A stretch of DNA of 64,000 nt, from the IMG/VR virus record IMGVR_UViG_3300043331_000728; one strand, written 5' to 3'. Source of the stretch: a virus. Of this stretch, positions 1 to 64,000 are shown one piece after another. A program made the position numbers and the translations under genes. Position 1 is the stretch's first letter, and each line of letters begins with the position of its first letter. A model generated the notes under the pieces. It did no database searches. It was not told where the DNA came from and worked only from the letters and a program-made list of their open reading frames with translations.

Positions 1-5
1 AGGAA

Positions 6-371
6 ATGCGGGTTGACCCGGACACCTTGCCGGCTGACCCGATCAAGGTTACCGCGACAGAGGTTGTTCCTCACGGCAATGGCACCAAGGAAGAGCCGCA
101 GCCCCACGAGGACAACGAGGTCGAAGAGGCCGAGGTTGTCGAGCAGGAACAGATCAGGCCTCAACCGCAGGCGAACCCGTTCCGGGTTGTGATGCTTCTA
201 ACTAAGGTTCATGGAGCGAAGTGGGCCATGACGGACGCCGCCAAGCGATATTTCGGGCAGGGCGGCATGAAGACGGCGAAAGATTTCCAGGCGTTCGCGC
301 AGCAAAACCCTGATGCGTGGCGTGATGGATGTGCCAAGCTCGTGGAGGCGTCAAAGCAACCGAAAAAATGA
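6..371 (+). CDS. hypothetical protein (may continue upstream of window)
   Basis: open frame from window edge; stop TGA overlaps ATG of next gene (ATGA at 368-371). Confidence 0.3.
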   Translation: MRVDPDTLPADPIKVTATEVVPHGNGTKEEPQPHEDNEVEEAEVVEQEQIRPQPQANPFRVVMLLTKVHGAKWAMTDAAKRYFGQGGMKTAKDFQAFAQQNPDAWRDGCAKLVEASKQPKK

Positions 372-712
372 ACATCCTTGGCCGCGACGTGCTGATGGGC
401 GCGTACATCGATGGCGTCAAGCAGTTGCGGAGCATGTCCACGGATGGTCAGGGTGGGTATTGCGTCATCGGCCTCCTGTTGCGGGAGGTTGGATGTCCTC
501 ACCTGCTAGACTACAATCTGACCGGTCCAGGCGTGAAGGAGGCGCACCAGGCCTGCTTCAGTCGATGTATGGCGCGATTCGAGGTTGACTACGACGAATG
601 GAAGCAACTGCAACATGAGAACGACATCCTCGGCTACGACTTCCTCACCATGGCGTGGGCGCATTGTCGGCCGACGACGGAAACAGCCGAGCAAGGCGAC
701 GATCAGCAGTAA
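368..712 (+). CDS. hypothetical protein
   Basis: ORF 329..712 with internal ATG at 368 coupled to upstream stop. Confidence 0.3.
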   Translation: MNILGRDVLMGAYIDGVKQLRSMSTDGQGGYCVIGLLLREVGCPHLLDYNLTGPGVKEAHQACFSRCMARFEVDYDEWKQLQHENDILGYDFLTMAWAHCRPTTETAEQGDDQQ

Positions 713-971
713 AGATGTGCTCAAGGGCGTCCGTAAGGAGATGCCAATTAAGCCTCCAAAGCGGGAGGTGCCCAAGACGGTATATAATCGCAAGAAGAAG
801 TGCGACTTTGGATGGGCTGGTGTCTATCCCGAGGAGTACTGAAATGGCTGGGAGCCCTTGACCAAGGCGGATAGTACCCATAGCCCGTTAGACCCCGACT
901 AACGTTAAGACAATTCGAGGGTGGCGCCGGTACCAGGGGAACGACCCATAAATGAGCACGCCGGTAGAAGG

Positions 972-1084
972 CTGTCGGGAAGGCCTGGGGACAACCGACA
1001 GCACTAAAAAGTCGGAGCCGCACCCACGGGGTAATCCTGCGACAGCGGTAATGGATGTCGGGAAGGCGTGGGACAACCGACACC
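972..1084. repeat. two ~30-nt imperfect direct repeats, each a GTCGG...CCGAC stem-loop, upstream of gene 1161
   Basis: ctgtcgggaaggcctggggacaaccgacag (972-1001) and tgtcgggaaggcgtgggacaaccgaca (1056-1084). Confidence 0.5.
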
Positions 1085-1160
1085 ACGAAAGGACAATCAT
1101 GAATCCAAGGAAGGAGAACACATGCATGATCACTAGTTAATCAACACCAAAGGAGTTCGT

Positions 1161-1901
1161 ATGCGCAGCGACATGAATCGCGTCGTGACCGAATCGCCTC
1201 GTCATGGGGGCGACGGCTCACGAATCCGGCGACCCCGCCGTGTGGGGGAGGAGTTCGAAAACCTCCCGAAGCAGGAAGGGATGCGCCGCTGTCACACCGA
1301 TCGCAAGATGTTCAGCGACCTGCTGGGTCCCCTCTTCGGCTTCCTCGACAAGCAAGTCGGCCGTCATTGGAACGACGTGTGGTCCGAGATGTGCGAGAGC
1401 CTCGACTTCCGTTCCGTGCAGGGCTTCCACATCAAGACCCACGTGGATCAGTACGTGGAGCGGGAAGTGTTCTTCATTAAAGGGGTGCCGCACCATCGGC
1501 GGGCCTTCTACAAGAGCTACATTCCGATCTACGATCTCTACGTGCATCCCGAGACGGGCATCCTGTGCAAGGCTAAACCGCGTCCGAAGTACGTCCACGT
1601 CGATAAGGAGGCGTGGAAGACCGTCAAGGTCAGTGACACTATTTCCTTGAAGTGGATCGATGGCCAGTGGTATGAATGCACGCTGGCTCCGGCCCTCAAG
1701 GACAAGGTGCGGTACGAGGTCGTGGATGGTGTCGCCGTAATGCACTACATCCACCGCAAGGGTGACCTGGTGCAGGTGTCAAAGAAGCAGCTCAGCAAGA
1801 AGGAGAAGAAGCGGCATGGAATCGGCGTTGCGCGCGACGTACGTCGACCACATGGGCGACGACCTCAGGGTGGTGAACGCCGCCCGTATTTCCTACGGTA
1901 A
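1161..1901 (+). CDS. hypothetical protein
   Basis: 246-aa ORF preceded by aaggag RBS; 3' end overlaps thyX start. Confidence 0.45.
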   Translation: MRSDMNRVVTESPRHGGDGSRIRRPRRVGEEFENLPKQEGMRRCHTDRKMFSDLLGPLFGFLDKQVGRHWNDVWSEMCESLDFRSVQGFHIKTHVDQYVEREVFFIKGVPHHRRAFYKSYIPIYDLYVHPETGILCKAKPRPKYVHVDKEAWKTVKVSDTISLKWIDGQWYECTLAPALKDKVRYEVVDGVAVMHYIHRKGDLVQVSKKQLSKKEKKRHGIGVARDVRRPHGRRPQGGERRPYFLR

Positions 1902-2472
1902 GACGGTCGACCTCTTCACCGAAAAAGACCGAGGTCTAATCAATTACCTCGCCAAGAACCGACATATGTCGCCGTTCGAGCACAACATATTGTCGGTAGT
2001 GGTGGAGTGCCCATTGTTCATCCGATCCCAGATTCATCGGCACCGAACGTTCAGCTACAACGAGGTGAGTCGTCGCTACACGTCTGACGGAATCGCGTTC
2101 TATATGTATCCAGAGGATGATGTGCGCGCTCAATCGAAGACGAACAAGCAGGGCAGTGAGGGTGTGGTGAGCCCTGAAATGGCCCAGGCATTTGTATCGA
2201 CGCTCACGGCATGGCTCGATGAGGGACAGAAACTCTACGATCAATTCGTGATCGAAGGCATTGCGCGAGAGCAGGCGCGCTCGTTCCTCGGGGTGAATCT
2301 GATGACGCAGTTCTATATGACAGGCAACCTCAGGAATTGGGTCCATTTCCTGAACCTGCGCCTCGATGAGCACGCTCAGAAGGAGTCTCGGATCGTAGCG
2401 GCCGACATCGAGAAGATCATCATTCAATACTGGCCGATCAGCTACCGGGCGCTGGTTGAACATGGTGCATGA
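1816..2472 (+). CDS. thyX: FAD-dependent thymidylate synthase ThyX
   Basis: ThyX signature RHRTFSYNEVSRRY (RHR...S...SxRY) and N-terminal AARISYG region. Confidence 0.85.
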   Translation: MESALRATYVDHMGDDLRVVNAARISYGKTVDLFTEKDRGLINYLAKNRHMSPFEHNILSVVVECPLFIRSQIHRHRTFSYNEVSRRYTSDGIAFYMYPEDDVRAQSKTNKQGSEGVVSPEMAQAFVSTLTAWLDEGQKLYDQFVIEGIAREQARSFLGVNLMTQFYMTGNLRNWVHFLNLRLDEHAQKESRIVAADIEKIIIQYWPISYRALVEHGA

Positions 2473-2637
2473 TGCTAATCGTACTGATTCACAACGATGG
2501 GACGGGGACTAACGAGAGCGCGAATTACGACTTCGAGGTGCTGGTGAACAAGAACAGCATCGCCCGAGGGAAGGTGGCAGGGCATAATCGGAATCACGGT
2601 TGGAAGGCCCTGCTGCTTCAGATCGCAACAAGTTCAT

Positions 2638-3825
2638 TTGTTTACGGAGATTTCGATGAAGGAGCTGAGCGAAAAGGTTAAAGTGTGGGAGCCGGAAGGC
2701 TTCCCGTTCGAACAGGGTGTGCTGAGCCAGGTCTACAACGTGGCCAAGCTGTCCATTACGCGCGCTGTCCGCCTGATGCCGGATGGGCACCAGGGTATCG
2801 GCGGTCCTGTGGGCGCTGTGGTTGCCACCGAGTCGGCTATTGTGCCGGCCCTGGTCGGTGTGGACATCGGGTGCGGGATGAACGCTCAGCCGCTCGAACT
2901 CTGGGCGAAAGACCTCCCGGACGACCTCAAGGCGGTCCGCGAGGCGATCGAGGATCGGGTGCCGGTCGGGTTCGACAAGTTCGACTCGGTACCGTCGTTC
3001 AACGCCGAGAAGTGGGGCATCCTGCACGAACGTTACAAGCGGATCGATGACAAACACCGCTTAGGTGGGGGATTGCCGATCCATCAGCTTGGTACTCTGG
3101 GTGGTGGCAATCACTTTATCGAGGTGTGCCTGGATCTCGATCAGCGGGTATGGGTGATGCTACACAGCGGCAGCCGAGGCATCGGTAACAAGATCGGCTC
3201 ACACTTCATCGCGCTTGCTCGCAAGGACCCGTGGCTAGAGGAGATGCCGGACGGGAATCTCGCATACTTCAAGGAAGGGTCGGAGCATTTCAACGCCTAC
3301 TGTGAAGCGGTAGCGTGGGCACAGGAGTACGCCTTCCTGAACCGTCAATGCATGATGAAGGCGGTATTGGAGGCCATCTCAGCCGCCTTGAAGCGATCAG
3401 TGACCTACCGGCTCGAACATCAGGCGATCTCCTGCCATCACAATTACGTCCAGAAGGAGACGCACGGTGGCAAGGAACTTTGGATCACTCGGAAAGGCGC
3501 TGTCCGCGCACGAGACGGCGACCTTGGAATCATTCCTGGCAGCATGGGAGCACGGTCTTTCATTGTCCGAGGCAAAGGAAGCCCTGAAAGCCTGCAATCT
3601 TGCTCGCATGGAGCGGGGCGACTCATGTCACGGGGTGAGGCTAAGCGACGGATCACTGTTGGTGATCACGCTCGTGCCACTGAGGGTGTTGAATGCCGCA
3701 AAGACGCCTCGGTCCTCGACGAAAGCCCGGCCGCGTACAAACCGATTGACAAAGTGATGGAGGCTCAGGCAGATTTGGTCGAGGTGCTACACGAGCTTCG
3801 CCAAGTTGTCTGTGTGAAGGGATAA
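2638..3825 (+). CDS. rtcB: RNA-splicing ligase RtcB
   Basis: RtcB motifs GGNHFIEV, SGSRGIGN, CSHGAGR; ~395 aa. Confidence 0.85.
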   Translation: MFTEISMKELSEKVKVWEPEGFPFEQGVLSQVYNVAKLSITRAVRLMPDGHQGIGGPVGAVVATESAIVPALVGVDIGCGMNAQPLELWAKDLPDDLKAVREAIEDRVPVGFDKFDSVPSFNAEKWGILHERYKRIDDKHRLGGGLPIHQLGTLGGGNHFIEVCLDLDQRVWVMLHSGSRGIGNKIGSHFIALARKDPWLEEMPDGNLAYFKEGSEHFNAYCEAVAWAQEYAFLNRQCMMKAVLEAISAALKRSVTYRLEHQAISCHHNYVQKETHGGKELWITRKGAVRARDGDLGIIPGSMGARSFIVRGKGSPESLQSCSHGAGRLMSRGEAKRRITVGDHARATEGVECRKDASVLDESPAAYKPIDKVMEAQADLVEVLHELRQVVCVKG

Positions 3826-3983
3826 ACGTTGCCGGCACTATTGCGCGGAGCACGCCGTCAGGTCACGCTACAGGCCATGAGCGATCAGGAGCTGATCATG
3901 CGTGCCCTGATGGCGTTGCTGCTCGCAGAGACTGTTTCTAAGCGGCGTCCGATCGCTGACGAACTCAAGAGAAGGCTAGGGAT

Positions 3984-4175
3984 ATGAGCCGTTCGCGTGC
4001 TGCTGCTCGTCTTGCCTGTCGTGCTCACGGCACCGGCAACCCGTGTCATTGTGGTCAGTCGATCGCCACGCGCGGAGAGGTGGAGTGTCGTCCTTGTGCT
4101 GGTTGTGGCCGGGTGATGCACTCGGTTTACGACGAGATGGCACACCAATCCCACAAGCAATCGAGACAAGCATGA
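3984..4175 (+). CDS. small Cys-rich protein
   Basis: 63-aa ORF with CHCG...CRPCAGCG; stop overlaps next ATG (ATGA). Confidence 0.3.
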   Translation: MSRSRAAARLACRAHGTGNPCHCGQSIATRGEVECRPCAGCGRVMHSVYDEMAHQSHKQSRQA

Positions 4176-4429
4176 CCCCTGCCCTGTGTGAGACGGTTCG
4201 GTTGGGTCGTTCCGGTGCGCGGTATGCGCGAGGGGCAATTCGGCCCGACATTCACGCTCGTTTTCTGCGTATAATCAAGCGCGTGGAAGCGAACGAGGCG
4301 CACATGAAGAAGACGGTGCTCAAACCGACCCGTCAGGAGGCTGCACAGTGGAAAGGGACGCCGAGCCGGCGGACACGGGGGAAGTTGGACTTTCTGGAGA
4401 GATACCTCCCGGACGTGAACGATTGGTAG
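4172..4429 (+). CDS. hypothetical protein
   Basis: ATG at 4172 inside ORF 4043..4429, coupled to upstream stop. Confidence 0.3.
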   Translation: MTPALCETVRLGRSGARYARGAIRPDIHARFLRIIKRVEANEAHMKKTVLKPTRQEAAQWKGTPSRRTRGKLDFLERYLPDVNDW

Positions 4430-4473
4430 AGCCTGCCGTAATTGCCCCTACAACAACGGCAGGGGACCTGCTC

Positions 4474-5247
4474 ATGTCGGATTCGAAGGGTAATTCCTTC
4501 CTTCGATGTGGGCAGGCCTACTACTACGCCTATCACGAACGGATCAAGATCAAGCCGTCGTGGGCGATCCGTGGTCGATCTAGCCACGCAGCCGAAGAGG
4601 CTAATTATCGTCAGAAGATGGATACTCACGTCGACATGTCACTCGGTGATGTGCAGGAGATCGCCGCTAATACCTTCGACAACGAGCTGAAGAACGGTAA
4701 GGAAGAGGTATTGTGGGGCGACGATGAAAAGCCTGGCGACGTGAAAGACCAGGTTGTGGATGGTGTGACTGTGTACCATCTCAACATCGCGCCGGCTGTG
4801 CAGCCGGTCATGGTCGAAGAGAAGGTCGAAACCACCCTGCCGTGGGGAACGCCCATCATGGGCGTCATGGACGTGGTGGATCAGAACACCGCCATCCGCG
4901 ACACCAAGCACGCTGCCTACGCACCGCGTGATGGTGAAACATGGTACGGCACACAACCGGGACTCTACGGCTGGTACTACCGTGAAGCGACTGGTGAGAT
5001 TCCTCGGTTCTTCTATGATTACGTGGTGTTGGGTCGTAAGAACGCCCGCAACCCAGAGGTGAAGGCAATCACGATCGAGGCCGAGGTGAATGAGCAGCGT
5101 ATCAACCTCGCGCTCCGTCGTCTCAAGGCAGTCGAGGGCTCTATTCGTGCGGCCATGAAGTCTGGTGACTTCCCAGCGAATCCGTCACCATTCAACTGCA
5201 ATGGCTGCGGGTATCGCAAGATCTGTCCGTACGCGATCAAGAAGTAG
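4474..5247 (+). CDS. PD-(D/E)XK nuclease, Cas4/RecB-exonuclease-like with Fe-S cysteines
   Basis: MDVVD...IRDTK (D..D/ExK) core; one N-terminal Cys plus C-terminal CNGCGYRKIC cluster typical of Cas4-like nucleases. Confidence 0.6.
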   Translation: MSDSKGNSFLRCGQAYYYAYHERIKIKPSWAIRGRSSHAAEEANYRQKMDTHVDMSLGDVQEIAANTFDNELKNGKEEVLWGDDEKPGDVKDQVVDGVTVYHLNIAPAVQPVMVEEKVETTLPWGTPIMGVMDVVDQNTAIRDTKHAAYAPRDGETWYGTQPGLYGWYYREATGEIPRFFYDYVVLGRKNARNPEVKAITIEAEVNEQRINLALRRLKAVEGSIRAAMKSGDFPANPSPFNCNGCGYRKICPYAIKK

Positions 5248-5258
5248 GAGGAGCCACC

Positions 5259-5492
5259 ATGCGGTGGGTGTTAGCGGTCCAGCTGATTTTTGTCGTGATC
5301 GTTCTGGCGCTGCTATTCAAACAAATCCTGCTGCCATTAGCGCAGGGTCGGCCGCTCTTTCCTTGGTTCCGGAGCAGGGAGGCGGCCTTGGTTCGAGAGC
5401 GCGCAGAGGTGTTGGAAGACATCGCTGAGAAGCGCCTCGAAGAAGAGATCGAAGAGCTTCGGAAGAAGATCAAGGGGGGAACACAAGGATGA
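5259..5492 (+). CDS. small membrane protein with coiled-coil tail
   Basis: N-terminal hydrophobic helix followed by EEIEELRKK; overlaps next start. Confidence 0.4.
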   Translation: MRWVLAVQLIFVVIVLALLFKQILLPLAQGRPLFPWFRSREAALVRERAEVLEDIAEKRLEEEIEELRKKIKGGTQG

Positions 5493-6679
5493 ACCCGTTA
5501 CGAGTGGCAGCCCTGGTAGTTGTCGTGATCGTGTTGATTGTGTTGGGGGTATCGATCGGATCATTGATCGAGATCAACGACGCCGGTCACATCATCGTGA
5601 TCCAGTACCCGCGTGGTGGTATGCGGGTCGGTTTCGATCCGGGTCCGTACCCACAGTGGTGGGGTACGGTGACGAAGTATCCGAAGCGTGACCAGTTCTT
5701 CTTTACCTGCAAGTCAAAGGAGGCCGATCACTCGCTGCGAGTCACCTTCAACGATGGCGGCGCAGCCAAGGTGTGCGGTCAGATTGCATGGGAGATGCCA
5801 TCGACCGAGCAGCACGTGCTGGATCTGCATTTCAAGTATCGGTCCCATGAGGCGGTCGAGCAACAGCTCGTTCGTCCCAGCATCGCCAAGTCGGTGACGT
5901 TCAGCGGACCACTGATGTCTTCAACCGAGTCATACGCGGCCCGGAAGAGCGATCTGTTGAACTTCATCGAAGACCAGATCAAGGGTGGCGTCTACAAGAC
6001 CGAGTCGATCCAAAAGCGCGAAAAGGACGTATGGGGTGTGGAGCGGACGGTTACATTGGTGACAATCCTGAAGAACGACAAGGGGCTATCCCTTCGACAG
6101 GACGACAGCCCGCTCGACGACTTCGGGATCAAGACGTTCGGACTCGCGATCGACGAGATCCTCTACGACCAGACGGTTGCCAATCAGATCCAGCAGCAAC
6201 AGGCTGCGTTCGCGCAGGTGGCTACAGCGGTCGCGCGAGCCAAGGAAGCCGAACAGCAGGCCATTACTGCTGAGAAGCAGGGGCAAGCCAAGGCGGCTGA
6301 GGCCAAGTGGCAGCAGGAGGTCATCAAGGCTCAACAGGTGACTGAGGCCCAGATGCGCAAGGAGGTTGCCGAGCTGGATGCAGCAGCCGCCGCAGCGACT
6401 AAGCGGCAACAGATTTTGCTCGGTGAAGGTGAGTCGGAGCGTCGCAAACTGGTAATGGCGGCGGACGGTTCGCTGGACAAGAAGCTCGAAACCTACGAGC
6501 GTGTGCAAGCCTTGTGGGCACAAGCGTTCAAGGATTACAAGGGTGGTCCGTTGGTGCCACAGATCGTGACCGGCAGCGGTGGGCAGGCTAGCGGCGGGAA
6601 CGCCGCCCTCGACTTCATGCAGATCATGGGCATGAAGGCAGCTAAAGATCTCGCAGTCGACGTGAACCAGAAGCGGTAG
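5489..6679 (+). CDS. SPFH/band-7 (stomatin-prohibitin-like) membrane protein
   Basis: N-terminal TM helix, SPFH-like core, long Ala/Gln/Lys coiled coil. Confidence 0.65.
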   Translation: MNPLRVAALVVVVIVLIVLGVSIGSLIEINDAGHIIVIQYPRGGMRVGFDPGPYPQWWGTVTKYPKRDQFFFTCKSKEADHSLRVTFNDGGAAKVCGQIAWEMPSTEQHVLDLHFKYRSHEAVEQQLVRPSIAKSVTFSGPLMSSTESYAARKSDLLNFIEDQIKGGVYKTESIQKREKDVWGVERTVTLVTILKNDKGLSLRQDDSPLDDFGIKTFGLAIDEILYDQTVANQIQQQQAAFAQVATAVARAKEAEQQAITAEKQGQAKAAEAKWQQEVIKAQQVTEAQMRKEVAELDAAAAAATKRQQILLGEGESERRKLVMAADGSLDKKLETYERVQALWAQAFKDYKGGPLVPQIVTGSGGQASGGNAALDFMQIMGMKAAKDLAVDVNQKR

Positions 6680-7053
6680 TGGCTATCCATGGGCGTGGGG
6701 GATTCATTCCCCCACGCTTCTCTACCAGTCAGTACGACATTCTCGGGCTGGTCATCAAGTATCCTAATTTCGTGACCGTGCTGCGTCGGTGTGGACATTT
6801 CTGCGTCATCCTTATTGACCGGCCAGTGTGTTGCGAATGTTCGGATCGCATTGACTCCCCCTGCGAAATCTGCAAGATTAGTGTCCCGAGCGAAGAGACA
6901 CAATATCAGCAGAAGCGGGAGGAGATGAGTGCCAGTCCTATCATTCAAGAAGCTCGACGCAGCAGCTTCAACACCAACCTACGCGAACCCAGGCGATGGT
7001 GGCGCAGACTTGTACGCGTTGCACGGCATCGTTCTATGGCCGGGCGGACGTGA
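6679..7053 (+). CDS. Cys-rich family member (CxHxC...CCxC...CxxC), only + strand copy
   Basis: RRCGHFCVILIDRPVCCECSDRIDSPCEICK; ORF runs 125 nt into dut. Confidence 0.5.
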   Translation: MAIHGRGGFIPPRFSTSQYDILGLVIKYPNFVTVLRRCGHFCVILIDRPVCCECSDRIDSPCEICKISVPSEETQYQQKREEMSASPIIQEARRSSFNTNLREPRRWWRRLVRVARHRSMAGRT

Positions 7054-7360
7054 GGCCGTCAGGACCGGGATTGCGGTTGCTATTCCAGACGGCTACGCCG
7101 GGCTCGTGCTTCCGCGTTCAGGGTTGGCGCGTAAGCACGGCGTCACCCTCGCCAACGCCCCCGGCCTTGTAGACGCCGGGTATCGAGGCGAGCTGGTGTG
7201 CGTCATGGTCAACCACGGCAAGGACCACTACATCGTCCAACCGGGTGACCGCATCGGACAGTTGATGATCGTGCCGATAGCAACACACACGTTCGAAGAG
7301 GTAGCGGAGCTGCCAGAGAGTCAACGGGGCGCGGGTGGCTTCGGCTCCTCAGGGAGGTAG
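6929..7360 (+). CDS. dut: dUTP diphosphatase
   Basis: dUTPase motifs AGYRGEL, RIGQLMI, RGAGGFGSSG. Confidence 0.85.
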   Translation: MPVLSFKKLDAAASTPTYANPGDGGADLYALHGIVLWPGGREAVRTGIAVAIPDGYAGLVLPRSGLARKHGVTLANAPGLVDAGYRGELVCVMVNHGKDHYIVQPGDRIGQLMIVPIATHTFEEVAELPESQRGAGGFGSSGR

Positions 7361-7544
7361 TATGCCGTTCTACAAGAAATGGCAGTTCTGGACGTTGTTT
7401 GGCGCCGCTATGCTGGACACGGTGATTCCGTTCCTTCCGCTGGTGGCATGGGGACTACTCATCGCGGCCATGGTGGGTCGACAATGGATGTTCCCAATCA
7501 CTGAGTTACTGGATGGTGCAACCAGCGGCGCGGAGGAAGTATGA
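7335..7544 (+). CDS. small membrane protein
   Basis: 69-aa hydrophobic ORF. Confidence 0.35.
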   Translation: MASAPQGGSMPFYKKWQFWTLFGAAMLDTVIPFLPLVAWGLLIAAMVGRQWMFPITELLDGATSGAEEV

Positions 7545-7780
7545 GAGTCTTTGGATTTACCTTCGTACGATGGCCGTACGCTGGGCGACACGAGAAGTGG
7601 TTCGATGCCCGCCTGACTGAACACGAGCGCATGGTGGCGCGCTTCAAGGACACCATGGCCGAGCACAGCAGCGATCTGAAGGGTGTGGCTGATGCCATCG
7701 TCGCATCGATCAAGGTGCAGCAGGACGACTTGACGCGCATCAACGCGTTGCGCGCGAAAGTGGACAACATCATCTCGTGA
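7541..7780 (+). CDS. hypothetical protein
   Basis: 79-aa ORF overlapping upstream stop. Confidence 0.35.
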   Translation: MRVFGFTFVRWPYAGRHEKWFDARLTEHERMVARFKDTMAEHSSDLKGVADAIVASIKVQQDDLTRINALRAKVDNIIS

Positions 7781-7905
7781 TGAAGTCGGTGTTTGCGATC
7801 CTTTCTGCACTACTGGTGGGATGTTTATTCGTGCTTGCATCCATCCAGTAGTGCAGCACATTCTGCTCCCTTCTCGCGAGATATCTCTGGTACCCTCATC
7901 AGGAG

Positions 7906-8394
7906 TTGCCGTACATCATCCATACCCACCCTGAGGAGGGACACGTGGTAGACGAGAACGCACCCGCCAAAGCGAAATATATCAACAAGACGGTCGAGGG
8001 GGTCATTACCTCGGTCGTGTTCAAGCAGTCACAGAGCCAGCGCAGCTACTCCGTGATCGTGTTGGATGGGCAGGAATACACCTGCTGGGACGACACAGTG
8101 GGACAGATTGCGCAGACTGCGATCGATCATCGGGTGAGCGCGAAAGTGTCACAGAAGGAAGGCACTTCGTACTGGAACATTCGCGGGATCGATGTGCTTG
8201 GACCGGCCACGACCACGCAGGACACGCCGGCTGACGAGGGGCTGTCAATTCGTATCGCTGCTCTACATGCCGCATCGCGCGTCTACGCGGGAACGTCCAC
8301 CGGTAATGCCGAGGTGATCACCGCACTTGCTCGCTCCTTCGAGATCTACTTGATGGGGCTGGATGTAGACGGCGACGGCAATACGGGGGCGTAA
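7906..8394 (+). CDS. hypothetical protein (possible OB-fold)
   Basis: 162-aa ORF; abuts next gene. Confidence 0.4.
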   Translation: MPYIIHTHPEEGHVVDENAPAKAKYINKTVEGVITSVVFKQSQSQRSYSVIVLDGQEYTCWDDTVGQIAQTAIDHRVSAKVSQKEGTSYWNIRGIDVLGPATTTQDTPADEGLSIRIAALHAASRVYAGTSTGNAEVITALARSFEIYLMGLDVDGDGNTGA

Positions 8395-9855
8395 ATGCCC
8401 AAGCGCGCCCCGAATCAGTCTCCCATGAAGTTGGCGCTGTATGACCCCAGCGGTCAGCACCCAATTCATGCTGAGACTGTTTATGATCCGATCGCAAATC
8501 GCGCTGAATACCTTGTGTTCGATCGATCGACGCAAACAATTCTGGGACGACAGGACGAACTGACGTGGCCCCTTGATCAAGTAACATACCGTCCGTACAA
8601 CGGCGGGTTCGATGGTGGGCCGAACAATCTGCTCGCCCTAGAAGTGGTGCGATTGCCTAGCGACGCTACCGACTATGGAGAAGATGACGATCTATTCATG
8701 TCGGTGCAGGGGTTTATCGCGACCTATATGCACTTACCGAACGAGCGCGACTACAAGATTGCTGCCACGTATGTGTTCTTGACGTGGATTGGAGATGCGT
8801 TCCCTTCGTTGCCGTACCTGCGAGTTCGTGGGGACCTTGGTGGTGGTAAGAGCAGGTTTTTGAAAACTGTTGGCGCGATCTCGTACTGTCCGATATTTGC
8901 ATCCGGGGCGGCCACAGTGTCGCCGCTGTACCGAATTCTGCAAGTATTGCGACGCGGGACGTTCATTCTGGACGAAATGGATCTTGGGAACGGAACAGGG
9001 CAGGGTAACCCTGAGGCGATGGAGATCGTGAAGATCCTCAACCTCGGGTATGAGAAGGGCACCGCTGTCCTCCGCACCGCCAAGGACTCGCCCGGCATGG
9101 AGACCGAGGCCTTCGATACCTTCGGACCGAAGGTGCTGGCGAGCCGCAACCTGTTCCCGGACGCTGCCACCGAGAGCCGATGTCTGACAATCCCGTTGCC
9201 GGTCGAAAACCCGCCAGAGAACATCCCGTTGAACCTGGGGCGTGGATTCTGGAACGATGCAGCCATGCTGCGAAACCAGTTGTTGTTGTGGCGGTTACGG
9301 AACTTTCGCATCTACACCGACATGGCAAACATCAGTCTCATCAACACCGCCCCGCGCACCAGGATGTTGATCGCCCCGATGACCATGGTGTTCAACGGGT
9401 CTACCCAAACCGATCTGCATTCAGTCCTGTTAGAGTTCGCTCGTGACATGGACCGCGAGGTGCAGACGAACCGGTCGCTCGACTGGGAAGCTGAAGCGCT
9501 CCGGCACATCCTTGAGCTGATCGAAGCCCGGCCCGCCCTGATATCGGGAGGAGAGCTTACCGATACAATAGCGATCCCCACCGATGAGCTGCTGGCCCGG
9601 ATCAATGAGGAGCGAGAGAGCGTCCATGAGGGCAAGATGGAGAATAAACGCCATCTGCACGAGACCCTGCGGGTGCGCCTGTCGCTTAAGGTGGATCGGT
9701 TCGGCAAGGGGAACAAGTATGCCCTGTTGACCACCCGGCAGCAGATCAACGACATTGCCTCTCGATTCGGCCTGATCGATCTAGAGACGGCTCCCGAGCC
9801 GGGCAGCAACGACAACCCGTACCTCGAATCCCCACCAGAGCCCCCCGAAGACTAG
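8395..9855 (+). CDS. P-loop NTPase (candidate replication initiator/helicase-associated)
   Basis: Walker A GDLGGGKS, Walker B FILDEMD; directly followed by iteron region. Confidence 0.5.
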   Translation: MPKRAPNQSPMKLALYDPSGQHPIHAETVYDPIANRAEYLVFDRSTQTILGRQDELTWPLDQVTYRPYNGGFDGGPNNLLALEVVRLPSDATDYGEDDDLFMSVQGFIATYMHLPNERDYKIAATYVFLTWIGDAFPSLPYLRVRGDLGGGKSRFLKTVGAISYCPIFASGAATVSPLYRILQVLRRGTFILDEMDLGNGTGQGNPEAMEIVKILNLGYEKGTAVLRTAKDSPGMETEAFDTFGPKVLASRNLFPDAATESRCLTIPLPVENPPENIPLNLGRGFWNDAAMLRNQLLLWRLRNFRIYTDMANISLINTAPRTRMLIAPMTMVFNGSTQTDLHSVLLEFARDMDREVQTNRSLDWEAEALRHILELIEARPALISGGELTDTIAIPTDELLARINEERESVHEGKMENKRHLHETLRVRLSLKVDRFGKGNKYALLTTRQQINDIASRFGLIDLETAPEPGSNDNPYLESPPEPPED

Positions 9856-9856
9856 C

Positions 9857-10208
9857 GGCGACGCGGCGACGTGTGCCGTAATGACACGTCGCCGTGGCGT
9901 ACGATCGTTTCTGCTATAAAATCTGCACTGTTACACGCGCGGCGACGCGGCGACGCGAGTTTTCCGGGGGAGAGGGTGTGTGTGGATCTTACTACCAGGA
10001 AGCGACGTGTTTACGTCTTCTCTCTCTCTCAGGTTCTTTAATTATTGAATAGTTACTACACAGATGAGGAAGATATGGCGGGTGACCCTCAACCCTGAAA
10101 AACTGACGTCGCCACGTCGCCGACAATGTAAATCATGTCACAGTAAGCAAAAAACAGGCGACGCGAGGGGCGACGTGACAAATTGGCTCACGTCGCCACG
10201 TCGCCGAT
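9857..10208. repeat. iteron-like array: six GGCGACG(C/T)G dimers in both orientations flanking an AT-rich core
   Basis: ggcgacgcggcgacgtg 9857-9873; ggcgacgcggcgacgcgag 9951-9969; gacgtcgccacgtcgccgac 10105-10124; ggcgacgcgaggggcgacgtgaca 10157-10180; cacgtcgccacgtcgccgat 10189-10208; AT-rich 10021-10080. Confidence 0.6.
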
Positions 10209-10271
10209 CGCCCTATATAGGAAATCTCGTTTCTACTTGACGTGTAGACCTTACATGCAGGAGAATCAGCC

Positions 10272-10970
10272 GTGGCCAACCCCTTAGATCGCCTCGTGCA
10301 GCGCGCTGTGGTGGCCTACATGAAGGCGATCGGTAATGAGGCGCCTGAGGCCATCCTGGCGGGCTACAGGACCCTTTGGCCGATGTTCCACGACGAGCGG
10401 GCTCAGACGGCCCTCTACACGGCCTACCAGAAGGCGGCTGGTCGACCCCCGATGGATGCCCCGCCACTGGCGGTCATGGTGACGGACACCCTCCTGCCGT
10501 GGGCTTTCTACCTGACGCAGGGGCCGAAGCCGCCCGAACAGATGCCGGCGCACGCTATTCCGAGGCCGGTGATCGATGTGGCGTACACCGAGCTGGCTCC
10601 GGCTGGGCTCCGGCCTGCGCTCCATAGAGAGGTGGTGCGCTTATGGGAAAGCCGACACACCACCCCCGTCCCGGACGCCGTATTCAAAATGTTCGAGGAC
10701 AGCGGGTGGGAGGTAACGGAGGGGAGAGCGTGGTCGAGCGCCGCCGGCGACTCGCACTGGCTCAGCGTGCTGAAAAAGGCGACGACGGGATCGACTGGCA
10801 CTGGTGGATCAGGCTCAGCTCGTTTCTCCAAGCCAAAGCCGCCCGCGTCTGCCGCACGTGCAGCTATGTCTACGACGAAGCGGGTAGTCGACCCGTTGCC
10901 TGGTCGACGTTCGACCTCGCATGGATCTGTGGCCCCTGTTTCTACTGAAGAAGGAGATCTGTTTCCGTGA
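10272..10970 (+). CDS. hypothetical protein
   Basis: 232-aa ORF after RBS-like ggagaa. Confidence 0.4.
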   Translation: MANPLDRLVQRAVVAYMKAIGNEAPEAILAGYRTLWPMFHDERAQTALYTAYQKAAGRPPMDAPPLAVMVTDTLLPWAFYLTQGPKPPEQMPAHAIPRPVIDVAYTELAPAGLRPALHREVVRLWESRHTTPVPDAVFKMFEDSGWEVTEGRAWSSAAGDSHWLSVLKKATTGSTGTGGSGSARFSKPKPPASAARAAMSTTKRVVDPLPGRRSTSHGSVAPVSTEEGDLFP

Positions 10971-11812
10971 TTCACGTGTTGTACCACAAGGGGTGCCCAG
11001 ATGGATTCGGCGCGGCGTGGGCAGCCTTCCAGAGGTTCACCTTCGATGCCGAGTACACCGCCGTGCAGTACGGAGACCCGATCCCGCCTGTCATCAAGCA
11101 GGGGGATACAGTGTTCATGATCGACGTGACGTTTGACAGGCCGACCACGGAAGCGCTGGCGCTGATGGTGGATCTGACGGTCATCGACCACCACAAAACA
11201 GCCCGAGAGGCGCTGGATGGATTGCCCTACGTTCATTTCGATATGACCAAGAGCGGCGCGGTGCTGGCATGGGAGTACTTCTTCCAGACGCCTGTCCCTA
11301 AGTTGCTGCTACATATCCAGGATCGGGACTTGTGGCGCTGGGAACTCGATCACACCAAGGAGGTGTTGGCGTACCTAGATTCTTTCGAATTCGACTTCCA
11401 AGTCTGGCGCGATGTCTACATGGAGATGGTAGACAGCCTTGACCGCGTGGTGGACAAGGGCGCGCAGATTGTGCGGTACAAGGAGCAGACGCAGAAGCGG
11501 TTGCTGGAGAACGCCCAATGGATCACCATGCAGGGGCACCGAATCCCAAGCGTCAACACCGCAGTGCACCAATCAGAGGTGGGCAACCTGCTGTGCCAGA
11601 TGCATCCGGAGGCAAACTTCTCCGCCTCGTACTACGACCGGGAGGACGGCGCGCGCCTTTGGAGTCTGCGGTCGATCGGGGAATTCGACGTGAGCGCGGT
11701 GGCCAAGGTGTACGGCGGGGGCGGGCATCGCAACGCGGCCGGGTTCCGGCAGACGGACCGACCTTCGACGTGGACGGAGCCCTCACCAGGGGGTGGCTCG
11801 ACGCCCTCTTGA
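10967..11812 (+). CDS. DHH/DHHA1 family phosphoesterase (NrnA/RecJ-like core)
   Basis: HKGCPDGFGAAW (motif I), IDHH, DHHA1 GGGGHRNAAGF. Confidence 0.7.
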   Translation: MIHVLYHKGCPDGFGAAWAAFQRFTFDAEYTAVQYGDPIPPVIKQGDTVFMIDVTFDRPTTEALALMVDLTVIDHHKTAREALDGLPYVHFDMTKSGAVLAWEYFFQTPVPKLLLHIQDRDLWRWELDHTKEVLAYLDSFEFDFQVWRDVYMEMVDSLDRVVDKGAQIVRYKEQTQKRLLENAQWITMQGHRIPSVNTAVHQSEVGNLLCQMHPEANFSASYYDREDGARLWSLRSIGEFDVSAVAKVYGGGGHRNAAGFRQTDRPSTWTEPSPGGGSTPS

Positions 11813-11820
11813 CCGACCCG

Positions 11821-11988
11821 GTGGTCTGCCCGGCCTGTAAAGAAGTGCTGAGTGGGTCGAATGGGCACGATTTCAACCGGCTGCCGGATCTGATGGGTAT
11901 CTCGATCATGATGTGTCCGAATCTGCCGCCCGACACGATCATGATGATCAAAGGGGTGACGCGTGCTCGATCACGTCACTCCGGGTGA
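11821..11988 (+). CDS. possible small CPAC-containing ORF in alternate frame (GTG start)
   Basis: protein-like translation VVCPACKEVLSGSNGHDFNRLPDLMG... downstream of DHH stop. Confidence 0.2.
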   Translation: MVCPACKEVLSGSNGHDFNRLPDLMGISIMMCPNLPPDTIMMIKGVTRARSRHSG

Positions 11989-12041
11989 CATGCTGATTGT
12001 GTGCGGGCTCTTGCTGGCCAAGGTCCTGATCATGGTGCTGA

Positions 12042-13028
12042 GTGCTCGTCAATAAAGACTGTCGTGAGTTTATGCCGGAGATGCCAGAGGGCTCGGTTCA
12101 CACCGTGGTTACGTCGCCCCCGTACTGGGGGTTGCGTGACTACGGGGTTCCGGGTCAGCTCGGGCTCGAAAGCACACCGGAGGAGTATGCTAAGGCGCTC
12201 GTGGATGTGTTCCGGGGAGTCTGGCGCGTGCTCAGGGATGACGGGACGGTGTGGTTGAATCTTGGGGATAGCTATGCTGCGCAACGTGGTGGCACGCTTA
12301 TGCCGGCGGAAACCCTCGCCGGTGGCGAACACGGCCGTTCGGATTCCGTGGCCGCTTACCGAGGCCGACCTCAACGAGATATTGGTGAACGGCAAGACGA
12401 GGCGCGCGGAGATTATCTGGCTACGGCTCCGGTCGCACATCGCAACGCGCGGGCCTTTGGACTGAAACACAAAGATCTGGTAGGCGTCCCGTGGCGTGTT
12501 GCCTTTGCGCTGCAAGCGGATGGCTGGTATCTGAGATCTGACATCATCTGGTCAAAACCGAACCCGATGCCGGAGAGCGTGACCGATCGCCCGACCAAGA
12601 GCCATGAATACCTGTTTCTGCTGAGCAAAAACGCCACCTACTACTACGATCACGAGGCCATTAAGGAGCCGGCCGTGACCGGTCGATGGCCCGGCATCGG
12701 ACCTCAGCACGCTACCACGCGCGATCGAGACGAAGAGTACGAGCCGATGGAGGTCCACACCACTCGCAACAAGCGCAGCGTGTGGACGGTGCCGACGCGT
12801 TCGTACAAGGGCGCCCACTTCGCGACCTTCCCCCCGGAGCTGATCCGGCCCTGCATCCTTGCCGGGTCGCCTCGGGGTGGGCTGGTGTTTGACCCGTTTA
12901 CCGGCTCTGGGACCACCGCGTTGGTGGCCATCCAGGAAGGTCGTGATTTTATTGGTTGCGAACTGAACGCAGAATATTGCACACTAGCAGATGAGAGGCT
13001 GCGTGGGGTAACCACGCGCCTATTTTGA
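12042..13028 (+). CDS. DNA methyltransferase, beta-class N4-C/N6-A amino-MTase
   Basis: motif IV SPPY before motif I FDPFTGSGTT; no adjacent REase. Confidence 0.8.
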   Translation: MLVNKDCREFMPEMPEGSVHTVVTSPPYWGLRDYGVPGQLGLESTPEEYAKALVDVFRGVWRVLRDDGTVWLNLGDSYAAQRGGTLMPAETLAGGEHGRSDSVAAYRGRPQRDIGERQDEARGDYLATAPVAHRNARAFGLKHKDLVGVPWRVAFALQADGWYLRSDIIWSKPNPMPESVTDRPTKSHEYLFLLSKNATYYYDHEAIKEPAVTGRWPGIGPQHATTRDRDEEYEPMEVHTTRNKRSVWTVPTRSYKGAHFATFPPELIRPCILAGSPRGGLVFDPFTGSGTTALVAIQEGRDFIGCELNAEYCTLADERLRGVTTRLF

Positions 13029-13232
13029 ATGACCAAGGACGCTGTTCAGCGGCACCGAGAAAATCTGTTTCATAGTCTGCGCGAGCGGCTCACCGCCGCC
13101 CCCTCGACTGTAGACTTGCAGGATTACGCCTACGCGGCAGAGACTGCGCGGTACTGGCTGAAAGACCTTGAGAAAGGATTGCGGAAACCGCGCATGGCGA
13201 AGAAGCCAAAGAAGAAGTCCAAGAAGAAGTAA
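13029..13232 (+). CDS. small basic protein
   Basis: 67 aa, Lys-rich tail. Confidence 0.3.
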   Translation: MTKDAVQRHRENLFHSLRERLTAAPSTVDLQDYAYAAETARYWLKDLEKGLRKPRMAKKPKKKSKKK

Positions 13233-13234
13233 CC

Positions 13235-13645
13235 ATGCCCTCGAAGCTCCCCACCGTCCGTGAGCAAGCCAAGACTGCCACCAACAAACGGAACCGAAAA
13301 CGGAGCCGTAAGGCCCGGCCGCTCAATCAATGGACGCGGGAGCGACTCGACTACAAGGCCTTGGAGGCGGCCAAGGTCTTCGTGGACTCGATCCTTTATA
13401 AGGATGTAGCGGCTCGGCCGCCATACGCCAAGGCGTACAAGAAGGAGATCAAGTTCTCTGTGCTCCCATGGTCAAACGGGGGCTATATTGACATTCGGGT
13501 GTATATCAACGGCAATTCTACAGGGCAGGGCGTTCTGATCCATCTCGACCATTTCCTAGCGGTAAAGCGCGGTGTGGAGCTGCTCGATCGTGAGATTCAA
13601 GACCTGCGGAGTCGTGGCCTGATTGGACCATCCCCGGACGCTTGA
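13235..13645 (+). CDS. hypothetical protein
   Basis: 136-aa ORF. Confidence 0.4.
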   Translation: MPSKLPTVREQAKTATNKRNRKRSRKARPLNQWTRERLDYKALEAAKVFVDSILYKDVAARPPYAKAYKKEIKFSVLPWSNGGYIDIRVYINGNSTGQGVLIHLDHFLAVKRGVELLDREIQDLRSRGLIGPSPDA

Positions 13646-13949
13646 GGCCTGCACATGGTGTGGGAGCAAGCAGATTGTACTCGACATGCAGCACTTGGTC
13701 GACGCCCAGAAGTTCGGAGTGCTCGATGAAGTGCCCTTTATGTACCGCTGTTGGACCTGCAACAAGACTTGCTATTCGCATATACCTACACCGCTCCCTC
13801 CCGACTCACCTATCAAGATATGCTCGACGTGCGGCAAGCCTCTGCCGCTGGGGCGTCGGCGCTATTGCCGAGACAAGTGTGCAAGACCGCGAAAAGCCGA
13901 ACTTTTAAGGTGGGAGAGAAAGCGTCAGCGGCAGGCCGAGGAAGGGTAG
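13623..13949 (+). CDS. zinc-ribbon protein
   Basis: CxxC pairs: WCGSKQ, CWTCNKTC, CSTCGKP, CRDKC. Confidence 0.4.
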   Translation: MDHPRTLEACTWCGSKQIVLDMQHLVDAQKFGVLDEVPFMYRCWTCNKTCYSHIPTPLPPDSPIKICSTCGKPLPLGRRRYCRDKCARPRKAELLRWERKRQRQAEEG

Positions 13950-13958
13950 GATGATGGC

Positions 13959-14300
13959 ATGGCGGCACGCAAGTCTGAGATTCTTAATCGCGGGAACGGG
14001 CGCGTGTTTGTGCCTGCTCCTCCTGGCTACCCTGGCAAGAAGTACATCAAGGACAAAGCGGCGCCCCAAGGTCGGTACGTTTACCGTTATCAGGCCGAGG
14101 CCTGGCGGCAGACCGGCCGGGTAGCCGACCCTAAGAAGGAAATTGTCCATCACACAACCGAGGACCATGACCGTGGCGTGTTCACCCCTGATATGGATCG
14201 CAATGTCGCGATCCAAAGTCGCAAGGCGCACTATCGCCACGGCCATGGTAGGCCGTTTGCGCGACCAGGCGGGAAGAAGCCGAAGCCAAGAGGATTCTGA
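13959..14300 (+). CDS. hypothetical protein, weak HNH-like
   Basis: HHTTEDHD...RN...H arrangement. Confidence 0.3.
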   Translation: MAARKSEILNRGNGRVFVPAPPGYPGKKYIKDKAAPQGRYVYRYQAEAWRQTGRVADPKKEIVHHTTEDHDRGVFTPDMDRNVAIQSRKAHYRHGHGRPFARPGGKKPKPRGF

Positions 14301-14575
14301 TGTGCATCGTAAGTAATATCGGCGACTACTATCAGAGGTGGCCCCAGCAGCCGAACACGGCCCCGATCCAGCCATTCCCATGGCCACAGGCGGCCCCAGC
14401 AGAGCTACCGTGGACCCGTGAAGCCCTGGACGCGCTCAAGGCGATCCTGGAGGCCGTGAAGGCGCTGGATGCCAAGCTCGGGCTCCCGGACTGCGAGGAC
14501 CCCAAGAAGCTGGAGTGGATGGAATCGGTGGAGCGGCGCGTGAAGGCCCTCGAAGACGACAAGGGCGGCAAGTGA
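14300..14575 (+). CDS. hypothetical protein
   Basis: 91-aa ORF, ATGA coupling. Confidence 0.35.
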   Translation: MCIVSNIGDYYQRWPQQPNTAPIQPFPWPQAAPAELPWTREALDALKAILEAVKALDAKLGLPDCEDPKKLEWMESVERRVKALEDDKGGK

Positions 14576-14770
14576 GTGCTCGCGCCTGCCGTCCCCGGGG
14601 TCGTTGCTCGTGCCCGTGCTGCAATGGCGGATGTTGCTTCCGTCCGCACCATGGGATTGATGATGCGCGTCTTCCTGTCATTGTTACTCTTGGTCCTGAT
14701 TCTCTTGCAGATGACGACCTTGTGGACGCTGACAAAGATCCGCCTGCTGCTTAGTGGGGCCTGCTTCTGA
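14576..14770 (+). CDS. small membrane protein
   Basis: hydrophobic 64-aa ORF. Confidence 0.3.
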   Translation: MLAPAVPGVVARARAAMADVASVRTMGLMMRVFLSLLLLVLILLQMTTLWTLTKIRLLLSGACF

Positions 14771-15033
14771 TGCCATACTTCCCAACAGTCGAGGAGAGCC
14801 AGTACTTCTGTCCGAACTGTCGAGGATGGTTTTATTCATCTAACGTGTCGTGTCTGGTGTATCACGTGCCAGGATCGTGTTGCCACTACTATGAATCGAG
14901 TGCGCCTGGTCCGGGCGGTGTCACTGTTGATGTGAGGGTAACCGAGCCGAGCGAGACCGTCATTAACGACGATATTGGCATGTGCGCGATGACCAAGAAG
15001 GCTGTCGCATACGTCCGGCCGGAATCCTCATGA
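14770..15033 (+). CDS. hypothetical Cys-containing protein
   Basis: 87-aa ORF with CPNC...C...CC. Confidence 0.3.
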   Translation: MPYFPTVEESQYFCPNCRGWFYSSNVSCLVYHVPGSCCHYYESSAPGPGGVTVDVRVTEPSETVINDDIGMCAMTKKAVAYVRPESS

Positions 15034-15379
15034 CGCAGTGTGGTGATAGTCACGAGCTGGTCTCGGCGGCTATCCATGGTGGGCTTGTGGTAGCCTACGT
15101 GGCAATGGCGATCTTCCACTGGCGTAGCACGCTCAAACACATCGTGAGGCACTATGCCGAAATGGCGCGCGCGCAAGGTCAGAGAGGATAAGCAACAGCT
15201 CAAGGACGAACTGAAGAAGTGGCACTACCCTGAGGGTCCTAAACGTGCCGAGAAGCCCCTCACCCGAGAGTACATCATCTGGGATCTGGAGTGTGCGGAG
15301 GCGTTAGGGAAGGCGGGCGTGCTCGACGCGAAGGAGTTGCGCGCAGCCAGAGAAAAGGCTAGACTAGCCCTCCAGAGCC

Positions 15380-15766
15380 TTGAAGCTGATCACGAGAGAG
15401 ATACAAGCCAATCACATTCACCGGATTCTTAAGGACGGCTTAGGCACACTAACGCCGGTTATGAAGCATCCTGAGTGGTTGCAGTGGTGTCATCTGAACG
15501 AATTTCACATGCTGCCCAATCAATATGCCATTGAGGCATCTTTTGTTGTTCAGGTGCCTCTTGGTCGAAAGATTGCTCTGACCAAAGGCTACAAGTCGAG
15601 GTTCTTCGACGACATTATGGATTCGGCCACACGTTACACGCTCCCGCTCCAGATCCCGATTGAAAAGTTGCGGAATTCTTCTGCCGAAACCATCACGACA
15701 ATCTTAGCTCAGCGCCTCTGTGCTGTCGTCGAAGACCTCGATTCTTTGTACGAAGAATTCGAGTGA
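15380..15766 (+). CDS. hypothetical protein
   Basis: 128-aa ORF; overlaps weaker ORF 15154..15432. Confidence 0.35.
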   Translation: MKLITREIQANHIHRILKDGLGTLTPVMKHPEWLQWCHLNEFHMLPNQYAIEASFVVQVPLGRKIALTKGYKSRFFDDIMDSATRYTLPLQIPIEKLRNSSAETITTILAQRLCAVVEDLDSLYEEFE

Positions 15767-15869
15767 CAGACACCCTTTTCTTCTCTCGTGTCGAGCGGTA
15801 TAGTGACCCTACGTTTCTCGCTTAGCTCGTCTAGCGAGACCTGAAAATCCAGGAGGGTTACCACATACC

Positions 15870-17465
15870 GTGTGCGCACTATCGCCATTTGCTGAGTCGA
15901 TTTTTAAGCGGACCTACGCGATCACCCCCGATGAAACCTGGGAGCAGATGAGCCGGCGCGTGGCTAAGGCTGTTGCTCTCGATCACCGTCAAGAGGAGGC
16001 GTTTTACGAGATAATCCGAGACCGGATCTTTGTTCCAGGAGGGCGCTACCTCTATTCGGCTGGTCGTCCCAAATTCATGAACTCGAATTGTTACGGGTTC
16101 ATGGTCGAGGACAATCGCGAGAGCTGGGCGCAGCTGCTACATGACATCACTCTCTGCCTTTCTACGGGCGGTGGTTTGGGCGTTAACTATTCTCGTCTAC
16201 GTCCTTTTGGCTCTCCTATCCGCACCCTTGGCGGAGTCGCTTCTGGGCCTATCTCATTAATGCAGATGGTCAACGAAGTAGCCCGCCATGTGATGATGGG
16301 CGGCGCGCGCCGGAGCGCACTTTGGGCCGGTCTTCAGTGGGATCACCAGGACGTTCATCGACTCATCGCCACCAAGGACTGGTCCGACGACTTCAAGGAG
16401 ATGAAGGCGCGCAACTTCGAGCATCCGGCCCCGCTCGATATGACCAACATCTCGGTCATTATTGATGACGCTTATCTGAAGCGTCTCTCAGAGGGCGATC
16501 AGGGCACGTGGGCGCTCCATTACAAGATCGTCGAGCATATGGCGCGCACAGGTGAGCCCGCTTTCCGTAATCAGTCCAGGATCCTGGCTGATGACCCTGG
16601 GGCGATCACCGGCAACGCCTGCCAAGAGAGTACGCTGCATCACAATGACACCTGCAACCTTGGCTCTATCGTCATGCCGCGCATCAAAGACCTTGACCAC
16701 TTGAGACAAGTAACTCGCCTGGCTGTGCAATTCCTTTACAATGGCTCGCTCAAGGCGACTTACCCGACCGAGAGCATTGGCGAGATTGCTAAAAAGAATC
16801 GGCGCCTCGGGCTCGGAATCATGGGTCTACACGAGTGGATGTTGTTGCACGGGGGGCGGTACGAGTGGACGCATGAGCTGGAGCGCTGGTTGGATTGCTG
16901 GAAGCATACGTCTGACGTGGAGGCAGCACGCTACTCGGCGGGCAAAGGAGCGCTACCGGTGACCTCGCGCGCTATTGCCCCGACCGGCACCATCTCGATC
17001 ATGGCTGAGACGACAAGCGGGATCGAGCCGATCTACTGCGTGGCGTACAAGCGTCGGTATCTGAAAGCCAACAAACACTACTTTCAGTACGTGATCGATC
17101 CCACTGCTAAGCGCCTCATGGATCTGGGCATCAAACCACACACGATCGAAGACACGTACTCACTCTCACAGGACATCGAGCGACGGCTGGACGTGCAGGC
17201 TCGTGTGCAGAAGTACGTCGATCAGGCGATCAGCAACACGATCAACCTGCCCACCTGGGGCTCGACCGGGAACAATAATCCGGCTCAGCTCGCCGAGCTG
17301 ATTGCGCGCTACTTGCCTCAGTTGAAGGGCCTGACGGCGTATCCGGACGGTGCCCGCTCAGGGCAGCCACTGACTCCGGTGACACTGGATGAAGCTGTTG
17401 GACAGGAGGGTTTAGTGTATGAGGAAGATGGAGAGCGGTGCCTGAACGGCGTCTGCGGGCTTTAA
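15870..17465 (+). CDS. ribonucleotide reductase catalytic subunit, class II (NrdJ)-like
   Basis: N-terminal FKRTY...ETWE...RVA, catalytic NxCxE (GNACQES), C-terminal Cys pair CLNGVCGL; GTG start; no NrdB seen in window. Confidence 0.75.
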   Translation: MCALSPFAESIFKRTYAITPDETWEQMSRRVAKAVALDHRQEEAFYEIIRDRIFVPGGRYLYSAGRPKFMNSNCYGFMVEDNRESWAQLLHDITLCLSTGGGLGVNYSRLRPFGSPIRTLGGVASGPISLMQMVNEVARHVMMGGARRSALWAGLQWDHQDVHRLIATKDWSDDFKEMKARNFEHPAPLDMTNISVIIDDAYLKRLSEGDQGTWALHYKIVEHMARTGEPAFRNQSRILADDPGAITGNACQESTLHHNDTCNLGSIVMPRIKDLDHLRQVTRLAVQFLYNGSLKATYPTESIGEIAKKNRRLGLGIMGLHEWMLLHGGRYEWTHELERWLDCWKHTSDVEAARYSAGKGALPVTSRAIAPTGTISIMAETTSGIEPIYCVAYKRRYLKANKHYFQYVIDPTAKRLMDLGIKPHTIEDTYSLSQDIERRLDVQARVQKYVDQAISNTINLPTWGSTGNNNPAQLAELIARYLPQLKGLTAYPDGARSGQPLTPVTLDEAVGQEGLVYEEDGERCLNGVCGL

Positions 17466-17504
17466 AGAGGAGAATCTCTATCGCTTTTTGAGAGCGCTTG
17501 ATTG

Positions 17505-17732
17505 TTATGCGGTATTACCGATCGGGCACGATTGGTTCACGCACCAGTATCCGTCGTAATACAAGGTGGGACCACCGCAGTATCCACACACTCGACACTG
17601 AATATCGTGTGGGCAGCGCCCGCTGTTGGCACAGGCGACATTCCTCAGATCCTCTATCTCATCTTCTTTTCTGGGCTTGTACCTATCCATCTTCGTAGGC
17701 GTAGTTCTGGAATATATCTGGGGCATCACCAC
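17505..17732 (-). CDS. small Cys-rich protein (not the main family)
   Basis: 75-aa ORF CPHDIQCRVCGYCGG...C. Confidence 0.3.
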   Translation of the reverse strand: MVMPQIYSRTTPTKMDRYKPRKEDEIEDLRNVACANSGRCPHDIQCRVCGYCGGPTLYYDGYWCVNQSCPIGNTA

Positions 17733-17958
17733 GCCGGTTTAGGCAGACTGAGCACCGAGCACGTTTCTCGCCTGGTTTGCCGGCCGATAAACACTTGCAA
17801 CAAATCGGCGGGTCCCCGTTGCCCCGGTAACAGAAGTGCCCGCAGTGAAAGAGCATCAACGCCTTGGCGTATTGCACGGCTATCTGATCTGGCTTTGGGT
17901 CGTACTCGATGCACAGATCTCCGCCGATCGCTTCGACTCGAAATTTCCTGGTGCTCAT
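17683..17958 (-). CDS. Cys-rich family member
   Basis: FHCGHFCYRGNGDPPICCKC...CSVC. Confidence 0.6.
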   Translation of the reverse strand: MSTRKFRVEAIGGDLCIEYDPKPDQIAVQYAKALMLFHCGHFCYRGNGDPPICCKCLSAGKPGEKRARCSVCLNRRGDAPDIFQNYAYEDG

Positions 17959-18401
17959 GAGAGCAACCTCGGTTGTGTAGGAGTGTGGTTCTTGCAGATC
18001 AAGCAGAAGCTTGTCGGTTTGAGAAGCCGACGCTTGAAGAAATCATCGCATCGACAGCAACGCCCGCTACCGCGCTGTTCATAGCAGGCGTGCTTACATC
18101 GGTAAATCATGAGTGAGCCGTAATAGCCATACACCTTATTAGCCTTCGGGCTCCACTGGATACGCATATGGGTGGGCTCGTTCGGCTTGGTGATCGCAAA
18201 GAACGGTAACGGCCCATCGTTGACACGCCCGATTGCGCTCAGGATATTGTGGATTTGTTGTGCGGTGGGCGCCGGCTTCTTAATCATGGCTTGTGGCTGC
18301 ACGATGTTCGGGATCGGAGGCTGGTGCTCGTAGCGGCCTTCTGTCCAGCCTTCGCCAGTGATGACATCCCACCCGCGCATATCGCCGTTGAACTCATCCA
18401 T
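17955..18401 (-). CDS. Cys-rich family member (variant CxHxC = CKHAC)
   Basis: YRCKHACYEQRGSGRCCRCDDF...CLIC. Confidence 0.55.
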   Translation of the reverse strand: MDEFNGDMRGWDVITGEGWTEGRYEHQPPIPNIVQPQAMIKKPAPTAQQIHNILSAIGRVNDGPLPFFAITKPNEPTHMRIQWSPKANKVYGYYGSLMIYRCKHACYEQRGSGRCCRCDDFFKRRLLKPTSFCLICKNHTPTQPRLLS

Positions 18402-18426
18402 GGTGTGGTAGCCCGTCAGGGACTCG

Positions 18427-18503
18427 TGGTAGCGCGCAGGGGAATCGAACCCCTATTGCTCCGCTTGAAGGGCGGATGTCCTATTCCGTTAGACGAGCGC
18501 GCC
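18427..18503 (-). tRNA. tRNA-Glu(TTC), tentative; apparent C33
   Basis: CCA-acceptor-T arm tggt|agcgcgc|agggg aatcgaa cccct; anticodon stem tccgc/gcgga loop ccttcaa. Confidence 0.5.
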
Positions 18504-18777
18504 TCGACCTTTTCCACGTTCTGATACGATGACAGGTGCCGCATACCACCTCGCATCGAGCAATCTCCTCAAGGATTACCTTGAGGCTTCTTCCCATCTG
18601 TTCAGCAACAGTACCACGCAACCGTGGCTTGATGTGGTCGAATTCTAGCCCAGCGTGATGTTTGTTGTATCCGCAATCAGTACAACCCAGCCGGATCTTT
18701 AACTTCTGAACGTGATCCTTGTTGTTCTTATACCGATTTCGGTAATAAGCAGCGATCGTTGCGTTATCCCACGGCAC
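18481..18777 (-). CDS. HNH homing-type endonuclease
   Basis: CTDCGY...EFDHIKP...CGTCHRIRT. Confidence 0.65.
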   Translation of the reverse strand: MPWDNATIAAYYRNRYKNNKDHVQKLKIRLGCTDCGYNKHHAGLEFDHIKPRLRGTVAEQMGRSLKVILEEIARCEVVCGTCHRIRTWKRSRRARLTE

Positions 18778-19036
18778 ATTTCTAAGATAGCCGTGTCTTA
18801 CCTCAGCGCAGAATCTTTGCGGGCCTTGCCAATCTCAGCCTCCCACCGCATCCTCATGTGCCAGTACTCGCGATCCATCTCGCTCCCTTGGAGCGGATGC
18901 CACTCGATGCAGGACCACCGACCGGGTGGGCACACGCGACTGGTGTCCTGATGCTCGATCCAGTGTTCGACGCCACGCTGGCCCCGAAACCCGACCTTGA
19001 CCATCCGAAGCCGCACTTCACGACCGCACCAGCAGT

Positions 19037-19297
19037 CTAACATGTTTTCCAGGGCAGTGGGATGTTGTGCTTGTTGAGCACCTGCTCCGCATCAAGAGCC
19101 CGCTTAACCCAGCCGTCACGGTCACGCCGGAGCCGCTCGTTTTCAGCGTGGGCGGCGTCTACCTCGGTGCGATGGGTCCAGTATTCAGCCACACGGCAGC
19201 GCGCTGACCACATCTCAGCGTCCGCCGCTTGCTTCTTAGCCTCGTCGAACCACTTTAGGCTGGACTCTTTCCACTCTTCCATCCCGAACTCGCTCAT
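19037..19297 (-). CDS. hypothetical protein
   Basis: 86-aa ORF. Confidence 0.3.
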   Translation of the reverse strand: MSEFGMEEWKESSLKWFDEAKKQAADAEMWSARCRVAEYWTHRTEVDAAHAENERLRRDRDGWVKRALDAEQVLNKHNIPLPWKTC

Positions 19298-19757
19298 ACA
19301 GGTACTCCAAGGACCAGCCGTAGCGCCGGTCCAGGCCTTTGGCTGCGCTCTCGTCCTTGAGGCCGTGCGGCCCGAAGAGCCGTTTGCGATTGTCCTCGAT
19401 GTCCGCGATCTTGACTCGCAGGCCGATAGGATGCTCGGCTGCTCGTCGCACGAATTCTTTATAGGTCTCTTTCCAGGATCCGTGGACGCCGCGCCTGGTC
19501 ACTGCTTCGATACCCTGGATTACATCCTTGTCGAAGCCGTGGACCTCGCGCAGCTCGTTGATCGAGTAGCACCGTCCAGCCTGGTCGGGGTCCTCGATGA
19601 TGTCGTGCATGACGGCCACCATGGCGTACTCGTCGCCGAAGTGTTTGACGGCATCCATGACGCGCAGTGGGTGGTAGATGTAGGGAAGGCCGGACTTGTC
19701 CATCACGTTCTCATGATGGATGGTGGCGATTACGATCGCCTTGGTGAGGTTCATCAC
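19236..19757 (-). CDS. small alarmone hydrolase (SpoT/Mesh1-like HD domain)
   Basis: HH...GLPYIYHPLRV...VMHDIIED...GIEAVTR matches RelA/SpoT HD hydrolase motif. Confidence 0.65.
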   Translation of the reverse strand: MMNLTKAIVIATIHHENVMDKSGLPYIYHPLRVMDAVKHFGDEYAMVAVMHDIIEDPDQAGRCYSINELREVHGFDKDVIQGIEAVTRRGVHGSWKETYKEFVRRAAEHPIGLRVKIADIEDNRKRLFGPHGLKDESAAKGLDRRYGWSLEYLYERVRDGRVERVQPKVVRRG

Positions 19758-19777
19758 CTTGTCTCCTGACTTTGTTT

Positions 19778-19996
19778 TTAGGGTAGCACTATTTCACCTC
19801 TTTCGGCAAGGTGGACGAGGAAGGTCGGCAACAGCGTCTCGGCGTGGAGGAACTCAATTCCGACGAGGTGGCCGTCCAGGTTGTAGTCCAACACCAGGCC
19901 GCCCTCGACCGGCACTGAGCGTGCCACCCGTGAGGTGCCGCTGGCAGTCAGGTAGAGATAGGCGAGTCCGTGTTCACGATCCCAGGCGAGTTTCAT
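19778..19996 (-). CDS. hypothetical protein
   Basis: 72-aa ORF. Confidence 0.3.
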   Translation of the reverse strand: MKLAWDREHGLAYLYLTASGTSRVARSVPVEGGLVLDYNLDGHLVGIEFLHAETLLPTFLVHLAERGEIVLP

Positions 19997-20008
19997 CGTT
20001 TTTTTGGT

Positions 20009-20086
20009 TGGTGGGTCGGGGGAGAATCGAACTCCCGTTTATACGGGGTAAAAGCCCGCTGCAACGCCAACGTTTGCTACCGACCC
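20009..20086 (-). tRNA. tRNA-Lys(TTT)
   Basis: tgg+t+gggtcgg+gggag aatcgaa ctccc; acceptor partner ccgaccc 20080-20086; loop cttttac. Confidence 0.65.
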
Positions 20087-20090
20087 GTTG

Positions 20091-20165
20091 TGGTGGCTCT
20101 GGGTGGAATCGAACCACCGATGGCGGCTTATGAGACCGCTGCCTTGACCTCTTGGCGACAGAGCC
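20091..20165 (-). tRNA. tRNA-Met(CAT)
   Basis: T arm ggtgg aatcgaa ccacc; acceptor ggctctg/cagagcc; anticodon stem gcggt/gccgc loop ctcataa. Confidence 0.65.
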
Positions 20166-20166
20166 A

Positions 20167-20241
20167 TGGTTGCAGGTCGGAGAATCGAACTCCGCTCCCG
20201 TGGGTTATGAGCCCAGGTGGGTCACCAGACCTTTACCTGCG
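20167..20241 (-). tRNA. tRNA-like, CAT anticodon (Met or Ile2), irregular D arm
   Basis: T arm cggag aatcgaa ctccg, acceptor tgcaggt/acctgcg, loop ctcataa; D-arm does not fold cleanly. Confidence 0.45.
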
Positions 20242-20245
20242 TCAA

Positions 20246-20321
20246 TGGTGGCGGTAGTGGGATTCGAACCCACGTGAAAGGCTTGAGGGGCCTCTAGCCT
20301 GGTCCGCTAGCTGATACCGCC
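20246..20321 (-). tRNA. tRNA, anticodon uncertain (possibly Glu CTC with C33)
   Basis: T arm gtggg attcgaa cccac; acceptor ggcggta/taccgcc. Confidence 0.5.
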
Positions 20322-20378
20322 TTAAGGTTTCGATGATAACCCGGATCGACATATTGCGCAAGGGGTCTCGTATTGCTT

Positions 20379-20603
20379 TCACCACTCGTACTTCAGCGGT
20401 GATTCGAGGTCACAGATCACACAGCCGGACGTTCCAGCGCAACAACAGCATGTGTCTCGGTTCCAATCATGACAAAAATGTAGGCATTTTGTTTTTAGAT
20501 AGAAATCTCGGAGTCTCGGTGAGTCAGAGAATCCTGACGCCACAATGGCAAAATTAAGATACTGATCCGTCAAGAGTCGGATCTCAATGATTTTTTTAAT
20601 CAT
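20379..20603 (-). CDS. Cys-rich family member
   Basis: KCLHFCHDWNRDTCCCCAGTSGCVICD. Confidence 0.6.
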   Translation of the reverse strand: MIKKIIEIRLLTDQYLNFAIVASGFSDSPRLRDFYLKTKCLHFCHDWNRDTCCCCAGTSGCVICDLESPLKYEW

Positions 20604-20811
20604 GGCAGATGCGGCAGCCAGCGCTGCCCCCGCATACGCAACACTTCCCGTTGCCCCACAGGTACCAACAGAAATGACCGCATCGGTGCAAAAAGATATA
20701 TTCGCCCGTACTGGAATATGAGATACCGATGCTGGTGCCTGTGCTCAGAGCCTTGTTCACCTTGAAGGTGTTCTTCTTACTTGAGATCATCAGAATCGCA
20801 GACGAGCGCAT
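20596..20811 (-). CDS. Cys-rich family member (start uncertain, ORF extends to 20904)
   Basis: HRCGHFCWYLWGNGKCCVCGGSAGCRICHD. Confidence 0.55.
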   Translation of the reverse strand: MRSSAILMISSKKNTFKVNKALSTGTSIGISYSSTGEYIFLHRCGHFCWYLWGNGKCCVCGGSAGCRICHD

Positions 20812-20951
20812 GCCCGACGATGCAGTCGCCCGGGAACAGGTAGGGGCCAGCGATCTTGGTGGCCTCCCGATTGAGCGGCAGCTCTTTACCTTTGCCGTCT
20901 TCATCGAAGATCATGATCTTGCCGTTCCCGACGCCGACAATCTCTATCAGG

Positions 20952-21677
20952 TCACACCTCAGCATTTGGTACAGCTCCGGCAGCGTCCATCCCTCGGTCT
21001 TGTTGGCTGGTTGAACTTCCCGTGTTTCCCCGGTCACTAGGTACAAGGTACCCATAGGACTGTCCTCCCGCGTTCTTGTAGGTCATCTTGAGCGCGTACA
21101 CGCCACGCATCCAGACTGCCTGCCGAGCAGCGTCCCATGTTGCATGATGCTCGATCCCGTAGAAATCTGATCGGTATGCGAACCCTTTGGCGTACGATCG
21201 GCAGTCAACCTCCTTACTTCGTCGCCATGGTGCCTTGCGTCCGAGGGCCTGGTACGATGAGGCGATCATAGTCAGATCGTAGGAGGTCGGGTTCGCCCAC
21301 AGCCAGACATCTGGCCCCTCGACGTAGTGCTGGAAGGCGTTGAGCGCCTCTCGGATGGGGTAGATCGGAGCGGCCCACAGGGCTTCCCGAGCAGCCTGAT
21401 TCGGTGAATCCGATTCGCCACCCATCCACCACTTGATGGTGCGCCCGTCGACCTTGAGCCCTGCCCGCATGCTGGAATCGATGTTGATGTTGCAGAAGAA
21501 GCCTGGAGCAACCTTGTGACCCAGCGCTACCGTGAATGCCTCCGCTGGCGTAATACACACGTCCGGCACCAATTTCTCCGTCGTGCCATCCAGTTCAAAA
21601 TCCACGGCGCCGATCTGAAGAATCACACCGTCTGGGCCTTCGCCCAGGCCTTCAATGTCGACCATCACATTTCTCAT
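20952..21677 (-). CDS. DEDDh 3'-5' exonuclease (DnaQ/RNase T-like)
   Basis: Exo I VDIEGLG, Exo II YDLTM, Exo III HHATWDA; start ATGA-coupled. Confidence 0.65.
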   Translation of the reverse strand: MRNVMVDIEGLGEGPDGVILQIGAVDFELDGTTEKLVPDVCITPAEAFTVALGHKVAPGFFCNINIDSSMRAGLKVDGRTIKWWMGGESDSPNQAAREALWAAPIYPIREALNAFQHYVEGPDVWLWANPTSYDLTMIASSYQALGRKAPWRRSKEVDCRSYAKGFAYRSDFYGIEHHATWDAARQAVWMRGVYALKMTYKNAGGQSYGYLVPSDRGNTGSSTSQQDRGMDAAGAVPNAEV

Positions 21678-21955
21678 GGCTCTCCTGTTATTTTTCTCCT
21701 CTTGCAACGTGGACACTCGAAGTACTGATTGCGTTGGTCCCAGGCCATGGTGATCTGGCAATGGAAGTCCCGACGCCAGCCGAAAGCGAGCTGTGTGAAT
21801 TCCTCGCGCGAGATGGTGGCTTCATCGACCAGTATCGCCACGCCGTTTCGTGTCCGAATCCCTTTGTGCCACTCGAACCACTCGAACATCAGGTGTCCAG
21901 CGTTCTGGGGTCGACCTGGGGCGCATGTATTGGGCAACCGCCTGTGATCCACCAC
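21674..21955 (-). CDS. hypothetical protein with C-terminal CPRC zinc knuckle
   Basis: 93-aa ORF. Confidence 0.3.
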   Translation of the reverse strand: MVDHRRLPNTCAPGRPQNAGHLMFEWFEWHKGIRTRNGVAILVDEATISREEFTQLAFGWRRDFHCQITMAWDQRNQYFECPRCKRRKITGEP

Positions 21956-22054
21956 CCGTCAGGCGGGAACGGAGGCCACTTCCCGTTGTTGTTGTCCATG
22001 CGAGCGCAAATGCACCCGAGCGCGAAAGCTTCCTTGCTACCCGGATTCGGGAGC

Positions 22055-22312
22055 TTAGGAGATGGTGAATTTGTGTTCGGGTTCAGGGGTCCGTTTTTCA
22101 CCAAACGCCTCCTCTAAGTCTGCGTAGCGGCGTTGACGGGCGAGCTGGCGCTCGTAGAGCCGCAGCAGGCTAGCCTCCATAGCCGCTTTGGTCTTGAGGA
22201 ACGCCTTCCACTGGCGGTGGTGTTGATCGTTCATCTCGATCTCGACGCCGGACTCGTGCTCGTCGACTTCCAGTAGCGCACTCACGATGCAGGGCGCGAC
22301 CCGGACCTTCAT
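22055..22312 (-). CDS. hypothetical protein
   Basis: 85-aa ORF. Confidence 0.3.
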   Translation of the reverse strand: MKVRVAPCIVSALLEVDEHESGVEIEMNDQHHRQWKAFLKTKAAMEASLLRLYERQLARQRRYADLEEAFGEKRTPEPEHKFTIS

Positions 22313-22460
22313 CGCATTTCTTGATAACGCAACAATGCAGCAAGGCCCTGCATGATGGCGCGTTGATTCGCAATGATGGCGTGCAGTAGCACGTACTGAT
22401 TACTGCGGGCACTGCCGACCGGCACCTCTCGAAGCTGTCGTTCCAGCTCATCCAACGCAC

Positions 22461-22670
22461 TCATGGCGCACCGATTGCCAGGACAGCACGGAGGCCGAAA
22501 CCGATCGCAAGCATAGCCGCGCCCAGCATAACGCTGTAGCGGTAGACATTGCGCCAAGGCTGTCCTGGCTGCATGATCGTGAACGCAAGTCCTGATACTC
22601 CTGAAAAGAGGATCGCGAGCAACATATCGGTCATGCTCTCTCCACAAAGTTGACGCATTTGCAGCCCCAC
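22461..22670 (-). CDS. small membrane protein
   Basis: two hydrophobic helices. Confidence 0.3.
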   Translation of the reverse strand: MGLQMRQLCGESMTDMLLAILFSGVSGLAFTIMQPGQPWRNVYRYSVMLGAAMLAIGFGLRAVLAIGAP

Positions 22671-22805
22671 GACATGCAGGGCATGGTACCAGTTGCCTTG
22701 TCGTATTGGTGGCCTTTTCGGTAGTGGCCACAGATCGACCGAGCACAGTACCAGCCTTTCACAAGGCGGATACCGCGCTCGATCGATCTTTCCAGGGTGG
22801 AACGC

Positions 22806-23141
22806 CTACTTGTTGTCCTCGTCTTCGGGTTCATCCGGATTCTCGTCGACCTCGGGGTAGTTTCCGCTGTCGAACCGATCCACGAAGTCGGCGATGAACC
22901 TGGGAGCCTCGATCGAGACACCGTTGACCTGCACGCGCGCTCCGTCGACCTCGATCTCATCGTCGACAAAGCGTTTCTTAAGGAAGTTGGCGACCGGGCA
23001 GCTATCGGCGGAGCCACGTTCCCCCTTGATACCGAGTCGCTTGAGCTTGGCGGCGACCGATTTGGAACTGGCACCCAGCTCCTTGATCGCATCCTTGAGC
23101 GGTTTCTCCGCGTACTGCGACAGATTGATCTTCTTGGCCAT
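22806..23141 (-). CDS. hypothetical protein, paralog of 43949..44296
   Basis: MAKKINLSQYAEKPL...CPVANFLKKRF vs MAVPHKINLAQRK...CPIANYLRSKF; RBS-preceded internal ATG. Confidence 0.45.
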   Translation of the reverse strand: MAKKINLSQYAEKPLKDAIKELGASSKSVAAKLKRLGIKGERGSADSCPVANFLKKRFVDDEIEVDGARVQVNGVSIEAPRFIADFVDRFDSGNYPEVDENPDEPEDEDNK

Positions 23142-23347
23142 CCTCTCCTCCTGTGCCGGAAATGAAACGGCGGTTCCCGGAGCTGAGCCCACGAGAACCG
23201 CCGCCGAACCTACCATCGGCAGGTTCTTATTGAAAACGGCCCGAGCCTACCCGGGTCTAGTGCGTTGATTGCCCGGCTGCTTGCATCACCGGCATTTCGC
23301 TAATCAGCGCGTTCACCGCATCCCGACTCGAACCGCTATTGAAGACT

Positions 23348-23425
23348 TGGCCCTCGCAACGGGACTTGAACCCGTGTTCTCCGCCTTGACGGGGCAGCGG
23401 GGACTCCATACTCCCCTATGCGAGG
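23348..23425 (-). tRNA. tRNA-Asp(GTC), apparent C33
   Basis: T arm acggg acttgaa cccgt; acceptor cctcgca/tgcgagg; AC stem ctgcc/ggcgg loop ccgtcaa. Confidence 0.55.
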
Positions 23426-23446
23426 TCGAGGTGTTACTATACCACG

Positions 23447-23629
23447 TTAGAACGGGACCCTCAAGAGGGCGATCTCCTCCCTCTTAGTTTTCTGTTTCTT
23501 GAAGAATCGTCCGCAGGTGCCGCATCGATAAGGATACGGATACCCATGGGTCGGACAATCCTCGTCCGGCTCCAGCCTGTATCCGTAGCAGATACAACCT
23601 GTTGCCTCCTCGCAGACATGTTCCCTCAT
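23447..23629 (-). CDS. small Cys-rich protein
   Basis: 60 aa: CICYGY...CPTHG...CGTCG. Confidence 0.3.
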   Translation of the reverse strand: MREHVCEEATGCICYGYRLEPDEDCPTHGYPYPYRCGTCGRFFKKQKTKREEIALLRVPF

Positions 23630-23979
23630 CGACGAATCCGACGTTTGAGAATGCGGATCTCGTCACCCTTGGTAGGGCCACGATACCTGAGTGGGGGCGG
23701 CCCTTGGAAGAACCGATAGACGTGAAAACCGGCCGCAATAAGGTACATCCCCACGTACACTGCGGAGATAATCACGAACAGATACACACCGACACCCAGG
23801 AAGCTAGTCCACATCCAGCTCGACCACTTCGTATCCGCGAACAGTAACGAAGTCGAGCAGGCGCCGGGCGATGGCCTCGGACATTGGTCGTGGGAGCAAC
23901 CACTCGTAGAATTGCGCCTCGTGATCGGCCTTGCCACCAGCGGCGTTGATCCAGGCCGCAAAGTCCCTCTCGGTGACAC
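23626..23979 (-). CDS. membrane protein (start probably internal)
   Basis: hydrophobic VGVYLFVIISAVYVGMYLIAAGF. Confidence 0.3.
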   Translation of the reverse strand: MSPRGTLRPGSTPLVARPITRRNSTSGCSHDQCPRPSPGACSTSLLFADTKWSSWMWTSFLGVGVYLFVIISAVYVGMYLIAAGFHVYRFFQGPPPLRYRGPTKGDEIRILKRRIRR

Positions 23980-24190
23980 CCGTCACCAAATCTGGTCCCT
24001 CTTCGTTTCCATAGCCGAACACGTTGTCGCCGATCTCCATCAAGAACTGGATGTTCAGCTCGTCGCACTTCTTCTCGGCCGTCGCTTTGCTGAAGCAGGC
24101 CTGGTGCGGACGCCCCGTGTCACCGTCCTCTCGATACCAGTACTCGTCGTTGTACTGCCAGCCGATCTCCTGGATCACGTAGATCTTCAC
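23804..24190 (-). CDS. hypothetical protein
   Basis: 128-aa ORF. Confidence 0.4.
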   Translation of the reverse strand: MKIYVIQEIGWQYNDEYWYREDGDTGRPHQACFSKATAEKKCDELNIQFLMEIGDNVFGYGNEEGPDLVTGVTERDFAAWINAAGGKADHEAQFYEWLLPRPMSEAIARRLLDFVTVRGYEVVELDVD

Positions 24191-24534
24191 GATCCGTCCT
24201 CCTCTGCGGTTTTCATGGTGCCCCCGGCGAGATTCGAACTCGCACTCTGCCCACTAGGATTGGGCTGCCTTAGTCCGTTTGGCCACGGGGGCTGATAGGC
24301 GTCATCTCGCTGACCACGACCCCATTTTTTTGTCGGGTCGCAGATAATACATTGCAGCGAACCAGGATTACACAAACAACATGTACGACTTCCGCTATAC
24401 CAGCAGAGGTGCAGACAATTCTTGATCTCAAATCCGACGGCGATACCGGGCTGCCATGGTGTGCCTCTGAGTCCGCATGTAACTCGGAGCGGTCCAAAAT
24501 GCATTCGTTCTACGATAAAAAGCTTTTTCATGGT
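24187..24534 (-). CDS. Cys-rich family member with long C-terminal tail overlapping tRNA-Arg(CCT)
   Basis: NCLHLCWYSGSRTCCLCNPGSLQCIICD; no stop until 24187. Confidence 0.5.
   Translation of the reverse strand, partial: TMKKLFIVERMHFGPLRVTCGLRGTPWQPGIAVGFEIKNCLHLCWYSGSRTCCLCNPGSLQCIICDPTKKWGRGQRDDAYQPPWPNGLRQPNPSGQSASSNLAGGTMKTAEEDGS
24206..24282 (-). tRNA. tRNA-Arg(CCT)
   Basis: T arm gcgag attcgaa ctcgc; acceptor gcccccg/cgggggc; AC stem gccca/tgggc loop atcctag. Confidence 0.6.
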
Positions 24535-24547
24535 CCCCCTGGCAGGA

Positions 24548-24928
24548 CTAGGAACCGCAACATCGTCCAGAAGTCTTGCGCCGAGCGTGTGTTCTAATGC
24601 GATGACAATTAGCACACACAACGTCGCATTTTGCAACCTCGGCCCGTACCTTCTTTGTGCTACCGCAACGGATGGCGCCATTGCCGACAGGGAACAGTTT
24701 CTTGCCACGCACGTGATCGAATTCCATCACGCAAGGCAGGAAATTTAACCCACAGTCCATGCATGGCTGGGATTTCAGAGCCCGCAGGAATGCCCGCGTG
24801 TCCTCTTCCCACTGCTTGTTCCAGCGCCTAACGTTGCGACGGTGGCGCTCCTTGTTTCTGATATACCAGTCGTGCTTATATGCAGCGATGTCTGCCTTGG
24901 ACAGCTCGGACCACTTTCTAACCGCCAT
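24548..24928 (-). CDS. HNH homing-type endonuclease (paralog of 18481..18777)
   Basis: CMDCGLNF...EFDHVRGKK...CANCHRIRT. Confidence 0.65.
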   Translation of the reverse strand: MAVRKWSELSKADIAAYKHDWYIRNKERHRRNVRRWNKQWEEDTRAFLRALKSQPCMDCGLNFLPCVMEFDHVRGKKLFPVGNGAIRCGSTKKVRAEVAKCDVVCANCHRIRTHARRKTSGRCCGS

Positions 24929-24950
24929 GCAGACATTAGAACATCCTAAC

Positions 24951-25027
24951 TGGTCCCCCGAGAAGGATTCGAACCTTCGACCGGTCGCTTAGAAGGCGAC
25001 AGCTCTAGTCCACTGAGCTATCGGGGG
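24951..25027 (-). tRNA. tRNA-Arg(TCT)
   Basis: T arm gaagg attcgaa ccttc; acceptor cccccga/tcggggg; D arm tagctcagtggactagagc; AC stem gtcgc/gcgac loop cttctaa. Confidence 0.7.
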
Positions 25028-25060
25028 ATACGCTCATCCAGTTGAGCTACAGGGGGACTG
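25028..25060 (-). other. tRNA 5'-fragment (acceptor + D arm) abutting tRNA-Arg(TCT)
   Basis: minus-strand reading ccccctg ta gctc aactggat gagc gtat mirrors 5' third of the adjacent tRNA; no anticodon/T arm follows. Confidence 0.4.
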
Positions 25061-25657
25061 AGCATTGAGCATACCACGGATCACGGCTGTGAACTCGTCT
25101 GGCAGGATGCAGTTCTCGGGGGCTAGGGCAAACATCGGTGCGATGTCCTTCGGTGTGTAGCCTGCCAGCCCGCACCCGATGGCCGTGACGTTGAATGTCC
25201 ATGTTGGGTGTCCTCTAGCAAACAGGATGAACTCGTCCACGTAGGGCTTGATCCGGTCCAGCGGAAGCGTACGGATGTGCTCGTCCTTAGTCGGGATGGC
25301 GTAACTGTTGCCTTGTAGCCCAACAGCCTGTCCGTACTTCGCTCCGTGCATCCTGCGGGCTTCCAGCGCGGCCCCTTTGCCGTGACGCCCAGCCAGATTC
25401 GAGCCGAACACGAAGACGATCATGGCGCGGTACACCCATGCCCCGTCGCTGTTCCGGTGCAGCGTAAGGCTCCCGCCCGGAGCAGGGATCGCGTCGCCAG
25501 GCACAACAGCCATCACGAGCCCGCCGCCGCCAGCCATCACCAGCCGCGCGCAGCCTTGGCAGACCACGAACGGCGGTGTGGATATACTGCACGGGTCCAG
25601 CACACGACCATGACCGCACTCCGTGAGCTTCGGCTGACGCGGATGCTTACGTGCCAT
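25034..25657 (-). CDS. hypothetical protein
   Basis: ORF 25034..25810, start placed at internal ATG 25657; FGSNLAGRHGKGAA motif, family not recognised. Confidence 0.35.
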   Translation of the reverse strand: MARKHPRQPKLTECGHGRVLDPCSISTPPFVVCQGCARLVMAGGGGLVMAVVPGDAIPAPGGSLTLHRNSDGAWVYRAMIVFVFGSNLAGRHGKGAALEARRMHGAKYGQAVGLQGNSYAIPTKDEHIRTLPLDRIKPYVDEFILFARGHPTWTFNVTAIGCGLAGYTPKDIAPMFALAPENCILPDEFTAVIRGMLNAQSPCSSTG

Positions 25658-25782
25658 AGGTCGGCTCCGGCCCGTCCGAGTGTTCGATGCTCGGCGCTGG
25701 CGCGGGAATCGTCGCGCTTTCATGAGGCCCCGCGTGTCCGTGCGGCAGCACGCAGCACCAATCCATCGTCCCGAAATCGCAG

Positions 25783-26154
25783 TTAGTTCCCAAAGCATTC
25801 CTCGCAGCACTCGTCCCAGCAGTGGAAGTTGACGCCGGGGTCGCGGCCGTGGCGCTCTCGGTACTTCGCCGCAGCTTGATCGCAGTCATCGTGGCGGTTG
25901 CACGACTTCGCTTTGCCTGCCGCACCAGCGTCCGAGCGTTCGACGCGAGGCGACCCCGACCCCCCTGGCTGCGCGAGGGCGGCGGCGACCGCGAATACGT
26001 CCACCTCTGTAACCAGGAATCGCCGCCCGTGAACGCTCAACGCGGTCAACAGTTCCCGCGCTCGGCGCTCCGCGTCCCGTCCGTCCAGGGTCGCGCCCTC
26101 GGGGTCTCGCCTACCGGCGTGCGTCCCCGCTGGCGGCTCAGAAGCACCGCTCAC
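25783..26154 (-). CDS. hypothetical Cys-rich protein
   Basis: CNRHDDCD...CWDECCEEC. Confidence 0.3.
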   Translation of the reverse strand: MSGASEPPAGTHAGRRDPEGATLDGRDAERRARELLTALSVHGRRFLVTEVDVFAVAAALAQPGGSGSPRVERSDAGAAGKAKSCNRHDDCDQAAAKYRERHGRDPGVNFHCWDECCEECFGN

Positions 26155-26492
26155 TTCGGCTCTCGACGCTTAGAGGGCGGCGCGTAACCAGTTCCGTACA
26201 CCGCCCAGCGCAGATCACCGTCAAGCGTAACCACGTCGCTGTACGCCGGCTTGCCGTCCGGGCGCTTGCCGTCATCGCCAGTGGCATCGTCCTTCGTGAA
26301 CGCCGCCGTCCCGATTGCGTGCCGCTTGAACGTCCACTGCCCGTCGTAGTGAACTTTGAGCACCGTCCCGTCTGAGAACGCGAGATACACGCCTTCCTTC
26401 GCCTCGTCGAAACCAGGACTGAACTCCTCGTAGAAGTCGCCCTCCAGCTCGATCAGGTCGTCGCTCGCTCCGTAAACCACCACCCTAGCCAT
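26151..26492 (-). CDS. hypothetical protein
   Basis: 113-aa ORF, ATGA-coupled. Confidence 0.35.
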   Translation of the reverse strand: MARVVVYGASDDLIELEGDFYEEFSPGFDEAKEGVYLAFSDGTVLKVHYDGQWTFKRHAIGTAAFTKDDATGDDGKRPDGKPAYSDVVTLDGDLRWAVYGTGYAPPSKRREPK

Positions 26493-26566
26493 CGCCTACC
26501 GTCCTTTCGTCGCGGCCTACTCGTGACTCGCGCCAGCGTCGCTCGTTCGACGAGCAGATGAGTTCG

Positions 26567-26908
26567 TCATCGCTTCCCTCTCTTCGATGTCAGATGGTAC
26601 CAGCGGCACTCCGGGCAACGATACCAGCGGGTGGGCTCGAAGTCCACCCGCTTAGCAGCGTTTCGTTGTGCGATTCGGGCCAGCGCGATCTTCGCGTCTA
26701 GCTCATCCCGAAACTGTTTCTTCCCGGTTGAGCAAGGCAGGATCGGGCTCGGCTCCTCGATGTCCCCCTCTGGTGTCCGCCACTCCGGGGGGACCCGGAT
26801 CTTGTTCTTGAAATCCATGTCACGAGACGCCTCCGTTCCCTGTACGAGCTTTGGCGACTCGCTCCTTGAACTCCACAGCCTCCCTGAGCGCCTTAGTGAT
26901 GGCGGCAT
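26567..26908 (-). CDS. hypothetical protein with zinc ribbon
   Basis: RWYRCPECRWYH. Confidence 0.35.
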   Translation of the reverse strand: MPPSLRRSGRLWSSRSESPKLVQGTEASRDMDFKNKIRVPPEWRTPEGDIEEPSPILPCSTGKKQFRDELDAKIALARIAQRNAAKRVDFEPTRWYRCPECRWYHLTSKRGKR

Positions 26909-27074
26909 GAACCTCTTCGAGGGTTAACCCATGGACCACTACACCCTCGTTGTACTCCTCGACCACGCCCCCCTTCTCGGTGCGCAACATGATCCGCACC
27001 TTCGTGGGCGGCGGTGGTGGCGAACCGATGATGGTCGCTTTACGATCTTCCTTCGGGACACCACCGCGAGCCAC
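26820..27074 (-). CDS. hypothetical protein
   Basis: 84-aa ORF. Confidence 0.3.
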   Translation of the reverse strand: MARGGVPKEDRKATIIGSPPPPPTKVRIMLRTEKGGVVEEYNEGVVVHGLTLEEVHAAITKALREAVEFKERVAKARTGNGGVS

Positions 27075-27973
27075 TACTCACCCCGGTTCTGTTCAGCGAT
27101 CCGCTTGATGCGTCGCGTGCTAGAGCTGGTCGGGGTAGCGATCCGCTTGTTGTCGCTCTCGATCGGGAACAGCTCGTCGGCGGCCTCGTAGAGCTTGTGG
27201 AGCTGCTGACCATGAAGGAACGCGTACAGTGACCGCTCGGCCTTGCTATAGACTAGCTCGGCCCGCAGCGGTGAGCGCTGGGCGACGTTGCGGATCAAGA
27301 ACTCTCGGAAGATCTTGGCTGGCTGATCCTTGATCTTGTCCTCCACATCTCCCGATACGAGCACACCGAGCCACTGATAGAGCCGCTGATGATCGTGTTT
27401 GTAAAACGCTCGCGCGACCGGCGCCAGCACCGGAGCCCGTGTGACGCCTCGCACCTTCTTGCGACCAACCCCGGCGATGGCAAAATCGATCGCCTCGAAG
27501 TGTTTGGTCAGGTAGGCCACCGTCTCCTGTCTGGTTGGCACTTGCAGGTGTCGGTTACCGTGCATCATCCGGTTGGCGATAGAAGCGTGAAGGTTCTCGA
27601 CGATGCCACTAGTGCCGCCTGTCTCGACCGTGAGCACATCGACCACGGAGCGCTTGATGTGGTCGTCGACCGTGCGCTGGGCCTCCTGTGACATATTGAA
27701 GGTCACAAGGAACGGAATAGGGATCTTGGCCTCAGCCACTGCCCACAGGCGATGTTGACCATCAAGGATTTCCCCGTCCGCGCCAAAGGCGATGCCTTGG
27801 TGGTTCTCCAACCACCGGCCTTCCTTCATATCCTTGGCGTACTGATTGACCTTGTGCTGCTTGAGCGGCCGGTTGTGGTGAACGTCCTTGTCGTTTTCCA
27901 GCCACTCCAAGGCTTTTTCCGGCGTGACAACGATCCGCTGTGTGCGCATGTGTCCGTTACTGTTTGACACCAT
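27074..27973 (-). CDS. ParB-like nuclease domain protein
   Basis: ParB N-terminal motif ILDGQHRLWA. Confidence 0.65.
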   Translation of the reverse strand: MVSNSNGHMRTQRIVVTPEKALEWLENDKDVHHNRPLKQHKVNQYAKDMKEGRWLENHQGIAFGADGEILDGQHRLWAVAEAKIPIPFLVTFNMSQEAQRTVDDHIKRSVVDVLTVETGGTSGIVENLHASIANRMMHGNRHLQVPTRQETVAYLTKHFEAIDFAIAGVGRKKVRGVTRAPVLAPVARAFYKHDHQRLYQWLGVLVSGDVEDKIKDQPAKIFREFLIRNVAQRSPLRAELVYSKAERSLYAFLHGQQLHKLYEAADELFPIESDNKRIATPTSSSTRRIKRIAEQNRGE

Positions 27974-28053
27974 GGCCCTCCCTGTGACGAGCAGTTTTGG
28001 AGCGAGGCTTGTACAAATACACGTCTGCCAGTGGACGTGTCAAGGGGAATTGT

Positions 28054-28145
28054 TGGCGGTGGCGGTAGGATTCGAACCTACGGTGCCTTACGGCATCACG
28101 GAGTTAGCAACCCCGCTCCTTAAGCCTCTCGGACACACCACCGCC
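28054..28145 (-). tRNA. tRNA-Ser(GCT), long variable arm
   Basis: T arm gtagg attcgaa cctac; acceptor ggcggtg/cgccacc; AC stem cgggg/ctccg loop ttgctaa; variable arm tgcc gtaa ggca. Confidence 0.6.
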
Positions 28146-28420
28146 TAGTCGGGCTGTTCGTAGACGCACCAACAACGACAGCAATGCCCATAGCATACCT
28201 CGTGGCTGCCGTCGTGACAAGCAAGGCAAATCGGAACGGTCACCTGCACGTACTGTTGGGATTTGGGGTCACGCAGTTCACGTTCGTGATCGTGAGCAGC
28301 GTCGATCGTTAGGCATGATCCACGTGAATCGTTCGGGTCCTCTGACAGCGACAACACGCCTGCACTATGTGACCGTCCGGAATGACCATCATGATCGTGC
28401 CGCGATAGACGTGATAGCAA
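28145..28420 (-). CDS. Cys/His-rich small protein (distinct arrangement)
   Basis: ICLACHDGSHEVCYGHCCRCWC. Confidence 0.3.
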   Translation of the reverse strand: MLSRLSRHDHDGHSGRSHSAGVLSLSEDPNDSRGSCLTIDAAHDHERELRDPKSQQYVQVTVPICLACHDGSHEVCYGHCCRCWCVYEQPD

Positions 28421-28478
28421 TGCTCGTGATCAGCGCTGGTGCCAGTAAGGAAAGTGGCAAGGTCATATTGTTTGGACA

Positions 28479-28790
28479 TCAGTCAACCCACCCCCTCGAC
28501 CTTAGCAGGTCTCGGATCTCGTTCGCTTCGTGCTCCTTGAGACCACTCACGATCAGGCGCAGATAGGGTCCGGTCGTTGTCTCGAACGTCAGCGTCTTGC
28601 GAGGGGTGAGCGCGTCAGGGACGGCGAAATCGGAGCCGTCACCCTCTTGCACCTCGTTCTGCATGAATGCGGCGTGGATGCGCTCGCTCAAGGTTGTGGC
28701 GGCACGCATGCCTTGCACGAAGGCCTCCTCTGGGGTCGGGCTATCACGCCGATCAGTCATGCTGGTACACGCTGGTGACGATGGAGCCAC
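28479..28790 (-). CDS. hypothetical protein
   Basis: 103-aa ORF. Confidence 0.35.
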   Translation of the reverse strand: MAPSSPACTSMTDRRDSPTPEEAFVQGMRAATTLSERIHAAFMQNEVQEGDGSDFAVPDALTPRKTLTFETTTGPYLRLIVSGLKEHEANEIRDLLRSRGWVD

Positions 28791-29154
28791 GGGTCACGAC
28801 CACTTCCACGTGATCGTCGAAGGCGGCCAGCATCACTTCTCGCAGATCGTCATCCTGAATCTTGTCGCTCAACTCGCGGATGCCCTCGGCGCCCTCGTTC
28901 TTCTTGAGCGAATAGGCGTACTCGAACTCGTCCTCGCAGACACCCTCGATCTTGAACTCGGGCTCGTTCACACCGAACACGCAGGGATCGCCGTCGTTGA
29001 ACCACGGCGTGTACTGCGTCCAGCGCACGGCCAGCACCTTCGGGTTGCGCGAGAGCCAGCCTTCCAGCCATTCCTTGACGGCTTCCTGTGAGTTGGCCTT
29101 GAGATCGGCGCGGGCTGCGGCGAATCGTTCACGCATCGCTTCGAGCTTGCTCAT
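28753..29154 (-). CDS. hypothetical protein
   Basis: start at ATG 29154 preceded by ggagga RBS inside longer ORF. Confidence 0.4.
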   Translation of the reverse strand: MSKLEAMRERFAAARADLKANSQEAVKEWLEGWLSRNPKVLAVRWTQYTPWFNDGDPCVFGVNEPEFKIEGVCEDEFEYAYSLKKNEGAEGIRELSDKIQDDDLREVMLAAFDDHVEVVVTRGSIVTSVYQHD

Positions 29155-29216
29155 ACGTGCCCATCCTCCGTGTTTAGGACAGAAACGGCTGGTGCGGTAA
29201 TCGTCACAGTTACAAG

Positions 29217-29606
29217 TCAATCCGGCACCGTGAGATCGATCGTGCGCTGCATGCGACGGACAGGCCCGCCCAGCCACGGGTACATCGGCATACCGTCGAG
29301 GTAGTCCGAGAGGGTAGGGATCTTGCCCATGTCGTCCAGTACGTGCTGCTCGCCGATGTCTCGTACCTGCACCTTGCGGCCATCGCTGTTCACGATGTAC
29401 GTCCCGAAGAGCCGCTCGGCGAGGTAGATGCCCCACGAGTTGTGGAGCAGCGCTCGATGGCGCATGTCGGGATGGTGAGACTTCGGCTCGTCGAAGAAAT
29501 CGTGGATCTCCTGATAGTCCTCGGCCTTGCCACCAAACTTCTTGACACTGACGAGAGCGTGGAGATGTGGTTTCATCCGGTCCACCTTTCCCGACCACAG
29601 TAACAC
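29217..29606 (-). CDS. hypothetical protein
   Basis: 129-aa ORF. Confidence 0.4.
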   Translation of the reverse strand: MLLWSGKVDRMKPHLHALVSVKKFGGKAEDYQEIHDFFDEPKSHHPDMRHRALLHNSWGIYLAERLFGTYIVNSDGRKVQVRDIGEQHVLDDMGKIPTLSDYLDGMPMYPWLGGPVRRMQRTIDLTVPD

Positions 29607-29763
29607 CAGAGTCCAGAAATCGGCCAGTCATGGGAGGTGGCGGTGCATCCACCTGAGATCTTACGGATGAGGTCGCTGACACTCTGAGCGTGCTCGTACT
29701 CATTCACGCTCAGAAAGATGCCGTACGCTCGACGAAGATAGTCGATCGATTGACTGTCCTTGG

Positions 29764-29998
29764 TCACTTGATCCTCCGGGCATTGGCCTTGATTTCGCTG
29801 ACGTAGACATCGCCCATCTCACCCTCGGGCACCATCGGGGTCACCACGTCACAAAACCAACGAGCGAATTTTTTGTCGTCGTCGGCCTGCCACTTCTTGA
29901 GGACATACCACGTCCAGGATCCGTCGTGGGATTGCCAGACCTCGTAGGCGTGTTCACGATCCACGGTCTTAGCGGCGGGGTTCTTCAACGAGTCCTCC
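29764..29998 (-). CDS. hypothetical protein (TTG start after GGAGGA)
   Basis: ORF 29764..30045 but upstream codons form terminator hairpin. Confidence 0.3.
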
Positions 29999-30011
29999 TC
30001 GGAAAAAACGA

Positions 30012-30050
30012 AAAGCGCGGGCAGGGGGTGCAAACCCCCCAGCACCTACT
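30012..30050 (-). terminator. rho-independent terminator after tRNA block
   Basis: minus strand gggggtttgcaccccc hairpin then ttttcgtttttt. Confidence 0.4.
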
Positions 30051-30324
30051 CTCCCAGTCGGGTTGTTCTGCCACAAGCACTCCGGAGCCAGCGTCCCAGC
30101 TCCATCAACGTGCCTGACGGGATTTTACCCGTAAGCCGCCGCCTACTAGCCATTAGTTTTATAGGCTACCAGCGACCGCGTGCCTCCCCGTGAGCTTGCC
30201 AAATCTCACGAGTACTATCCGGCATTACCCTTCCGGTACCATCAGACCTCCCCAGGCATGGTCAGGGAGTGCCTTTCCCCCCGTAGGACGGGGTACTTGT
30301 TCAGCCACCGCGCTTCTCGAACTT

Positions 30325-30401
30325 TGGGGTGAACGACGGGAGTCGAACCCGCATATCCTTGGTTCACAACCAAGTGCCTTGACCGTTAGGCTACGTTCAC
30401 C
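30325..30401 (-). tRNA. tRNA-His(GTG) with encoded G-1
   Basis: T arm acggg agtcgaa cccgc; AC stem cttgg/ccaag loop ttgtgaa; extra 5' G (plus c30401) and discriminator C. Confidence 0.65.
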
Positions 30402-30402
30402 A

Positions 30403-30480
30403 TGGTCTGGGTAGGAGGATTTGAACCTCCGACTTCCCCCTTCCGAAGAGGGCTCGCTAACCAGGCTGCGCTATACCCAG
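30403..30480 (-). tRNA. tRNA-Pro(CGG)
   Basis: T arm ggagg atttgaa cctcc; acceptor ctgggta/tacccag; loop ttcggaa. Confidence 0.6.
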
Positions 30481-30710
30481 ACGAAAGAACAACTGGCTGG
30501 TGGGTATCTGATATTGCTTCGCGGCTAACATTCAGGGCATTTGGCAGCCACCCACTCAAAGTTGCCGTCAGAGCGCGTTCCCTGTGGTTCTCTGCCAATC
30601 CCCACAAGGTTCCCACACACGCGTAGCCTTAAGCTCCCCTGCTCTCACGCTTCGTTGACTTGCGTCTCGGCGCTACCAGCAGGCTCAACGCCCCAGCCAG
30701 ATTAAAACTA

Positions 30711-30806
30711 TGGCGGAGAGGGCAAGATTTGAACTCGCATAGCGGGGGTGCTCCCCGCCTAGCCGGTTTTCAAGACCGGAGCCTTACCAGGTTAGGCTAC
30801 CTCTCC
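30711..30806 (-). tRNA. tRNA-Ser(TGA), long variable arm
   Basis: T arm gcaag atttgaa ctcgc; acceptor ggagagg/cctctcc; AC stem ccggt/accgg loop cttgaaa; variable hairpin gcgggg agca ccccgc. Confidence 0.6.
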
Positions 30807-30823
30807 GCGTGATTCTCTTTTCA

Positions 30824-30899
30824 TGGAGGCGGCTGTGAGGATCGAACTCACCAAAAAAGGCTTTGCAGGCCCCCGCGTTCACCAGCTCGCTCAGCCGCC
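30824..30899 (-). tRNA. tRNA-Cys(GCA), tentative
   Basis: T arm gtgag gatcgaa ctcac; acceptor ggcggct/agccgcc; loop ctgcaaa. Confidence 0.5.
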
Positions 30900-30936
30900 C
30901 TAAACTCTTTGGCCTAACATCGACCGGACCCCCAGC

Positions 30937-31419
30937 CTAGCACCCCTCCGGCGTGTCGTCAACGATTTTAGCGCTTCTCTCTTTATACGCTAGGCCAGCC
31001 ATGAGCATGTGCGGTTTATTGTCAATGAAATGCATCATGTAATTACAGCGTCGACACAGGAGACCCCGGAATGCGCCAGTGTAGTGATCGTGGTCGATAA
31101 ATAACGTCCCCCGGAACGGGCATATAGCGCAATGACCGTCTTGCTGTTTCAGTGCCTCTTCGTACTCGCCAGGCTTTAATCCATATTTGTTGCGGCGCCG
31201 TCTCTCGATGGCGGCCTGTCGGTTATTTTTGTACCACGTCTTACCGACAGCTGAATTAACGCACGATTTGCATAGTCCGCGCACATACATCGGTCGATCG
31301 GTGTGGACACACTTAGCCCTGACCCTGTTGGGGTCTCGGTATAACTCGCGATGATAACAGGGCTTGCACCAGCCCTTCGCGCAACGAGGTCGTTCTGGAT
31401 GACATTTAATCTCGGTCAA
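30937..31419 (-). CDS. recombination endonuclease VII (T4 gp49-like)
   Basis: GHCAICPF...LFIDHDHYTGAFRGLLCRRCNYMMHF. Confidence 0.8.
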   Translation of the reverse strand: MTEIKCHPERPRCAKGWCKPCYHRELYRDPNRVRAKCVHTDRPMYVRGLCKSCVNSAVGKTWYKNNRQAAIERRRRNKYGLKPGEYEEALKQQDGHCAICPFRGTLFIDHDHYTGAFRGLLCRRCNYMMHFIDNKPHMLMAGLAYKERSAKIVDDTPEGC

Positions 31420-31431
31420 TTCACCAATAAA

Positions 31432-32100
31432 CTACCAGAAACGTCTCCTGACATCGAGCAGGAAGTCGTTGACGCGACCGGGTTGCGGTGTGTGGTCGCA
31501 CTCGGCGGCGGCCAGGATTACCATCGCTTCCCACGAGCTGGTGGTGTCGATCACTTCACCCTTGGTCATACGGCCCTCTCGCCAGCGCTTGAGGATGTCG
31601 TACTCGACGCCGACCTGACTCATGTCGGACAGCAGCACGCCATCTTTGAGCAGATAGTAGCCCTGAACCAGGGTGCGCAGGTAGGCCACTGCATACTTGT
31701 GGCCGCGCTGATCCTTGTCATCCAGGAACTTCTTGCGCTGGTTCTGACCGTAGCCGATGAACGAGTCGCGCACGCCGATAGGATTCCAGATGCAGGGAAA
31801 CAGGGAGCGCACTGCGTCTCCATCTGGAGAGGACGAAACTAGAGGCGCTGTAAAAACCTCCAACACTGAGGGGTTGCAGTAGAGCGCCAATTCCAGGAAG
31901 TGGCGCAACTCCCAGCTGGTGTCGTCGTCCTTCTCGCCTTTGCTCTTGTCGGCCTCGACCCAGCCTGTGTCCTTGAGGCGCGCATTCAGCGAGAGCACGC
32001 TACTGGTACGGTGCAAGAACACCCCCCGATAGTCGTAGTCACTGGTCGGAGTCGCCAGACCATGTGCCCGTGATCCCACGAGGACTTTCAGGATCTGCAT
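31432..32100 (-). CDS. polymerase-beta-like nucleotidyltransferase domain protein
   Basis: minimal NTase motif GSRAHGLATPTSDYDYRGVF (GS...DxD). Confidence 0.5.
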   Translation of the reverse strand: MQILKVLVGSRAHGLATPTSDYDYRGVFLHRTSSVLSLNARLKDTGWVEADKSKGEKDDDTSWELRHFLELALYCNPSVLEVFTAPLVSSSPDGDAVRSLFPCIWNPIGVRDSFIGYGQNQRKKFLDDKDQRGHKYAVAYLRTLVQGYYLLKDGVLLSDMSQVGVEYDILKRWREGRMTKGEVIDTTSSWEAMVILAAAECDHTPQPGRVNDFLLDVRRRFW

Positions 32101-32350
32101 AGATCGGTTCGTATCCTTTCAGGCTGTAGAGGCAGATAAAGCATGGGTGTCTGCCACCAATGTGGCCGCGAGCCTTCCTGGAGCATATGCAGCAGCGGTC
32201 GTAGGTCGTGTCCTTACAGAAGTGGCGACAGGCGTGGAGCCGCAGGAACTGCTTGCAGTCACGAAACAATATCTCTACGCTGCGGAGTCCGGCCTGCTCC
32301 TGCGTGTGATAGAACCACAGCTTGACGCCGAACCGTCTTACTCCTGGCAC
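32039..32350 (-). CDS. Cys-rich family member
   Basis: HACRHFCKDTTYDRCCICSRK...HPCFICL. Confidence 0.55.
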   Translation of the reverse strand: MPGVRRFGVKLWFYHTQEQAGLRSVEILFRDCKQFLRLHACRHFCKDTTYDRCCICSRKARGHIGGRHPCFICLYSLKGYEPIYADPESPRGITGTWSGDSDQ

Positions 32351-32571
32351 AGCTTCGGATTCTTGGTGCAGTACAGCTCGTTGCTCAGACGGTCGTGAGC
32401 GTCCTGCACGAGCCAGAGCCGACGTTGTAGCGACTCGATGTCGCTGCGCTGCCGCTCTATCTTGTTGTCCCTCATCTTTATCATATCGTCCTCAGACGAG
32501 GGGCACTTGGGTCCACCACTGCACCCGACCAGCAGGCTAGCGCAGAGACTGGCGAGCAGGCGAGTCATCAT
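32338..32571 (-). CDS. putative lipoprotein
   Basis: signal peptide with lipobox LVGCSG. Confidence 0.45.
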   Translation of the reverse strand: MMTRLLASLCASLLVGCSGGPKCPSSEDDMIKMRDNKIERQRSDIESLQRRLWLVQDAHDRLSNELYCTKNPKLCQE

Positions 32572-32788
32572 CGACGCACACTCCGACGATTACGTTTTGG
32601 TGTGAGTAGGTGTCGATGTTGATGGCTTTGCGCATTCGCTCACACTTGTCGAATGTCGCAAATGGTCCGTGAGATACCGGGAAATAGACGCCGTGCCCGT
32701 TCGAGGACCATGTGACGAACCACCATGCGCTAACCGCGAGCGCGAGCGCGCACTTCCTCCCAGCTCCACTTCTTGAGGATCGAGCCAT
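32537..32788 (-). CDS. hypothetical protein
   Basis: 83-aa ORF. Confidence 0.3.
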   Translation of the reverse strand: MARSSRSGAGRKCALALAVSAWWFVTWSSNGHGVYFPVSHGPFATFDKCERMRKAINIDTYSHQNVIVGVCVDDDSPARQSLR

Positions 32789-34121
32789 CCCGGTAGACCT
32801 CCTCCAGTAGATCTTGGCCGATGGCGCCTTGGCCCATCGTCTTGTAGCCGGTGCCGTGTCTGAGCAGCACGAGCTTGCCGCCTTTGCTGACCTTACCCGG
32901 GTCGGTCACGGGGTCCTTGAAGACCGGAATCCACTCGTCGCCCCGCTCGGCGTTGGCGATCTGGATGGCCGAGCACTTGAAGGCGAACTTCTGGGTGTCC
33001 CGGTTGACCTTCTGAAGGAGGCCACCGCCAGAGCCGAAGGCGATGTTGTCCACACTCCAGTGGCGCAGCTTCATCTCCGTCAGGATGGCGCCGATCATGT
33101 CGTAGTCGATACCGTCACCCTGAATCACTCGTACTTTGTCGTGGAGGACTCGGTAGCCTTTGGCGTTGACGGTGGTTCCGAAGGCAGCTCCCAGGATGTC
33201 GAGGACTTCGGGGACGACCACAACAGGATTACCACTGTCAGGACGAACAACGAGAACACCGTCACGAGCAATAACAGCATCCCTCAGCTCCTTGCCCCAC
33301 AGATCCTTGCAGGCCCGATAGATGTCGTAGCTGTCACTGACGACGGCCACCAGCCCTGTTGGGAACTGTTGCAGCATGTTCAGGTAGGCGTTGACCTCGT
33401 TCTCCTTGCCCCAAGAAGTGATCGTAGAGTGTTCGGCAGCCGGGATGCTGAACCCAGCCATACCAGCTCCGTAGAACTCTGTGGCTGCCTCGAAGCCGAC
33501 CATGGTGTCAGTGCCCATAAACGACACGAGGTGCGCCATGTCGCCGATGCCCGCCGACTCCACCGAGGTTGAGCCACGATCCCCGAAATCGTGGACCTTG
33601 AAGTCCACAGGCGCCCTATCGGGATCGCCAGTTTCCTTCGAGTATTGCTCGATCAACCGGTACATCTCACGGCTCTGAGTGGCGATCGTGGATGGATACC
33701 ACACCTTGGAGAGCAGAGTCTCCAGGTAATTCGTGAGCCACGGCAGCTCGGGGTCCGTGTTCTCGATGGTCATGAGAACATTGCTGGTCGGGATCACGGA
33801 GCCCTCGGGCACGGCCTTGATCGAGACCGGCAGGCGCCCCCCGTGGTTCTTGAGGATGAGCTGCCAGCCACGTTCGTTGAACAGATCGGCGGTGCCGAAG
33901 TGCTTGGCGAACCGGTCCTTGGCGTAATCGATGTGGTCCTGAGTGACCACCCGCCCTGACAGGTAGCGCATCAGGTAATACTGCAAGCCGAAGAACACGG
34001 TGTTCGGCCAGCGTCCGCCCCGGGACTCGAAGTACGAGTACACCCGCTTGGTGCCAGGTGGGTATTGCTTCCAGTGACTGATCTTGTAGCTGTCCGTCAA
34101 CATCACGATGTTGTGGTGCAT
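32730..34121 (-). CDS. nadV: nicotinamide phosphoribosyltransferase NadV/NAMPT
   Basis: N-terminal MLTDSYK, full-length (463 aa) NAMPT-like. Confidence 0.85.
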   Translation of the reverse strand: MHHNIVMLTDSYKISHWKQYPPGTKRVYSYFESRGGRWPNTVFFGLQYYLMRYLSGRVVTQDHIDYAKDRFAKHFGTADLFNERGWQLILKNHGGRLPVSIKAVPEGSVIPTSNVLMTIENTDPELPWLTNYLETLLSKVWYPSTIATQSREMYRLIEQYSKETGDPDRAPVDFKVHDFGDRGSTSVESAGIGDMAHLVSFMGTDTMVGFEAATEFYGAGMAGFSIPAAEHSTITSWGKENEVNAYLNMLQQFPTGLVAVVSDSYDIYRACKDLWGKELRDAVIARDGVLVVRPDSGNPVVVVPEVLDILGAAFGTTVNAKGYRVLHDKVRVIQGDGIDYDMIGAILTEMKLRHWSVDNIAFGSGGGLLQKVNRDTQKFAFKCSAIQIANAERGDEWIPVFKDPVTDPGKVSKGGKLVLLRHGTGYKTMGQGAIGQDLLEEVYRDGSILKKWSWEEVRARARG

Positions 34122-34469
34122 TCAGTTCTCCAGTTCCTCGTGCCGCGCGTAATTGCGCGGGTTAGGGCCATGGTAGCAGATCTGGCACAGCCCGTATCCG
34201 GCCCGATCGTAACAAAGACAGCACAGGGCAAAACCGTGCTTGCCCTGAGCCGGCGCAAGACAGAAATGGTTGCATTGCTGCAAGTGGATCTCGTTGGTCA
34301 TCACGATCCTGCCGGCCTCGGTGTATGTATCGGGTGTATACTCATGCACCCTCACCGTCAGATTCATCCCGAAATTGTTGTGCTTTGCATCGACATACTT
34401 CTTGGTGACAACACCTGTGACCCGTCGCTGGAAAGCAGCCACACCCTTGAGAATACTCCTGCGGCTCAT
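34122..34469 (-). CDS. Cys-rich family member, inserted between nadV and nadM
   Basis: QCNHFCLAPAQGKHGFALCCLCYDRAGYGLCQICYHG; ATGA-coupled start. Confidence 0.55.
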   Translation of the reverse strand: MSRRSILKGVAAFQRRVTGVVTKKYVDAKHNNFGMNLTVRVHEYTPDTYTEAGRIVMTNEIHLQQCNHFCLAPAQGKHGFALCCLCYDRAGYGLCQICYHGPNPRNYARHEELEN

Positions 34470-35347
34470 TTGCTGAGATGGCTGATGAGCGCCAGCGCGA
34501 GCGGAAGGTGATGGGGCACGATCCGTTGTGGCAGGTACTCCATACCGACCCACTCGCAAGCCACGATGTCGTCGGCTGCCTTGGGATGGCCGTACACGTA
34601 GTCGGCTACAAAGAACGCGCTCATCATTTTGTCGGTATCGTCCCGATACCGCCAGTCTGGGATGCGGAACGACCCTACATAGCGCAGGTTTCCCACTTCG
34701 AGGCCTGTCTCCTCTAACACTTCACGTTTGGCGGCATGTTCAAGGGTAAGATCCCGAACATCCACAAATCCACCGATGAATCCCCCAGACTCACGCTTGT
34801 CGTGCAACTTGCGGCACAGGAGCACGGAACCCTCTTTTTGCACGATCGCTACGTCTACCACCTGGTAGCTGATGGGGAAACGATTGTAGCAGGCCCAGAT
34901 TACGCCGTGTCGGAACGACGGGTTATTGTCCACCACTTGTCCGAGGTGATCCCGCACCTCTGTAGCGCTTGGCACCTTAACGGTCTCGATCTCGACCACT
35001 TTATAAGAACCGTGATAGTGGGGGAAGAAAGCCTGACGGCCGCCGTAGAGCGTGATATCGAAATCGGTGGGGAAGATATCCCTGACGATGCTGTCAAGCT
35101 GGGACGACCATGCTTTGTCATCCGGCATATCGTAGATCGGTGCCGTGAGAACCCGAGGGAAGTAGGTGTTCATCATCTTGGCTCGGATCTCGTAGTCCAA
35201 CGCGTTCTTGCGGCCGAGCCTGTTCGGCGCGCACCCGAGCAACACGAGCACCTTACCGTGTCGACTGGTCACCTTCTCGATCAGGTCGATGTGGCCCGGA
35301 TGTGGCTGGTCGATCTGAAACCGTCCCACGATGACGCCGACACTCAT
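34466..35347 (-). CDS. nadM: bifunctional NMN adenylyltransferase / Nudix ADP-ribose pyrophosphatase (NadM-Nudix)
   Basis: GRFQIDQPHPGH ((H/T)xGH NTase motif) plus Nudix box GGFVDVRDLTLEHAAKREVLEETGLEV. Confidence 0.8.
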   Translation of the reverse strand: MSVGVIVGRFQIDQPHPGHIDLIEKVTSRHGKVLVLLGCAPNRLGRKNALDYEIRAKMMNTYFPRVLTAPIYDMPDDKAWSSQLDSIVRDIFPTDFDITLYGGRQAFFPHYHGSYKVVEIETVKVPSATEVRDHLGQVVDNNPSFRHGVIWACYNRFPISYQVVDVAIVQKEGSVLLCRKLHDKRESGGFIGGFVDVRDLTLEHAAKREVLEETGLEVGNLRYVGSFRIPDWRYRDDTDKMMSAFFVADYVYGHPKAADDIVACEWVGMEYLPQRIVPHHLPLALALISHLSK

Positions 35348-35401
35348 GATCTTCGATCTCCACCCTGATCGCGCTGAATGTTGAAAACGATTTTTCCATG
35401 T

Positions 35402-36082
35402 TTAACACGAGCAGGAAAAAAAGGTGGCCTTCTTCTCCTCGACCTTGACGTGATAAATCGCCTCCCACGCTTCCCAGAAACGCTCCGCATGTTCTGGAAA
35501 TTCGTCCCGCCAACTCTCGGCGCCTCTTTGTACTTCATAACTCTCACTGTCGAGCCATCGCTGGGCAGCCCCCATCAGTTGCTCGACGGGGATGTGAAGC
35601 TCGGCAGCGATCTCAACCACAACGGCTCGCGCTTGCGCTTCCGTCATACTGAAATCGGGATGCGCCCATTCGTGACGCAGCGACTTGATGGAGCCTGGAT
35701 CCAGGAACATCCAGAATCGCTCCCTCGGCTGCACGGGTGCCGTCAGAAAGGGATCAACGATGCCGCTCGTCTTGGCTGCTTTGGCGCTGACCACGTTCTC
35801 CCCGGTCAGCCCGATCCGTTGACCAGGCTGCAAGGTCTCGAACGAAATCACAGGCGCCACCGCTACGTGAATGGCGTCCCGCTTCTGGTTTGTGGTGATG
35901 AGACGGCCGATGCCGATGTCAGACATGACGCCGCCATCCTTTCTTTTGGTACGGTATAGATTTGTCGGTATGAAAGGCCCAACAGATCGCGCATCGGCCG
36001 CTTCCACGACAGGAACAGCACTGGCTATGGATAACTCGACCACCGCTCGTGTACTCTTCTTGACTCCGACAGAAGTGACCAC
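35402..36082 (-). CDS. hypothetical protein
   Basis: 226-aa ORF. Confidence 0.35.
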   Translation of the reverse strand: MVTSVGVKKSTRAVVELSIASAVPVVEAADARSVGPFIPTNLYRTKRKDGGVMSDIGIGRLITTNQKRDAIHVAVAPVISFETLQPGQRIGLTGENVVSAKAAKTSGIVDPFLTAPVQPRERFWMFLDPGSIKSLRHEWAHPDFSMTEAQARAVVVEIAAELHIPVEQLMGAAQRWLDSESYEVQRGAESWRDEFPEHAERFWEAWEAIYHVKVEEKKATFFSCSC

Positions 36083-36191
36083 ACACCAGAATATGGACGT
36101 AGTTGGACTGGCTGCTCAGCGCCAGCTCGTCACCCCATCGAATGTAGCAATCGGCTGGTCCACGCGTTACATCGAACCTGATCCTCAACAC
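35919..36191 (-). CDS. Cys-rich family member
   Basis: VCGHFCRSQEEYTSGGRVIHSQCCSCRGSGRCAICW. Confidence 0.55.
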   Translation of the reverse strand: MLRIRFDVTRGPADCYIRWGDELALSSQSNYVHILVCGHFCRSQEEYTSGGRVIHSQCCSCRGSGRCAICWAFHTDKSIPYQKKGWRRHV

Positions 36192-36194
36192 GAC

Positions 36195-37343
36195 TCATTC
36201 CTTGTCCTTGATGTGAAACGTGATGCCGTGCGGTGCCACTACGTCGGACGTGATGCACCAAACCTCGTTGTGTGTGTGCGGTGTCGGCCACCCGTCGTTC
36301 GGGTAGCCATCCGTCAGCCAGACAGTGGGCAGTTCCGGCACGCGCACCTTAGCTGCGTTCAGGAACGAGGTTCCTCCACGGAACTTCTTGGCGGTTTCTA
36401 GTACCGTCCTCATGTTAGCCACTGGCACCAACGGGCTCACTTCGCCATCAAAGATGGCACACACGGAACCTTTCAGCTCGGGTGTGCGCAGGATGCAGGC
36501 GAGGAAATCGTCCAGGTCTTCCTGAGGGACCGAGCCGGAGGCATCCACGAGAAAGGCCGCTCCCTTGCCATACATGGCCGACTGGCCGGGCAACATGTGA
36601 AAGGTGCGGTTCTCTCGCCGCCATGAACGCGCTCGTTCCGTGCGCTGCTGTGTGCGGATCAGGTACTGAATAGTGCGCCGAATCCACGGCTTCGGCGGCG
36701 GAAGATTCTCGATGTCTCTCATGCCGCCGTGACCATCCCCAGCGGTCTTGGTGCGCATATCCACGGCGTCACGAAAATCCTTGTCGCCCGCACGAATATG
36801 CACAGAGGCCGAACACGCCTTAGCGTACGAGGCCCCGCTACCATCGAACTTGCCCTGTTCGAGGCTGCCGCATCCTACCAACACATGTTCTTCCGGCAAG
36901 AAATCGTAGGCTGTCTCGGGCGGCATCGGTGGAATGGTGCCACCGTACTTGCTCGTAAGCCGATCGAAGATTACGCACTGGAACGTTTCGAAGCCAGGCA
37001 CCTTCTGGATGCCCTCTTCGATGACCTTGTAATCGGCGGCTCCACACTCGTGAATCGCCGCATCTGTCACGGCATTCCATGGTCTGGGCTGTCGATCCTT
37101 GCAGCGTCCGATATGGTTCGAGATGAAGTGTGCGGCCTCGTGACGCAGGATGTGGTCCTTGGTGCGCTGGTCGGCGCCCATATAGGCATCGCCTACGACG
37201 ATGTAGAGCTTGCCTTTAAGGATGTATGTGGCAGCGGTGCGAATGTCTCGATCGTAGCGGAAGTCGTCCGCCTCGGCGAGGAAGATCCGCACCGCTGGTG
37301 TGATGTAGTCCTCATGCGGAACCTCAGCGACCAGGCGTGTCAC
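36195..37343 (-). CDS. VWA-domain protein with N-terminal HExxH metallopeptidase-like module
   Basis: HEAAHF; MIDAS LVDASGSV; partner of upstream MoxR ATPase. Confidence 0.6.
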   Translation of the reverse strand: MTRLVAEVPHEDYITPAVRIFLAEADDFRYDRDIRTAATYILKGKLYIVVGDAYMGADQRTKDHILRHEAAHFISNHIGRCKDRQPRPWNAVTDAAIHECGAADYKVIEEGIQKVPGFETFQCVIFDRLTSKYGGTIPPMPPETAYDFLPEEHVLVGCGSLEQGKFDGSGASYAKACSASVHIRAGDKDFRDAVDMRTKTAGDGHGGMRDIENLPPPKPWIRRTIQYLIRTQQRTERARSWRRENRTFHMLPGQSAMYGKGAAFLVDASGSVPQEDLDDFLACILRTPELKGSVCAIFDGEVSPLVPVANMRTVLETAKKFRGGTSFLNAAKVRVPELPTVWLTDGYPNDGWPTPHTHNEVWCITSDVVAPHGITFHIKDKE

Positions 37344-38446
37344 TTCTTGGCTCCGGTATCCACGCCCGGAGTGCCGCCCTTGGCACGCTGTTCTTTCATG
37401 AACGCCTTGATTTTGTCAGCGAACACCTTGGCCCCCTGTTCCTTGAACTCTGGTCGATGGATCGAGTGCAGGGTCTCCGGCGACTCGAACAGCATGACCA
37501 GAATCCGGGTCAGTTCCTCGGTCGGGTCCTGTTCGTTGGCCCGTTCCGTGATGGCCACGATCACTTCAGACATGTCCTGGAACTCACCAGCGTTCAGGAC
37601 ATCGAGGATGTGGGCCGCAAAGTCGGTCGGCGACACCATAGCCGCCCACTCTTTCGTGGGGTTCGGCGTCCGGTTCTTGAGCGCCTGCAACACCGCTCCG
37701 GCCTGCGCTTGCGGGAACAGCCCGTGAACCACCAGCTTCCGCACGTGCTCGCACTCCCAGAACTCCGACAGCGTGAGCCAGCGGCGCAGCTTGTGCAGCG
37801 ATCCCGGCGCCTTGGGCCGGGCCGGGAACTTGATGGCCGGAAGATCCCGAAACAGCTCCTCTGCGATGTGCTGCACCGGCTTCAGATCAGAACGTCCCGC
37901 AATGTTCATGCCTTCCATGGGATATGGGAGGAAGAGCATACGAGCAACGAGGGGTTCTGGCAAGAGCCGCCCGTCCGGCTCGTTCATGGCCGCCACGATG
38001 GGCACCTTGTGGCTGATGCGTGTGTGCCTGAGCCGACGCTCGTCCGGGTTGAAAAGCGTCAGGAAGCAGGTGAGCACCGAGTCTGGTGCCTTGTCCAGCT
38101 CGTCGACAATGATGCCCCACTTCTTCTTGGGGTTACCCTGCTCGTCGTAATTCGACTTGTCGAGCAGATCTGGGCGGATATTGGCCGGCTGCGTGAAATA
38201 CAGCTTGTCGCCTTCCCGGTACGGCCAGCCAGCGATGTCCTCAGGAAGGTCCGTCTGCGGGTTGAAGACCATGATGTCCTCCAGCACCATGCCCATGTTG
38301 CGGTAGAGGGCGTAGAGGTCATGCGTCTTGCCGTACTGCGGTGGCCCGATGATGCACGGCACCCCGCGATGGGGGTCGGCCAGAGCCGTTACCACGATCC
38401 AACGAAACGCGTCCTCTGGGGTCCACTCCGCTGCTGGCTTGCTCAT
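37340..38446 (-). CDS. MoxR-family AAA+ ATPase
   Basis: Walker A IIGPPQYGKT, Walker B IIVDELDKA. Confidence 0.75.
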   Translation of the reverse strand: MSKPAAEWTPEDAFRWIVVTALADPHRGVPCIIGPPQYGKTHDLYALYRNMGMVLEDIMVFNPQTDLPEDIAGWPYREGDKLYFTQPANIRPDLLDKSNYDEQGNPKKKWGIIVDELDKAPDSVLTCFLTLFNPDERRLRHTRISHKVPIVAAMNEPDGRLLPEPLVARMLFLPYPMEGMNIAGRSDLKPVQHIAEELFRDLPAIKFPARPKAPGSLHKLRRWLTLSEFWECEHVRKLVVHGLFPQAQAGAVLQALKNRTPNPTKEWAAMVSPTDFAAHILDVLNAGEFQDMSEVIVAITERANEQDPTEELTRILVMLFESPETLHSIHRPEFKEQGAKVFADKIKAFMKEQRAKGGTPGVDTGAKK

Positions 38447-38491
38447 CTCCCCTCCTCCCGTGGTTAGGATGCCCGAACGTTGTGTGTTACG

Positions 38492-38818
38492 TCAACGACG
38501 GAATGCGCGACAAATACGACAGTAATGCTCGCCCGATAGAGGAAGCGTACACACGCAACACGTTATGGCCCGATCTGCACAAAAATGGCCACAATGAGCC
38601 AAAAACACGAACATTTCACGATCATAATCGTAGATGCTCACCCACACGTGAGGGGCGAGAGCGTCGAGTTGAGAGACTTGAGATATGCCCGCCCTTATCG
38701 TCTTCGGCTGAGTTCCTTGAAGTGCTCCAATTCCTTGAGCCGAGCCGCTTCCTTCTCGGCCTGACTGATGATCGGTTCGACCTTCACCAGCTCGCCGGTC
38801 TTGTCGTCGACTTTCCAT
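38492..38818 (-). CDS. Cys-rich family member
   Basis: AHCGHFCADRAITCCVCTLPLSGEHYCRIC. Confidence 0.55.
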   Translation of the reverse strand: MESRRQDRRAGEGRTDHQSGREGSGSAQGIGALQGTQPKTIRAGISQVSQLDALAPHVWVSIYDYDREMFVFLAHCGHFCADRAITCCVCTLPLSGEHYCRICRAFRR

Positions 38819-38831
38819 GAGCCACGCTCCG

Positions 38832-39059
38832 TCATATCGTCTCCTTGGTTCGCCGCACCAGGTCGATACCCTTCTTGCGCAAGCGGGTCACCGACGCATG
38901 GATGGCATGCGTTGATGTCTCTAGTCTTGCAGCAATTTCCTTAGCGGTATAGCCCGCATTCCAGAGCGCGATCAACTCGTCCCACTTCTCTTGAGGCCAG
39001 GACTTCATTGCTTTATCTGAGGCAAATTTGGAGGCAATGTAAAATCGCATAGTGCGCAC
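38832..39059 (-). CDS. GcrA-like HTH DNA-binding protein
   Basis: W..EKWDELIALWNAGYTAKEIAARL...HAIHASVTRLRKKG resembles GcrA N-terminal HTH. Confidence 0.45.
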   Translation of the reverse strand: MRTMRFYIASKFASDKAMKSWPQEKWDELIALWNAGYTAKEIAARLETSTHAIHASVTRLRKKGIDLVRRTKETI

Positions 39060-39358
39060 TTGCGCACAAGTTTATCCATATCTCTGCACGCACAACAAGT
39101 CCCAAGGTGTTTTACGCCGAAGTTCCAGCATATGTGTCCACACCTCATGAGCAACATATACGCATGCAATTTAGAAGAGTGTTCCCATCGGCAGATCCAT
39201 TCTAGCGCGTTATCATGCTTGACGACCCCAAAGCGTGGAGCGGATGGATCACTCATTTCGTCACACTCCAGCAGACGCGACAATGATCCTGTGAAGGCAA
39301 TTGTGAGCAGCGACAACAATTGAATAACGTCGACTCGTTGCGGCAAAAATGCGAGCAA
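39005..39358 (-). CDS. Cys-rich family member
   Basis: MRCGHICWNFGVKHLGTCCACRDMDKLVRKCALCD. Confidence 0.55.
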   Translation of the reverse strand: MLAFLPQRVDVIQLLSLLTIAFTGSLSRLLECDEMSDPSAPRFGVVKHDNALEWICRWEHSSKLHAYMLLMRCGHICWNFGVKHLGTCCACRDMDKLVRKCALCDFTLPPNLPQIKQ

Positions 39359-39561
39359 GAATACAGAAACAACGCATTAGGTGGTTGTGCGGACCAGTGT
39401 CCCGGACCCAACCGAATTCTGTCGCGTGTCAAAATGATGACGTAGGGTTGATCATGGTCTACAAATACCTTGAACAGTCGTGAATCCGTCGTGCCCACAG
39501 TAGGTTTTGAAGTGCCGCCCCTTGCCTGCGTGCCAGATCCAGATCTCAACCTCGCAGCCAT
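39253..39561 (-). CDS. Cys-rich family member
   Basis: YSCSHFCRNESTLFNCCRCSQLPSQDHCRVCW. Confidence 0.55.
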   Translation of the reverse strand: MAARLRSGSGTQARGGTSKPTVGTTDSRLFKVFVDHDQPYVIILTRDRIRLGPGHWSAQPPNALFLYSCSHFCRNESTLFNCCRCSQLPSQDHCRVCWSVTK

Positions 39562-39735
39562 GTGGATTCCATCCTTCGAGCAGTTTGCGTTTACGTCCCA
39601 GCTCGCTCGGAACTGAGCACTGAATCAGAAGCGGGGGTCGTTCAGGATGTAAGCACGCCAGATCTATGCGGCCCCAAAGGTCGGTGCCTACTGAGATCGG
39701 ACGCCCCGGCCCTACCCACACAATCTTGGGTCGGG

Positions 39736-40086
39736 CTACCTCAACTGAGTACCCTGCCTTTTCAAGGATGGTCCTTGCTTCTCGTTGGATGCGATTACCT
39801 TTTGCTGTTGTGTTCTGCCGCCTTGACAGCACACGTCGCACAGCGAATCTACCGTGGCGCACAGACAACAACGGTCCATATGTGCCACGTTGTGACCGCT
39901 CCGACAGAAGTGCCCGCACGCAGACAACGATAGCAGAATATTCCAGTTACCGCCGATGAAGATCGAACCCTCTCGATTACCTGGATTAGTGGGGCCACCA
40001 TGGAAGAAGCCGGCGGCTGCTTCACCCCATCCGACGATCCCGTACCTATCTAGCCCTTGCCACCACCGAGTAATCTTGAACTTCAT
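39736..40086 (-). CDS. Cys-rich family member
   Basis: ACGHFCRSGHNVAHMDRCCLCATVDSLCDVCC. Confidence 0.55.
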   Translation of the reverse strand: MKFKITRWWQGLDRYGIVGWGEAAAGFFHGGPTNPGNREGSIFIGGNWNILLSLSACGHFCRSGHNVAHMDRCCLCATVDSLCDVCCQGGRTQQQKVIASNEKQGPSLKRQGTQLR

Positions 40087-40307
40087 TTTCGATGATTGGG
40101 TAGATACTTGTCCACGTACTCGTTGAGCGCGTCGTTGACCACGGCCTGCACGTACTTGAGATGACGCTTACTGGGCACGGCCCCAGCTGCGATCATGCGG
40201 ACTCCCATCCATGTCTGGGTGTCCACCTTGCGCAGCGTGCAGAGAATGGTGTCCTTGCTCCGTGCCTCCGCACGTTTGCGCACCTTAAAACTGCCCGTCT
40301 TCGCCAT
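40083..40307 (-). CDS. small basic protein
   Basis: MAKTGSFKVRKRAEARSKD...; ATGA-coupled to upstream gene. Confidence 0.35.
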   Translation of the reverse strand: MAKTGSFKVRKRAEARSKDTILCTLRKVDTQTWMGVRMIAAGAVPSKRHLKYVQAVVNDALNEYVDKYLPNHRK

Positions 40308-41008
40308 CAGCTGTTCAGGATCTTTCCGATACGATCCTGAACGTCGACCAGCACCGACTCCAGCGCTCGAAGCGCCTCCGACTCTGCCTTGTAGCGAGGC
40401 AGGTTCTGGATATCTTCCATCGAGATCATGCCCTCCGTTCCTGTCATGTGACGAGCGGCGACGGGCATGCTGTGGAACTCGCTCGGTGCAGGCAGCAACG
40501 AGCTCTTGACCATCTCGATGGCGCGAGCGAGGTCCCACGTATCCGTCTTGACGTACCGCTTGTCCTTGGTGATGGAGAGCATGCCAGCCGCCACCAGCGC
40601 TGTCAACATCCTTGTGATGAACTGGTGCGTCACGTGCGTTTCGGCGGCGATGACATGGGTGGCCACTCCCCGCTTACGGGAGTCGACGAAGCCGAGCACT
40701 CGACCGGCGTAGCCCTGATTCGCGGGTGCCTCAGCTGTCACCGAGGCGACGCCGAGCTGTTTCGGGAACTTGCTCGTCACGGTGTAGCGATAGATGGTCT
40801 TGAACTTCCCTCGAAAGGCTTCGGTGCTCAACCACTCCGATTCGACCATGCGAGTGAGGGTGGGGCTGACCGTCTGAAGCTTGACGCCGGGGATGCGGTG
40901 CGTCGTGACGTACTGACACACCTCTTCGTGCGTGAATGGCTTGCCGATGGCACGAATGACTCGCGCAATCGCATCTCGAACTGGGCCTGGGCGAGAAGGG
41001 GTCATCAT
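40307..41008 (-). CDS. hypothetical protein (possible winged-helix)
   Basis: 233-aa ORF. Confidence 0.4.
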   Translation of the reverse strand: MMTPSRPGPVRDAIARVIRAIGKPFTHEEVCQYVTTHRIPGVKLQTVSPTLTRMVESEWLSTEAFRGKFKTIYRYTVTSKFPKQLGVASVTAEAPANQGYAGRVLGFVDSRKRGVATHVIAAETHVTHQFITRMLTALVAAGMLSITKDKRYVKTDTWDLARAIEMVKSSLLPAPSEFHSMPVAARHMTGTEGMISMEDIQNLPRYKAESEALRALESVLVDVQDRIGKILNS

Positions 41009-41607
41009 TCTCCTCTTTCTGCGCGCCTTCTGGCGGCTTGATATGCCGTATCGAACGACACGGTATTGTCTCGAATGGTTACGATTTCAGTTTTGTTCCA
41101 CTCCACGTTTGCTACACAGGCTGAACACGGGCAGTTTTTGGGATGTTGAAACGGAGACGAGCTTGCGGACTTCAGTGCAACCCATGCTCCGTCGGGTGTC
41201 ACTTGCTGACGAGTGGGCGGCCGATAGCCTGCTGGCGGCGCCGGGCTCGGCGACGTCACCGTCTGCCGCTGTGGTTCAGGCTCGGGCGCCCCCGGACGCC
41301 GACCGGTACGGTTCTGCGTCATTCGGACCCGTCCGACTTCGACGGTTTCCTCGGTTACGTCGTCAGCGCCTCGCCAGTCCCAGCCGATATTATCTAGCAC
41401 ATCGCGACGCTCATTGTGGAGGTATGAGCGCGACCACTCCTCGACATGATCGAGTGTAACCTCCACGTCGTTATCAAGGTCGAGAAAATCTCGCACCTCA
41501 TCCTCGTTAATCGTGTAGCGCCACACCCCAGTCTCAGCCCCGATCACGCTTCGGGTGCCGTTGAACGTAACAACGTAGACGGCCGGAGTGTAGGATGGCG
41601 GGGGCAT
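41005..41607 (-). CDS. hypothetical protein
   Basis: 200-aa ORF immediately downstream of JAB gene. Confidence 0.4.
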   Translation of the reverse strand: MPPPSYTPAVYVVTFNGTRSVIGAETGVWRYTINEDEVRDFLDLDNDVEVTLDHVEEWSRSYLHNERRDVLDNIGWDWRGADDVTEETVEVGRVRMTQNRTGRRPGAPEPEPQRQTVTSPSPAPPAGYRPPTRQQVTPDGAWVALKSASSSPFQHPKNCPCSACVANVEWNKTEIVTIRDNTVSFDTAYQAARRRAERGE

Positions 41608-41610
41608 TGC

Positions 41611-42546
41611 TCAGTATCCGTACTGGCTGAGGTCGATCTCGTCCTGCTTCTCCACCACCGCTGGACCTTGTGGCGGGCTCGCACTCCAGCCGGCCCAGCG
41701 TCTGGTGTCGAAGCCTTCCTTCGCCGTCACCTCACGGCCACCACTCGGCGTCGTCGTCGGTGTACTGGTAGCCGCCCCCGCTGTGTAACCGCTGTACGTG
41801 GTGACGGCCGCTTTCTTGATACGGTCGATCACAGAGGAGAGCCACGCCTGCTGCTCGGGCATGAGCACGGTGACAGTGGCGTCCTTGCTGACTCGGCCAC
41901 CGCACGGCAGCTTCTGCGATCGAATGCCGTGAAATTCGAGCTTGTCACTCTTGGCGTCTCGACCGACCACGATGGACACCGGGTGGTTGTCGACCAGATG
42001 CTGATCGTCCGTCCCGGAGTGCCACGCCTTCATGACGTGGTGGCTGTGGATCACGCCGTCAATACGGACGTCGGCCGGCAACGGCACGATGTCCCCGACT
42101 CGGGCACCGCTGGCGACCTGTTCGGGCACGATGAGCGCATCGAACACACCGTTCTCGTTGGCTTGCATGTAGGCCAGCCACTCGGTGCCCGGGAATTCCT
42201 TCATCAGCTCCGAGATCTGAGCGTAGATGTTGACCGAGAGCTGGATGCTGGTGGCGTGAAAGAACCCGCACTCCTTGAAACGCGGTGTCTGTTCTTCCTT
42301 GGGAATGGACCAGCCGCCGACCTTGTGCTGAAAGCCGATCTGCTTGTTGACCTCGGCCTCAGCCATCCGCCTTGCCCAGTCCCCCTGATGTGGTGCCGTC
42401 ACGGGCTGGGTCTGATAGTGAACTGGCAGCCTGTTGTTGTCCTCGGTCATGCTGTCGTCCTCCAGATCGTCGATGTATTGAGCCCACTCCGCGAGCAGTG
42501 ACCACCACCGCTCGCGATTGCGGTTTCGCTGTTTGCGGCGGCCCAT
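41611..42546 (-). CDS. JAB/MPN+ (JAMM) metalloprotease
   Basis: JAMM motif HSHHVMKAWHSGTDD (HxHx7Sx2D); start at ATG 42546 just after E1 stop. Confidence 0.65.
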   Translation of the reverse strand: MGRRKQRNRNRERWWSLLAEWAQYIDDLEDDSMTEDNNRLPVHYQTQPVTAPHQGDWARRMAEAEVNKQIGFQHKVGGWSIPKEEQTPRFKECGFFHATSIQLSVNIYAQISELMKEFPGTEWLAYMQANENGVFDALIVPEQVASGARVGDIVPLPADVRIDGVIHSHHVMKAWHSGTDDQHLVDNHPVSIVVGRDAKSDKLEFHGIRSQKLPCGGRVSKDATVTVLMPEQQAWLSSVIDRIKKAAVTTYSGYTAGAATSTPTTTPSGGREVTAKEGFDTRRWAGWSASPPQGPAVVEKQDEIDLSQYGY

Positions 42547-42548
42547 GG

Positions 42549-43205
42549 CTACTGTGTCCGCGCAATACGGCCGGTGTACGCCGGCCAGCTCACCCCGATC
42601 ACACCAATCGAGTACGCGGCCACGATAGCAGCCGGCCCTACCCACATCGGGATGGCGTTGTCGTAGCCGCCCGGTGTCTCGCCGACAACCCACGGTGCCA
42701 TGTTCATCACCGAGGTCATGTTGTCCTTGTCGCAGCCGGCCCGCACGTACGTGAAGCCTTGTTTCTTGGCGTGTTCGTAGATCATCTTCTGGATGGCCGC
42801 TCGATCGGTGCAGTCGAAGATGACGTAATCCGTTATCAACATCTTCGTCTCGTCGGTGAACCGCTCTGGAATGGCGACGACCTTGCACTCTGGGCGATAC
42901 CGAGCGATCTCCTCAGCCATTGCCTCGACCTTGTAACGTCCGACGCTGCTGGTCGGCAGCGGCAGCCGATTCAGATTCGAGGGTTCCACCCTGTCCGGGT
43001 CCATGAGCGTGAGCTGTTGCGCTCCTGACAGCGCCAACATCAACGCCACCCAGGACCCGCTGCCACCGACTCCGACCACGGCCGCTGGGAAATCGTTAAA
43101 GATCCCCCGCTGGCGCTGATACAAAGCGTCGTGATGGATCAGAACACCTGGTTCGCTCTCACCTCCGAGCGCTCGATCTCCTCGGTCACGGCTTGTGTCG
43201 TCCAT
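42549..43205 (-). CDS. ThiF/MoeB/E1-like adenylyltransferase
   Basis: GVGGSGSWVALMLALSGAQQLTLMDPDRVEPSNLNRL (Rossmann GxGxxG and DxDxVExSNLNRQ-like). Confidence 0.7.
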   Translation of the reverse strand: MDDTSRDRGDRALGGESEPGVLIHHDALYQRQRGIFNDFPAAVVGVGGSGSWVALMLALSGAQQLTLMDPDRVEPSNLNRLPLPTSSVGRYKVEAMAEEIARYRPECKVVAIPERFTDETKMLITDYVIFDCTDRAAIQKMIYEHAKKQGFTYVRAGCDKDNMTSVMNMAPWVVGETPGGYDNAIPMWVGPAAIVAAYSIGVIGVSWPAYTGRIARTQ

Positions 43206-43948
43206 GCGACCTCCTTGTTGTCGGCGTTCACGACGAGCAGGTTGCGGTACATCGGTAAATTTGGCGGGTCTTGGAGACCCAACGAGTTTGTGTTGATGAT
43301 GTTGAGCTGCGCTTGCCACTCGGCGAAATGCGCCAGCACTTCATCGTACGTCTTGATGTCGATCTCCATATCGCCCATGCAGTCCTGTCCTCCACTGGTG
43401 TGGTAGTGGATGAACTGCTGGCCGGTAGCCAGATAAAACAGGCTGTGTCCCACGGCCATCTTGGATGGCAGGTTGTACCGCATGACGGCGCTCAGGTAAA
43501 TGGGTCGGAACTGGCCCTCGGCGAGCCGCATCGTCTGGCAATACACGACGATGAATTGCGGCTGATAGACCAACGGCATCTCGAACCCGTAATCGCCGTC
43601 CGCGCGTTGCCAGACACGCAGCCCCGCCTTGGCGTGCTTCTCACCAGGAACCTTGATGGGTACCTGGTTCGCCTGAATTTGACGTTGAGCCTGATTCAAC
43701 GACTCGTGCAGACGCATCAGCTGATCCCGATAAGCGTCCAGCTCGGACAGCTTCTGATACACAAGCACTTGCGCGGCACGCTGGATGCTGGCGTTCAGAG
43801 AGGCTTGGCCATCGTAATTCGACAACATGAGGGTGTAGGCATAGCCGTTGACAACCAGAGTCGCGTTACTTGAGCGCCCTTCTGGACTACCGAGAGGGAT
43901 CGACGTGTTCGGCGGAGACGGGATGACGATCTCGTCAAGGCGAATCAT
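43139..43948 (-). CDS. hypothetical protein, speculative E2-like (HxH...C) core
   Basis: FIHYHTSGGQDCMGDM...W resembles HPN-x8-C-x-L UBC arrangement; weak. Confidence 0.3.
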   Translation of the reverse strand: MIRLDEIVIPSPPNTSIPLGSPEGRSSNATLVVNGYAYTLMLSNYDGQASLNASIQRAAQVLVYQKLSELDAYRDQLMRLHESLNQAQRQIQANQVPIKVPGEKHAKAGLRVWQRADGDYGFEMPLVYQPQFIVVYCQTMRLAEGQFRPIYLSAVMRYNLPSKMAVGHSLFYLATGQQFIHYHTSGGQDCMGDMEIDIKTYDEVLAHFAEWQAQLNIINTNSLGLQDPPNLPMYRNLLVVNADNKEVAWTTQAVTEEIERSEVRANQVF

Positions 43949-44296
43949 CTAACCCTCCAGTTCCGGGTACTCACGGTTGTCGAACTTCCTGATGAATTCT
44001 TTGACCGCCTCCGTGGTGTTCACTGTGACGCCATCCACCAAGATGGAGTGGGCCTTCACGCTCACGGAGTCTGAGAACTTCGATCGCAGGTAGTTTGCGA
44101 TCGGGCACCTGTCAGCTGCGCCGGGATGCCCCGTGAATTGCAGGTTGACCAGCTTGATACGGATCTTCTGCGTGGTGGAGCCGAGCCTGGTGAGGGCCTG
44201 CACGAGCGGTTTCTCCAGCTCGCGCTGCATGATGGCCACCTTCTTTTGCATCCGATTTTTGCGTTGCGCGAGATTGATCTTGTGTGGCACTGCCAT
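43949..44296 (-). CDS. hypothetical protein, paralog of 22806..23141
   Basis: shared KINL.Q...EKPL...CP(V/I)AN(F/Y)L(K/R).(R/K)F and (E/N)YPE tail. Confidence 0.45.
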   Translation of the reverse strand: MAVPHKINLAQRKNRMQKKVAIMQRELEKPLVQALTRLGSTTQKIRIKLVNLQFTGHPGAADRCPIANYLRSKFSDSVSVKAHSILVDGVTVNTTEAVKEFIRKFDNREYPELEG

Positions 44297-44385
44297 CCTC
44301 TCCTCAGTTGCGAAAATGAAGGCGGTGTAAAATCCGGGCGGCCCCCCTCTGGAGGCCGCCCGTCTTTACGCGTGCAAGCTAGTGG

Positions 44386-44775
44386 CTAGGCCGCCTCGCT
44401 ATGCGGGCGCAGCTCGACGATGTTGCCGGCCGCCAGCGTGGCCGGTGCCGCACTCGGGTCGGCGATCACCTTCAGTCCCCCATCGGGGGTGGACGAGTAG
44501 TGGACGTAGAAGGTGGCGTTGAAGCCGACCTCTTTCGCCACCTCGTTCACCGCCTTGAGAAACTCGGTGTTGGGATCGAACTCGAACGCGCGGCCGTTGG
44601 CTCGCACGATCGGGTTCCGGTTCTCGGGGAGCACCCAACCGGACGGACGGGGCTGCTGCTCTCGACCCTGCATACATCCTCCTTCGGTAGCAGGGGGTTC
44701 ACTGCTCGCGACACACTGGGCACAACCAACGACCCTTGATCGGCAGGCATGATGCCATAAGTGAACAGCCTTCAC
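44386..44775 (-). CDS. hypothetical protein
   Basis: 129-aa ORF. Confidence 0.35.
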   Translation of the reverse strand: MKAVHLWHHACRSRVVGCAQCVASSEPPATEGGCMQGREQQPRPSGWVLPENRNPIVRANGRAFEFDPNTEFLKAVNEVAKEVGFNATFYVHYSSTPDGGLKVIADPSAAPATLAAGNIVELRPHSEAA

Positions 44776-44858
44776 ACCGTCGATATTGGGGTTGGTTATC
44801 GGACAAACGAAGGCCCCGCACCATCTGATGCAGGGCCGTCGTGATACGGACGAACGGG

Positions 44859-45167
44859 CTAGTTGCGCTTGGCTGTTTCGTGGGCGTCCTCTTCGACGCC
44901 TCGCTGCTTGCCTTGCTTGCTATGCGCGGCAAGCAGGGCGTGGATTGTGGGGTGAAACTTCTCCGGCATATTGCGGAGCCCCTGTTCCCAGAACCAGTAC
45001 GTGCTGCGGGTTGTGCGTAGACGATCGGCCATCTCCACGATGGTGAGGCCCAGCAACACCCGCACTTCCTTGAGGCTAAGCCGCTTTCTAGGTCGGCTCG
45101 TTTTGACTTTGACGTACTTCGGGATTTCCACGATCCGTTCGGATTTCGCAACCGCACTCATAAGCAT
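44859..45167 (-). CDS. XRE-type HTH DNA-binding protein
   Basis: LGLTIVEMADRLRTTRSTYWFWEQG helix-turn-helix. Confidence 0.5.
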   Translation of the reverse strand: MLMSAVAKSERIVEIPKYVKVKTSRPRKRLSLKEVRVLLGLTIVEMADRLRTTRSTYWFWEQGLRNMPEKFHPTIHALLAAHSKQGKQRGVEEDAHETAKRN

Positions 45168-45236
45168 CCTCCTCGGGTTACGACCATGCTCCCTTAGAAG
45201 AGCCGATGAATGACGCCGCTGTCAAGCGGCGATTGG

Positions 45237-45575
45237 CTACTCTCCTTCTCTAGGATACCAGTGCGGATTGCGAGGCAAGGTCTCCACCGTTCCTTCATGG
45301 TGGTGCATCAAGTAGTCGACGATGACGACTTCTGGATCGTAGACGTGACCACAGTTGTGGCAGCCGACTCGGTTGTCCTCGGAGTCTGCCTTGTAGAGGA
45401 AGCGCAGCGTATCCATGTCACGAGTGCCGCAGTTCGGACACGCCGCTGCCCGAGGAACCGTCAGTGCCTGTGCCATACGCTCTCCTTTCTTAACGAACCC
45501 TGCGGGTGGACAGCTCACTGTACGGCGTGGGCCGGTTGAGATCACCGGGACACGCACGCTTGATGATGGTCCCAA
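45237..45575 (-). CDS. zinc-ribbon protein
   Basis: CPNCG...CHNCGH. Confidence 0.35.
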   Translation of the reverse strand: MGPSSSVRVPVISTGPRRTVSCPPAGFVKKGERMAQALTVPRAAACPNCGTRDMDTLRFLYKADSEDNRVGCHNCGHVYDPEVVIVDYLMHHHEGTVETLPRNPHWYPREGE

Positions 45576-45714
45576 CCAGCACTAGTAGCACGAGTGCGAG
45601 CAGGGTCCATCGTTGCCATGGCCACATCGCCCGGTACACTAACACGAACGCACTAAGGATGGGGGACTTGTTCATGATCTCCCTCGTGACCGCTTCCTCT
45701 TGCGCTGTGCCCAT
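45490..45714 (-). CDS. small membrane protein
   Basis: TM segment WTLLALVLLVLVGTII. Confidence 0.3.
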   Translation of the reverse strand: MGTAQEEAVTREIMNKSPILSAFVLVYRAMWPWQRWTLLALVLLVLVGTIIKRACPGDLNRPTPYSELSTRRVR

Positions 45715-45965
45715 GGTGGTGGGGTCGTTGCTTCACCCTTGACTTTGACCGTGGGATTGAGAGCGCTAGCGGTAGTGGCCACATGAATGAGATCGTTCAG
45801 CCACGAGCGATCGAAGGTAGCCTTGAGGAAGTACGACTCGTCGTCCTCGATGTAGAGTTCAGCGATACCCCATGAACCCCCATCCGTGAACCTGATCCCG
45901 AACAAGGACCCGACCGCATCCAGGTCCCCACGACGCAACGGCTCTGGACGATCGTACTCGCTCAT
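45672..45965 (-). CDS. hypothetical protein
   Basis: 97-aa ORF. Confidence 0.3.
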   Translation of the reverse strand: MSEYDRPEPLRRGDLDAVGSLFGIRFTDGGSWGIAELYIEDDESYFLKATFDRSWLNDLIHVATTASALNPTVKVKGEATTPPPWAQRKRKRSRGRS

Positions 45966-46471
45966 GGCCGCTCCATACTGAGGAGGGCCACGCGTACCTG
46001 CATAAGCAGGTTGCCGAGGTGGTTCTCGCCACCCTTGTTCACGTCCACTCCCCAGTAGGTATCGTCCCAGTCGTTGCCCTCGATCAGCTCACGGGGATAG
46101 GTGGACACAAGCTTATCGGCCAGCGCCACGTCGGCGAACTTGCGGGACAAGAGCACATGCATCACGTGCAGCTTGACCTGGTCCCAGTCCTTACGCAACT
46201 CCACCGTGCGCCCCCTGCGCTTAGCTTCCCCCGGCTTCTTGAGCAGGCGAATCGCTTCCTTCTGATCGTCACGCACGCACTTGGCCGCCTGATAGGCGTG
46301 CTCGACAGAGGAGTAGAAGAAGTATCCCCATGGCACAGACACCGGGTAGAAGTTGCTGAGAAATCGATACGCGCCTGCGAAGTGATCGATCTTGGGAACG
46401 GTCGTTGAGAACAGGGCACTCATGGCTTCATCCTGTCTGTGTTTGGTTTGAATGCGGGAGATCATAGGCAT
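45962..46471 (-). CDS. NADAR (YbiA-like) domain protein
   Basis: FLSNFYP...SSVEHAYQAAKC...EGNDWDDTYWG. Confidence 0.7.
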   Translation of the reverse strand: MPMISRIQTKHRQDEAMSALFSTTVPKIDHFAGAYRFLSNFYPVSVPWGYFFYSSVEHAYQAAKCVRDDQKEAIRLLKKPGEAKRRGRTVELRKDWDQVKLHVMHVLLSRKFADVALADKLVSTYPRELIEGNDWDDTYWGVDVNKGGENHLGNLLMQVRVALLSMERP

Positions 46472-46588
46472 TCATTAGCTGCCCGCACCGGATTCCGGCT
46501 CCTTGCTCTGTCCGGTCCTGTACGTGGTTGTCTTTCGCCCACCATGATGGGCTACTCGCCTGTACCTCTGATGCCAACCACTCCTTCG

Positions 46589-46873
46589 TCAGCCTCCGTT
46601 GGCTAGCTTGATGAGCACGTCAGCGTGGCACGCTTTCGGTGCGCACCAACAAGCCAGCGTCTTGCCGCGTAACTCGTGAAGGTCACGCATCAGCTGCGGC
46701 TGCGTCCTGATCCAGCGAGCGTATTGCTCAATCACATCTGCGCGTGTGCCATTGACGCCCTCTCGAAATGGGTTACCCCACTTCGAGGGGCGTCCAACGT
46801 ACACGTCGTACGCTTCACGCTTGCAGTGCACGACACGGATCATGGCTTGGGCGTACGATGGATCGAGTAACAC
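46589..46873 (-). CDS. DUF4326-like protein
   Basis: VYVGRPSKWGNPF...LACWCAP..CHADVL. Confidence 0.5.
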   Translation of the reverse strand: MLLDPSYAQAMIRVVHCKREAYDVYVGRPSKWGNPFREGVNGTRADVIEQYARWIRTQPQLMRDLHELRGKTLACWCAPKACHADVLIKLANGG

Positions 46874-47119
46874 AGCACAGGATCTTCGAGCATTGCCTTC
46901 AGTGCAGCAGGCGCCTCGACGATCAGTGCATTGATGAGTGACGTGCCGGTCTCGTAGTCACACGCATTCAACATCTGTGCGACTTGCTCCTTGGTCATGG
47001 GTACACCGATCATGATGTCTTCCTGATGATGCCGGATCGCAACTGCCGGCGACGACGAATCACCTCGCGCTTGGCGCGATCACGGCTACGCCCATTGAAC
47101 AGCCACCGCAACAGGCGGC

Positions 47120-48208
47120 TCATCGCTTGCTGACCTTGGCCTTGTTCACCTTGGCCACCGCCTTGGACTCCAGCGTGGTCACAGGCTGCGGCGGCTTCTG
47201 ATCCCGGAGGTCCGGGTTGACCACCACCCACTGCGTGCCTTCGGGGTGCGCTTCGAGGGGGCGAAGCCCGCTCTTCACACGCGCCTCGTTGAACTGCCTG
47301 ACGTACCCCTCGGCCAGCAACTGCGCGCTCGTCCCGGCCCATCGCTTGATGACCCCCTTGAGCTGGGTGGATAGCGACGTGACCGGCTGTGCGATGGGCT
47401 GCGGCTTCTCCACGATGAGCCCATCCTTGGCTGCTCGCTTGGCCGCTTCCGCCTTGCGCTCACGCGCTGCCTTGGCGACATCGTTGACGGGCGGCGCAGT
47501 CGGCAGCACCACCTGCTTGACGGCACCCTTGTGCTTGGGCTCCTTCTTTGAGGGCTTCGGCTTCTCCGGCTTCGTGTACTTCATAGGCAGCGTGATCTTC
47601 GTGGTGCCCGTCTTCAGGTCACGAAGGGCCTGCAACACGGTGGCGCCACACCGTGCCTCACTGTCCCGACGATCCTGCGTGCCCCATTCGCCTGTCACGT
47701 TGCCCGCCTCACATTCGATCTTCCACAGCGCTTCGAGCACCGACAACACCTTGCGTCGGTCCGGCAGGTTGTTGGCGAACTCCGTGCTGTTGATGATGTG
47801 CTCACCAACGAACAGCTTAGGAGCATTGATGATCGCCTTGTCGTGGCAACCACCGAGGCCGTAGAAGTACATGCCCCGTCGCCAGCATTCCTCGCCCTCG
47901 GCGATGGGGTGACCGCACTCTCGTGGGCGAAGGACACCAGCGTCGGTGATCTCCCAACCCACCGCCTTCATGCAACTCCCGTTGCGGCGTGCGACCCACT
48001 TGTGACCCCGCCCTGCATCATAGGGCCGCTTGCCGATCACGCCACGGGAACGCAGCTCCGCAGCAAGCGCGGGATCGTTGAGCACTGCATCCACCGCCTG
48101 TGCGGCAGCGGACGGAGCCGGAAGACTGATCGGCTCCTGCGTGTGATACGGGACAGCAACACGATGTGATGCGACCGGCTGACCGATGGGGAACGGCAAC
48201 TCAATCAT
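47120..48208 (-). CDS. hypothetical protein with Lys/Ala-rich basic C-terminus
   Basis: 362-aa ORF. Confidence 0.4.
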   Translation of the reverse strand: MIELPFPIGQPVASHRVAVPYHTQEPISLPAPSAAAQAVDAVLNDPALAAELRSRGVIGKRPYDAGRGHKWVARRNGSCMKAVGWEITDAGVLRPRECGHPIAEGEECWRRGMYFYGLGGCHDKAIINAPKLFVGEHIINSTEFANNLPDRRKVLSVLEALWKIECEAGNVTGEWGTQDRRDSEARCGATVLQALRDLKTGTTKITLPMKYTKPEKPKPSKKEPKHKGAVKQVVLPTAPPVNDVAKAARERKAEAAKRAAKDGLIVEKPQPIAQPVTSLSTQLKGVIKRWAGTSAQLLAEGYVRQFNEARVKSGLRPLEAHPEGTQWVVVNPDLRDQKPPQPVTTLESKAVAKVNKAKVSKR

Positions 48209-48421
48209 GGGTGCCCTCCTCTGGGCAAAGGTTGCCTTGCTCCTCGCTCGAACTACTCTTTACTGGCCTTGGCTCGACGCCGTTCGCCGAGCCGATGCCA
48301 CGGTAGCACCGGCCGCCGTCGCTGTCAACGAAATTCGTCCACTCTTTTCCGCGTAAGCCCCGACGAGCCTATGCCCAAGGTCGACGTGTGCAGGGTCAAG
48401 CCCGCCCCCAAGAGAACAGCT

Positions 48422-48685
48422 TCATCGCGGTCTCGTACACACATAACATCGATCGGTACATCGATAGGTCTCGGCGCATACGCAACAGATGTGTACGATA
48501 TCGATAAGTCTCGTCGCACCTCTTGGAGTGGGGCGCCGACAAAAATGCCGACATGCACACAGGTAGATCTGGTCTCGCTCCCGATCTGCCCAGTCATTTT
48601 TTGGCCAGTTGATCGCCAGCGTATTGGCCCCGGTTATGTACGCATTGATACGTCGTTTCATGGTCGTCCACGGCAGATCATGCAA
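48422..48685 (-). CDS. Cys-rich family member
   Basis: CACRHFCRR...ICCVCAETYRCTDRCYVC. Confidence 0.55.
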   Translation of the reverse strand: MHDLPWTTMKRRINAYITGANTLAINWPKNDWADRERDQIYLCACRHFCRRPTPRGATRLIDIVHICCVCAETYRCTDRCYVCTRPR

Positions 48686-48921
48686 CGCGCGGGTGCTTCA
48701 GTGTGACAACAACAACACACACGAGGTCCCCTGTCATTCGACCACGATGTACCCCGTACCGGATCAGCACAGAAATGCAAGCACGGTAACAAGTACACAC
48801 GGTGATGGCTTGTTGCTTTGCGTGTAATCAGATCGGGCCAATAGATCACAACGGTGTGGTCGTATCGTTGGAAGAGCGCAAACCCAGTACCATCGACACG
48901 CTGCCGCACTAACTTAGCCAC
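48658..48921 (-). CDS. Cys-rich family member
   Basis: PCLHFCADP...VCCCCHTEAPARCMIC. Confidence 0.55.
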   Translation of the reverse strand: MAKLVRQRVDGTGFALFQRYDHTVVIYWPDLITRKATSHHRVYLLPCLHFCADPVRGTSWSNDRGPRVCCCCHTEAPARCMICRGRP

Positions 48922-48961
48922 CCTGGCTCCTGGACGTCGAAAGGCGGTGTAAAATCTGCGG

Positions 48962-49204
48962 TCATCGTCTGGGCGGGCGTCTGCATATCGCGCATAGCTC
49001 GTAGTTCAGTACGCGATAACACAAACAACACAATGTCCCATGAACACCGAACCAGCTGAGCCGACACAGATGCGAACATCCGCAGATGTAGGTATTGATC
49101 TTGGATGTGGTCCAGTTATTGAGGACCACTTTCAACGACCCACTCGGCTGTGGTTCCACCACGAATACGGGTGTCATCACCAGCTCCGGCGACAGAGGTT
49201 GCAC
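48962..49204 (-). CDS. Cys-rich family member
   Basis: CGCSHLCRLSWFGVHGTLCCLCYRVLNYELCAIC. Confidence 0.55.
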   Translation of the reverse strand: MQPLSPELVMTPVFVVEPQPSGSLKVVLNNWTTSKINTYICGCSHLCRLSWFGVHGTLCCLCYRVLNYELCAICRRPPRR

Positions 49205-49473
49205 GGTATCGTGTTACTCGGGAACGGTGGTAAATGTTGCCGTCGACACTGACAGCACCAACTGCCTCGCTGCGGCTCGATGAACGTCCAGCACGCATAA
49301 CAGAAGTGATTGCACGTGCAGATATAGACTATCGTGTGGCCATCATCATTAGATACTCTGAGACCGAACCAGCTTATGCGCGCTTCAATCCTACCTGGCA
49401 TATTGAGCAGGGTTGGGGTTGAGGTGAGAGGTCGAAACCGACACCTACACCTGGACTGAACGTGCCACGGCAC
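49177..49473 (-). CDS. Cys-rich family member
   Basis: CTCNHFCYACWTFIEPQRGSWCCQCRR...CNLC. Confidence 0.55.
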   Translation of the reverse strand: MPWHVQSRCRCRFRPLTSTPTLLNMPGRIEARISWFGLRVSNDDGHTIVYICTCNHFCYACWTFIEPQRGSWCCQCRRQHLPPFPSNTIPCNLCRRSW

Positions 49474-49634
49474 CGGCAGCAGACGCCGCTGCGGTCGTCA
49501 GGCTCGTGTTGCACTGACACGACCCGACAAAAGTGCTTACACGCACTGGCAACACGGGCTGTCTGTTCGATCGATGCCCCCCATGCTACGCCAGTGCCGA
49601 TGTCATGCACGTCCATTCGAAAGAACTTCTTCAC
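49374..49634 (-). CDS. Cys-rich family member
   Basis: ACKHFCRVVSVQHEPDDRSGVCCRCRG...CSIC. Confidence 0.55.
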   Translation of the reverse strand: MKKFFRMDVHDIGTGVAWGASIEQTARVASACKHFCRVVSVQHEPDDRSGVCCRCRGTFSPGVGVGFDLSPQPQPCSICQVGLKRA

Positions 49635-50248
49635 GGAAATGCTTTGAAGCTAGCTGCATTACAGCCGCCGATCAAGAGCACAAGCAAGAAAGCGAATAGG
49701 AAGATGCAGGACAAGATCTGACGATCGCCGTCACCTGCCACCGCGTACTCGACCTTGTATTCTTTGGCCCCGAACCACTTGCCGTCTGTCTTGGTGAGGA
49801 CACGTTGTGGTTGGCATGTGCGCCGGTAGAAGTAGATGATGACTCCGAGCCCGAACAACGTCAGGAGTAGAACGATACCAGAACGCATCATCTCGCTCCC
49901 GAACAGACGCCAGCCCACCAGGAACATGGTGAAGCGGCCGACGTTGGTGGTCCCGAACTTCTCGGCGTTGTCCACCACTGCACCCAGGGAAGCGTTGACG
50001 GCAGCGCCCACTTCCTTGCCGACACCCACCCACTTGCTCGCGCTCTCGGGGGTGGGCACCACCTTCTCGACCACCTTCTCGACGGTCGAGGGCTGCTGCT
50101 TGCCCTTGTTGATGGCGTCGACCACTCCGCTGCGGAGCCGTGGGTCCACGTCCTTGAGATCCACCTCCACCTTCTGCGCGTAGCCAAAGGCGGGAATGCC
50201 GTTCACGATGAGCGCGATGATGAGCGCGATCCGCGTTACGCGGGACAT
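49631..50248 (-). CDS. membrane protein
   Basis: signal/TM at N-terminus and C-terminal TM helices. Confidence 0.45.
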   Translation of the reverse strand: MSRVTRIALIIALIVNGIPAFGYAQKVEVDLKDVDPRLRSGVVDAINKGKQQPSTVEKVVEKVVPTPESASKWVGVGKEVGAAVNASLGAVVDNAEKFGTTNVGRFTMFLVGWRLFGSEMMRSGIVLLLTLFGLGVIIYFYRRTCQPQRVLTKTDGKWFGAKEYKVEYAVAGDGDRQILSCIFLFAFLLVLLIGGCNAASFKAFP

Positions 50249-50481
50249 GTCTTTCCTCCTATCGAACAGATTGCGCACTTTCCAGGAGCGTCATTGCACG
50301 CGCAGCATATCGCTTTGTCGCCGGAGGCCACCACTGCGTGCTCGCAGAAATGCTTGCAGTGTGCCAGCCACACGTACTCATTGAACTCGGTGTTGTCCTG
50401 GTCAGTGATCTTTCGTAGCCACAACAACCCACACGAGCCGTCATCGTGTGCCGAGAACGAGTATGTGCTGACTGGCCGCAT
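50236..50481 (-). CDS. Cys-rich family member
   Basis: AHCKHFCEHAVVASGDKAICCACNDAPGKCAIC. Confidence 0.55.
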   Translation of the reverse strand: MRPVSTYSFSAHDDGSCGLLWLRKITDQDNTEFNEYVWLAHCKHFCEHAVVASGDKAICCACNDAPGKCAICSIGGKTCPA

Positions 50482-50483
50482 GG

Positions 50484-50660
50484 CTACTGCGAGCGAGACC
50501 AGATCACGGCAGCGAGGCCCACTACGCCGCCGCCGAAGACACCGAGGCCTACAGCTTCACTGCTCGCCGACCCGATGGCGCCAGCAATAAACGCCCAACC
50601 CACGAGGATCAACACGGCTGTGATGACGTTGATGACCCGCTTGTCTTCATCGGGCGTCAT
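50484..50660 (-). CDS. small membrane protein (58 aa, absent from ORF track)
   Basis: MTPDEDKRVINVITAVLILVGWAFIAGAIGSASSEAVGLGVFGGGVVGLAAVIWSRSQ; ATGA-coupled at both ends. Confidence 0.4.
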   Translation of the reverse strand: MTPDEDKRVINVITAVLILVGWAFIAGAIGSASSEAVGLGVFGGGVVGLAAVIWSRSQ

Positions 50661-50890
50661 CAGTACGGTGCCTCGTCGTGGTAGTCCTCCTCGTCGAAAT
50701 CGTCTTCGTCATCGCCGAAATCATCCTCGTCGTCGTCGAGTAGATCGTCATCGTCCTCGTCGTCTTCGAGGTCGAGTTCCTCGTCGAGCGCGTCGAGTCG
50801 ATCTTGCTCGGCGCGCTCCAGGATCTCACGACCGTGCCGCATCGGCTTGTCCACACCTACCTCGCGTCCGAACCGTTGCTCCTCGCTCAT
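50660..50890 (-). CDS. highly acidic protein
   Basis: Asp/Glu-rich 76-aa ORF. Confidence 0.4.
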   Translation of the reverse strand: MSEEQRFGREVGVDKPMRHGREILERAEQDRLDALDEELDLEDDEDDDDLLDDDEDDFGDDEDDFDEEDYHDEAPY

Positions 50891-51126
50891 GACTGTGGCT
50901 CCTTCTCCAGTGCGGTTCCAATCCGCACCAGCTTCACGTTGACCTGATCGATCCTCTTCCCCTTCGCCACCTGCGGCTTAGCGAACTTCACTGCCCTGGC
51001 CGCCGCTACGTGCGGGTACTTTCCCGGTACGCTAACACGGATGGTAGGTTCCCAGCGCGTGCGAGTTCTGATGTTCACCTCACACGTCCAATCGGGCAAT
51101 GATTTCGCGGGCTTAGGCATGGTCAC
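50887..51126 (-). CDS. hypothetical protein
   Basis: 79-aa ORF. Confidence 0.3.
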   Translation of the reverse strand: MTMPKPAKSLPDWTCEVNIRTRTRWEPTIRVSVPGKYPHVAAARAVKFAKPQVAKGKRIDQVNVKLVRIGTALEKEPQS

Positions 51127-51341
51127 ACCTCATGTTGGTGCTACATAACCAGCACCAGTATTCGCGTGGGTTCTTGGTGCAAATACAACATTCTCGTGGA
51201 CCCCACGAGGTATTGCTACGTCGTCAGAAATGACGGCAACTTCGCAGGTACAGCAAGCGCTTTGATTCGTACACATCACCGAAGGACGAGAGTTCGGGGT
51301 GCAATATCTCTATGATGTTGCCGTGGTTGACTGCGGCGAAT

Positions 51342-51884
51342 CTAGCCAGCATGTCCGAGGCCTTCGATGTACTTCATGGCAGTGGTGCGCTGGTCCACGT
51401 CAGTCAGGTTGAAGAGTGGTTTACCCAGCTCGGTGGCAATACGCACACCCTGCATAGTGCCACCACCTTGAGGTGACGGCACAGCGATCACGGCATCAGC
51501 GTTGTCGATGATTCCATAGTTACGCGCATGCAGAGCGAACGCTCCTCTGGTTAAGGCGCCAGGCTTGGGATGATACCGAGCCACGCTTTGTTTCCACTCA
51601 GGGAAGCGAGCAGCATTATAGGTGAGGACGGTCACGCGTGTCATATCCTGAATGGTCTTGAGGAACTCCCGTTCGTAGCTGGCCCACGGTGAGACAGCGA
51701 TGATGTCCCCTCTGTTGCCGGCCGCGATAGACATAGCCCGTTGATCGAACCCAGTGGCCAGTCCCGACACCACCACGTGCCCGAGCCGGGATACCACTTC
51801 AGCCAGGTACCCATAGCAGGCGACGATATCCTGGTCCATCTCGTGCAACTCCCGGGTCCCGATCATGGCGATGCGTTGCTTCAT
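51342..51884 (-). CDS. DprA/Smf-like Rossmann (SLOG) domain protein
   Basis: IGTRELHEMDQ...VVSGLATGFDQRAMSIAAG. Confidence 0.55.
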   Translation of the reverse strand: MKQRIAMIGTRELHEMDQDIVACYGYLAEVVSRLGHVVVSGLATGFDQRAMSIAAGNRGDIIAVSPWASYEREFLKTIQDMTRVTVLTYNAARFPEWKQSVARYHPKPGALTRGAFALHARNYGIIDNADAVIAVPSPQGGGTMQGVRIATELGKPLFNLTDVDQRTTAMKYIEGLGHAG

Positions 51885-51892
51885 TTCCCCTC

Positions 51893-52174
51893 CTACATGA
51901 ACAGCGTGATGATCTTGCCGACGATGAGTGCGAACGCCATCTTGGCGAGGCTGGCCGCCACGCGCATCCCGAAGCTCATCTCTCGTTGCTGAGCCCATTG
52001 ATGGGTCATATAAGCTACGATCAGGCTGAGTCCGAGAGCTTGGGGGATGTTGAGTAATGGCAACCCGAAGGTTTTCGTGATGAACCATCCCCAGAGGATG
52101 GTGATCGTCCAGCCATTCAGAACGATCATGATGACGAAGTGTGCAACGACGCCGAGAATTTGAAACGCGATCAT
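51893..52174 (-). CDS. membrane protein
   Basis: 3 predicted TM helices. Confidence 0.45.
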   Translation of the reverse strand: MIAFQILGVVAHFVIMIVLNGWTITILWGWFITKTFGLPLLNIPQALGLSLIVAYMTHQWAQQREMSFGMRVAASLAKMAFALIVGKIITLFM

Positions 52175-52659
52175 CGTCGTGTTCGAATGAAGTACTTCAC
52201 CCGCCCTTCGACGGCTCTGGCCATACCCTTCTTGTCGCCCTCAATCTCGGCGTTATTGTAGCGATCGGCGTATTGCTGCGGCCAAGCCTCGACGTACCAG
52301 AGGGAACGAGCCTCATGATAGTCGAGTCCGAGGGCTGCTGCCGCCACATCGCCGTGATCAAGGTGTTGCAGTAGCCATTCGCCGGAGCCCGTGAAGTGCT
52401 TGATGACGATTGGCCGCAACGCTTTCGGGAGCCGGCGGACCGTCATGGACTCAGTGCCCGGCTTGATGCCGAGATGAATGGTGATGTGACCGGCGAGACA
52501 GGCCACCGCCCCGCAGTATGGACGAGGCCGCCTGGGCACATCACTATTCTTGAGGTGGCTGTGAGTCGACCAGCCCTCCATGCGGAAGGTCTCGGGGTAC
52601 TTCTTGATAGCGGCCACAGCCTTCAACAGCAACGAACGTGCTCGTCCTTTGATCTTCAT
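52171..52659 (-). CDS. hypothetical protein
   Basis: start MKIKGRAR ATGA-coupled to upstream Cys-family gene. Confidence 0.35.
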   Translation of the reverse strand: MKIKGRARSLLLKAVAAIKKYPETFRMEGWSTHSHLKNSDVPRRPRPYCGAVACLAGHITIHLGIKPGTESMTVRRLPKALRPIVIKHFTGSGEWLLQHLDHGDVAAAALGLDYHEARSLWYVEAWPQQYADRYNNAEIEGDKKGMARAVEGRVKYFIRTRR

Positions 52660-52928
52660 GTGCGCTCCTCCTTGTGTGGGTCGGACAGGGATACCGAACA
52701 AATTCGACAGGGCTTGGCGCGGCGTCTTGAATCCCTGCTTCTGGGCATGTACCCACGTCTTTCGTAGAAGCATTTGCAGCAGTATCCACCCATCCGTGAA
52801 CCATGCCAAGCACACCAATGTCCACACGTATGTTTGATGGACACTTCTTGCTCTTGCTTAGGTGTGTAGTACGGCATGTAGTAGATGCCGAGATTGCGAG
52901 TCGTGTTGAGGTGTGTCCTGAACCTCAC
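52656..52928 (-). CDS. Cys-rich family member (CGHWC variant)
   Basis: TCGHWCAWHGSRMGGYCCKC...CRIC. Confidence 0.55.
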   Translation of the reverse strand: MRFRTHLNTTRNLGIYYMPYYTPKQEQEVSIKHTCGHWCAWHGSRMGGYCCKCFYERRGYMPRSRDSRRRAKPCRICSVSLSDPHKEERT

Positions 52929-53128
52929 AAGCCTGGCCTCGTCGTGCAGATTTTACACCGCCTCGTAGGCGAGTTCCGGGCGCAGACGCAGCATTTCTGC
53001 GCTCCGTCGCCGGCGCCCACCGTACAGAAGTGCGAGCACTGGCGCAGGATGAACCATCCTGTCTTGATTAGGACGGTGATGTTGCCGCACTGGTTCCGTT
53101 CGACGCGAAACCTGACTCGTTCATTCAT
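52925..53128 (-). CDS. Cys-rich family member
   Basis: QCSHFCTVGAGDGAQKCCVCARNSPTRRCKIC. Confidence 0.55.
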   Translation of the reverse strand: MNERVRFRVERNQCGNITVLIKTGWFILRQCSHFCTVGAGDGAQKCCVCARNSPTRRCKICTTRPGL

Positions 53129-53369
53129 TGCCTACCCCGGACAACAGGTTCCCTTGTAGGCAGAGGCGGCAGACGCCACCAGCCAAGTCCGTCGTGCAGC
53201 ATGTGCAGCACAGTGATTCTAGCGGTTTGCGACACCAATGACCGCAGCGTTTCAATCGCACGCTTCTAAAGGGGCCACGCCCATTCTCACGCCACCTGAC
53301 CAACAGAAAGACTCCTCGATTCCGATCAGCAGCGAACATGGTCTCGAATGGACGTGGCATGCTATTCAC
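53121..53369 (-). CDS. Cys-rich family member
   Basis: RCGHWCRKPLESLCCTCCTTDLAGGVCRLC. Confidence 0.55.
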   Translation of the reverse strand: MNSMPRPFETMFAADRNRGVFLLVRWRENGRGPFRSVRLKRCGHWCRKPLESLCCTCCTTDLAGGVCRLCLQGNLLSGVGNE

Positions 53370-53614
53370 TTCGTGTCGACGGGGGTCTCGTCGACCTGGA
53401 CGGTCATGGTCACGCCGCCTTCGACGGTGTGGCTGGCGCTGACAACTCTGAGGACGTTGAGCTTGGTGGCGCGCTTCAAATCCTCCGCGCTCATGGTCAT
53501 GGTCTTGGTGGTGACGATTTGCATGCGAGGTTCCCTCCTTTCTGTGTGTGGGCTAGAAGCGAGCAAGTAGACGTAACGCCCGGTCGAAGATCGTGACGGC
53601 CACTGCGAGCGCAA
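53366..53614 (-). CDS. hypothetical protein
   Basis: 82-aa ORF, likely shorter internal start. Confidence 0.3.
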   Translation of the reverse strand: MRSQWPSRSSTGRYVYLLASSPHTERREPRMQIVTTKTMTMSAEDLKRATKLNVLRVVSASHTVEGGVTMTVQVDETPVDTK

Positions 53615-53661
53615 CGATGGTGCCGATGAGAGTGATGAGGTTGCGTACCATTCGTTCCCCT

Positions 53662-53889
53662 TCAGTACCCGTCATCAGTGACCACGACCAGGCACAGGTA
53701 GTACCCGTACATGACGGACGTGATCGATTCCAGTCCTTGTGGATGCTTGAGGGTGGCCAGGTACTCGTTGACCTGGTGTTCGACGCTGGGGTTATTGGCG
53801 CCCGCCCCGTGCGGCGTCACCACTGAGCCGGCGAAGATCTTGACCTGTTTCATGGTGTTTTCACCTCCATCAGGCGGAGTCCGTCGCAC
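53662..53889 (-). CDS. hypothetical protein
   Basis: 75-aa ORF. Confidence 0.3.
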   Translation of the reverse strand: MRRTPPDGGENTMKQVKIFAGSVVTPHGAGANNPSVEHQVNEYLATLKHPQGLESITSVMYGYYLCLVVVTDDGY

Positions 53890-54001
53890 TCACAGGTTTT
53901 GTGGTACATGCATACCCCGTACTCGAACACGGTCTTGTCCTTGTCGGTGCGCTGCGACTGCACGAAGTGGGTGTCGATGGGGTGCCCGCATTGACAGGTC
54001 T

Positions 54002-54211
54002 TCATGCTGCCTCCTCAGGGGTCCGGCGACAGATCCGACAGTAGCCGGACGTGTAGTGGCTTTTCGTATATGCACACGGGCAGCACATCACGCCGCCATA
54101 CACGCAGAAGTGCCCGCAGGCAGCCAGGTGGATGGGGCTCGTCATCTGGGGGTGCAAGATGAACACCGCCCCGTATTGATAATCCTTGATGGTGACGAAG
54201 AAGTTCCTCAT
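54002..54211 (-). CDS. Cys-rich family member
   Basis: AACGHFCVYGGVMCCPCAYTKSHYTSGYCRIC. Confidence 0.55.
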   Translation of the reverse strand: MRNFFVTIKDYQYGAVFILHPQMTSPIHLAACGHFCVYGGVMCCPCAYTKSHYTSGYCRICRRTPEEAA

Positions 54212-54417
54212 CGTCGCTGCTCGTACGGGTTCTGGTGCGTGGGTGTGCCCTTAGGGTCGGCGATATAGTACCGCTCGGGCACGGGGTTGACGCGATCGTA
54301 GTGCCGACGCATCACGAAATAGGCGAGGTCTTCAGGGTCCTTGAAGCGCAGGTCACGAGCGACCCGCTTCATTTCCTTGAGGACATGTCGTGAGACTCGA
54401 ATGCGCAGAATCGGCAT
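54208..54417 (-). CDS. hypothetical protein
   Basis: 69-aa ORF. Confidence 0.3.
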   Translation of the reverse strand: MPILRIRVSRHVLKEMKRVARDLRFKDPEDLAYFVMRRHYDRVNPVPERYYIADPKGTPTHQNPYEQRR

Positions 54418-54619
54418 AACTTACCAACCTTAATCGGGGCGCACGAGTTTGTAGAGCAGCCAGTCGTGGCCGATGGCGCGAGCGATTCGGCCTTCGGAGG
54501 CATCGGCCGGCGAGCCATAGATCTCGCGCGCCCAGTGCTGGGCCTCCGACAAGGAATCGAGCAGGCAACGCATACTCGGGACTTGCTTGCTGACGGCCAT
54601 GAACATGACGAGCCTTCCT

Positions 54620-54808
54620 TTACTTGTCGAAGTACGCGGTGAGTTGCAGGCGCACGGCTTGGGCGGCCATCACCGAGAGGGCTCCTCGCTCGGGCTCGGG
54701 CTTGACCTGTCCGAGCAGGTATTGCAGGTACTGGTCGGCATACGCGCGCTTGTCAGGGTTCTTGATCCGCCTCACGTAGCAGCCTGCTCGCAACACGTTG
54801 ACCAGCAT
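54620..54808 (-). CDS. hypothetical protein
   Basis: 62-aa ORF. Confidence 0.3.
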   Translation of the reverse strand: MLVNVLRAGCYVRRIKNPDKRAYADQYLQYLLGQVKPEPERGALSVMAAQAVRLQLTAYFDK

Positions 54809-55150
54809 AACGAGCCTCCTTGAGCTTTAATACTCTTCCGGCCCCATATGGGGCGGCGACGGGTCGATCATGGCAGCCCACCGGGCGGCTCGTCAAGCGA
54901 CCATCGGCGCTACTCTCTTTCGGGGGGCGGCGAGAGGCCGCCCGGTACTCTTATCAGTAAGGCGTGGTGGAGGAGGAGGAGGTGAGAGGAGGGAGGAAGC
55001 CGGTGACGGGACAACAGGAGAACGATATGAAGGAGGAGAGGAGGGGGCTCACTCTCAGTCTCTCGACTCAGCTCGTTTTCGTTGCTCCCTCACCATCGCT
55101 CTATGGCCGCAGAGTGTATGCACGCACAAGACATGCGCGCGGGCGCGAGG

Positions 55151-55250
55151 TATTGTAAAGGGAGCACGCTCTGAGACTGAGATCTGAGATCAAGACAAGT
55201 GCGCTGAGGCTGAGCTGAGCAGTTTACAGTGCGAGACTGAGAGGCGGGGT
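55151..55250. repeat. CTGAG-rich ~100-nt element, copy 1
   Basis: tgtaaagggagcac ... gagcagtttacagtgcg ... actgag; CTGAG pentamer repeats. Confidence 0.5.
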
Positions 55251-55510
55251 TCAGAAAAGCGGCTGAGGCCCTGAGGCCCCAGCCGCGACGCCTGCTGAGG
55301 GGCGTCCCCCCCTTGCTTTAAGGCCTGGCGTCAGGCCCTACGCTTCATAACACCGGCTCACCTCCTTTCTTAGTACGCCCCGCTCAGGGCGTTCAGAGGC
55401 GACGACCGATGGCGACGACAACGACGACCGCGAACAGGATACCGATCAGGACGATCGCGGCGGCCATGAGCGAAGCGGGAGGGCTCGATGCCCTGAGCCC
55501 TCCCTGTCCC

Positions 55511-56209
55511 TCAGGCCTTGGTTTCGGCCTTGGAGCCCTTGCCCTTGCCCTTGGCCTTCGACGGCTCGGGCGACGTCACGGCCTGAGGCTCGGCGATGCT
55601 GATGCCGTCCTTGGCCAGCGTTGCCTTGACCGCTTCGGCCGTCATGCCGCTGAGGGCGAGGTGCTGCGCGACGTGCTGTGGCAGGAAGTAGCGGGCGGCC
55701 TTGCCGGGGACGCCGTTCCATGCCCGCCAGTCACCAGCCTTGATGGTCCCGCCGTACAGCGTGTTGCTGTCGGCTCCGGAGCCCTCGGTGGCGCTGTCGT
55801 TCATGTAGAACGTGATGCCGGCGACCACGACCTTCGGCCACCCGCTATTGGTGAAATGCTTGCGGGCATTCGCCTGAGACATCCCGAGGATGTCATCGAG
55901 GGACGGGAACGGCCGCCCGAAACCGTCCACCGTGGGAAGCGACGTGACGGCACAGCGGAAATCCCGCTGGCCGCCCCGCGTATTGATCTTCCCGATCTTC
56001 GCGTTCAGCGCCGCGATGCCCGTCAGTACCGCTGAGGGCGAGGAAGGCGCCGTGTTGCCGAACGGCAGGGCGATGCCCGCAGCGGGCACCGTGGCCAGCG
56101 AAGGATGGCCGAGCCGACTCAGGATCGGCGTCACCTCGCTGAGCGCGTGATTCAGGAGCAGGTAGCCGACGTTCGTGTAGTGCTGTTGCTGAGCGGGGGT
56201 CAGGTTCAT
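55511..56209 (-). CDS. hypothetical protein flanked by direct repeats
   Basis: start MNLTPAQQQHY preceded by ggaggag RBS. Confidence 0.4.
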   Translation of the reverse strand: MNLTPAQQQHYTNVGYLLLNHALSEVTPILSRLGHPSLATVPAAGIALPFGNTAPSSPSAVLTGIAALNAKIGKINTRGGQRDFRCAVTSLPTVDGFGRPFPSLDDILGMSQANARKHFTNSGWPKVVVAGITFYMNDSATEGSGADSNTLYGGTIKAGDWRAWNGVPGKAARYFLPQHVAQHLALSGMTAEAVKATLAKDGISIAEPQAVTSPEPSKAKGKGKGSKAETKA

Positions 56210-56458
56210 CTTCTCCTCCTCTGTCTGTCTGCCTTGCTGCGTTGCGCCGGAGCCCCATGCCCCGACGTCGCAACGATGGTAGCATCCGCTGTCCCTGCTG
56301 TCAACATCGATTTTCGCCTGCCATGACGGGACGTTAGCGGCATGGGCTCCGAGCGGCACACACGAAAGGAACACGCGGCGCGGTGAGGGCGACACGACAG
56401 CAGGCCTCTTAAGACGCGCTCAGTACTCAGTCTCAGTCTCACTCAGTCGCCTGAGCGC

Positions 56459-56555
56459 GTTGTAAAGCGAGCACAGCACGCAGAGGGGGGGGGCGCCTGA
56501 GAGAAGATCAGAGACACGGCTGAGAGCAGTTTACAGTGCGCGGTACTGAGGACGG
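56459..56555. repeat. CTGAG-rich ~100-nt element, copy 2
   Basis: tgtaaagcgagcac ... gagcagtttacagtgcg ... actgag; preceded by ctcagtctcagtctcactcag. Confidence 0.5.
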
Positions 56556-56716
56556 GGGGTATCCCCCCCGTCCACGTGTGGATCGCTGCGATCAGGACAG
56601 CGATTGCTTGTCGTACCATAGGTTCCCCCATGGATCGGTCCATTGCACGACGAAAAACCGTGCGGCCATAGCCCCGTTCATGTATGTGTCAACAAACGTC
56701 GAACGGAGCCGCATCG

Positions 56717-57112
56717 TTATTGCGCGCACGGGCATCCCTCCTCGTGGTCGCCGTCGTACGCGCCGCACAACATGCACGGACCTTGCGGGTAGTAAGCCTC
56801 GACTACCGCATCGGCTCGCGCCTGCTCGTCGGACGTGCGCTGCTGGCGTCGTTCGTTGTTGGCCACGCGCAACGCGCGCTGATAGAGGTTGAACCCGTCC
56901 ACGCAATAGGTGTTCGGACCGCAACCGTGCTTACACGCCTTATGGTGCGCGAAAAAATCCTCGGTTGCCTCCGTGATCGAACGTCCGGGTGTCATCGTCC
57001 GGCCGGTTTGAAGCATAGGATGCAACGGCACATTGCCACGCACCCGCAACGCCTGATGTAATCGAACACGTGTTTCGTGTGATCGCCGCGCGTGCATGCG
57101 CGGCACATCCAT
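56717..57112 (-). CDS. hypothetical Cys-containing protein
   Basis: HHKACKHGCG...CMLCGAYDGDHEEGCPC. Confidence 0.3.
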   Translation of the reverse strand: MDVPRMHARRSHETRVRLHQALRVRGNVPLHPMLQTGRTMTPGRSITEATEDFFAHHKACKHGCGPNTYCVDGFNLYQRALRVANNERRQQRTSDEQARADAVVEAYYPQGPCMLCGAYDGDHEEGCPCAQ

Positions 57113-57190
57113 CCTTGGTGTTCGTGTGGTTTCGTCATTGCGCGCACCTCACGGTAAGGGGCGGGTTTGCGGTCCCCGCCCCGTTCGCTG

Positions 57191-57676
57191 CTAGGCCTTT
57201 GCGAGCGCCGCTTGCCGCTGGGCGATGATGACGGGTCGGGCCGCTGCCGCGTACCACGTGCGCCCGACCTTGGTTTTCCACGCGTGCGCCGGAATGGTGC
57301 CCGTCGCCCCGGACGCGTCGACCACGCCCGCACCGGAGGTCGCATTCGACAGCCACCATACCTGCAACGCGGAATCGTAGGATTTGAGCCCGTTGCCGTT
57401 GGTCGCGGGTACCGGGTCGCGGTCCGCCCATGCCGGACGCGTGACGACGGGTGCGGGAAGCGTTGTGACGGGCTGGGGCTGGGCGATCGGATGCGGTAGG
57501 ACGATAGGTGCGGCAGGATGCGTCGGTAGAACGTCGGCGATGCGTGGCGCATTGAATGTGTACGTTTGCACGTCCACGCCGCACCGCGTGCGCAACGCGT
57601 CTATGACGGCCTGCTCGTGGTCGCGCGGCGTGTCGGCCTTGAATCCGATCAGGTAATACCGAGGTTCGCTCATCAT
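57191..57676 (-). CDS. hypothetical protein
   Basis: start MMSEPRYY after aggagcgg RBS. Confidence 0.4.
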   Translation of the reverse strand: MMSEPRYYLIGFKADTPRDHEQAVIDALRTRCGVDVQTYTFNAPRIADVLPTHPAAPIVLPHPIAQPQPVTTLPAPVVTRPAWADRDPVPATNGNGLKSYDSALQVWWLSNATSGAGVVDASGATGTIPAHAWKTKVGRTWYAAAARPVIIAQRQAALAKA

Positions 57677-57785
57677 CCGCTCCTGTCGTGAGGGTTGAGG
57701 TATGGATGCCACGTCACGATGGTAGCAACGACAGCGGATGATGTCAACAACGGAATGCACGCGCGATGCTCCCCGTTTTGCACAG

Positions 57786-57889
57786 GGTTTTGGCAAAACC
57801 GTAGCCAAAAGCGTGAACGCCGCCCCCCATGGGGGGTTATTGCGACACCCAAGTCCCTATCTCTAAAATTTGGACCTCACTAGGGGTCC
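57786..57889. promoter_or_regulatory. divergent intergenic control region with three perfect palindromes
   Basis: ggttttggcaaaacc 57786-57800; ccccccatgggggg 57823-57836; ggacctcactaggggtcc 57872-57889. Confidence 0.45.
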
Positions 57890-57907
57890 TCATTATCTGC
57901 TTGCCAG

Positions 57908-58108
57908 GTGAGACGGTTCTCGGGCAGAATCTCTGGCGAGATGGGGGGTGGAAAACCGGGCGGGGTGATGCCGACCTTCGGCCACTACGAGTGCAATTTT
58001 TGCGGCAGGGACGCCGACGAGTGTTTGGACAAGATGTGTCGAGGGATGGAGCGCATACTATCGTTCGGGCATCTCAGCATCGAGTATTTAACCTACAAGC
58101 CATATTGA
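57908..58108 (+). CDS. hypothetical Cys-containing protein
   Basis: 66-aa ORF, CNFCG...C...C. Confidence 0.35.
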   Translation: MRRFSGRISGEMGGGKPGGVMPTFGHYECNFCGRDADECLDKMCRGMERILSFGHLSIEYLTYKPY

Positions 58109-58120
58109 GAGGAGTCGAGG

Positions 58121-58405
58121 ATGGAAGGGCAGGCAAGAATGATGAGAGGGGGTCCGCCGGCGGCCAGTCAACCGGTCGAGGACACCTCGCGAGAACTCTG
58201 CAAGCGGATGGCCGGGTGTTTGGCGTTGGCGGATCATGCCCTGAGCATAGCCAGCGGGATTGACGGGGCGCTGACCGGGAGCGGCAGCAATCAGGACAAG
58301 GCCCCGCCGCCGCCGACCGTGCCGATCTTCCCGGCCGTCAACGAGTTGGAGGAGAAGCTGAACGTGCTTTGCATGGCGCTAGAGACCACCATGAAGCGGT
58401 TCTGA
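58121..58405 (+). CDS. hypothetical protein
   Basis: 94-aa ORF. Confidence 0.35.
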   Translation: MEGQARMMRGGPPAASQPVEDTSRELCKRMAGCLALADHALSIASGIDGALTGSGSNQDKAPPPPTVPIFPAVNELEEKLNVLCMALETTMKRF

Positions 58406-58553
58406 AGATGAAGGTGATGATCGTGGTCGACAAGGGCGGGATCTCGGACGAGGATAAGCGTCGGCTAGAGCGGGAGGAGGGCTTCCTGGTGATCGAGGTG
58501 GTGCCGGGGCGGCGGTTCGAGGTGCAGTATCTGCTGGACGCGCTGACTCCCTG

Positions 58554-58826
58554 ATGGATGTGGACGCGATGCTCTTCGCGCCTCCGGGGGTGGAGGGTGA
58601 GCCGGATATCGTCATGGGCGATGTCAGCTGCGTGTGGTGTCGGCGGCCGGTGATGGGGTGTTTCGAGCGGTTGTGCCGGGCGCGCGAGTTGCGGCGGCGT
58701 GTCGCGCGTCTCCGGCATCCGAAGAATGGGTATCTGCTGGGGGTCTGGATGAGTGGACGTGTCAGCGCGGATTGGAGACGCGGGCCGGGCGCGACGAGTC
58801 ACGGCATCACCTGGACGACGAGCTGA
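58554..58826 (+). CDS. hypothetical CxxC protein
   Basis: SCVWCRRPVMGCFERLCR. Confidence 0.3.
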   Translation: MDVDAMLFAPPGVEGEPDIVMGDVSCVWCRRPVMGCFERLCRARELRRRVARLRHPKNGYLLGVWMSGRVSADWRRGPGATSHGITWTTS

Positions 58827-59062
58827 TGGCGTCCGGTCCGAGCGTCGTGAGTGACTGCGATCACTGTGGGAAGTCGGATTGGAACTGCGCGTTCGGGAAG
58901 CCGTGCCGGGGGCGCCAGATCCGCATATGGAAGAACAAGCATATCAAGTGGAACCTGAGCGGGGTGGTGACCAGCAGTGGGGGGGTGCAGACGATCGTGC
59001 AGGCCAAGCCGGGGCTCGTGGTCTATGGGCAATCGGCTACCTTCCAGTACATTGAGCCGTGA
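58634..59062 (+). CDS. hypothetical CxxC protein (start probably internal)
   Basis: SDCDHCGKSDWNCAFGKPCRG. Confidence 0.3.
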   Translation: MVSAAGDGVFRAVVPGARVAAACRASPASEEWVSAGGLDEWTCQRGLETRAGRDESRHHLDDELMASGPSVVSDCDHCGKSDWNCAFGKPCRGRQIRIWKNKHIKWNLSGVVTSSGGVQTIVQAKPGLVVYGQSATFQYIEP

Positions 59063-59265
59063 TCGACGACTCGGTGTTTAGTAGGGGAACCATCGCCGCC
59101 GACGACACGATCTGTTCTGCCTGTCAGCGCTCGTGGTTCAATTGTGCGGCTGAGCCCTGTCGGGGTGCGGTGATCGTGCGATGGAAACTGCAAAAGATAC
59201 CAAAGATCATGAGCACCACGCCGGCCACAGACGACTACGCGCTCGTGGTGCGGATCGTCGGATGA
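59059..59265 (+). CDS. hypothetical CxxC protein, paralog of preceding
   Basis: ICSACQRSWFNCAAEPCRG. Confidence 0.3.
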   Translation: MIDDSVFSRGTIAADDTICSACQRSWFNCAAEPCRGAVIVRWKLQKIPKIMSTTPATDDYALVVRIVG

Positions 59266-59372
59266 GAGATGCGTGAGGTTCAGTGTGTGTGGTGTGGGTG
59301 GATGTGGTTCGCAGGCAGCGGCAGATGTTGCAAGGGGCGCGAGATCTGGACATTGCGACTGAAGGGACGTGT

Positions 59373-59672
59373 ATGGACCTTAAACGCGGCAAAGGCGACT
59401 TCTACCGGAAACGCCCCGTCGTTATAGAAGCCCTCCAGATTCCCACCAAGGCCGAGGAATTCACCGACGCCTACTTCGTAAAGTGGGGGCGACTGATGGC
59501 GTTTCTGCATGACGACGACTGGGAGATCACGGAAGACAAGGGGGTGTTGATCCGCACCCTTGAAGGTAAGATGAAGGCAGATCCAGGCGACTGGATCATT
59601 CGAGGTGTGAAAGGGGAACCATACCCCTGCAAGCCCGAGATCTTCAAGGAGACGTATGAACCGGCTCAATAA
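59373..59672 (+). CDS. hypothetical protein
   Basis: start MDLKRGKG inside ORF 59283..59672. Confidence 0.4.
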   Translation: MDLKRGKGDFYRKRPVVIEALQIPTKAEEFTDAYFVKWGRLMAFLHDDDWEITEDKGVLIRTLEGKMKADPGDWIIRGVKGEPYPCKPEIFKETYEPAQ

Positions 59673-59868
59673 GGGCTTCATCGAGCGCCTGGAAGAGCAG
59701 GGCGATGTGGTAAAGGAGTATGAACGCCAGTACCTGCTTGCTAAGCAAGCCGCGATGAAGGCCGCTGATTTCCTGATGGAAAAGGAAGCAGAGTGGCGGC
59801 GCGAGCTGACCAAGCTCCAGAAGATGGTGGACTCGATCCCGGATCGGCTCACTAAGGGATTGGAATGA
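59656..59868 (+). CDS. coiled-coil protein
   Basis: 70-aa ORF. Confidence 0.35.
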   Translation: MNRLNKGFIERLEEQGDVVKEYERQYLLAKQAAMKAADFLMEKEAEWRRELTKLQKMVDSIPDRLTKGLE

Positions 59869-59922
59869 GACGGCGGTACCTATGGAAGAGATGCTCGCCG
59901 GGCTCAAGGCCAACCTCCTCGT

Positions 59923-60129
59923 ATGACCGCGCGTGATCGGGCGGCGGCCAAACGCAAGGCCAAGGTAAAGGCCGACCTTGACCTCTTCCTGTTCAGTGCG
60001 GAACTGTTGGGTATGGCGGTCCGCCCCGAGCACAACGTGGCCGACCGAGCCATGCGACTCAAGAACCACATGCTCGCGCGCAAGAAAGATCTGGGCAAGT
60101 GGCTGCGGGTGTTGAGTGTCTCTCGATAA
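59923..60129 (+). CDS. hypothetical protein
   Basis: 68-aa ORF. Confidence 0.3.
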   Translation: MTARDRAAAKRKAKVKADLDLFLFSAELLGMAVRPEHNVADRAMRLKNHMLARKKDLGKWLRVLSVSR

Positions 60130-60499
60130 CGAGTCCGAGTACGACTGCTGGACGTGCGGCGTCCGGGGCCGCCTCGTAGAAGAAGTCACCGCTACCGAGT
60201 CGATCTACCGCTGCCCGGTCTGCTCCTACCAGTGGTCCGTGTTCACCCCGGTCCGCAGGAAGCGCAAGAAGCCTTAGTCGCCTAGACGCCTGACTTTACA
60301 GTCGGGGTATGATCTGGGTGAAAAATCGTCTATACGCGACGGGCACCTACGGTGCCCTGTACCCACCCTTCGTCGCGCTCCCTGCGCTCCTCATCTGAAA
60401 GATGATGATGGCGCTCCCCTGCCTTTACTGCAAGAAGGACCTGGTTCCCACTCCGGGCGGCTGGTATTGCTCCGGCTGCCGATCGAGCTTCGGTAAGTA

Positions 60500-61030
60500 A
60501 TGGACCCAATTACCTATCCCTTCGGATCACCTGAGTGGTGGCAGCAGAAGCAGGTAGCCCAGCAGCAGAAGCAGGACGTGCCTGTTTCAGACTGGTTGTA
60601 TTCGCTTGGGCAAATCGCGCAATATGGAGCGATGGGACGCGGAGGCGTGGGTAAGTGGCAGGGCGGCGTACCGAAGGAGCAGGCGGGTACACGCTTCAAC
60701 GAAGAGGCCTGGCAGAAGCTGATGGAATTGATCTCGAAGGACAAGCGCGATCAGTGGCTGGCCGAGATCGCGAAGCGGAATCCGAAGGCGGCCGAGGCGA
60801 TCCTCAAGCGGCGCGCGGAACCACAGGCCCTTCATCTCCCGGACAACCGATTCCCGCAAGACGCCAGTGACATTCCGACCCTCTGGAACACCCCTCGGGT
60901 GCAGAAAATCCGTCAGAGCGCCACCAGCGGCAGCATACACGGCATGGTCGACGCGGTGGAACAGGACATGCTCGATCTGCCCCAGGCCGACACACCGCTC
61001 TATCCGATGACGCTCCGGAAGCCGCAATGA
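60500..61030 (+). CDS. hypothetical protein
   Basis: 176-aa ORF. Confidence 0.4.
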   Translation: MDPITYPFGSPEWWQQKQVAQQQKQDVPVSDWLYSLGQIAQYGAMGRGGVGKWQGGVPKEQAGTRFNEEAWQKLMELISKDKRDQWLAEIAKRNPKAAEAILKRRAEPQALHLPDNRFPQDASDIPTLWNTPRVQKIRQSATSGSIHGMVDAVEQDMLDLPQADTPLYPMTLRKPQ

Positions 61031-61845
61031 GCGACCAGATCCAACGCTCGGTCCTGGATCCGAAGTACCGCGAGACGCAAGAGGCGAATCTCGCGCAGCG
61101 TCCCGAGAAGAAGCCGGGCTGGGGGGATGCGCTCGACGCGCTTGCGCAATTCATGGGGCAGGCCAATCCGGTGAAAGGTGCGCTCTCGGGAGGGATTCCA
61201 TACAAGGTGCTGTTGGAAGCCTTGAAACGTGTGAAGGCGCCTGCCACCATCGAGGAGGCTACGCGCGCCAGACTGCTCGATCGGATGGAACGGCCGGAAG
61301 TCCGGGAGGGTGTCGAGCGAACACTGAGCGCGCTTCCCGAGTCGGAACGGGTGACACCGCTGGGGATGGGAGTCGACTATACCGGAGTCAAGATTGGGCC
61401 AGAGGTTCTGAAATTCTCGCCCAAGATGAACACCACCTGGGAACAGGTCGAACGATCACGACTGTTACCACCAGAAGTATTTGCCCCGCTCAAGAATGCT
61501 GAGCGGTTCCCGACCAGTGAGAACGCTGGTGTCACGATGCTGCACCAGCCATACTTGACGCCGCCGTCGCGCGCGAATATGTACGGCCCGCAACGTCACG
61601 AGTTTCAGGGACAGCTTGAAGCGTATTTTGACGAATTGTTACAGGGAACACCGTTCCGTGGGTGGGACGTACGGCCAGAGAACGTAGGCCGTCTCGATAA
61701 AGAGATGGATTACCGGCTCTTCGATATGGGCTCGGTGGTGCCGCGCGATGTCATCGAACAGACCCGCGCCAAGATGTTTCCGCCGATGCCGCCCCGACAA
61801 GCACCACCATCTACTGACAACACCATCCTCTGGGGACAGAAGTAA
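61027..61845 (+). CDS. hypothetical protein
   Basis: 272-aa ORF, ATGA-coupled. Confidence 0.4.
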   Translation: MSDQIQRSVLDPKYRETQEANLAQRPEKKPGWGDALDALAQFMGQANPVKGALSGGIPYKVLLEALKRVKAPATIEEATRARLLDRMERPEVREGVERTLSALPESERVTPLGMGVDYTGVKIGPEVLKFSPKMNTTWEQVERSRLLPPEVFAPLKNAERFPTSENAGVTMLHQPYLTPPSRANMYGPQRHEFQGQLEAYFDELLQGTPFRGWDVRPENVGRLDKEMDYRLFDMGSVVPRDVIEQTRAKMFPPMPPRQAPPSTDNTILWGQK

Positions 61846-62016
61846 TGGCCCCCGGTGTGGCGAAGACTCGCAACCGCGCCAAGCAGGAACATCGGAAGTG
61901 GTACTGCGCGAAGGGTCATGAGATGTGGACGGTGCTGATTGTGCCGGTGAAGGGACGACGCCGGCTCGATCTAGTGTGTGCCTGCTCGGGCCACCGGCCC
62001 ATGGACACAAAATAAG
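61846..62016 (+). CDS. small zinc-ribbon protein (absent from ORF track)
   Basis: MAPGVAKTRNRAKQEHRKWYCAKGHEMW...CACSGH. Confidence 0.3.
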
Positions 62017-62019
62017 AAC

Positions 62020-62042
62020 GGCGGGGATGTTGAGTCCCCGCC
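62020..62042 (+). terminator. GC-rich hairpin at convergent gene junction
   Basis: ggcgggga tgttgag tccccgcc, 8-bp stem. Confidence 0.35.
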
Positions 62043-62142
62043 GCTGGCCTAAGGCTTCCGCCTCTCCACCGTGAGGGACATCTACGGGCTCACGGCCCCG
62101 TGGTGACGTTGGCGTACAGCCAACACGATCACCCCACCGTGA

Positions 62143-62562
62143 CTACATCCGCTGGTCACGGTCAGCAGCGACTTCCGACGACGACGATTCTACCGGTGCC
62201 TTCCACCGGTCGTCAAGAGCTTGATGATTGTCGAAGAACTCCTGCAACACCATGCAATGCCAGCTCGCGTGGGCGAGGTGCGGCAAGCCAGTCTCTGGAT
62301 CGAAGTATTCACCTTCCCAGAACAGATGCAGGTGCCGCTGTAGCGCGGCGTAACTCAAGCCCCAGTCATACCCCTTGCGCCAGTTGTTGGGGGCGTACTT
62401 CTTTGCTCCTTTCCCGAAGACCCGCGCAAGCATCCGCAACGGCTTCGTGGGGACTAGATCAAAGCGCTCTTCTTTGCTTTCTTTCTGGCCACCCGTCTTC
62501 TCGTTGATGACCCGTTCAACGTCTGGAGACCCGTTGAAGATGAGTCGGTTCTCAGGATTCAT
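62143..62562 (-). CDS. dATP/dGTP pyrophosphohydrolase-domain protein (phage MazG-like family)
   Basis: FDLVPTKPLRMLARVFGKGAKKY...W..G...S...AL.RHL. Confidence 0.55.
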   Translation of the reverse strand: MNPENRLIFNGSPDVERVINEKTGGQKESKEERFDLVPTKPLRMLARVFGKGAKKYAPNNWRKGYDWGLSYAALQRHLHLFWEGEYFDPETGLPHLAHASWHCMVLQEFFDNHQALDDRWKAPVESSSSEVAADRDQRM

Positions 62563-63113
62563 CCGCGCGCTCCCATGCGCGTCAGAGCCCCGAGGTAGTG
62601 CGGGTTCGACCCGGACAGGACATCCAGATGTCCGTCGAGGAATGAGATCATCGTGTCTACGGTCTCAAAGGTGGCGGCGCTGTTCTGCTCGATGAACGGA
62701 TGCAGCCGAAACATGCCCAGATTGGAATGCCCGGTGTAGTCGGGGTCGATCACCGAATAGAGCAGCGCCCCCGTCGAGGTGGCTCGGCCGAATTCCACAA
62801 GCGTCCCGATGTTCGGATACTTCTCCATCAAAGCGCTGAAATTGAAGAGCACGATGTCGCTCTTGTCGACACACCAGAAATCGTGCTTCACGATGACCTT
62901 CGGCCCCGGGCTGATACCGTTCATGGTCCATTGCCCGGTCTTCTGGTCGAGCTGCTTACCCCCTAAAGGATTGAGGAAGAAAGCCTTCCCCCACAGCTTG
63001 TCGATGACTTTCTCGCGCCAGAGGTAATCTTCGGGCTTCTCGTCCCGAATGGCCCCCGCTAGGTAGATCGTTGGTGTCCTCATCTGCCCTCCCAGGGCAG
63101 ACGATATCTGCAC
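62559..63113 (-). CDS. nucleoside 2-deoxyribosyltransferase / Rcl(DNPH1)-like protein
   Basis: IYLAGAIRD N-terminus and LVEFGRA acidic motif. Confidence 0.5.
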   Translation of the reverse strand: MQISSALGGQMRTPTIYLAGAIRDEKPEDYLWREKVIDKLWGKAFFLNPLGGKQLDQKTGQWTMNGISPGPKVIVKHDFWCVDKSDIVLFNFSALMEKYPNIGTLVEFGRATSTGALLYSVIDPDYTGHSNLGMFRLHPFIEQNSAATFETVDTMISFLDGHLDVLSGSNPHYLGALTRMGARG

Positions 63114-63125
63114 CCGGGAGAGAAG

Positions 63126-63569
63126 TCAACTCGTTTCTTTGAGGCGGTAGGAGCACCAGTTGGTGAGGGCTTCGATGAGGTTATCGAGCTGCTTCTCGAA
63201 GTCGGGACCATCCTCGGCGGCGATGCGCTGGAGATCGAGCGCCATCTGAATCGCGGAGCGCTGTACTGAGTGGCGCCGGACGATCTTCGCGTACTCCTGC
63301 TGGTGAACGGCGATCGAAGCCTCTTCCATCAGGAGTGCCAGATAGGCGGGGCCGCCCACAGCGTCGAGCTGGTTATGGCGGCGCAGATAGTCGGCCAGCG
63401 TGAGCGCGTCGATGGGGGTCGGGCGCATCCCGAAGAGTGCGAGCATGATCGTGCGGTTGGCTTCCGAGTAGAAATCGGCGGGCATGATGAGCGTGCTGAC
63501 TATCCGCCCCTCCAGGATGCAGGCGCCCAGGATGGCGCGCTCGGCGTCGAGGTTGTGGGGAGGGATCAT
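63126..63569 (-). CDS. DnaB helicase N-terminal domain protein
   Basis: MIPPHNLDAERAILGACILE. Confidence 0.5.
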   Translation of the reverse strand: MIPPHNLDAERAILGACILEGRIVSTLIMPADFYSEANRTIMLALFGMRPTPIDALTLADYLRRHNQLDAVGGPAYLALLMEEASIAVHQQEYAKIVRRHSVQRSAIQMALDLQRIAAEDGPDFEKQLDNLIEALTNWCSYRLKETS

Positions 63570-63847
63570 TGTTCCGCCCACAGCAGACGCCCCATCAACT
63601 CGCGCGCCCGCTTCGATGGACGTTTCGTAAGCCATCCCTTTTGTTTCGACAGCCCGTAGGGTGGAGGTCGCTTGAATTGCCACACCGTGAGATCGAGGAT
63701 CAGGCCGGTTTTGGGGTGGCCGAGGAACCAATGGCTGGTGCCCTGCCAATGAATCTGGTAGGGACGCCAGCCAGAGCGTCGACCGCCGAGGAGATGATAG
63801 ACGGCCTCAGAGGTGACGTAGCAGTTGCCACGTTTCCCACGTGTCAT
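63566..63847 (-). CDS. hypothetical protein
   Basis: 93-aa ORF, ATGA-coupled at both ends. Confidence 0.35.
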   Translation of the reverse strand: MTRGKRGNCYVTSEAVYHLLGGRRSGWRPYQIHWQGTSHWFLGHPKTGLILDLTVWQFKRPPPYGLSKQKGWLTKRPSKRARELMGRLLWAEQ

Positions 63848-64000
63848 TCGCCGCGCCGGTCAGGAATGTAGTGCGGTGTTTCGATGGTCCCGATATAGAC
63901 ACCGGTGCGATCGAAGACGTGAACGTGCGGGGTCAGGATCTCGCGATGGTTGGGATCGTCTCCGACCTGACGATCACGCTCTTCCTTGATCAGGATGCAG
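63844..64000 (-). CDS. C-terminal part of a CDS that starts beyond the window end
   Basis: open frame ...HVHVFDRTGVYIGTIETPHYIPDRRGE* reaching window edge. Confidence 0.3.
   Translation of the reverse strand, partial: CILIKEERDRQVGDDPNHREILTPHVHVFDRTGVYIGTIETPHYIPDRRGE

Follow-up and report, generated by a model that had tools for sequence, protein, structure and literature searches.

Twenty-three copies of one cysteine-rich module

The window, i.e., the whole 64-kb stretch of metagenome-derived phage DNA analysed here, carries the signature C-x-H-x-C-x(6-17)-CC-x-C-x(5-20)-C-x-[ILV]-C in exactly 23 ORFs, 22 on the (-) strand and 1 on the (+) strand. A six-frame regular-expression scan placed the 22 in-frame (-) matches within 17743-54118 and the (+) match at 6790-6873, and found none in 50 shuffled versions of the window. 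The copies together occupy about a tenth of the window and encode proteins of 64-148 aa (median 83 aa), sizes that rest on provisional starts and depend on the start codon picked.

6679..7053, (+): family copy, the sole one on this strand; motif CGHFCVILIDRPVCCECSDRIDSPCEIC at 6790-6873; HMM score 43.8 bits; lies between an SPFH-like gene and a dUTPase gene, its 59-aa tail overlapping the dUTPase start (6929); closest relative P0013 (45% identity)
17683..17958, (-): family copy, 91 aa; motif at 17743-17844; second gene of a two-gene array, overlapping the upstream copy in the ATGA manner; same sequence as database protein P0004
17955..18401, (-): family copy; motif CKHACYEQRGSGRCCRCDDFFKRRLLKPTSFCLIC at 17994-18098; identical to P0005; long extension at the N-terminus, giving 148 aa if read from the first ATG (shorter versions possible)
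20379..20603, (-): family copy, 74 aa; motif at 20412-20486; HMM score 37.5 bits
20596..20790, (-): family copy, 64 aa; motif CGHFCWYLWGNGKCCVCGGSAGCRIC at 20605-20682; start provisional (20811 in the first-pass annotation); protein stops two residues past the motif; AlphaFold model m586dc197de4f
24187..24531, (-): family copy; motif at 24340-24417; open frame runs on through tRNA-Arg(CCT), 24216-24292
32039..32350, (-): family copy; motif at 32132-32230; overlaps the start of an RlaP-like gene (31432-32100)
34122..34469, (-): family copy; motif at 34176-34274; identical to P0003; sandwiched by an NMNAT/Nudix gene (34466-35347) and a NAMPT gene (32730-34121)
35919..36191, (-): family copy; motif at 35982-36083; HMM score 42.3 bits; immediately downstream of a VWA/DUF2201-like gene (36195-37343)
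38492..38818, (-): family copy; motif CGHFCADRAITCCVCTLPLSGEHYCRIC at 38510-38593; start uncertain (38818 or 38647); immediately upstream of an ATPase gene (37340-38446), a position also occupied by copies on contig L195
39005..39256, (-): family copy; motif at 39047-39142; in the three-gene array 39005-40086; ATGA overlap with the next copy
39253..39561, (-): family copy; motif at 39271-39357; same array
39736..40086, (-): family copy, 116 aa; motif at 39829-39918; same array; identical to P0012
48422..48661, (-): family copy; motif at 48437-48553; last gene of the five-gene array 48422-49616; immediately upstream of a 362-aa gene (47120-48208)
48658..48921, (-): family copy; motif at 48673-48783; same array; ATGA overlap
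48962..49177, (-): family copy; motif at 48983-49078; same array
49177..49401, (-): family copy; motif at 49192-49314; same array; 1-base overlap with the next gene
49374..49616, (-): family copy; motif at 49398-49541; first gene of the same array (GTG at 49634 in the first-pass annotation)
50236..50481, (-): single family copy; motif CKHFCEHAVVASGDKAICCACNDAPGKCAIC at 50266-50358
52656..52877, (-): family copy; motif at 52698-52826; in the three-gene array 52656-53360
52925..53128, (-): family copy, 67 aa; motif CSHFCTVGAGDGAQKCCVCARNSPTRRCKIC at 52946-53038; same array; top HMM score (48.8 bits); one possible start only; AlphaFold model m690b9b348ac8
53121..53360, (-): family copy; motif at 53160-53246; same array; 8-base overlap with the next gene
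54002..54211, (-): single family copy, 69 aa; motif at 54029-54118; same sequence as P0001, annotated 'hypothetical protein' in JGI/IMG (contig of 71,727 bp)

A profile HMM made from the motif cores was searched against the window frames. From the complete set of 1522 stop-to-stop frames (25 aa or longer), it returned exactly the 23 copies, at 37.5-48.8 bits, with the next best frame at 9.8 bits. Since all copies score at least 37 bits and every other frame falls below 10, the window holds no further degenerate or shorter copies, including any of less than 60 aa. The regular-expression scan and the HMM agree on the family that the first-pass annotation had put at 23 or more Cys-rich ORFs; the four example peptides quoted there are all present where it placed them, the tandem arrays (17683-18401, 20379-20811, 39005-40086, 48422-49634, and 52656-53369) are real, and so is the single (+) copy at 6679. 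The fixed order of Cys and His also holds after alignment, seven Cys columns and one His column being invariant in MAFFT alignments A1 and A2.

The family extends beyond the window. An exhaustive HMMER search of 1.84e9 proteins gave 36 matches at E<1e-3, about 30 of them external, and all of the latter are small proteins with the same eight residues. Arrays of 2 to 7 copies occur on related soil and groundwater phage contigs (7 on L190 and on L192, 5 on L209/L210, 3 on L197, and 2 on L195), and the gene order is partly common to these contigs and the window, namely around genes 47120-48208 and 36195-38446; on L192-L194, a family array lies upstream of a ~55% identical homologue of gene 47120-48208. 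No match was found in Pfam, PHROGs, NCBIfam, PADLOC, the PDB, or deposited phage genomes, in line with the earlier remark that no named domain (here Pfam, PHROG, NCBIfam, or PADLOC) could be recognised. Collectively, the 23 ORFs are members of a real protein family that is previously undescribed and absent from the curated libraries searched.

The copies look like coding genes

Whether these frames carry a coding signal had been raised as a doubt, and the sequence speaks in favour of translation: the copies overlap each other in the ATGA manner, the own reading frame scores highest in 16 of the 23, Shine-Dalgarno-like sites precede several starts, and the same protein motif is kept on contigs spanning 41-72% GC. 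The 23 copies thus look like genuine coding frames. We consider it highly improbable that they are the untranslated by-product of a repeated DNA element, or else secreted disulfide-rich peptides or RiPP precursors. Such readings could draw on the codon-bias score of the copies, which is below that of long genes, on their lower GC3 (about 0.6 versus 0.72), and on the several copies that lack a clear Shine-Dalgarno site. However, the copies have diverged strongly at the DNA level, mixing TGC and TGT at the invariant Cys codons, and the motif lies in one frame only, always within an ORF co-oriented with its neighbours, besides being conserved as protein across the GC range given above. As for secretion and modification, none of the family proteins has a signal-peptide-like N-terminus, no peptide-modification enzyme was matched among the large neighbouring proteins scanned, and the invariant His speaks for metal binding and not for disulfides.

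A mini-domain with two putative metal sites

The first-pass annotation had described the N-terminal regions as differing between copies. This stands for the outermost ~20 residues, and two loops vary as well, but conservation is seen across the 16 residues that precede the first Cys, which make up a hydrophobic strand, a Gly-rich turn, and a second strand. The AlphaFold predictions that it had proposed place 3-4 N-terminal strands against the Cys module, with a beta-hairpin around C-x-H and a helix at CC-x-C. Given the conserved strands and their predicted packing, true variability appears confined to the outermost ~20 residues and the two loops. Each protein would then be essentially one mini-domain, in which the last strand of an N-terminal beta-sheet (h-x-h-x-x) leads into C-G-H-F-C, followed by a variable loop, CC-x-C opening a short helix, another variable loop, and C-x-[ILVM]-C.

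The constant order of the eight ligands had earlier been taken as a hint of a two-metal site, and the sequence comparisons favour this. The L210 arrays also include small relatives with C-G-H and the terminal C-x-x-C as their only retained positions, plus two that have C-x-x-C-G instead of C-G-H; no such one-site relative occurs in the window. Their existence, together with these swaps, suggests that the four retained positions act as one site and the others as an added unit: Cys1, His, and the final C-x-x-C pair (C1,H,C6,C7) would make up site A, and Cys2 would join the CC-x-C cysteines in site B (C2-C5). The eight residues most likely bind two zinc ions, each tetrahedrally, with the sites interleaved much as in a cross-brace.

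The choice of zinc deserves comment, since a stretch of <50 residues with seven Cys, some of them adjacent, and one His would suit Fe-S clusters as well. Viral sites annotated as zinc-binding are reported to be Fe-S after all, e.g., in the SARS-CoV-2 helicase (PMC10438387). A [4Fe-4S] or [2Fe-2S] cluster on Cys2 plus CC-x-C, or a 3Cys-1His cluster, would turn the family into redox- or oxygen-sensitive regulators akin to the WhiB-like (Wbl) proteins of actinophages, which are likewise small and basic. We judge this unlikely: Pfam and NCBIfam gave no match of any member to Whib or to an Fe-S family, the Wbl spacing C-x(n)-C-x2-C-x5-C is absent, and the site left in the one-site relatives is a classical two-knuckle one, 3Cys-1His or 4Cys, as is typical of structural zinc. 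The sole specific profile match of the family, too, is to a zinc finger.

A specific but sub-threshold resemblance to RING fingers

In hhalign, alignment A4 matched a RING profile validated on the PDB at 82.9% (P 9.2e-6, 37 columns), whereas reversed-sequence and other zinc-finger controls reached 0.3-7.6%. The register places CGH on C3/H4, the outer Cys of CC-x-C on C5/C6, and the last pair on C7/C8. The closest known kind is the IAP/MUL1-type RING finger, with a resemblance that is specific but sub-threshold (83%). Weak zf-C3HC4_3 matches occur in 6/52 members, with HMMER scores far below the Pfam cut-off, and a sub-threshold match to Prok-RING_1 (PF14446) in 1/52 (E 0.013). Classical RING-HC and RING-H2 profiles gave no match to the family, and fold searches were uninformative, with no structural match to RING. 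We rejected canonical RING identity, because the first RING C-x-x-C is absent and two additional invariant Cys are present. The earlier description, RING-like in ligand count but not in ligand order, fits these results.

RING ancestry is probable: the module would descend, in rewired form, from an IAP/MUL1-type, RING-like (binuclear treble-clef) finger whose N-terminal C-x-x-C knuckle has gone, with two neighbouring cysteines taken on in its stead. The same profile similarity to RING E3 domains could be taken to mean that the proteins are functional RING-type adaptors acting on E2-like enzymes, as E3 ligases or as decoys of bacterial ubiquitin-like conjugation defence. This seems very unlikely to us, as the N-terminal knuckle with its E2-contacting Ile is absent in 84/84 members, the Pro after the seventh RING ligand occurs in 3/84, Arg/Lys after the last Cys in 22/84, and no E1-, E2-, or ubiquitin-like gene was found among the window proteins scanned. 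With the E2-contacting residues missing, ubiquitin ligase activity is not expected.

A putative repertoire of diversified binders

The copies neighbour tRNA, NAD-salvage, RNA-repair, MarR, and DprA-like genes, and their products have a median pI of 9.0. Paralogues are 30-49% identical across the core, compared with 55-58% for flanking genes between related phages. In close pairs, the Cys module is identical and the changes lie in the N-terminal half, a hint of where they concentrate. We infer that the family comprises fast-diverging, zinc-stabilised binding modules in a phage accessory region, and a role in host takeover or counter-defence would fit the genomic setting, the extreme divergence, and the N-terminal substitutions. 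The 23 paralogues would be small, basic, cytoplasmic proteins in which the metal sites provide a rigid scaffold and the loops, outer N-terminus, and tails diverge quickly; expressed from non-structural accessory operons, this repertoire may be aimed, copy by copy, at different host (or phage) macromolecules.

Alternatively, the proteins could be small zinc-finger nucleic-acid binders, each paralogue with its own DNA or RNA site, serving as transcription or translation regulators, nucleoid factors, or RNA-binding factors. We regard this as rather unlikely. The family matches no DNA- or RNA-binding family and, outside the ligands, conserves no basic or aromatic residue from which a shared binding surface could be built; moreover, 23 separate regulators in 64 kb would be unusual, and no repeated operator-like DNA was noticed in passing. 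Taken as a whole, the reading of an undescribed, two-zinc, RING-derived family forming a diversified binder repertoire strikes us as evenly poised between right and wrong.

Comparison with known systems

The IAP/MUL1/MDM2-type RING (zf-C3HC4_3, PF13920), a binuclear cross-brace treble-clef, shares with the family a hydrophobic strand running into C-G-H, a C-x-x-C at the helix start (in the family, the outer two Cys of CC-x-C), C-x-[aliphatic]-C at the end, eight Cys/His ligands in all, and a compatible secondary structure, as predicted for the family. Unlike these RINGs, the family lacks the N-terminal C-x-x-C (0/84), has a His-to-Cys spacing of 1 (2-3 in RINGs), an added loop of 5-17 residues ahead of the C5/C6 equivalent, and two extra invariant Cys, does not conserve the E2-contact residues, and consists of stand-alone 65-115-aa phage proteins in multicopy arrays. 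Prok-RING_1 and similar families are likewise RING-like zinc fingers of prokaryotes and mobile elements, but differ in ligand order and retain the full C-x2-C...C-x2-C framework.

Wbl proteins of actinobacteria and their phages resemble the family as small, Cys-dependent, phage-encoded metalloproteins thought to work through host-protein binding; however, they are helical, carry [4Fe-4S] on four Cys in the spacing given above, are usually single-copy, and have no sequence match to the family (Pfam, NCBIfam). The one-site relatives on L210, single-site treble-clef/zinc-ribbon mini-proteins, share the array, size, N-terminal strands, and C-G-H...C-x-x-C frame of the family, give weak Pfam matches to zinc ribbon, treble-clef, and RING models, and differ in lacking Cys2 and the CC-x-C unit, such that they would hold one metal site where the family would hold two.

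Copy number and conservation of the Cys-rich family

A six-frame scan of the window yielded 23 in-frame matches to C-x-H-x-C...CC-x-C...C-x-x-C, compared with none in 50 shuffled versions of the window, with each of the two sub-motifs being overrepresented about 10-fold. All matches fall inside open frames that are co-directional with the neighboring genes. The plus strand contributes one of them (6790-6873), and the other 22 are spread over the minus strand from 17.7 to 54.1 kb. A profile built from the cores and run with filters off against the 1522 stop-to-stop frames (at least 25 aa) of the window retrieved the same 23 copies at 37.5-48.8 bits, followed by the next frame at 9.8 bits, and uncovered no hidden or degenerate further copies among these frames. 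The first-pass annotation, which described a family of at least 23 copies with a fixed order of Cys and His residues, is thereby confirmed, including the coordinates, the example peptides and the positions of the arrays. Upon alignment, eight columns, corresponding to 7 Cys and 1 His, are invariant. In addition, the His is followed by a near-invariant Phe (48 of 58 cores counted) and the last Cys is preceded by an aliphatic residue. The family accounts for 9.9% of the window.

Evidence that the copies are genes

The strongest argument for genes is that the protein pattern is kept on unrelated DNA backgrounds of 41-72% GC; the invariant Cys codons are a mixture of TGC and TGT, and the remaining DNA has diverged. 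Codon bias and start sites also carry a coding signal. The annotated frame is the best of the six by codon usage in 16 of the 23 copies, where about 4 would be expected by chance. The codon-usage scores fall below those of long genes, which is expected, the training set having few Cys codons. The starts of several copies have GGAG-like sites akin to those preceding the RNR, dUTPase and other clear genes, and ATGA overlaps are found at three junctions within the arrays (other overlaps span 1-28 bases). Five of the copies are present as predicted proteins in a public collection; the three whose records were consulted are JGI/IMG "hypothetical protein" entries in single-member clusters, on a 71,727-bp contig. 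A promoter and terminator scan over 38-55 kb did not rise above the shuffled expectation and is uninformative on operon structure. A noncoding repeat was considered and rejected, as was a secreted disulfide peptide or RiPP.

Overlaps of family copies with a tRNA gene and with the dUTPase gene are as follows:

24187-24531 (-), family copy with a frame running 50 codons past the motif (24187-24339), through the same-strand tRNA-Arg(CCT) at 24216-24292
6679-7053 (+), family copy whose last 125 bases (6929-7053) lie within the dUTPase gene but in a different frame; the dUTPase start at 6929 has a good GGGAGGAG site

For the former, either tRNA sequence specifies the C-terminal tail or the transcript is severed ahead of its stop codon during tRNA processing. 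For the plus-strand copy, its closest relative, database protein P0013, also has a long tail starting with ISVP after the last Cys, and therefore the C-terminal tail may be real.

Genomic setting

The window, a phage-like genome segment, includes a rightward and a leftward block, the latter containing 22 of the family copies. Features of note are the following:

1-17.5 kb, rightward block: ThyX-like, RtcB-like, nuclease, SPFH, dUTPase, methyltransferase and RNR genes
13623-13949 (+), other small Cys-rich ORF outside the family, 108 aa, four C-x-x-C pairs
17505-17732 (-), other small Cys-rich ORF outside the family, 75 aa, CxxC-like knuckles
17.5-54 kb, leftward block: RlaP, Rv2179c-like exoribonuclease, MarR-like and DprA-like genes, together with 13 tRNA genes in all and the other features listed next
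17955-18401, family copy starting just downstream of tRNA-Glu(TTC) 18427-18503
18481-18777 (-), HNH-endonuclease-like ORF overlapping the same tRNA-Glu(TTC) by 23 bases
18427-30806, 12 tRNAs
30824-30899 (-), tRNA-Cys(GCA)
32730-34121 (-), NAMPT
34122-34469, family copy
34466-35347 (-), NMNAT-like/Nudix
36195-38446 (-), ATPase (Walker A/B, phrog_1297) and VWA/DUF2201-like partner
63126-63749, DnaB-like gene, past the leftward block and near the right end of the window

No structural genes were identified among the window proteins scanned. Megablast of 25 kb of the window against deposited phages produced a single stretch of similarity, of 163 bp (12488-12650, +; 84% identity), which lies within the adenine methyltransferase gene and involves two Methanoculleus (archaeal) viruses; at the DNA level, the deposited phage genomes include no close relative.

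Cys codons number 178 in the family, or 8.5% of its codons, compared with 1.2% in twenty long genes, and the phage tRNA-Cys(GCA) may therefore serve the family. NAMPT and the NMNAT-like/Nudix gene form an NAD-salvage pair, with a family copy located exactly between them; such pairs have been linked to countering NAD-depleting defenses. The ATPase/VWA pair is conserved, with family copies alongside, in three diverged phages of 41-60% GC, namely, the window, L195 and the groundwater contig L210 (4904-7062), and in the latter two, the copies flank homologues of the window pair. The L210 homologue of the VWA/DUF2201-like protein carries an HExxH motif. MoxR/VWA-type pairs function in metal-cofactor insertion, and, by analogy, it is conceivable that this pair is linked to metal loading of the Cys-rich family.

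Relatives in other contigs and apparent turnover of the family

An exhaustive HMMER search of 1.84 billion representative proteins (E<1e-3) returned 36 matches, including 5 of the window's own proteins, 1 repeat-protein false positive, 1 truncated sequence and about 30 others. These external relatives are 51-116 aa long and each contains all eight residues. A word-indexed protein search missed such kin, with no matches for the alignment of window copies (A1) and 3 for the wider family alignment (A4), because the family is too short and diverged for the index. Contigs carrying relatives were reached through three of the external proteins and a specific DNA pattern.

Contigs with family members outside the window
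L190: 4.7 kb, 58% GC, 7 copies
L192: 6.5 kb, 58% GC, 7 copies
L209 and L210: Hainich groundwater, 41% GC, 5 copies each
L197: 3 copies
L195: 2 copies
Several soil contigs: 63-68% GC, 1 copy each
Two Rokubacteria-binned contigs and one Armatimonadota chromosome: 1 copy each

The Armatimonadota chromosome (OY781964.1, complete) encodes a 78-aa member (L212:2596-2832, +; CGHFCIADSLLLVCCRCLLKFPECPVC), which adjoins small ORFs and a 392-aa ORF. An integrated element may be marked by this copy, which could also give a clue to a host. No family members were present in 80 IMG/VR loci gathered via the neighboring RNR gene, a DNA-pattern scan of IMG/VR gave low-complexity false matches only, and, when two members were queried by tblastn, none of the 50,697 deposited phage genomes matched.

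Gene order is in part shared between these contigs and the window. In L192-L194, an array is located directly upstream of a ~55% identical homologue of the window gene 47120-48208, as is the window array 48422-49616 relative to that gene. At these shared positions, the family members resemble the window copies no more than they resemble any other member. Best pairwise identities among the window copies are 30-49%, for the core only. Three adjacent pairs are one another's best matches, a trace of tandem duplication. The flanks are thus conserved, while the family itself is quick to diverge or turn over. In the few close pairs, changes cluster in the N-terminal half and the Cys module is identical; L209_9977 and L210_1247 differ by 7.5 nonsynonymous and 0.5 synonymous changes, counts too small for significance, and one close pair has a dN/dS of 0.21.

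Domain architecture and proposed partition of the ligands

When 84 nonredundant members are anchored on Cys1, the first of the invariant residues, position -3 is hydrophobic in 88% and position -5 in 76%, positions -10/-11 are Gly-rich and positions -12 to -16 hydrophobic, with conservation fading past about -17. The distance from the start to Cys1 has a median of 38 residues, the two loops are 5-17 and 5-20 residues long, and the pI has a median of 9.0. Two AlphaFold models (pLDDT 69.5 and 70.7) are in agreement: the N-terminal part forms three strands, a hairpin surrounds C-x-H, a short helix begins at CC-x-C, and the last C-x-x-C lies at a helical turn. As modeled, each protein consists of a single small domain with constant ligands and a constant beta-hairpin, whereas variation affects the loops, the outer N-terminus and the tail. 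The variable N-terminal head described originally is thus retained for the outer N-terminus, but not for the conserved, strand-forming positions up to about -17.

The groundwater contig L210 (1519-4911 and 7618-7839, -) contains 5 full members mixed with about 8 relatives of 52-62 aa, which have the same N-terminal strands, ...h-x-L-x-x-C-G-H and a single C-terminal C-x-x-C (e.g., HIHLAKCGHMFNTVQGDNEFFNCSECVHK). In two others, C-x-x-C-G replaces x-x-C-G-H, and one intermediate reads C-G-H-I-C ... C-I-N-C ... C-I-V-C, with C-I-N-C in place of CC-x-C. The L210 arrays appear to grade from one-site into two-site fingers; no one-site forms were found in the window. Given that the short relatives keep only C-G-H and the last C-x-x-C, Cys1, His and the last Cys pair behave as a self-sufficient four-ligand site (site A), whereas Cys2 and CC-x-C come and go as a unit (site B). 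Profile comparison of the full and one-site groups provides a weak link (P 0.0019), in the strand-CGH segment. An Fe-S cluster may take the place of zinc in this scaffold.

Comparison with known families

No significant match was found in Pfam, PHROGs (best E 0.24; 10 members scanned), NCBIfam or PADLOC (1 of 52 members, E 0.044), in PDB sequences, where a sequence-profile search gave only a chance-level match to the RanBP2 zinc finger, or in phage records; nor did a literature search return a description of the family, which is in line with the original remark that no named domain was recognized. WhiB-like (Wbl) Fe-S proteins have four Cys arranged as C-x(n)-C-x2-C-x5-C, a spacing absent from the family alignments, and this candidate was rejected, there being no Whib match in Pfam or NCBIfam either. 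In HNH nucleases, or His-Me fingers, a catalytic His and Asn/His/Asp metal ligands are located in a beta-beta-alpha motif; in the family, a single His is the only invariant non-Cys residue, with no conserved Asn, Asp or second His and no HNH matches, and this candidate was likewise rejected. Metallothioneins contain ~20-30% Cys, few aromatics and no regular secondary structure, and were rejected for a family with 8.5% Cys codons, a near-invariant Phe and predicted beta strands; one of 52 members has a weak match to Metallothi_Euk2.

The RING finger is the closest candidate. The family does not conform to the canonical framework C-x2-C ... C-x-H-x(2-3)-C-x2-C ... C-x2-C, and C-x-x-C upstream of the motif occurs in none of 84 members. 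Six of 52 members match Pfam zf-C3HC4_3 weakly (best E 0.095), below the gathering cut-off of 27 bits (7-8 bits for the two matches seen in detail), one match pairing residues 15-55 with profile positions 13-46 of 49; a single member of the 52 weakly matches Prok-RING_1. The E2-binding residues are not kept: the first knuckle with its Ile is absent, a Pro after ligand 7 is present in 3 of 84 members and a basic R/K after ligand 8 in 22 of 84.

For profile-profile comparison, we assembled a 12-sequence RING profile from the RING domains of IAP, MUL1, MDM2, MYLIP and similar proteins. Validated on the PDB, this profile recovered IAP, XIAP, MYLIP, MUL1, MDM2, CBL and TRIM21 at E 1e-24 to 1e-8. 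With hhalign, the 52-member family matched the IAP/MUL1/MDM2-type profile at 82.9% (P 9.2e-6, 37 columns), versus under 1% for the control of reversed RING sequences, 7% for classical RING-HC, 6% for RING-H2, 0.3% for PHD, 7.6% for rubredoxin and 0.7% for the zinc ribbon. In the resulting register, C-G-H corresponds to RING ligands 3 and 4, the outer Cys residues of CC-x-C to 5 and 6, and the last pair to 7 and 8. In RING fingers, ligands 3, 4, 7 and 8 form one zinc site, and 5 and 6 pair with the N-terminal knuckle; the former four coincide with site A, which L210 had pointed to independently of this comparison. The first-pass suggestion of a metal module with a RING-like number of ligands in a different order is broadly borne out, the specific match being to the IAP/MUL1/MDM2-type profile.

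Discussion

To our knowledge, phages seldom carry multigene families as large as this one, whose 23 paralogues make up ~10% of the window. The family is without a name, a structure or an isolate phage carrying it. Its members are small and their N-termini are not signal-peptide-like, which fits a cytoplasmic location. A candidate repertoire of scaffolded binding modules for host takeover or counterdefense is plausible, since the small size, the position among accessory genes (NAD salvage and RNA repair), the arrays, the strong divergence, the apparent turnover and the N-terminal clustering of changes in the few close pairs all fit such a role. With their basic pI (median 9.0), the proteins may alternatively bind nucleic acid. 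A narrower version of the binder repertoire, which we regard as rather unlikely, would be a rapidly diversifying library of zinc-scaffolded inhibitors, each directed at one host defense or housekeeping target, with arrays varying with the hosts and a RING-derived scaffold that has lost the first knuckle; if true, it would represent the phage counterpart of an immune repertoire.

If the proteins are zinc-stabilized binders, they would amount to a natural supply of mini-proteins (55-70 aa) directed against bacterial targets, which could help in the discovery of new counterdefense mechanisms and serve as a compact scaffold for engineering. In addition, the signature is easily searched for and marks a lineage of phages from soil and groundwater.

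Judging from profile and motif comparisons, the family is probably a RING-derived zinc finger with a new ligand topology, put to unusual multicopy use in phages. Together with what seems to be a route to a rewired two-site module, starting from either a one-site finger or a RING, the combination of C-x-H-x-C, CC-x-C and C-x-[ILVM]-C would represent a new case of zinc-finger evolution. Unlike in RING, the family has an H-to-C spacing of 1 and a loop of 5-17 residues between C-x-H-x-C and CC-x-C, and its two extra invariant Cys residues, at His+2 and in the middle of CC-x-C, are well placed to replace the missing RING knuckle.

What the first reader, a model, noticed from the sequence alone, without database searches (positions are those of the whole stretch)
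32730..35347. Phage NAD+ salvage pair NadV + NadM-Nudix, split by a Cys-family gene
The full-length NAMPT homologue (32730-34121) and the bifunctional NMNAT/Nudix protein (34466-35347) together rebuild NAD+ from nicotinamide and ADP-ribose. This phage-encoded two-enzyme pathway has been reported to counter NAD-depleting defence systems. A Cys-family copy (34122-34469) sits between the two genes, with ATGA coupling.
Basis: established knowledge. Interest (0 to 1): 0.55.

Follow-up and report, generated by a model that had tools for sequence, protein, structure and literature searches.

The report
Phage NAD+ salvage operon, NARP2 type

Summary
Three tightly packed minus-strand genes are present: NadM-like (34466-35347, 293 aa), a 115-aa Cys-rich ORF (34122-34469, ATGA overlap) and NadV (32730-34121, 463 aa).

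- **NadV** is a clear NAMPT. It scores 599 bits on NF006629 (cut-off 405) and is 52% identical to human NAMPT. Sixteen of 17 checked functional residues are kept, including all catalytic ones.
- **The NadM-like protein** is a divergent short form of bifunctional NMNAT/Nudix. It is far below the NCBIfam cut-offs. A family profile and a confident AlphaFold model (pLDDT 93.6) both hit the two solved NadM-Nudix enzymes first. The HxGH, SxTxxR and RExxEE motifs are conserved.
- **Distribution:** this short form occurs in 229 IMG/VR contigs. NadV follows it on the same strand in 74 of the 83 loci examined.
- **Classification:** the pair is a new member of the published NARP2 pathway. NARP2 needs PRPP, and no Prs gene is in the window, so ADP-ribose can only feed in through host enzymes.
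- **The Cys gene** is not part of the pathway. It is absent from this junction in the closest relative and in the other 82 loci. It belongs to an undescribed family with 8 invariant Cys/His residues, 22 copies in the window, and no Pfam, PHROG or deposited-phage match.

Enzyme activities and a counter-defence role remain untested.

The parts
34466..35347 (-). NadM-like gene: short-form bifunctional NMN adenylyltransferase / Nudix hydrolase (293 aa)
   Evidence: ORF. PF00293 at 61 bits and PF01467 at 21.2 bits. The family profile hits 2QJT at 4.6e-26 and 2QJO at 1.1e-18 over both domains. AlphaFold pLDDT is 93.6. The top Foldseek hits are 2QJT/2R5W/2QJO. hhalign against Vibrio phage nt-1 NatV gives probability 98.9%, E 2e-17.
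35291..35302 (-). Codons for H16-P-G-H19, the (H/T)xGH nucleotidyltransferase motif, inside GRFQ-IDQP-HPGH (2 residues longer than the canonical GRFQPxHxGH)
   Evidence: H16 is kept in 34/37 and H19 in 36/37 family members; R9 and F10 are invariant. The alignment to 2QJT shows the 2-residue gap.
34952..34969 (-). Codons for S127-A-T-E-V-R132, the SxTxxR (ISST-type) second NMNAT motif
   Evidence: R132 is invariant, S127 is kept in 31/37 and T129 in 31/37. It aligns to NATEFR of 2QJT and SSTAIR of 2QJO.
34700..34774 (-). Codons for the Nudix box G192-G-F-V-D-V-R-D199-L-T-L-E203-H-A-A-K-R208-E-V-L-E212-E213-T-G-L216
   Evidence: G192, G193, R208, E209, E212 and E213 are invariant in 37 homologues; D199 is kept in 34/37 and E203 in 36/37. 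The box is one residue longer than the canonical Gx5Ex7REUxEExGU, shown as a 1-residue gap against 2QJT and NudC.
34122..34469 (-). Cys-family gene (115 aa) between NadM and NadV; its start overlaps the NadM stop (ATGA) and its stop abuts the NadV ATG
   Evidence: Sequence. It carries all 8 invariant ligands of the family: C66, H68, C70, C83, C84, C86, C95, C98. No Pfam, NCBIfam or PHROG match. JGI called the same 115-aa product.
34176..34274 (-). Core Cys/His motif CNHFC-x12-CCLC-x8-CQIC of the intervening gene
   Evidence: Regex scan and alignments A2/A3.
32730..34121 (-). NadV gene: nicotinamide phosphoribosyltransferase (NAMPT), 463 aa
   Evidence: NF006629 at 599 bits against a cut-off of 405. 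PF18127 plus PF04095. phrog_448 at 5.8e-158. Human NAMPT structures at 4e-146 and 52% identity.
33429..33431 (-). Codon for His231 of NadV, equivalent to human NAMPT His247 (the autophosphorylated catalytic histidine)
   Evidence: Residue mapping from the HMMER alignment to 3DGR. The local sequence PAAEHSTIT is identical to human NAMPT.

Best explanation
This is a compact three-gene transcription and translation unit on the minus strand of a large phage genome. Its first and third genes form a NARP2-type NAD+ salvage pathway. NadV (NAMPT) condenses nicotinamide with PRPP to give NMN. The N-terminal domain of the NadM-like protein adenylylates NMN with ATP to give NAD+. Its C-terminal Nudix domain most likely cleaves ADP-ribose, or a related NAD-derived dinucleotide, into AMP and ribose-5-phosphate. 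Host PRPP synthetase can then return the ribose-5-phosphate to PRPP. The net effect is to raise or restore NAD+ in the infected cell, which in characterised phages overcomes NAD+-depleting defences such as Thoeris, DSR and SIR2-HerA. The middle gene is not a pathway component. It is one of 22 copies of a lineage-specific, fast-diverging family of small Cys/His-rich (probably two-zinc) proteins that fill gaps between conserved genes in this phage lineage. Here it has landed in the NadM-NadV junction and is co-translated with the pair. What is shown: gene structure, homology, motif conservation, fold, and conserved NadM-then-NadV synteny. What is inferred: enzyme activities, Nudix substrate, dependence on host PRPP, the counter-defence role, and zinc binding by the Cys protein.
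For: **NadV.** It is full length on the NAMPT equivalog model, scoring 599 bits against a cut-off of 405. It is 52% identical to human NAMPT, and 16 of the 17 functional residues I mapped are identical (from the alignment).

**NadM-like.** A profile of 37 family members finds the two solved bifunctional NadM-Nudix enzymes as its best PDB hits, with both domains aligned (2QJT 4.6e-26, 2QJO 1.1e-18). Archaeal NMNATs appear among the next hits. The AlphaFold model has pLDDT 93.6, and its top six Foldseek hits are 2QJT, 2R5W and 2QJO. hhalign to the NatV homologue of the KVP40-like phage nt-1 gives 98.9% probability over 277 columns. HxGH, SxTxxR and RExxEE are invariant or nearly so.

**Linkage.** In 74 of 83 loci that carry this NadM form, NadV follows on the same strand; two more have the reverse order. 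About 44 of the 74 have gaps under 120 bp.

**Phage context.** The window holds 13 tRNAs, RtcB, RNR, ThyX, DnaB, EndoVII and PHROG-only families. The closest homologues are in Tunturiibacter phage Tunturi_5 and in uncultured phage genomes of 460-640 kb.

**Published function.** The NARP2 function and substrates are described in bioRxiv 10.1101/2024.02.11.579819 and PMC13464706.

**Cys gene is not a pathway part.** The closest relative, L003 (57% NadM identity), has NadM and NadV abutting with no gene between them, yet carries 11 Cys copies elsewhere in 12.9 kb. No other locus has the motif.
Against: - The NadM-like protein scores only about 45 bits on the NCBIfam NadM-Nudix equivalogs, whose cut-offs are 354-449 bits.
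- It has a 2-residue insertion inside the GRFQ...HxGH motif and lacks roughly 45 residues between the two domains.
- Its Nudix box is one residue longer than the canon, with Asp in place of the first Glu.
- By sequence, its Nudix domain is at least as close to NudC-type NADH pyrophosphatases as to the NadM Nudix. ADP-ribose specificity is therefore not established.
- No PRPP synthetase is encoded in the window.
- Nothing here shows expression or activity, or that the host carries NAD+-depleting defences.
Confidence: 0.8

Rival explanations
1. The pair is a general auxiliary metabolic module. It boosts NAD+ for phage replication (NAD-dependent enzymes, high nucleotide turnover in a large phage) rather than countering a specific defence.
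For: NARP2 raises NAD+ even in cells that have no defence system, because it starts from PRPP. NadV alone is found in more than 2,000 deposited phage records across many hosts. The window is rich in nucleotide metabolism genes, including RNR, ThyX and a deoxyribosyltransferase-like ORF.
Against: The same pathway from KVP40 abolished Thoeris and DSR2 defence. The window also carries other conflict-type genes, such as a NADAR-domain ORF and an RNA-repair set. The two roles are not mutually exclusive.
Confidence: 0.35
2. The Nudix domain is not an ADP-ribose pyrophosphatase. It would instead act on NADH/NAD+ or NAD-capped RNA (NudC-like), or serve only as a ligand-sensing domain. ADP-ribose would then not be recycled by this protein.
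For: The best single-sequence PDB hits of the Nudix half are E. coli NudC (1.2e-7, against 1.4e-6 for 2QJT). Foldseek aligns it to NudC at 26-28% identity, compared with 17-19% for the full-length alignments to 2QJT/2QJO. The Nudix box has non-canonical spacing.
Against: With the family profile, the NadM-Nudix enzymes come first for both domains. The NudC signature region downstream of the box is not conserved; the query has RIPDWRYRDD where NudC has SQPWPFPQS. RExxEE is intact, so a purely regulatory, inactive domain is unlikely.
Confidence: 0.2
3. The Cys-family protein is a functional third subunit or regulator of the NAD+ pathway, placed between the two enzymes for stoichiometric co-translation.
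For: It has tight coupling on both sides (ATGA and TGAATG). It lies inside an otherwise highly conserved gene pair.
Against: It is absent from the junction in the closest relative and in the other 82 loci with this NadM form. The same family fills many unrelated intergenic slots, with 22 copies in the window. Other phages have unrelated inserts at the same junction, including GIY-YIG, HNH and other ORFs.
Confidence: 0.07
4. The NadM-like protein has lost NMNAT activity or adenylylates a different substrate, so the pair does not complete NAD+ synthesis on its own.
For: It fails every NCBIfam NMNAT cut-off, and PF01467 is only at threshold (21.2 against 21.0 bits). There is a 2-residue insertion next to the catalytic HxGH.
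Against: The insertion and the motifs are conserved across hundreds of homologues; 811 proteins scored at E<=1e-5. The model is confident. The gene is almost always next to NadV, which is hard to explain unless it uses NadV's product.
Confidence: 0.08

Closest known systems
NARP2 (NAD+ reconstitution pathway 2) of Vibrio phage KVP40: Nampt (NadV) plus bifunctional Nmnat/Nudix (NatV)
   Same: The same two enzyme types sit in a phage genome. NadV is of the PRPP-using NAMPT kind, and the second protein has an N-terminal NMNAT domain and a C-terminal Nudix domain. The family is homologous to the NatV of the KVP40-like phage nt-1 over both domains. No Adps/Prs partner is present, as expected for NARP2 rather than NARP1.
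   Different: The NatV counterpart here is about 50 aa shorter (293 against 343 aa). It is only about 23% identical, lacks the inter-domain segment, and has altered spacing in two motifs. The two genes are adjacent, with a third, unrelated gene between them. In nt-1 no NadV is annotated within about 4 kb of NatV.
Bacterial bifunctional NadM-Nudix (Francisella tularensis FTT0386-type, PDB 2QJT/2R5W; Synechocystis slr0787, PDB 2QJO)
   Same: Same two-domain architecture and fold. These are the best profile and structure matches. The GRFQ...HxGH, SxTxxR and RExxEE motifs are shared.
   Different: Sequence identity is 17-19%. The query scores far below the NCBIfam PRK05379 cut-offs. There is a 2-residue insertion before HxGH, roughly 45 residues missing between domains, and a 1-residue longer Nudix box. 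A family-specific DWRYR signature replaces D-x-P-x-R-S-x-R-G-R. The relative domain orientation in the model differs (overall rmsd about 12 Å).
NAMPT / NadV (human NAMPT, PDB 3DGR/2GVG; NCBIfam NF006629)
   Same: 52% identity, full-length alignment, and 16 of 17 checked functional residues identical, including the phospho-histidine. Above the equivalog cut-off.
   Different: It lacks the roughly 10-residue loop after residue 34 that the mammalian enzyme has. Ser275 of human NAMPT is Ala259 here.
NARP1 (Adps + Namat)
   Same: Namat is a homologue of NAMPT, and both pathways end in NAD+.
   Different: NARP1 requires a Prs-like Adps and uses ADPR-PP. No Prs/Adps homologue is in the window, and the partner gene here is an NMNAT. 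This is therefore not NARP1.

Membership tests
NAMPT / NadV (NCBIfam NF006629, Pfam NAMPT_N + NAPRTase) | Whole-protein score above the curated equivalog cut-off, full-length match | tested here: met
   599.4 bits against a cut-off of 405; residues 1-462 match profile positions 3-462 of 465.
NAMPT / NadV (NCBIfam NF006629, Pfam NAMPT_N + NAPRTase) | N-terminal NAMPT domain plus type II phosphoribosyltransferase barrel | tested here: met
   PF18127 at 132.7 bits (residues 4-101) and PF04095 at 193.3 bits (residues 174-444).
NAMPT / NadV (NCBIfam NF006629, Pfam NAMPT_N + NAPRTase) | Catalytic and substrate-binding residues of human NAMPT (Y18, F193, R196, D219, H247, D279, R311, D313, G353, D354, G383, G384, R392) | tested here: met
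   All are identical at the aligned positions Y12, F179, R182, D205, H231, D263, R293, D295, G335, D336, G365, G366 and R374. Only S275 changes, to A259. The list of functional residues comes from my own knowledge of the NAMPT structures.
NAMPT / NadV (NCBIfam NF006629, Pfam NAMPT_N + NAPRTase) | Nicotinamide + PRPP -> NMN activity | not testable with these tools
   Needs an enzyme assay.
Bifunctional NadM-Nudix (NCBIfam PRK05379 equivalogs; PDB 2QJT/2QJO) | Score above the curated equivalog cut-offs | tested here: not met
   The best score is 45.4 bits against cut-offs of 354-449. It should not be filed as an equivalog of these models.
Bifunctional NadM-Nudix (NCBIfam PRK05379 equivalogs; PDB 2QJT/2QJO) | Two-domain architecture: N-terminal NMNAT nucleotidyltransferase fold and C-terminal Nudix fold in one chain | tested here: met
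   The profile aligns both domains to 2QJT and 2QJO. The AlphaFold model has pLDDT 93.6, and the top Foldseek hits 2QJT/2R5W/2QJO cover about 350 columns.
Bifunctional NadM-Nudix (NCBIfam PRK05379 equivalogs; PDB 2QJT/2QJO) | NMNAT motifs GRFQPxHxGH and SxTxxR | tested here: met
   GRFQ-IDQP-HPGH and SATEVR are present. R9, F10 and R132 are invariant; H16 and H19 are kept in at least 34/37. The first motif carries a family-wide 2-residue insertion.
Bifunctional NadM-Nudix (NCBIfam PRK05379 equivalogs; PDB 2QJT/2QJO) | Canonical Nudix box Gx5Ex7REUxEExGU | tested here: inconclusive
   REVLEETGL is intact, and R208, E209, E212 and E213 are invariant. The upstream half is G193-x5-D199-x8-R208, which is one residue too long with Asp in place of Glu.
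Bifunctional NadM-Nudix (NCBIfam PRK05379 equivalogs; PDB 2QJT/2QJO) | ADP-ribose pyrophosphatase specificity of the Nudix domain | not testable with these tools
   Sequence similarity to NudC is as strong as to the NadM Nudix. A substrate panel is needed.
NARP2 phage counter-defence pathway | Nampt-clade phosphoribosyltransferase and an Nmnat homologue encoded by the same phage | tested here: met
   Both are in one operon. Phage context is shown.
NARP2 phage counter-defence pathway | No Adps (Prs-like) partner, which distinguishes it from NARP1 | tested here: met
   tblastn of E. coli Prs against the window gives a best E-value of 0.072. This covers only the 64-kb window, not the whole genome.
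NARP2 phage counter-defence pathway | Restores NAD+ and rescues phage from Thoeris, DSR or SIR2-type defence | not testable with these tools
   Requires infection assays and NAD+ measurements.

The most novel reading that the evidence does not exclude
The intervening gene belongs to an undescribed, hyper-expanded family of hypervariable mini-proteins of about 60-115 aa. Only 7 Cys and 1 His are invariant, enough for two zinc sites. This phage lineage may use the family as a diversified arsenal of binders or inhibitors of host or defence proteins, or the genes may spread selfishly between conserved genes. On this reading, the copy wedged into the NARP2 operon is co-expressed with NAD+ reconstitution as part of the same counter-defence programme. 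The evidence does not exclude this: there are 22 copies in 64 kb, arrays in four other metagenomic contigs, no match in Pfam, PHROGs, 50,697 deposited phages or the literature, and positions that differ between relatives.
Probability: 0.15. Interest if true: 0.7.

Novelty: new member of a known kind. Interest (0 to 1): 0.3.

Why it matters
This adds one more instance of NARP2-type NAD+ salvage, so it teaches little new about mechanism. Three things are useful.

- A shorter, divergent NMNAT/Nudix form is common in large environmental phages (229 IMG/VR contigs). Curated models miss it, so surveys of NAD+ counter-defence that rely on KVP40-like queries or NCBIfam cut-offs may undercount NARP2.
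- The NadM-NadV junction is a recurrent landing site for extra genes such as homing-endonuclease-like ORFs. In this lineage the extra gene is a Cys-family copy.
- That Cys family is uncharacterised and strikingly expanded. It is the more interesting lead from this region.

Tried and rejected
- **Megablast of 32500-35600 against 50,697 phage records:** no match. The phage has no close deposited relative.
- **The look-up of encoding contigs for the window's own NadM protein:** not on record.
- **Promoter/terminator scan of 31000-38600:** not above shuffles (1 promoter-like site against 3.1 expected; 8 terminator-like sites against 4.6 ± 2.4). The hairpin inside the Cys ORF (34224-34247) is not taken as a terminator.
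- **Cys protein family searches:** no Pfam, NCBIfam or PHROG family. Scanning 32 family members against Pfam gave only sub-threshold RING-finger hits in 2-3 members (best E 0.043), so I rejected RING membership.
- **Weak TAT-signal hit on MSRRSILKG** (E 0.24): rejected, because no hydrophobic h-region follows.
- **Word-indexed homologue search with the family alignment:** found only the window's own two proteins.
- **AlphaFold of the Cys protein:** poor model (pLDDT 61.6). Foldseek then gave nothing with E<=0.001, so no fold is assigned.
- **tblastn of two Cys copies against deposited phages at E<=1:** no match.
- **IMG/VR pattern scan:** 20 hits, none with the full protein motif, although the same pattern finds 3 of the 22 window copies.
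- **Literature search for 'CGHFC':** nothing relevant.
- **Flanking DNA of the 22 copies:** no shared motif seen by eye. All-against-all BLASTP showed no recent duplicates and no clear positional orthologues with L003.
- **Prs/Adps search in the window:** negative, which rules out NARP1.
- **NARP3 (NadR + PnuC):** considered and rejected, because the enzymes differ.
Full report
**1. The observation**

- The NadM-like gene runs 35347->34466 (293 aa).
- The Cys-rich ORF runs 34469->34122 (115 aa). Its ATG overlaps the NadM stop codon (ATGA).
- NadV runs 34121->32730 (463 aa). Its ATG follows the Cys ORF's TGA directly (TGAATG).

A longer TTG-initiated reading of the Cys ORF, to 34559, would lie inside NadM. 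JGI's own gene call for this contig is the 115-aa form (P0121). An internal Met35 would give a protein of more typical family length, so the true start is not settled. A simple promoter/terminator scan found nothing above chance between the genes. The three genes therefore look like one translationally coupled unit.

**2. Context**

The window is phage DNA from a large, uncultured phage.
- It holds 13 tRNA genes.
- It encodes RtcB, a ribonucleotide reductase, an exonuclease and a DNA methylase.
- It also encodes RlaP and endonuclease VII, plus ThyX, a DnaB-like helicase and a NADAR-domain protein.
- Several ORFs match only PHROG families of unknown function.

There is no nucleotide-level relative among 50,697 deposited phages. 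The NadM-like protein's closest deposited homologues are in Tunturiibacter phage Tunturi_5 (309 kb, 40% identity) and in uncultured phage genomes of 460-640 kb.

**3. NadV**

This is an unambiguous NAMPT.
- It scores 599 bits on the NCBIfam equivalog NF006629 (cut-off 405) over its whole length.
- It has the NAMPT_N and NAPRTase domains and matches phrog_448.
- It aligns end to end with human NAMPT structures (E 4e-146) at 52% identity.

I mapped 17 functional residues of human NAMPT through that alignment. Sixteen are identical, including the stacking pair Tyr18/Phe193, Asp219, the phospho-histidine His247 (His231 here), Arg196, Arg311, Arg392 and the GDG and GGG loops. Only Ser275 differs, becoming Ala.

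**4. The NadM-like protein**

On its own the sequence gives only weak hits. Nudix scores 61 bits, the cytidylyltransferase-like domain is just at threshold (21.2 against 21.0 bits), and the NCBIfam NadM-Nudix equivalogs score about 45 bits against cut-offs of 354-449. It is nevertheless a member of a large, coherent family. 811 proteins match at E<=1e-5, most about 290-320 aa long, and JGI names many of them 'bifunctional NMN adenylyltransferase/nudix hydrolase'.

Three lines of evidence support the two-domain assignment.
- **Profile search.** A profile of 37 members (A1) finds the two solved bifunctional NadM-Nudix enzymes as its best PDB matches, with both domains aligned: Francisella 2QJT/2R5W at 4.6e-26 and Synechocystis 2QJO at 1.1e-18. 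Archaeal NMNATs and assorted Nudix hydrolases follow.
- **Structure.** An AlphaFold model built on that alignment is confident (pLDDT 93.6, pTM 0.84). Its top six Foldseek hits in the PDB are again 2QJT, 2R5W and 2QJO. The Nudix half alone then matches NudC, RppH and others.
- **Phage homologue.** hhalign of the family against the annotated NatV of Vibrio phage nt-1, a KVP40-like phage, gives 98.9% probability and E 2e-17 over 277 columns.

The catalytic signatures are present and conserved across the family.
- GRFQ...H16-x-G-H19 is present.
- S127-x-T-x-x-R132 is present.
- The Nudix helix R208-E-x-x-E212-E213 is present.

The family differs from canonical NadM-Nudix in four ways.
- It has a two-residue insertion between GRFQ and HxGH.
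- About 45 residues between the domains are missing, which accounts for 293 aa against 340-350 aa.
- Its Nudix box is one residue longer than Gx5Ex7REUxEExGU, with Asp199 where the first Glu is expected.
- It has a family-specific D-W-R-Y-R signature downstream.

I therefore call it a short-form NadM-Nudix. It has the same architecture and probably the same chemistry, but it is not an equivalog by curated thresholds. The Nudix substrate cannot be read from sequence. NudC-type NADH pyrophosphatases are as similar to this domain as the NadM Nudix domains are.

**5. Linkage of the two enzymes**

A scan of IMG/VR with the family alignment found 229 viral contigs encoding this short form, most of them 100-440 kb. 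I examined 83 loci: 80 from IMG/VR, plus Tunturi_5, LR756502 and the closest metagenomic relative.
- NadV follows NadM on the same strand in 74 loci and precedes it in 2.
- In 7 loci NadV is not within the locus sequence held (up to about 4 kb on each side).
- Of the 74, about 44 have an estimated gap under 120 bp.

This tight, recurrent coupling is the strongest non-biochemical argument that the NadM-like protein uses NadV's product.

**6. What the pathway is**

The pair corresponds to NARP2, defined as Nampt plus Nmnat from Vibrio phage KVP40. NARP2 makes NAD+ from nicotinamide, PRPP and ATP. It overcame type I Thoeris and DSR2 when co-expressed with them, and type I Thoeris when knocked into phage SBSphiJ. 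It was found in about 1.1% of sequenced phages (bioRxiv 10.1101/2024.02.11.579819; summarised again in PMC13464706).

ADP-ribose is the direct substrate of NARP1, not NARP2. In NARP2 it could contribute only if the Nudix domain splits it to ribose-5-phosphate and a PRPP synthetase then acts.
- The window has no Prs/Adps homologue (best tblastn E 0.072). This also argues against NARP1.
- Five related phage loci do carry a Prs gene right after NadV.
- NARP3 (NadR + PnuC) is a different enzyme set.

Whether the selective value here is counter-defence or general NAD+ supply cannot be decided from sequence.

**7. The intervening Cys-family gene**

The 115-aa product has no Pfam, NCBIfam or PHROG match. 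It does carry a motif repeated through the window: C-x-H-[FILWYM]-C, then 8-25 residues, C-C-x-C, then 8-25 residues, C-x-x-C. There are 22 copies in 64 kb, 21 on the minus strand and one on the plus strand, against none in 50 shuffles.

In alignments of 32 or 22 members, only these seven Cys and one His are invariant, and mean column identity is 15-17%. Eight ligands are enough for two zinc sites, but that is an inference. The nearest paralogue of the junction copy is only 49% identical over 37 residues, so the insertion is not a recent duplication.

The closest relative found is a 63-kb Logan contig (L003) with 57% NadM identity. It shares the backbone AAA-ATPase, VWA, NadM, NadV and RlaP. 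There NadM and NadV abut directly and no gene lies between them. L003 still has 11 Cys copies in 12.9 kb, in other gaps of the same backbone. None of the other loci carrying this NadM form contains the motif at all.

About 16 other phages also have 400-1500 bp inserted at the same NadM-NadV junction, but with unrelated ORFs. These include a GIY-YIG-like and an HNH-like endonuclease. In four loci (L048, L050, L051, L075) NadV itself is interrupted by an endonuclease-like ORF.

The Cys gene is therefore best read as a lineage-specific passenger in a junction that tolerates insertions, not as a pathway component.

**8. How rare the Cys family is**

- A full HMMER search of 1.84 billion representative proteins found 71 matches at E<=1e-3. 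Nearly all are 60-105 aa, and the roughly 30 I inspected show the same motif.
- Contigs carrying three of them show arrays again: 3 copies in 1 kb, 7 in 4.7 kb, and 3 in 2.5 kb next to DnaB.
- There is no match in deposited phages.
- There is no true match in an IMG/VR pattern scan.
- There is nothing in the literature search.
- The AlphaFold model is unreliable (pLDDT 61.6) and gives no fold match.

Its function is unknown. I record it as the main thing noticed in passing.

**9. Verdict**

The pair is a new member of a known kind (NARP2), with a divergent short-form NMNAT/Nudix that curated models miss. The only unusual feature is the Cys-family gene wedged between the enzymes, which reflects the behaviour of that gene family rather than the NAD+ pathway. 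Interest for this finding is modest at 0.3. The Cys family itself deserves its own follow-up.

Noticed in passing
window, 22 sites: 6790-6873(+); 17743-17844, 20412-20486, 20605-20682, 24340-24417, 32132-32230, 34176-34274, 35982-36083, 38510-38593, 39047-39142, 39271-39357, 39829-39918, 48437-48553, 48673-48783, 48983-49078, 49192-49314, 49398-49541, 50266-50358, 52698-52826, 52946-53038, 53160-53246, 54029-54118 (all -): A hyper-expanded family of small ORFs (about 65-115 aa) shares only 7 Cys and 1 His (C-x-H-F-C...CC-x-C...C-x-x-C). The copies are often start/stop-overlapped with their neighbours. The family has no Pfam or PHROG match, no match in deposited phages and nothing in the literature. 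Arrays also occur in L003 (11 copies), L088 (7), L087 (3) and L089 (3).
   Followed up: partly
window 45962-46471 (-): A 169-aa ORF carries a NADAR domain (PF08719, 5e-22). This is another NAD/ADP-ribose-linked gene in the same phage, possibly an ADP-ribosylation-reversing counter-defence enzyme.
   Followed up: no
window 2638-3825 (+), 20952-21761 (-), 31432-32100 (-), tRNAs 18427-30899 (-): An RNA repair and supply kit is present: RtcB ligase, an Rv2179c-like 3'-5' exoribonuclease, an RlaP nucleotidyltransferase directly downstream of the NAD operon, and 13 tRNA genes. This suggests defence against host anticodon nucleases.
   Followed up: no
window 36195-38446 (-); L003 3145-5396: A MoxR-like AAA ATPase (368 aa) and a VWA/DUF2201 protein (382 aa) lie upstream of NadM. 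The same pair is conserved in that position in the closest relative, so the syntenic backbone is AAA-VWA-NadM-NadV-RlaP.
   Followed up: partly
L014 3627-4241, L028 4959-5933, L048 5613-6293, L050 5731-6279 (L051 is the same arrangement as L050), L075 5635-6372: In other phages the NadM-NadV junction holds GIY-YIG-like or HNH-like endonuclease ORFs. In four loci (L048, L050, L051, L075) NadV itself is split by an endonuclease-like ORF, possibly an intron or intein. The junction is a hot spot for mobile insertions.
   Followed up: partly
L010/L011 7978-8802, L017 6525-7355, L041 6864-7760, L014 6661-7350: Some related phages encode a PRPP synthetase homologue (37-42% identical to E. coli Prs) immediately after NadV. 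This makes a three-gene NadM-NadV-Prs module that is absent from the window.
   Followed up: no
window 32338-32571 (-): A 77-aa ORF just downstream of NadV begins MMTRLLASLCASLLVGCSGG, a lipoprotein signal with an LVGC lipobox. It has no family match.
   Followed up: no
window 30937-31419 (-): An endonuclease VII-domain protein (PF02945, 4.6e-15) has an extra Cys-rich N-terminal half. It sits between RlaP and a tRNA cluster and may be a homing-type nuclease.
   Followed up: no
window 35402-35926 (-): The ORF directly upstream of NadM matches only unknown-function phrog_11912 (2e-35). Its likely ATG start at 35926 overlaps the stop of another Cys-family gene (35919-36191). It is absent at this position in L003.
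   Followed up: no
window 51342-52088 (-) and 62559-63113 (-): One ORF is DprA/SLOG-like (PF02481 at 5e-12, LDcluster4 at 1e-6). Another is nucleoside 2-deoxyribosyltransferase-like (below the Pfam cut-off). Both are nucleotide-related and of unclear role.
   Followed up: no
L015 4893-5339: In one related phage the gene inserted between NadM and NadV is a separate MutT-like Nudix hydrolase.
   Followed up: no
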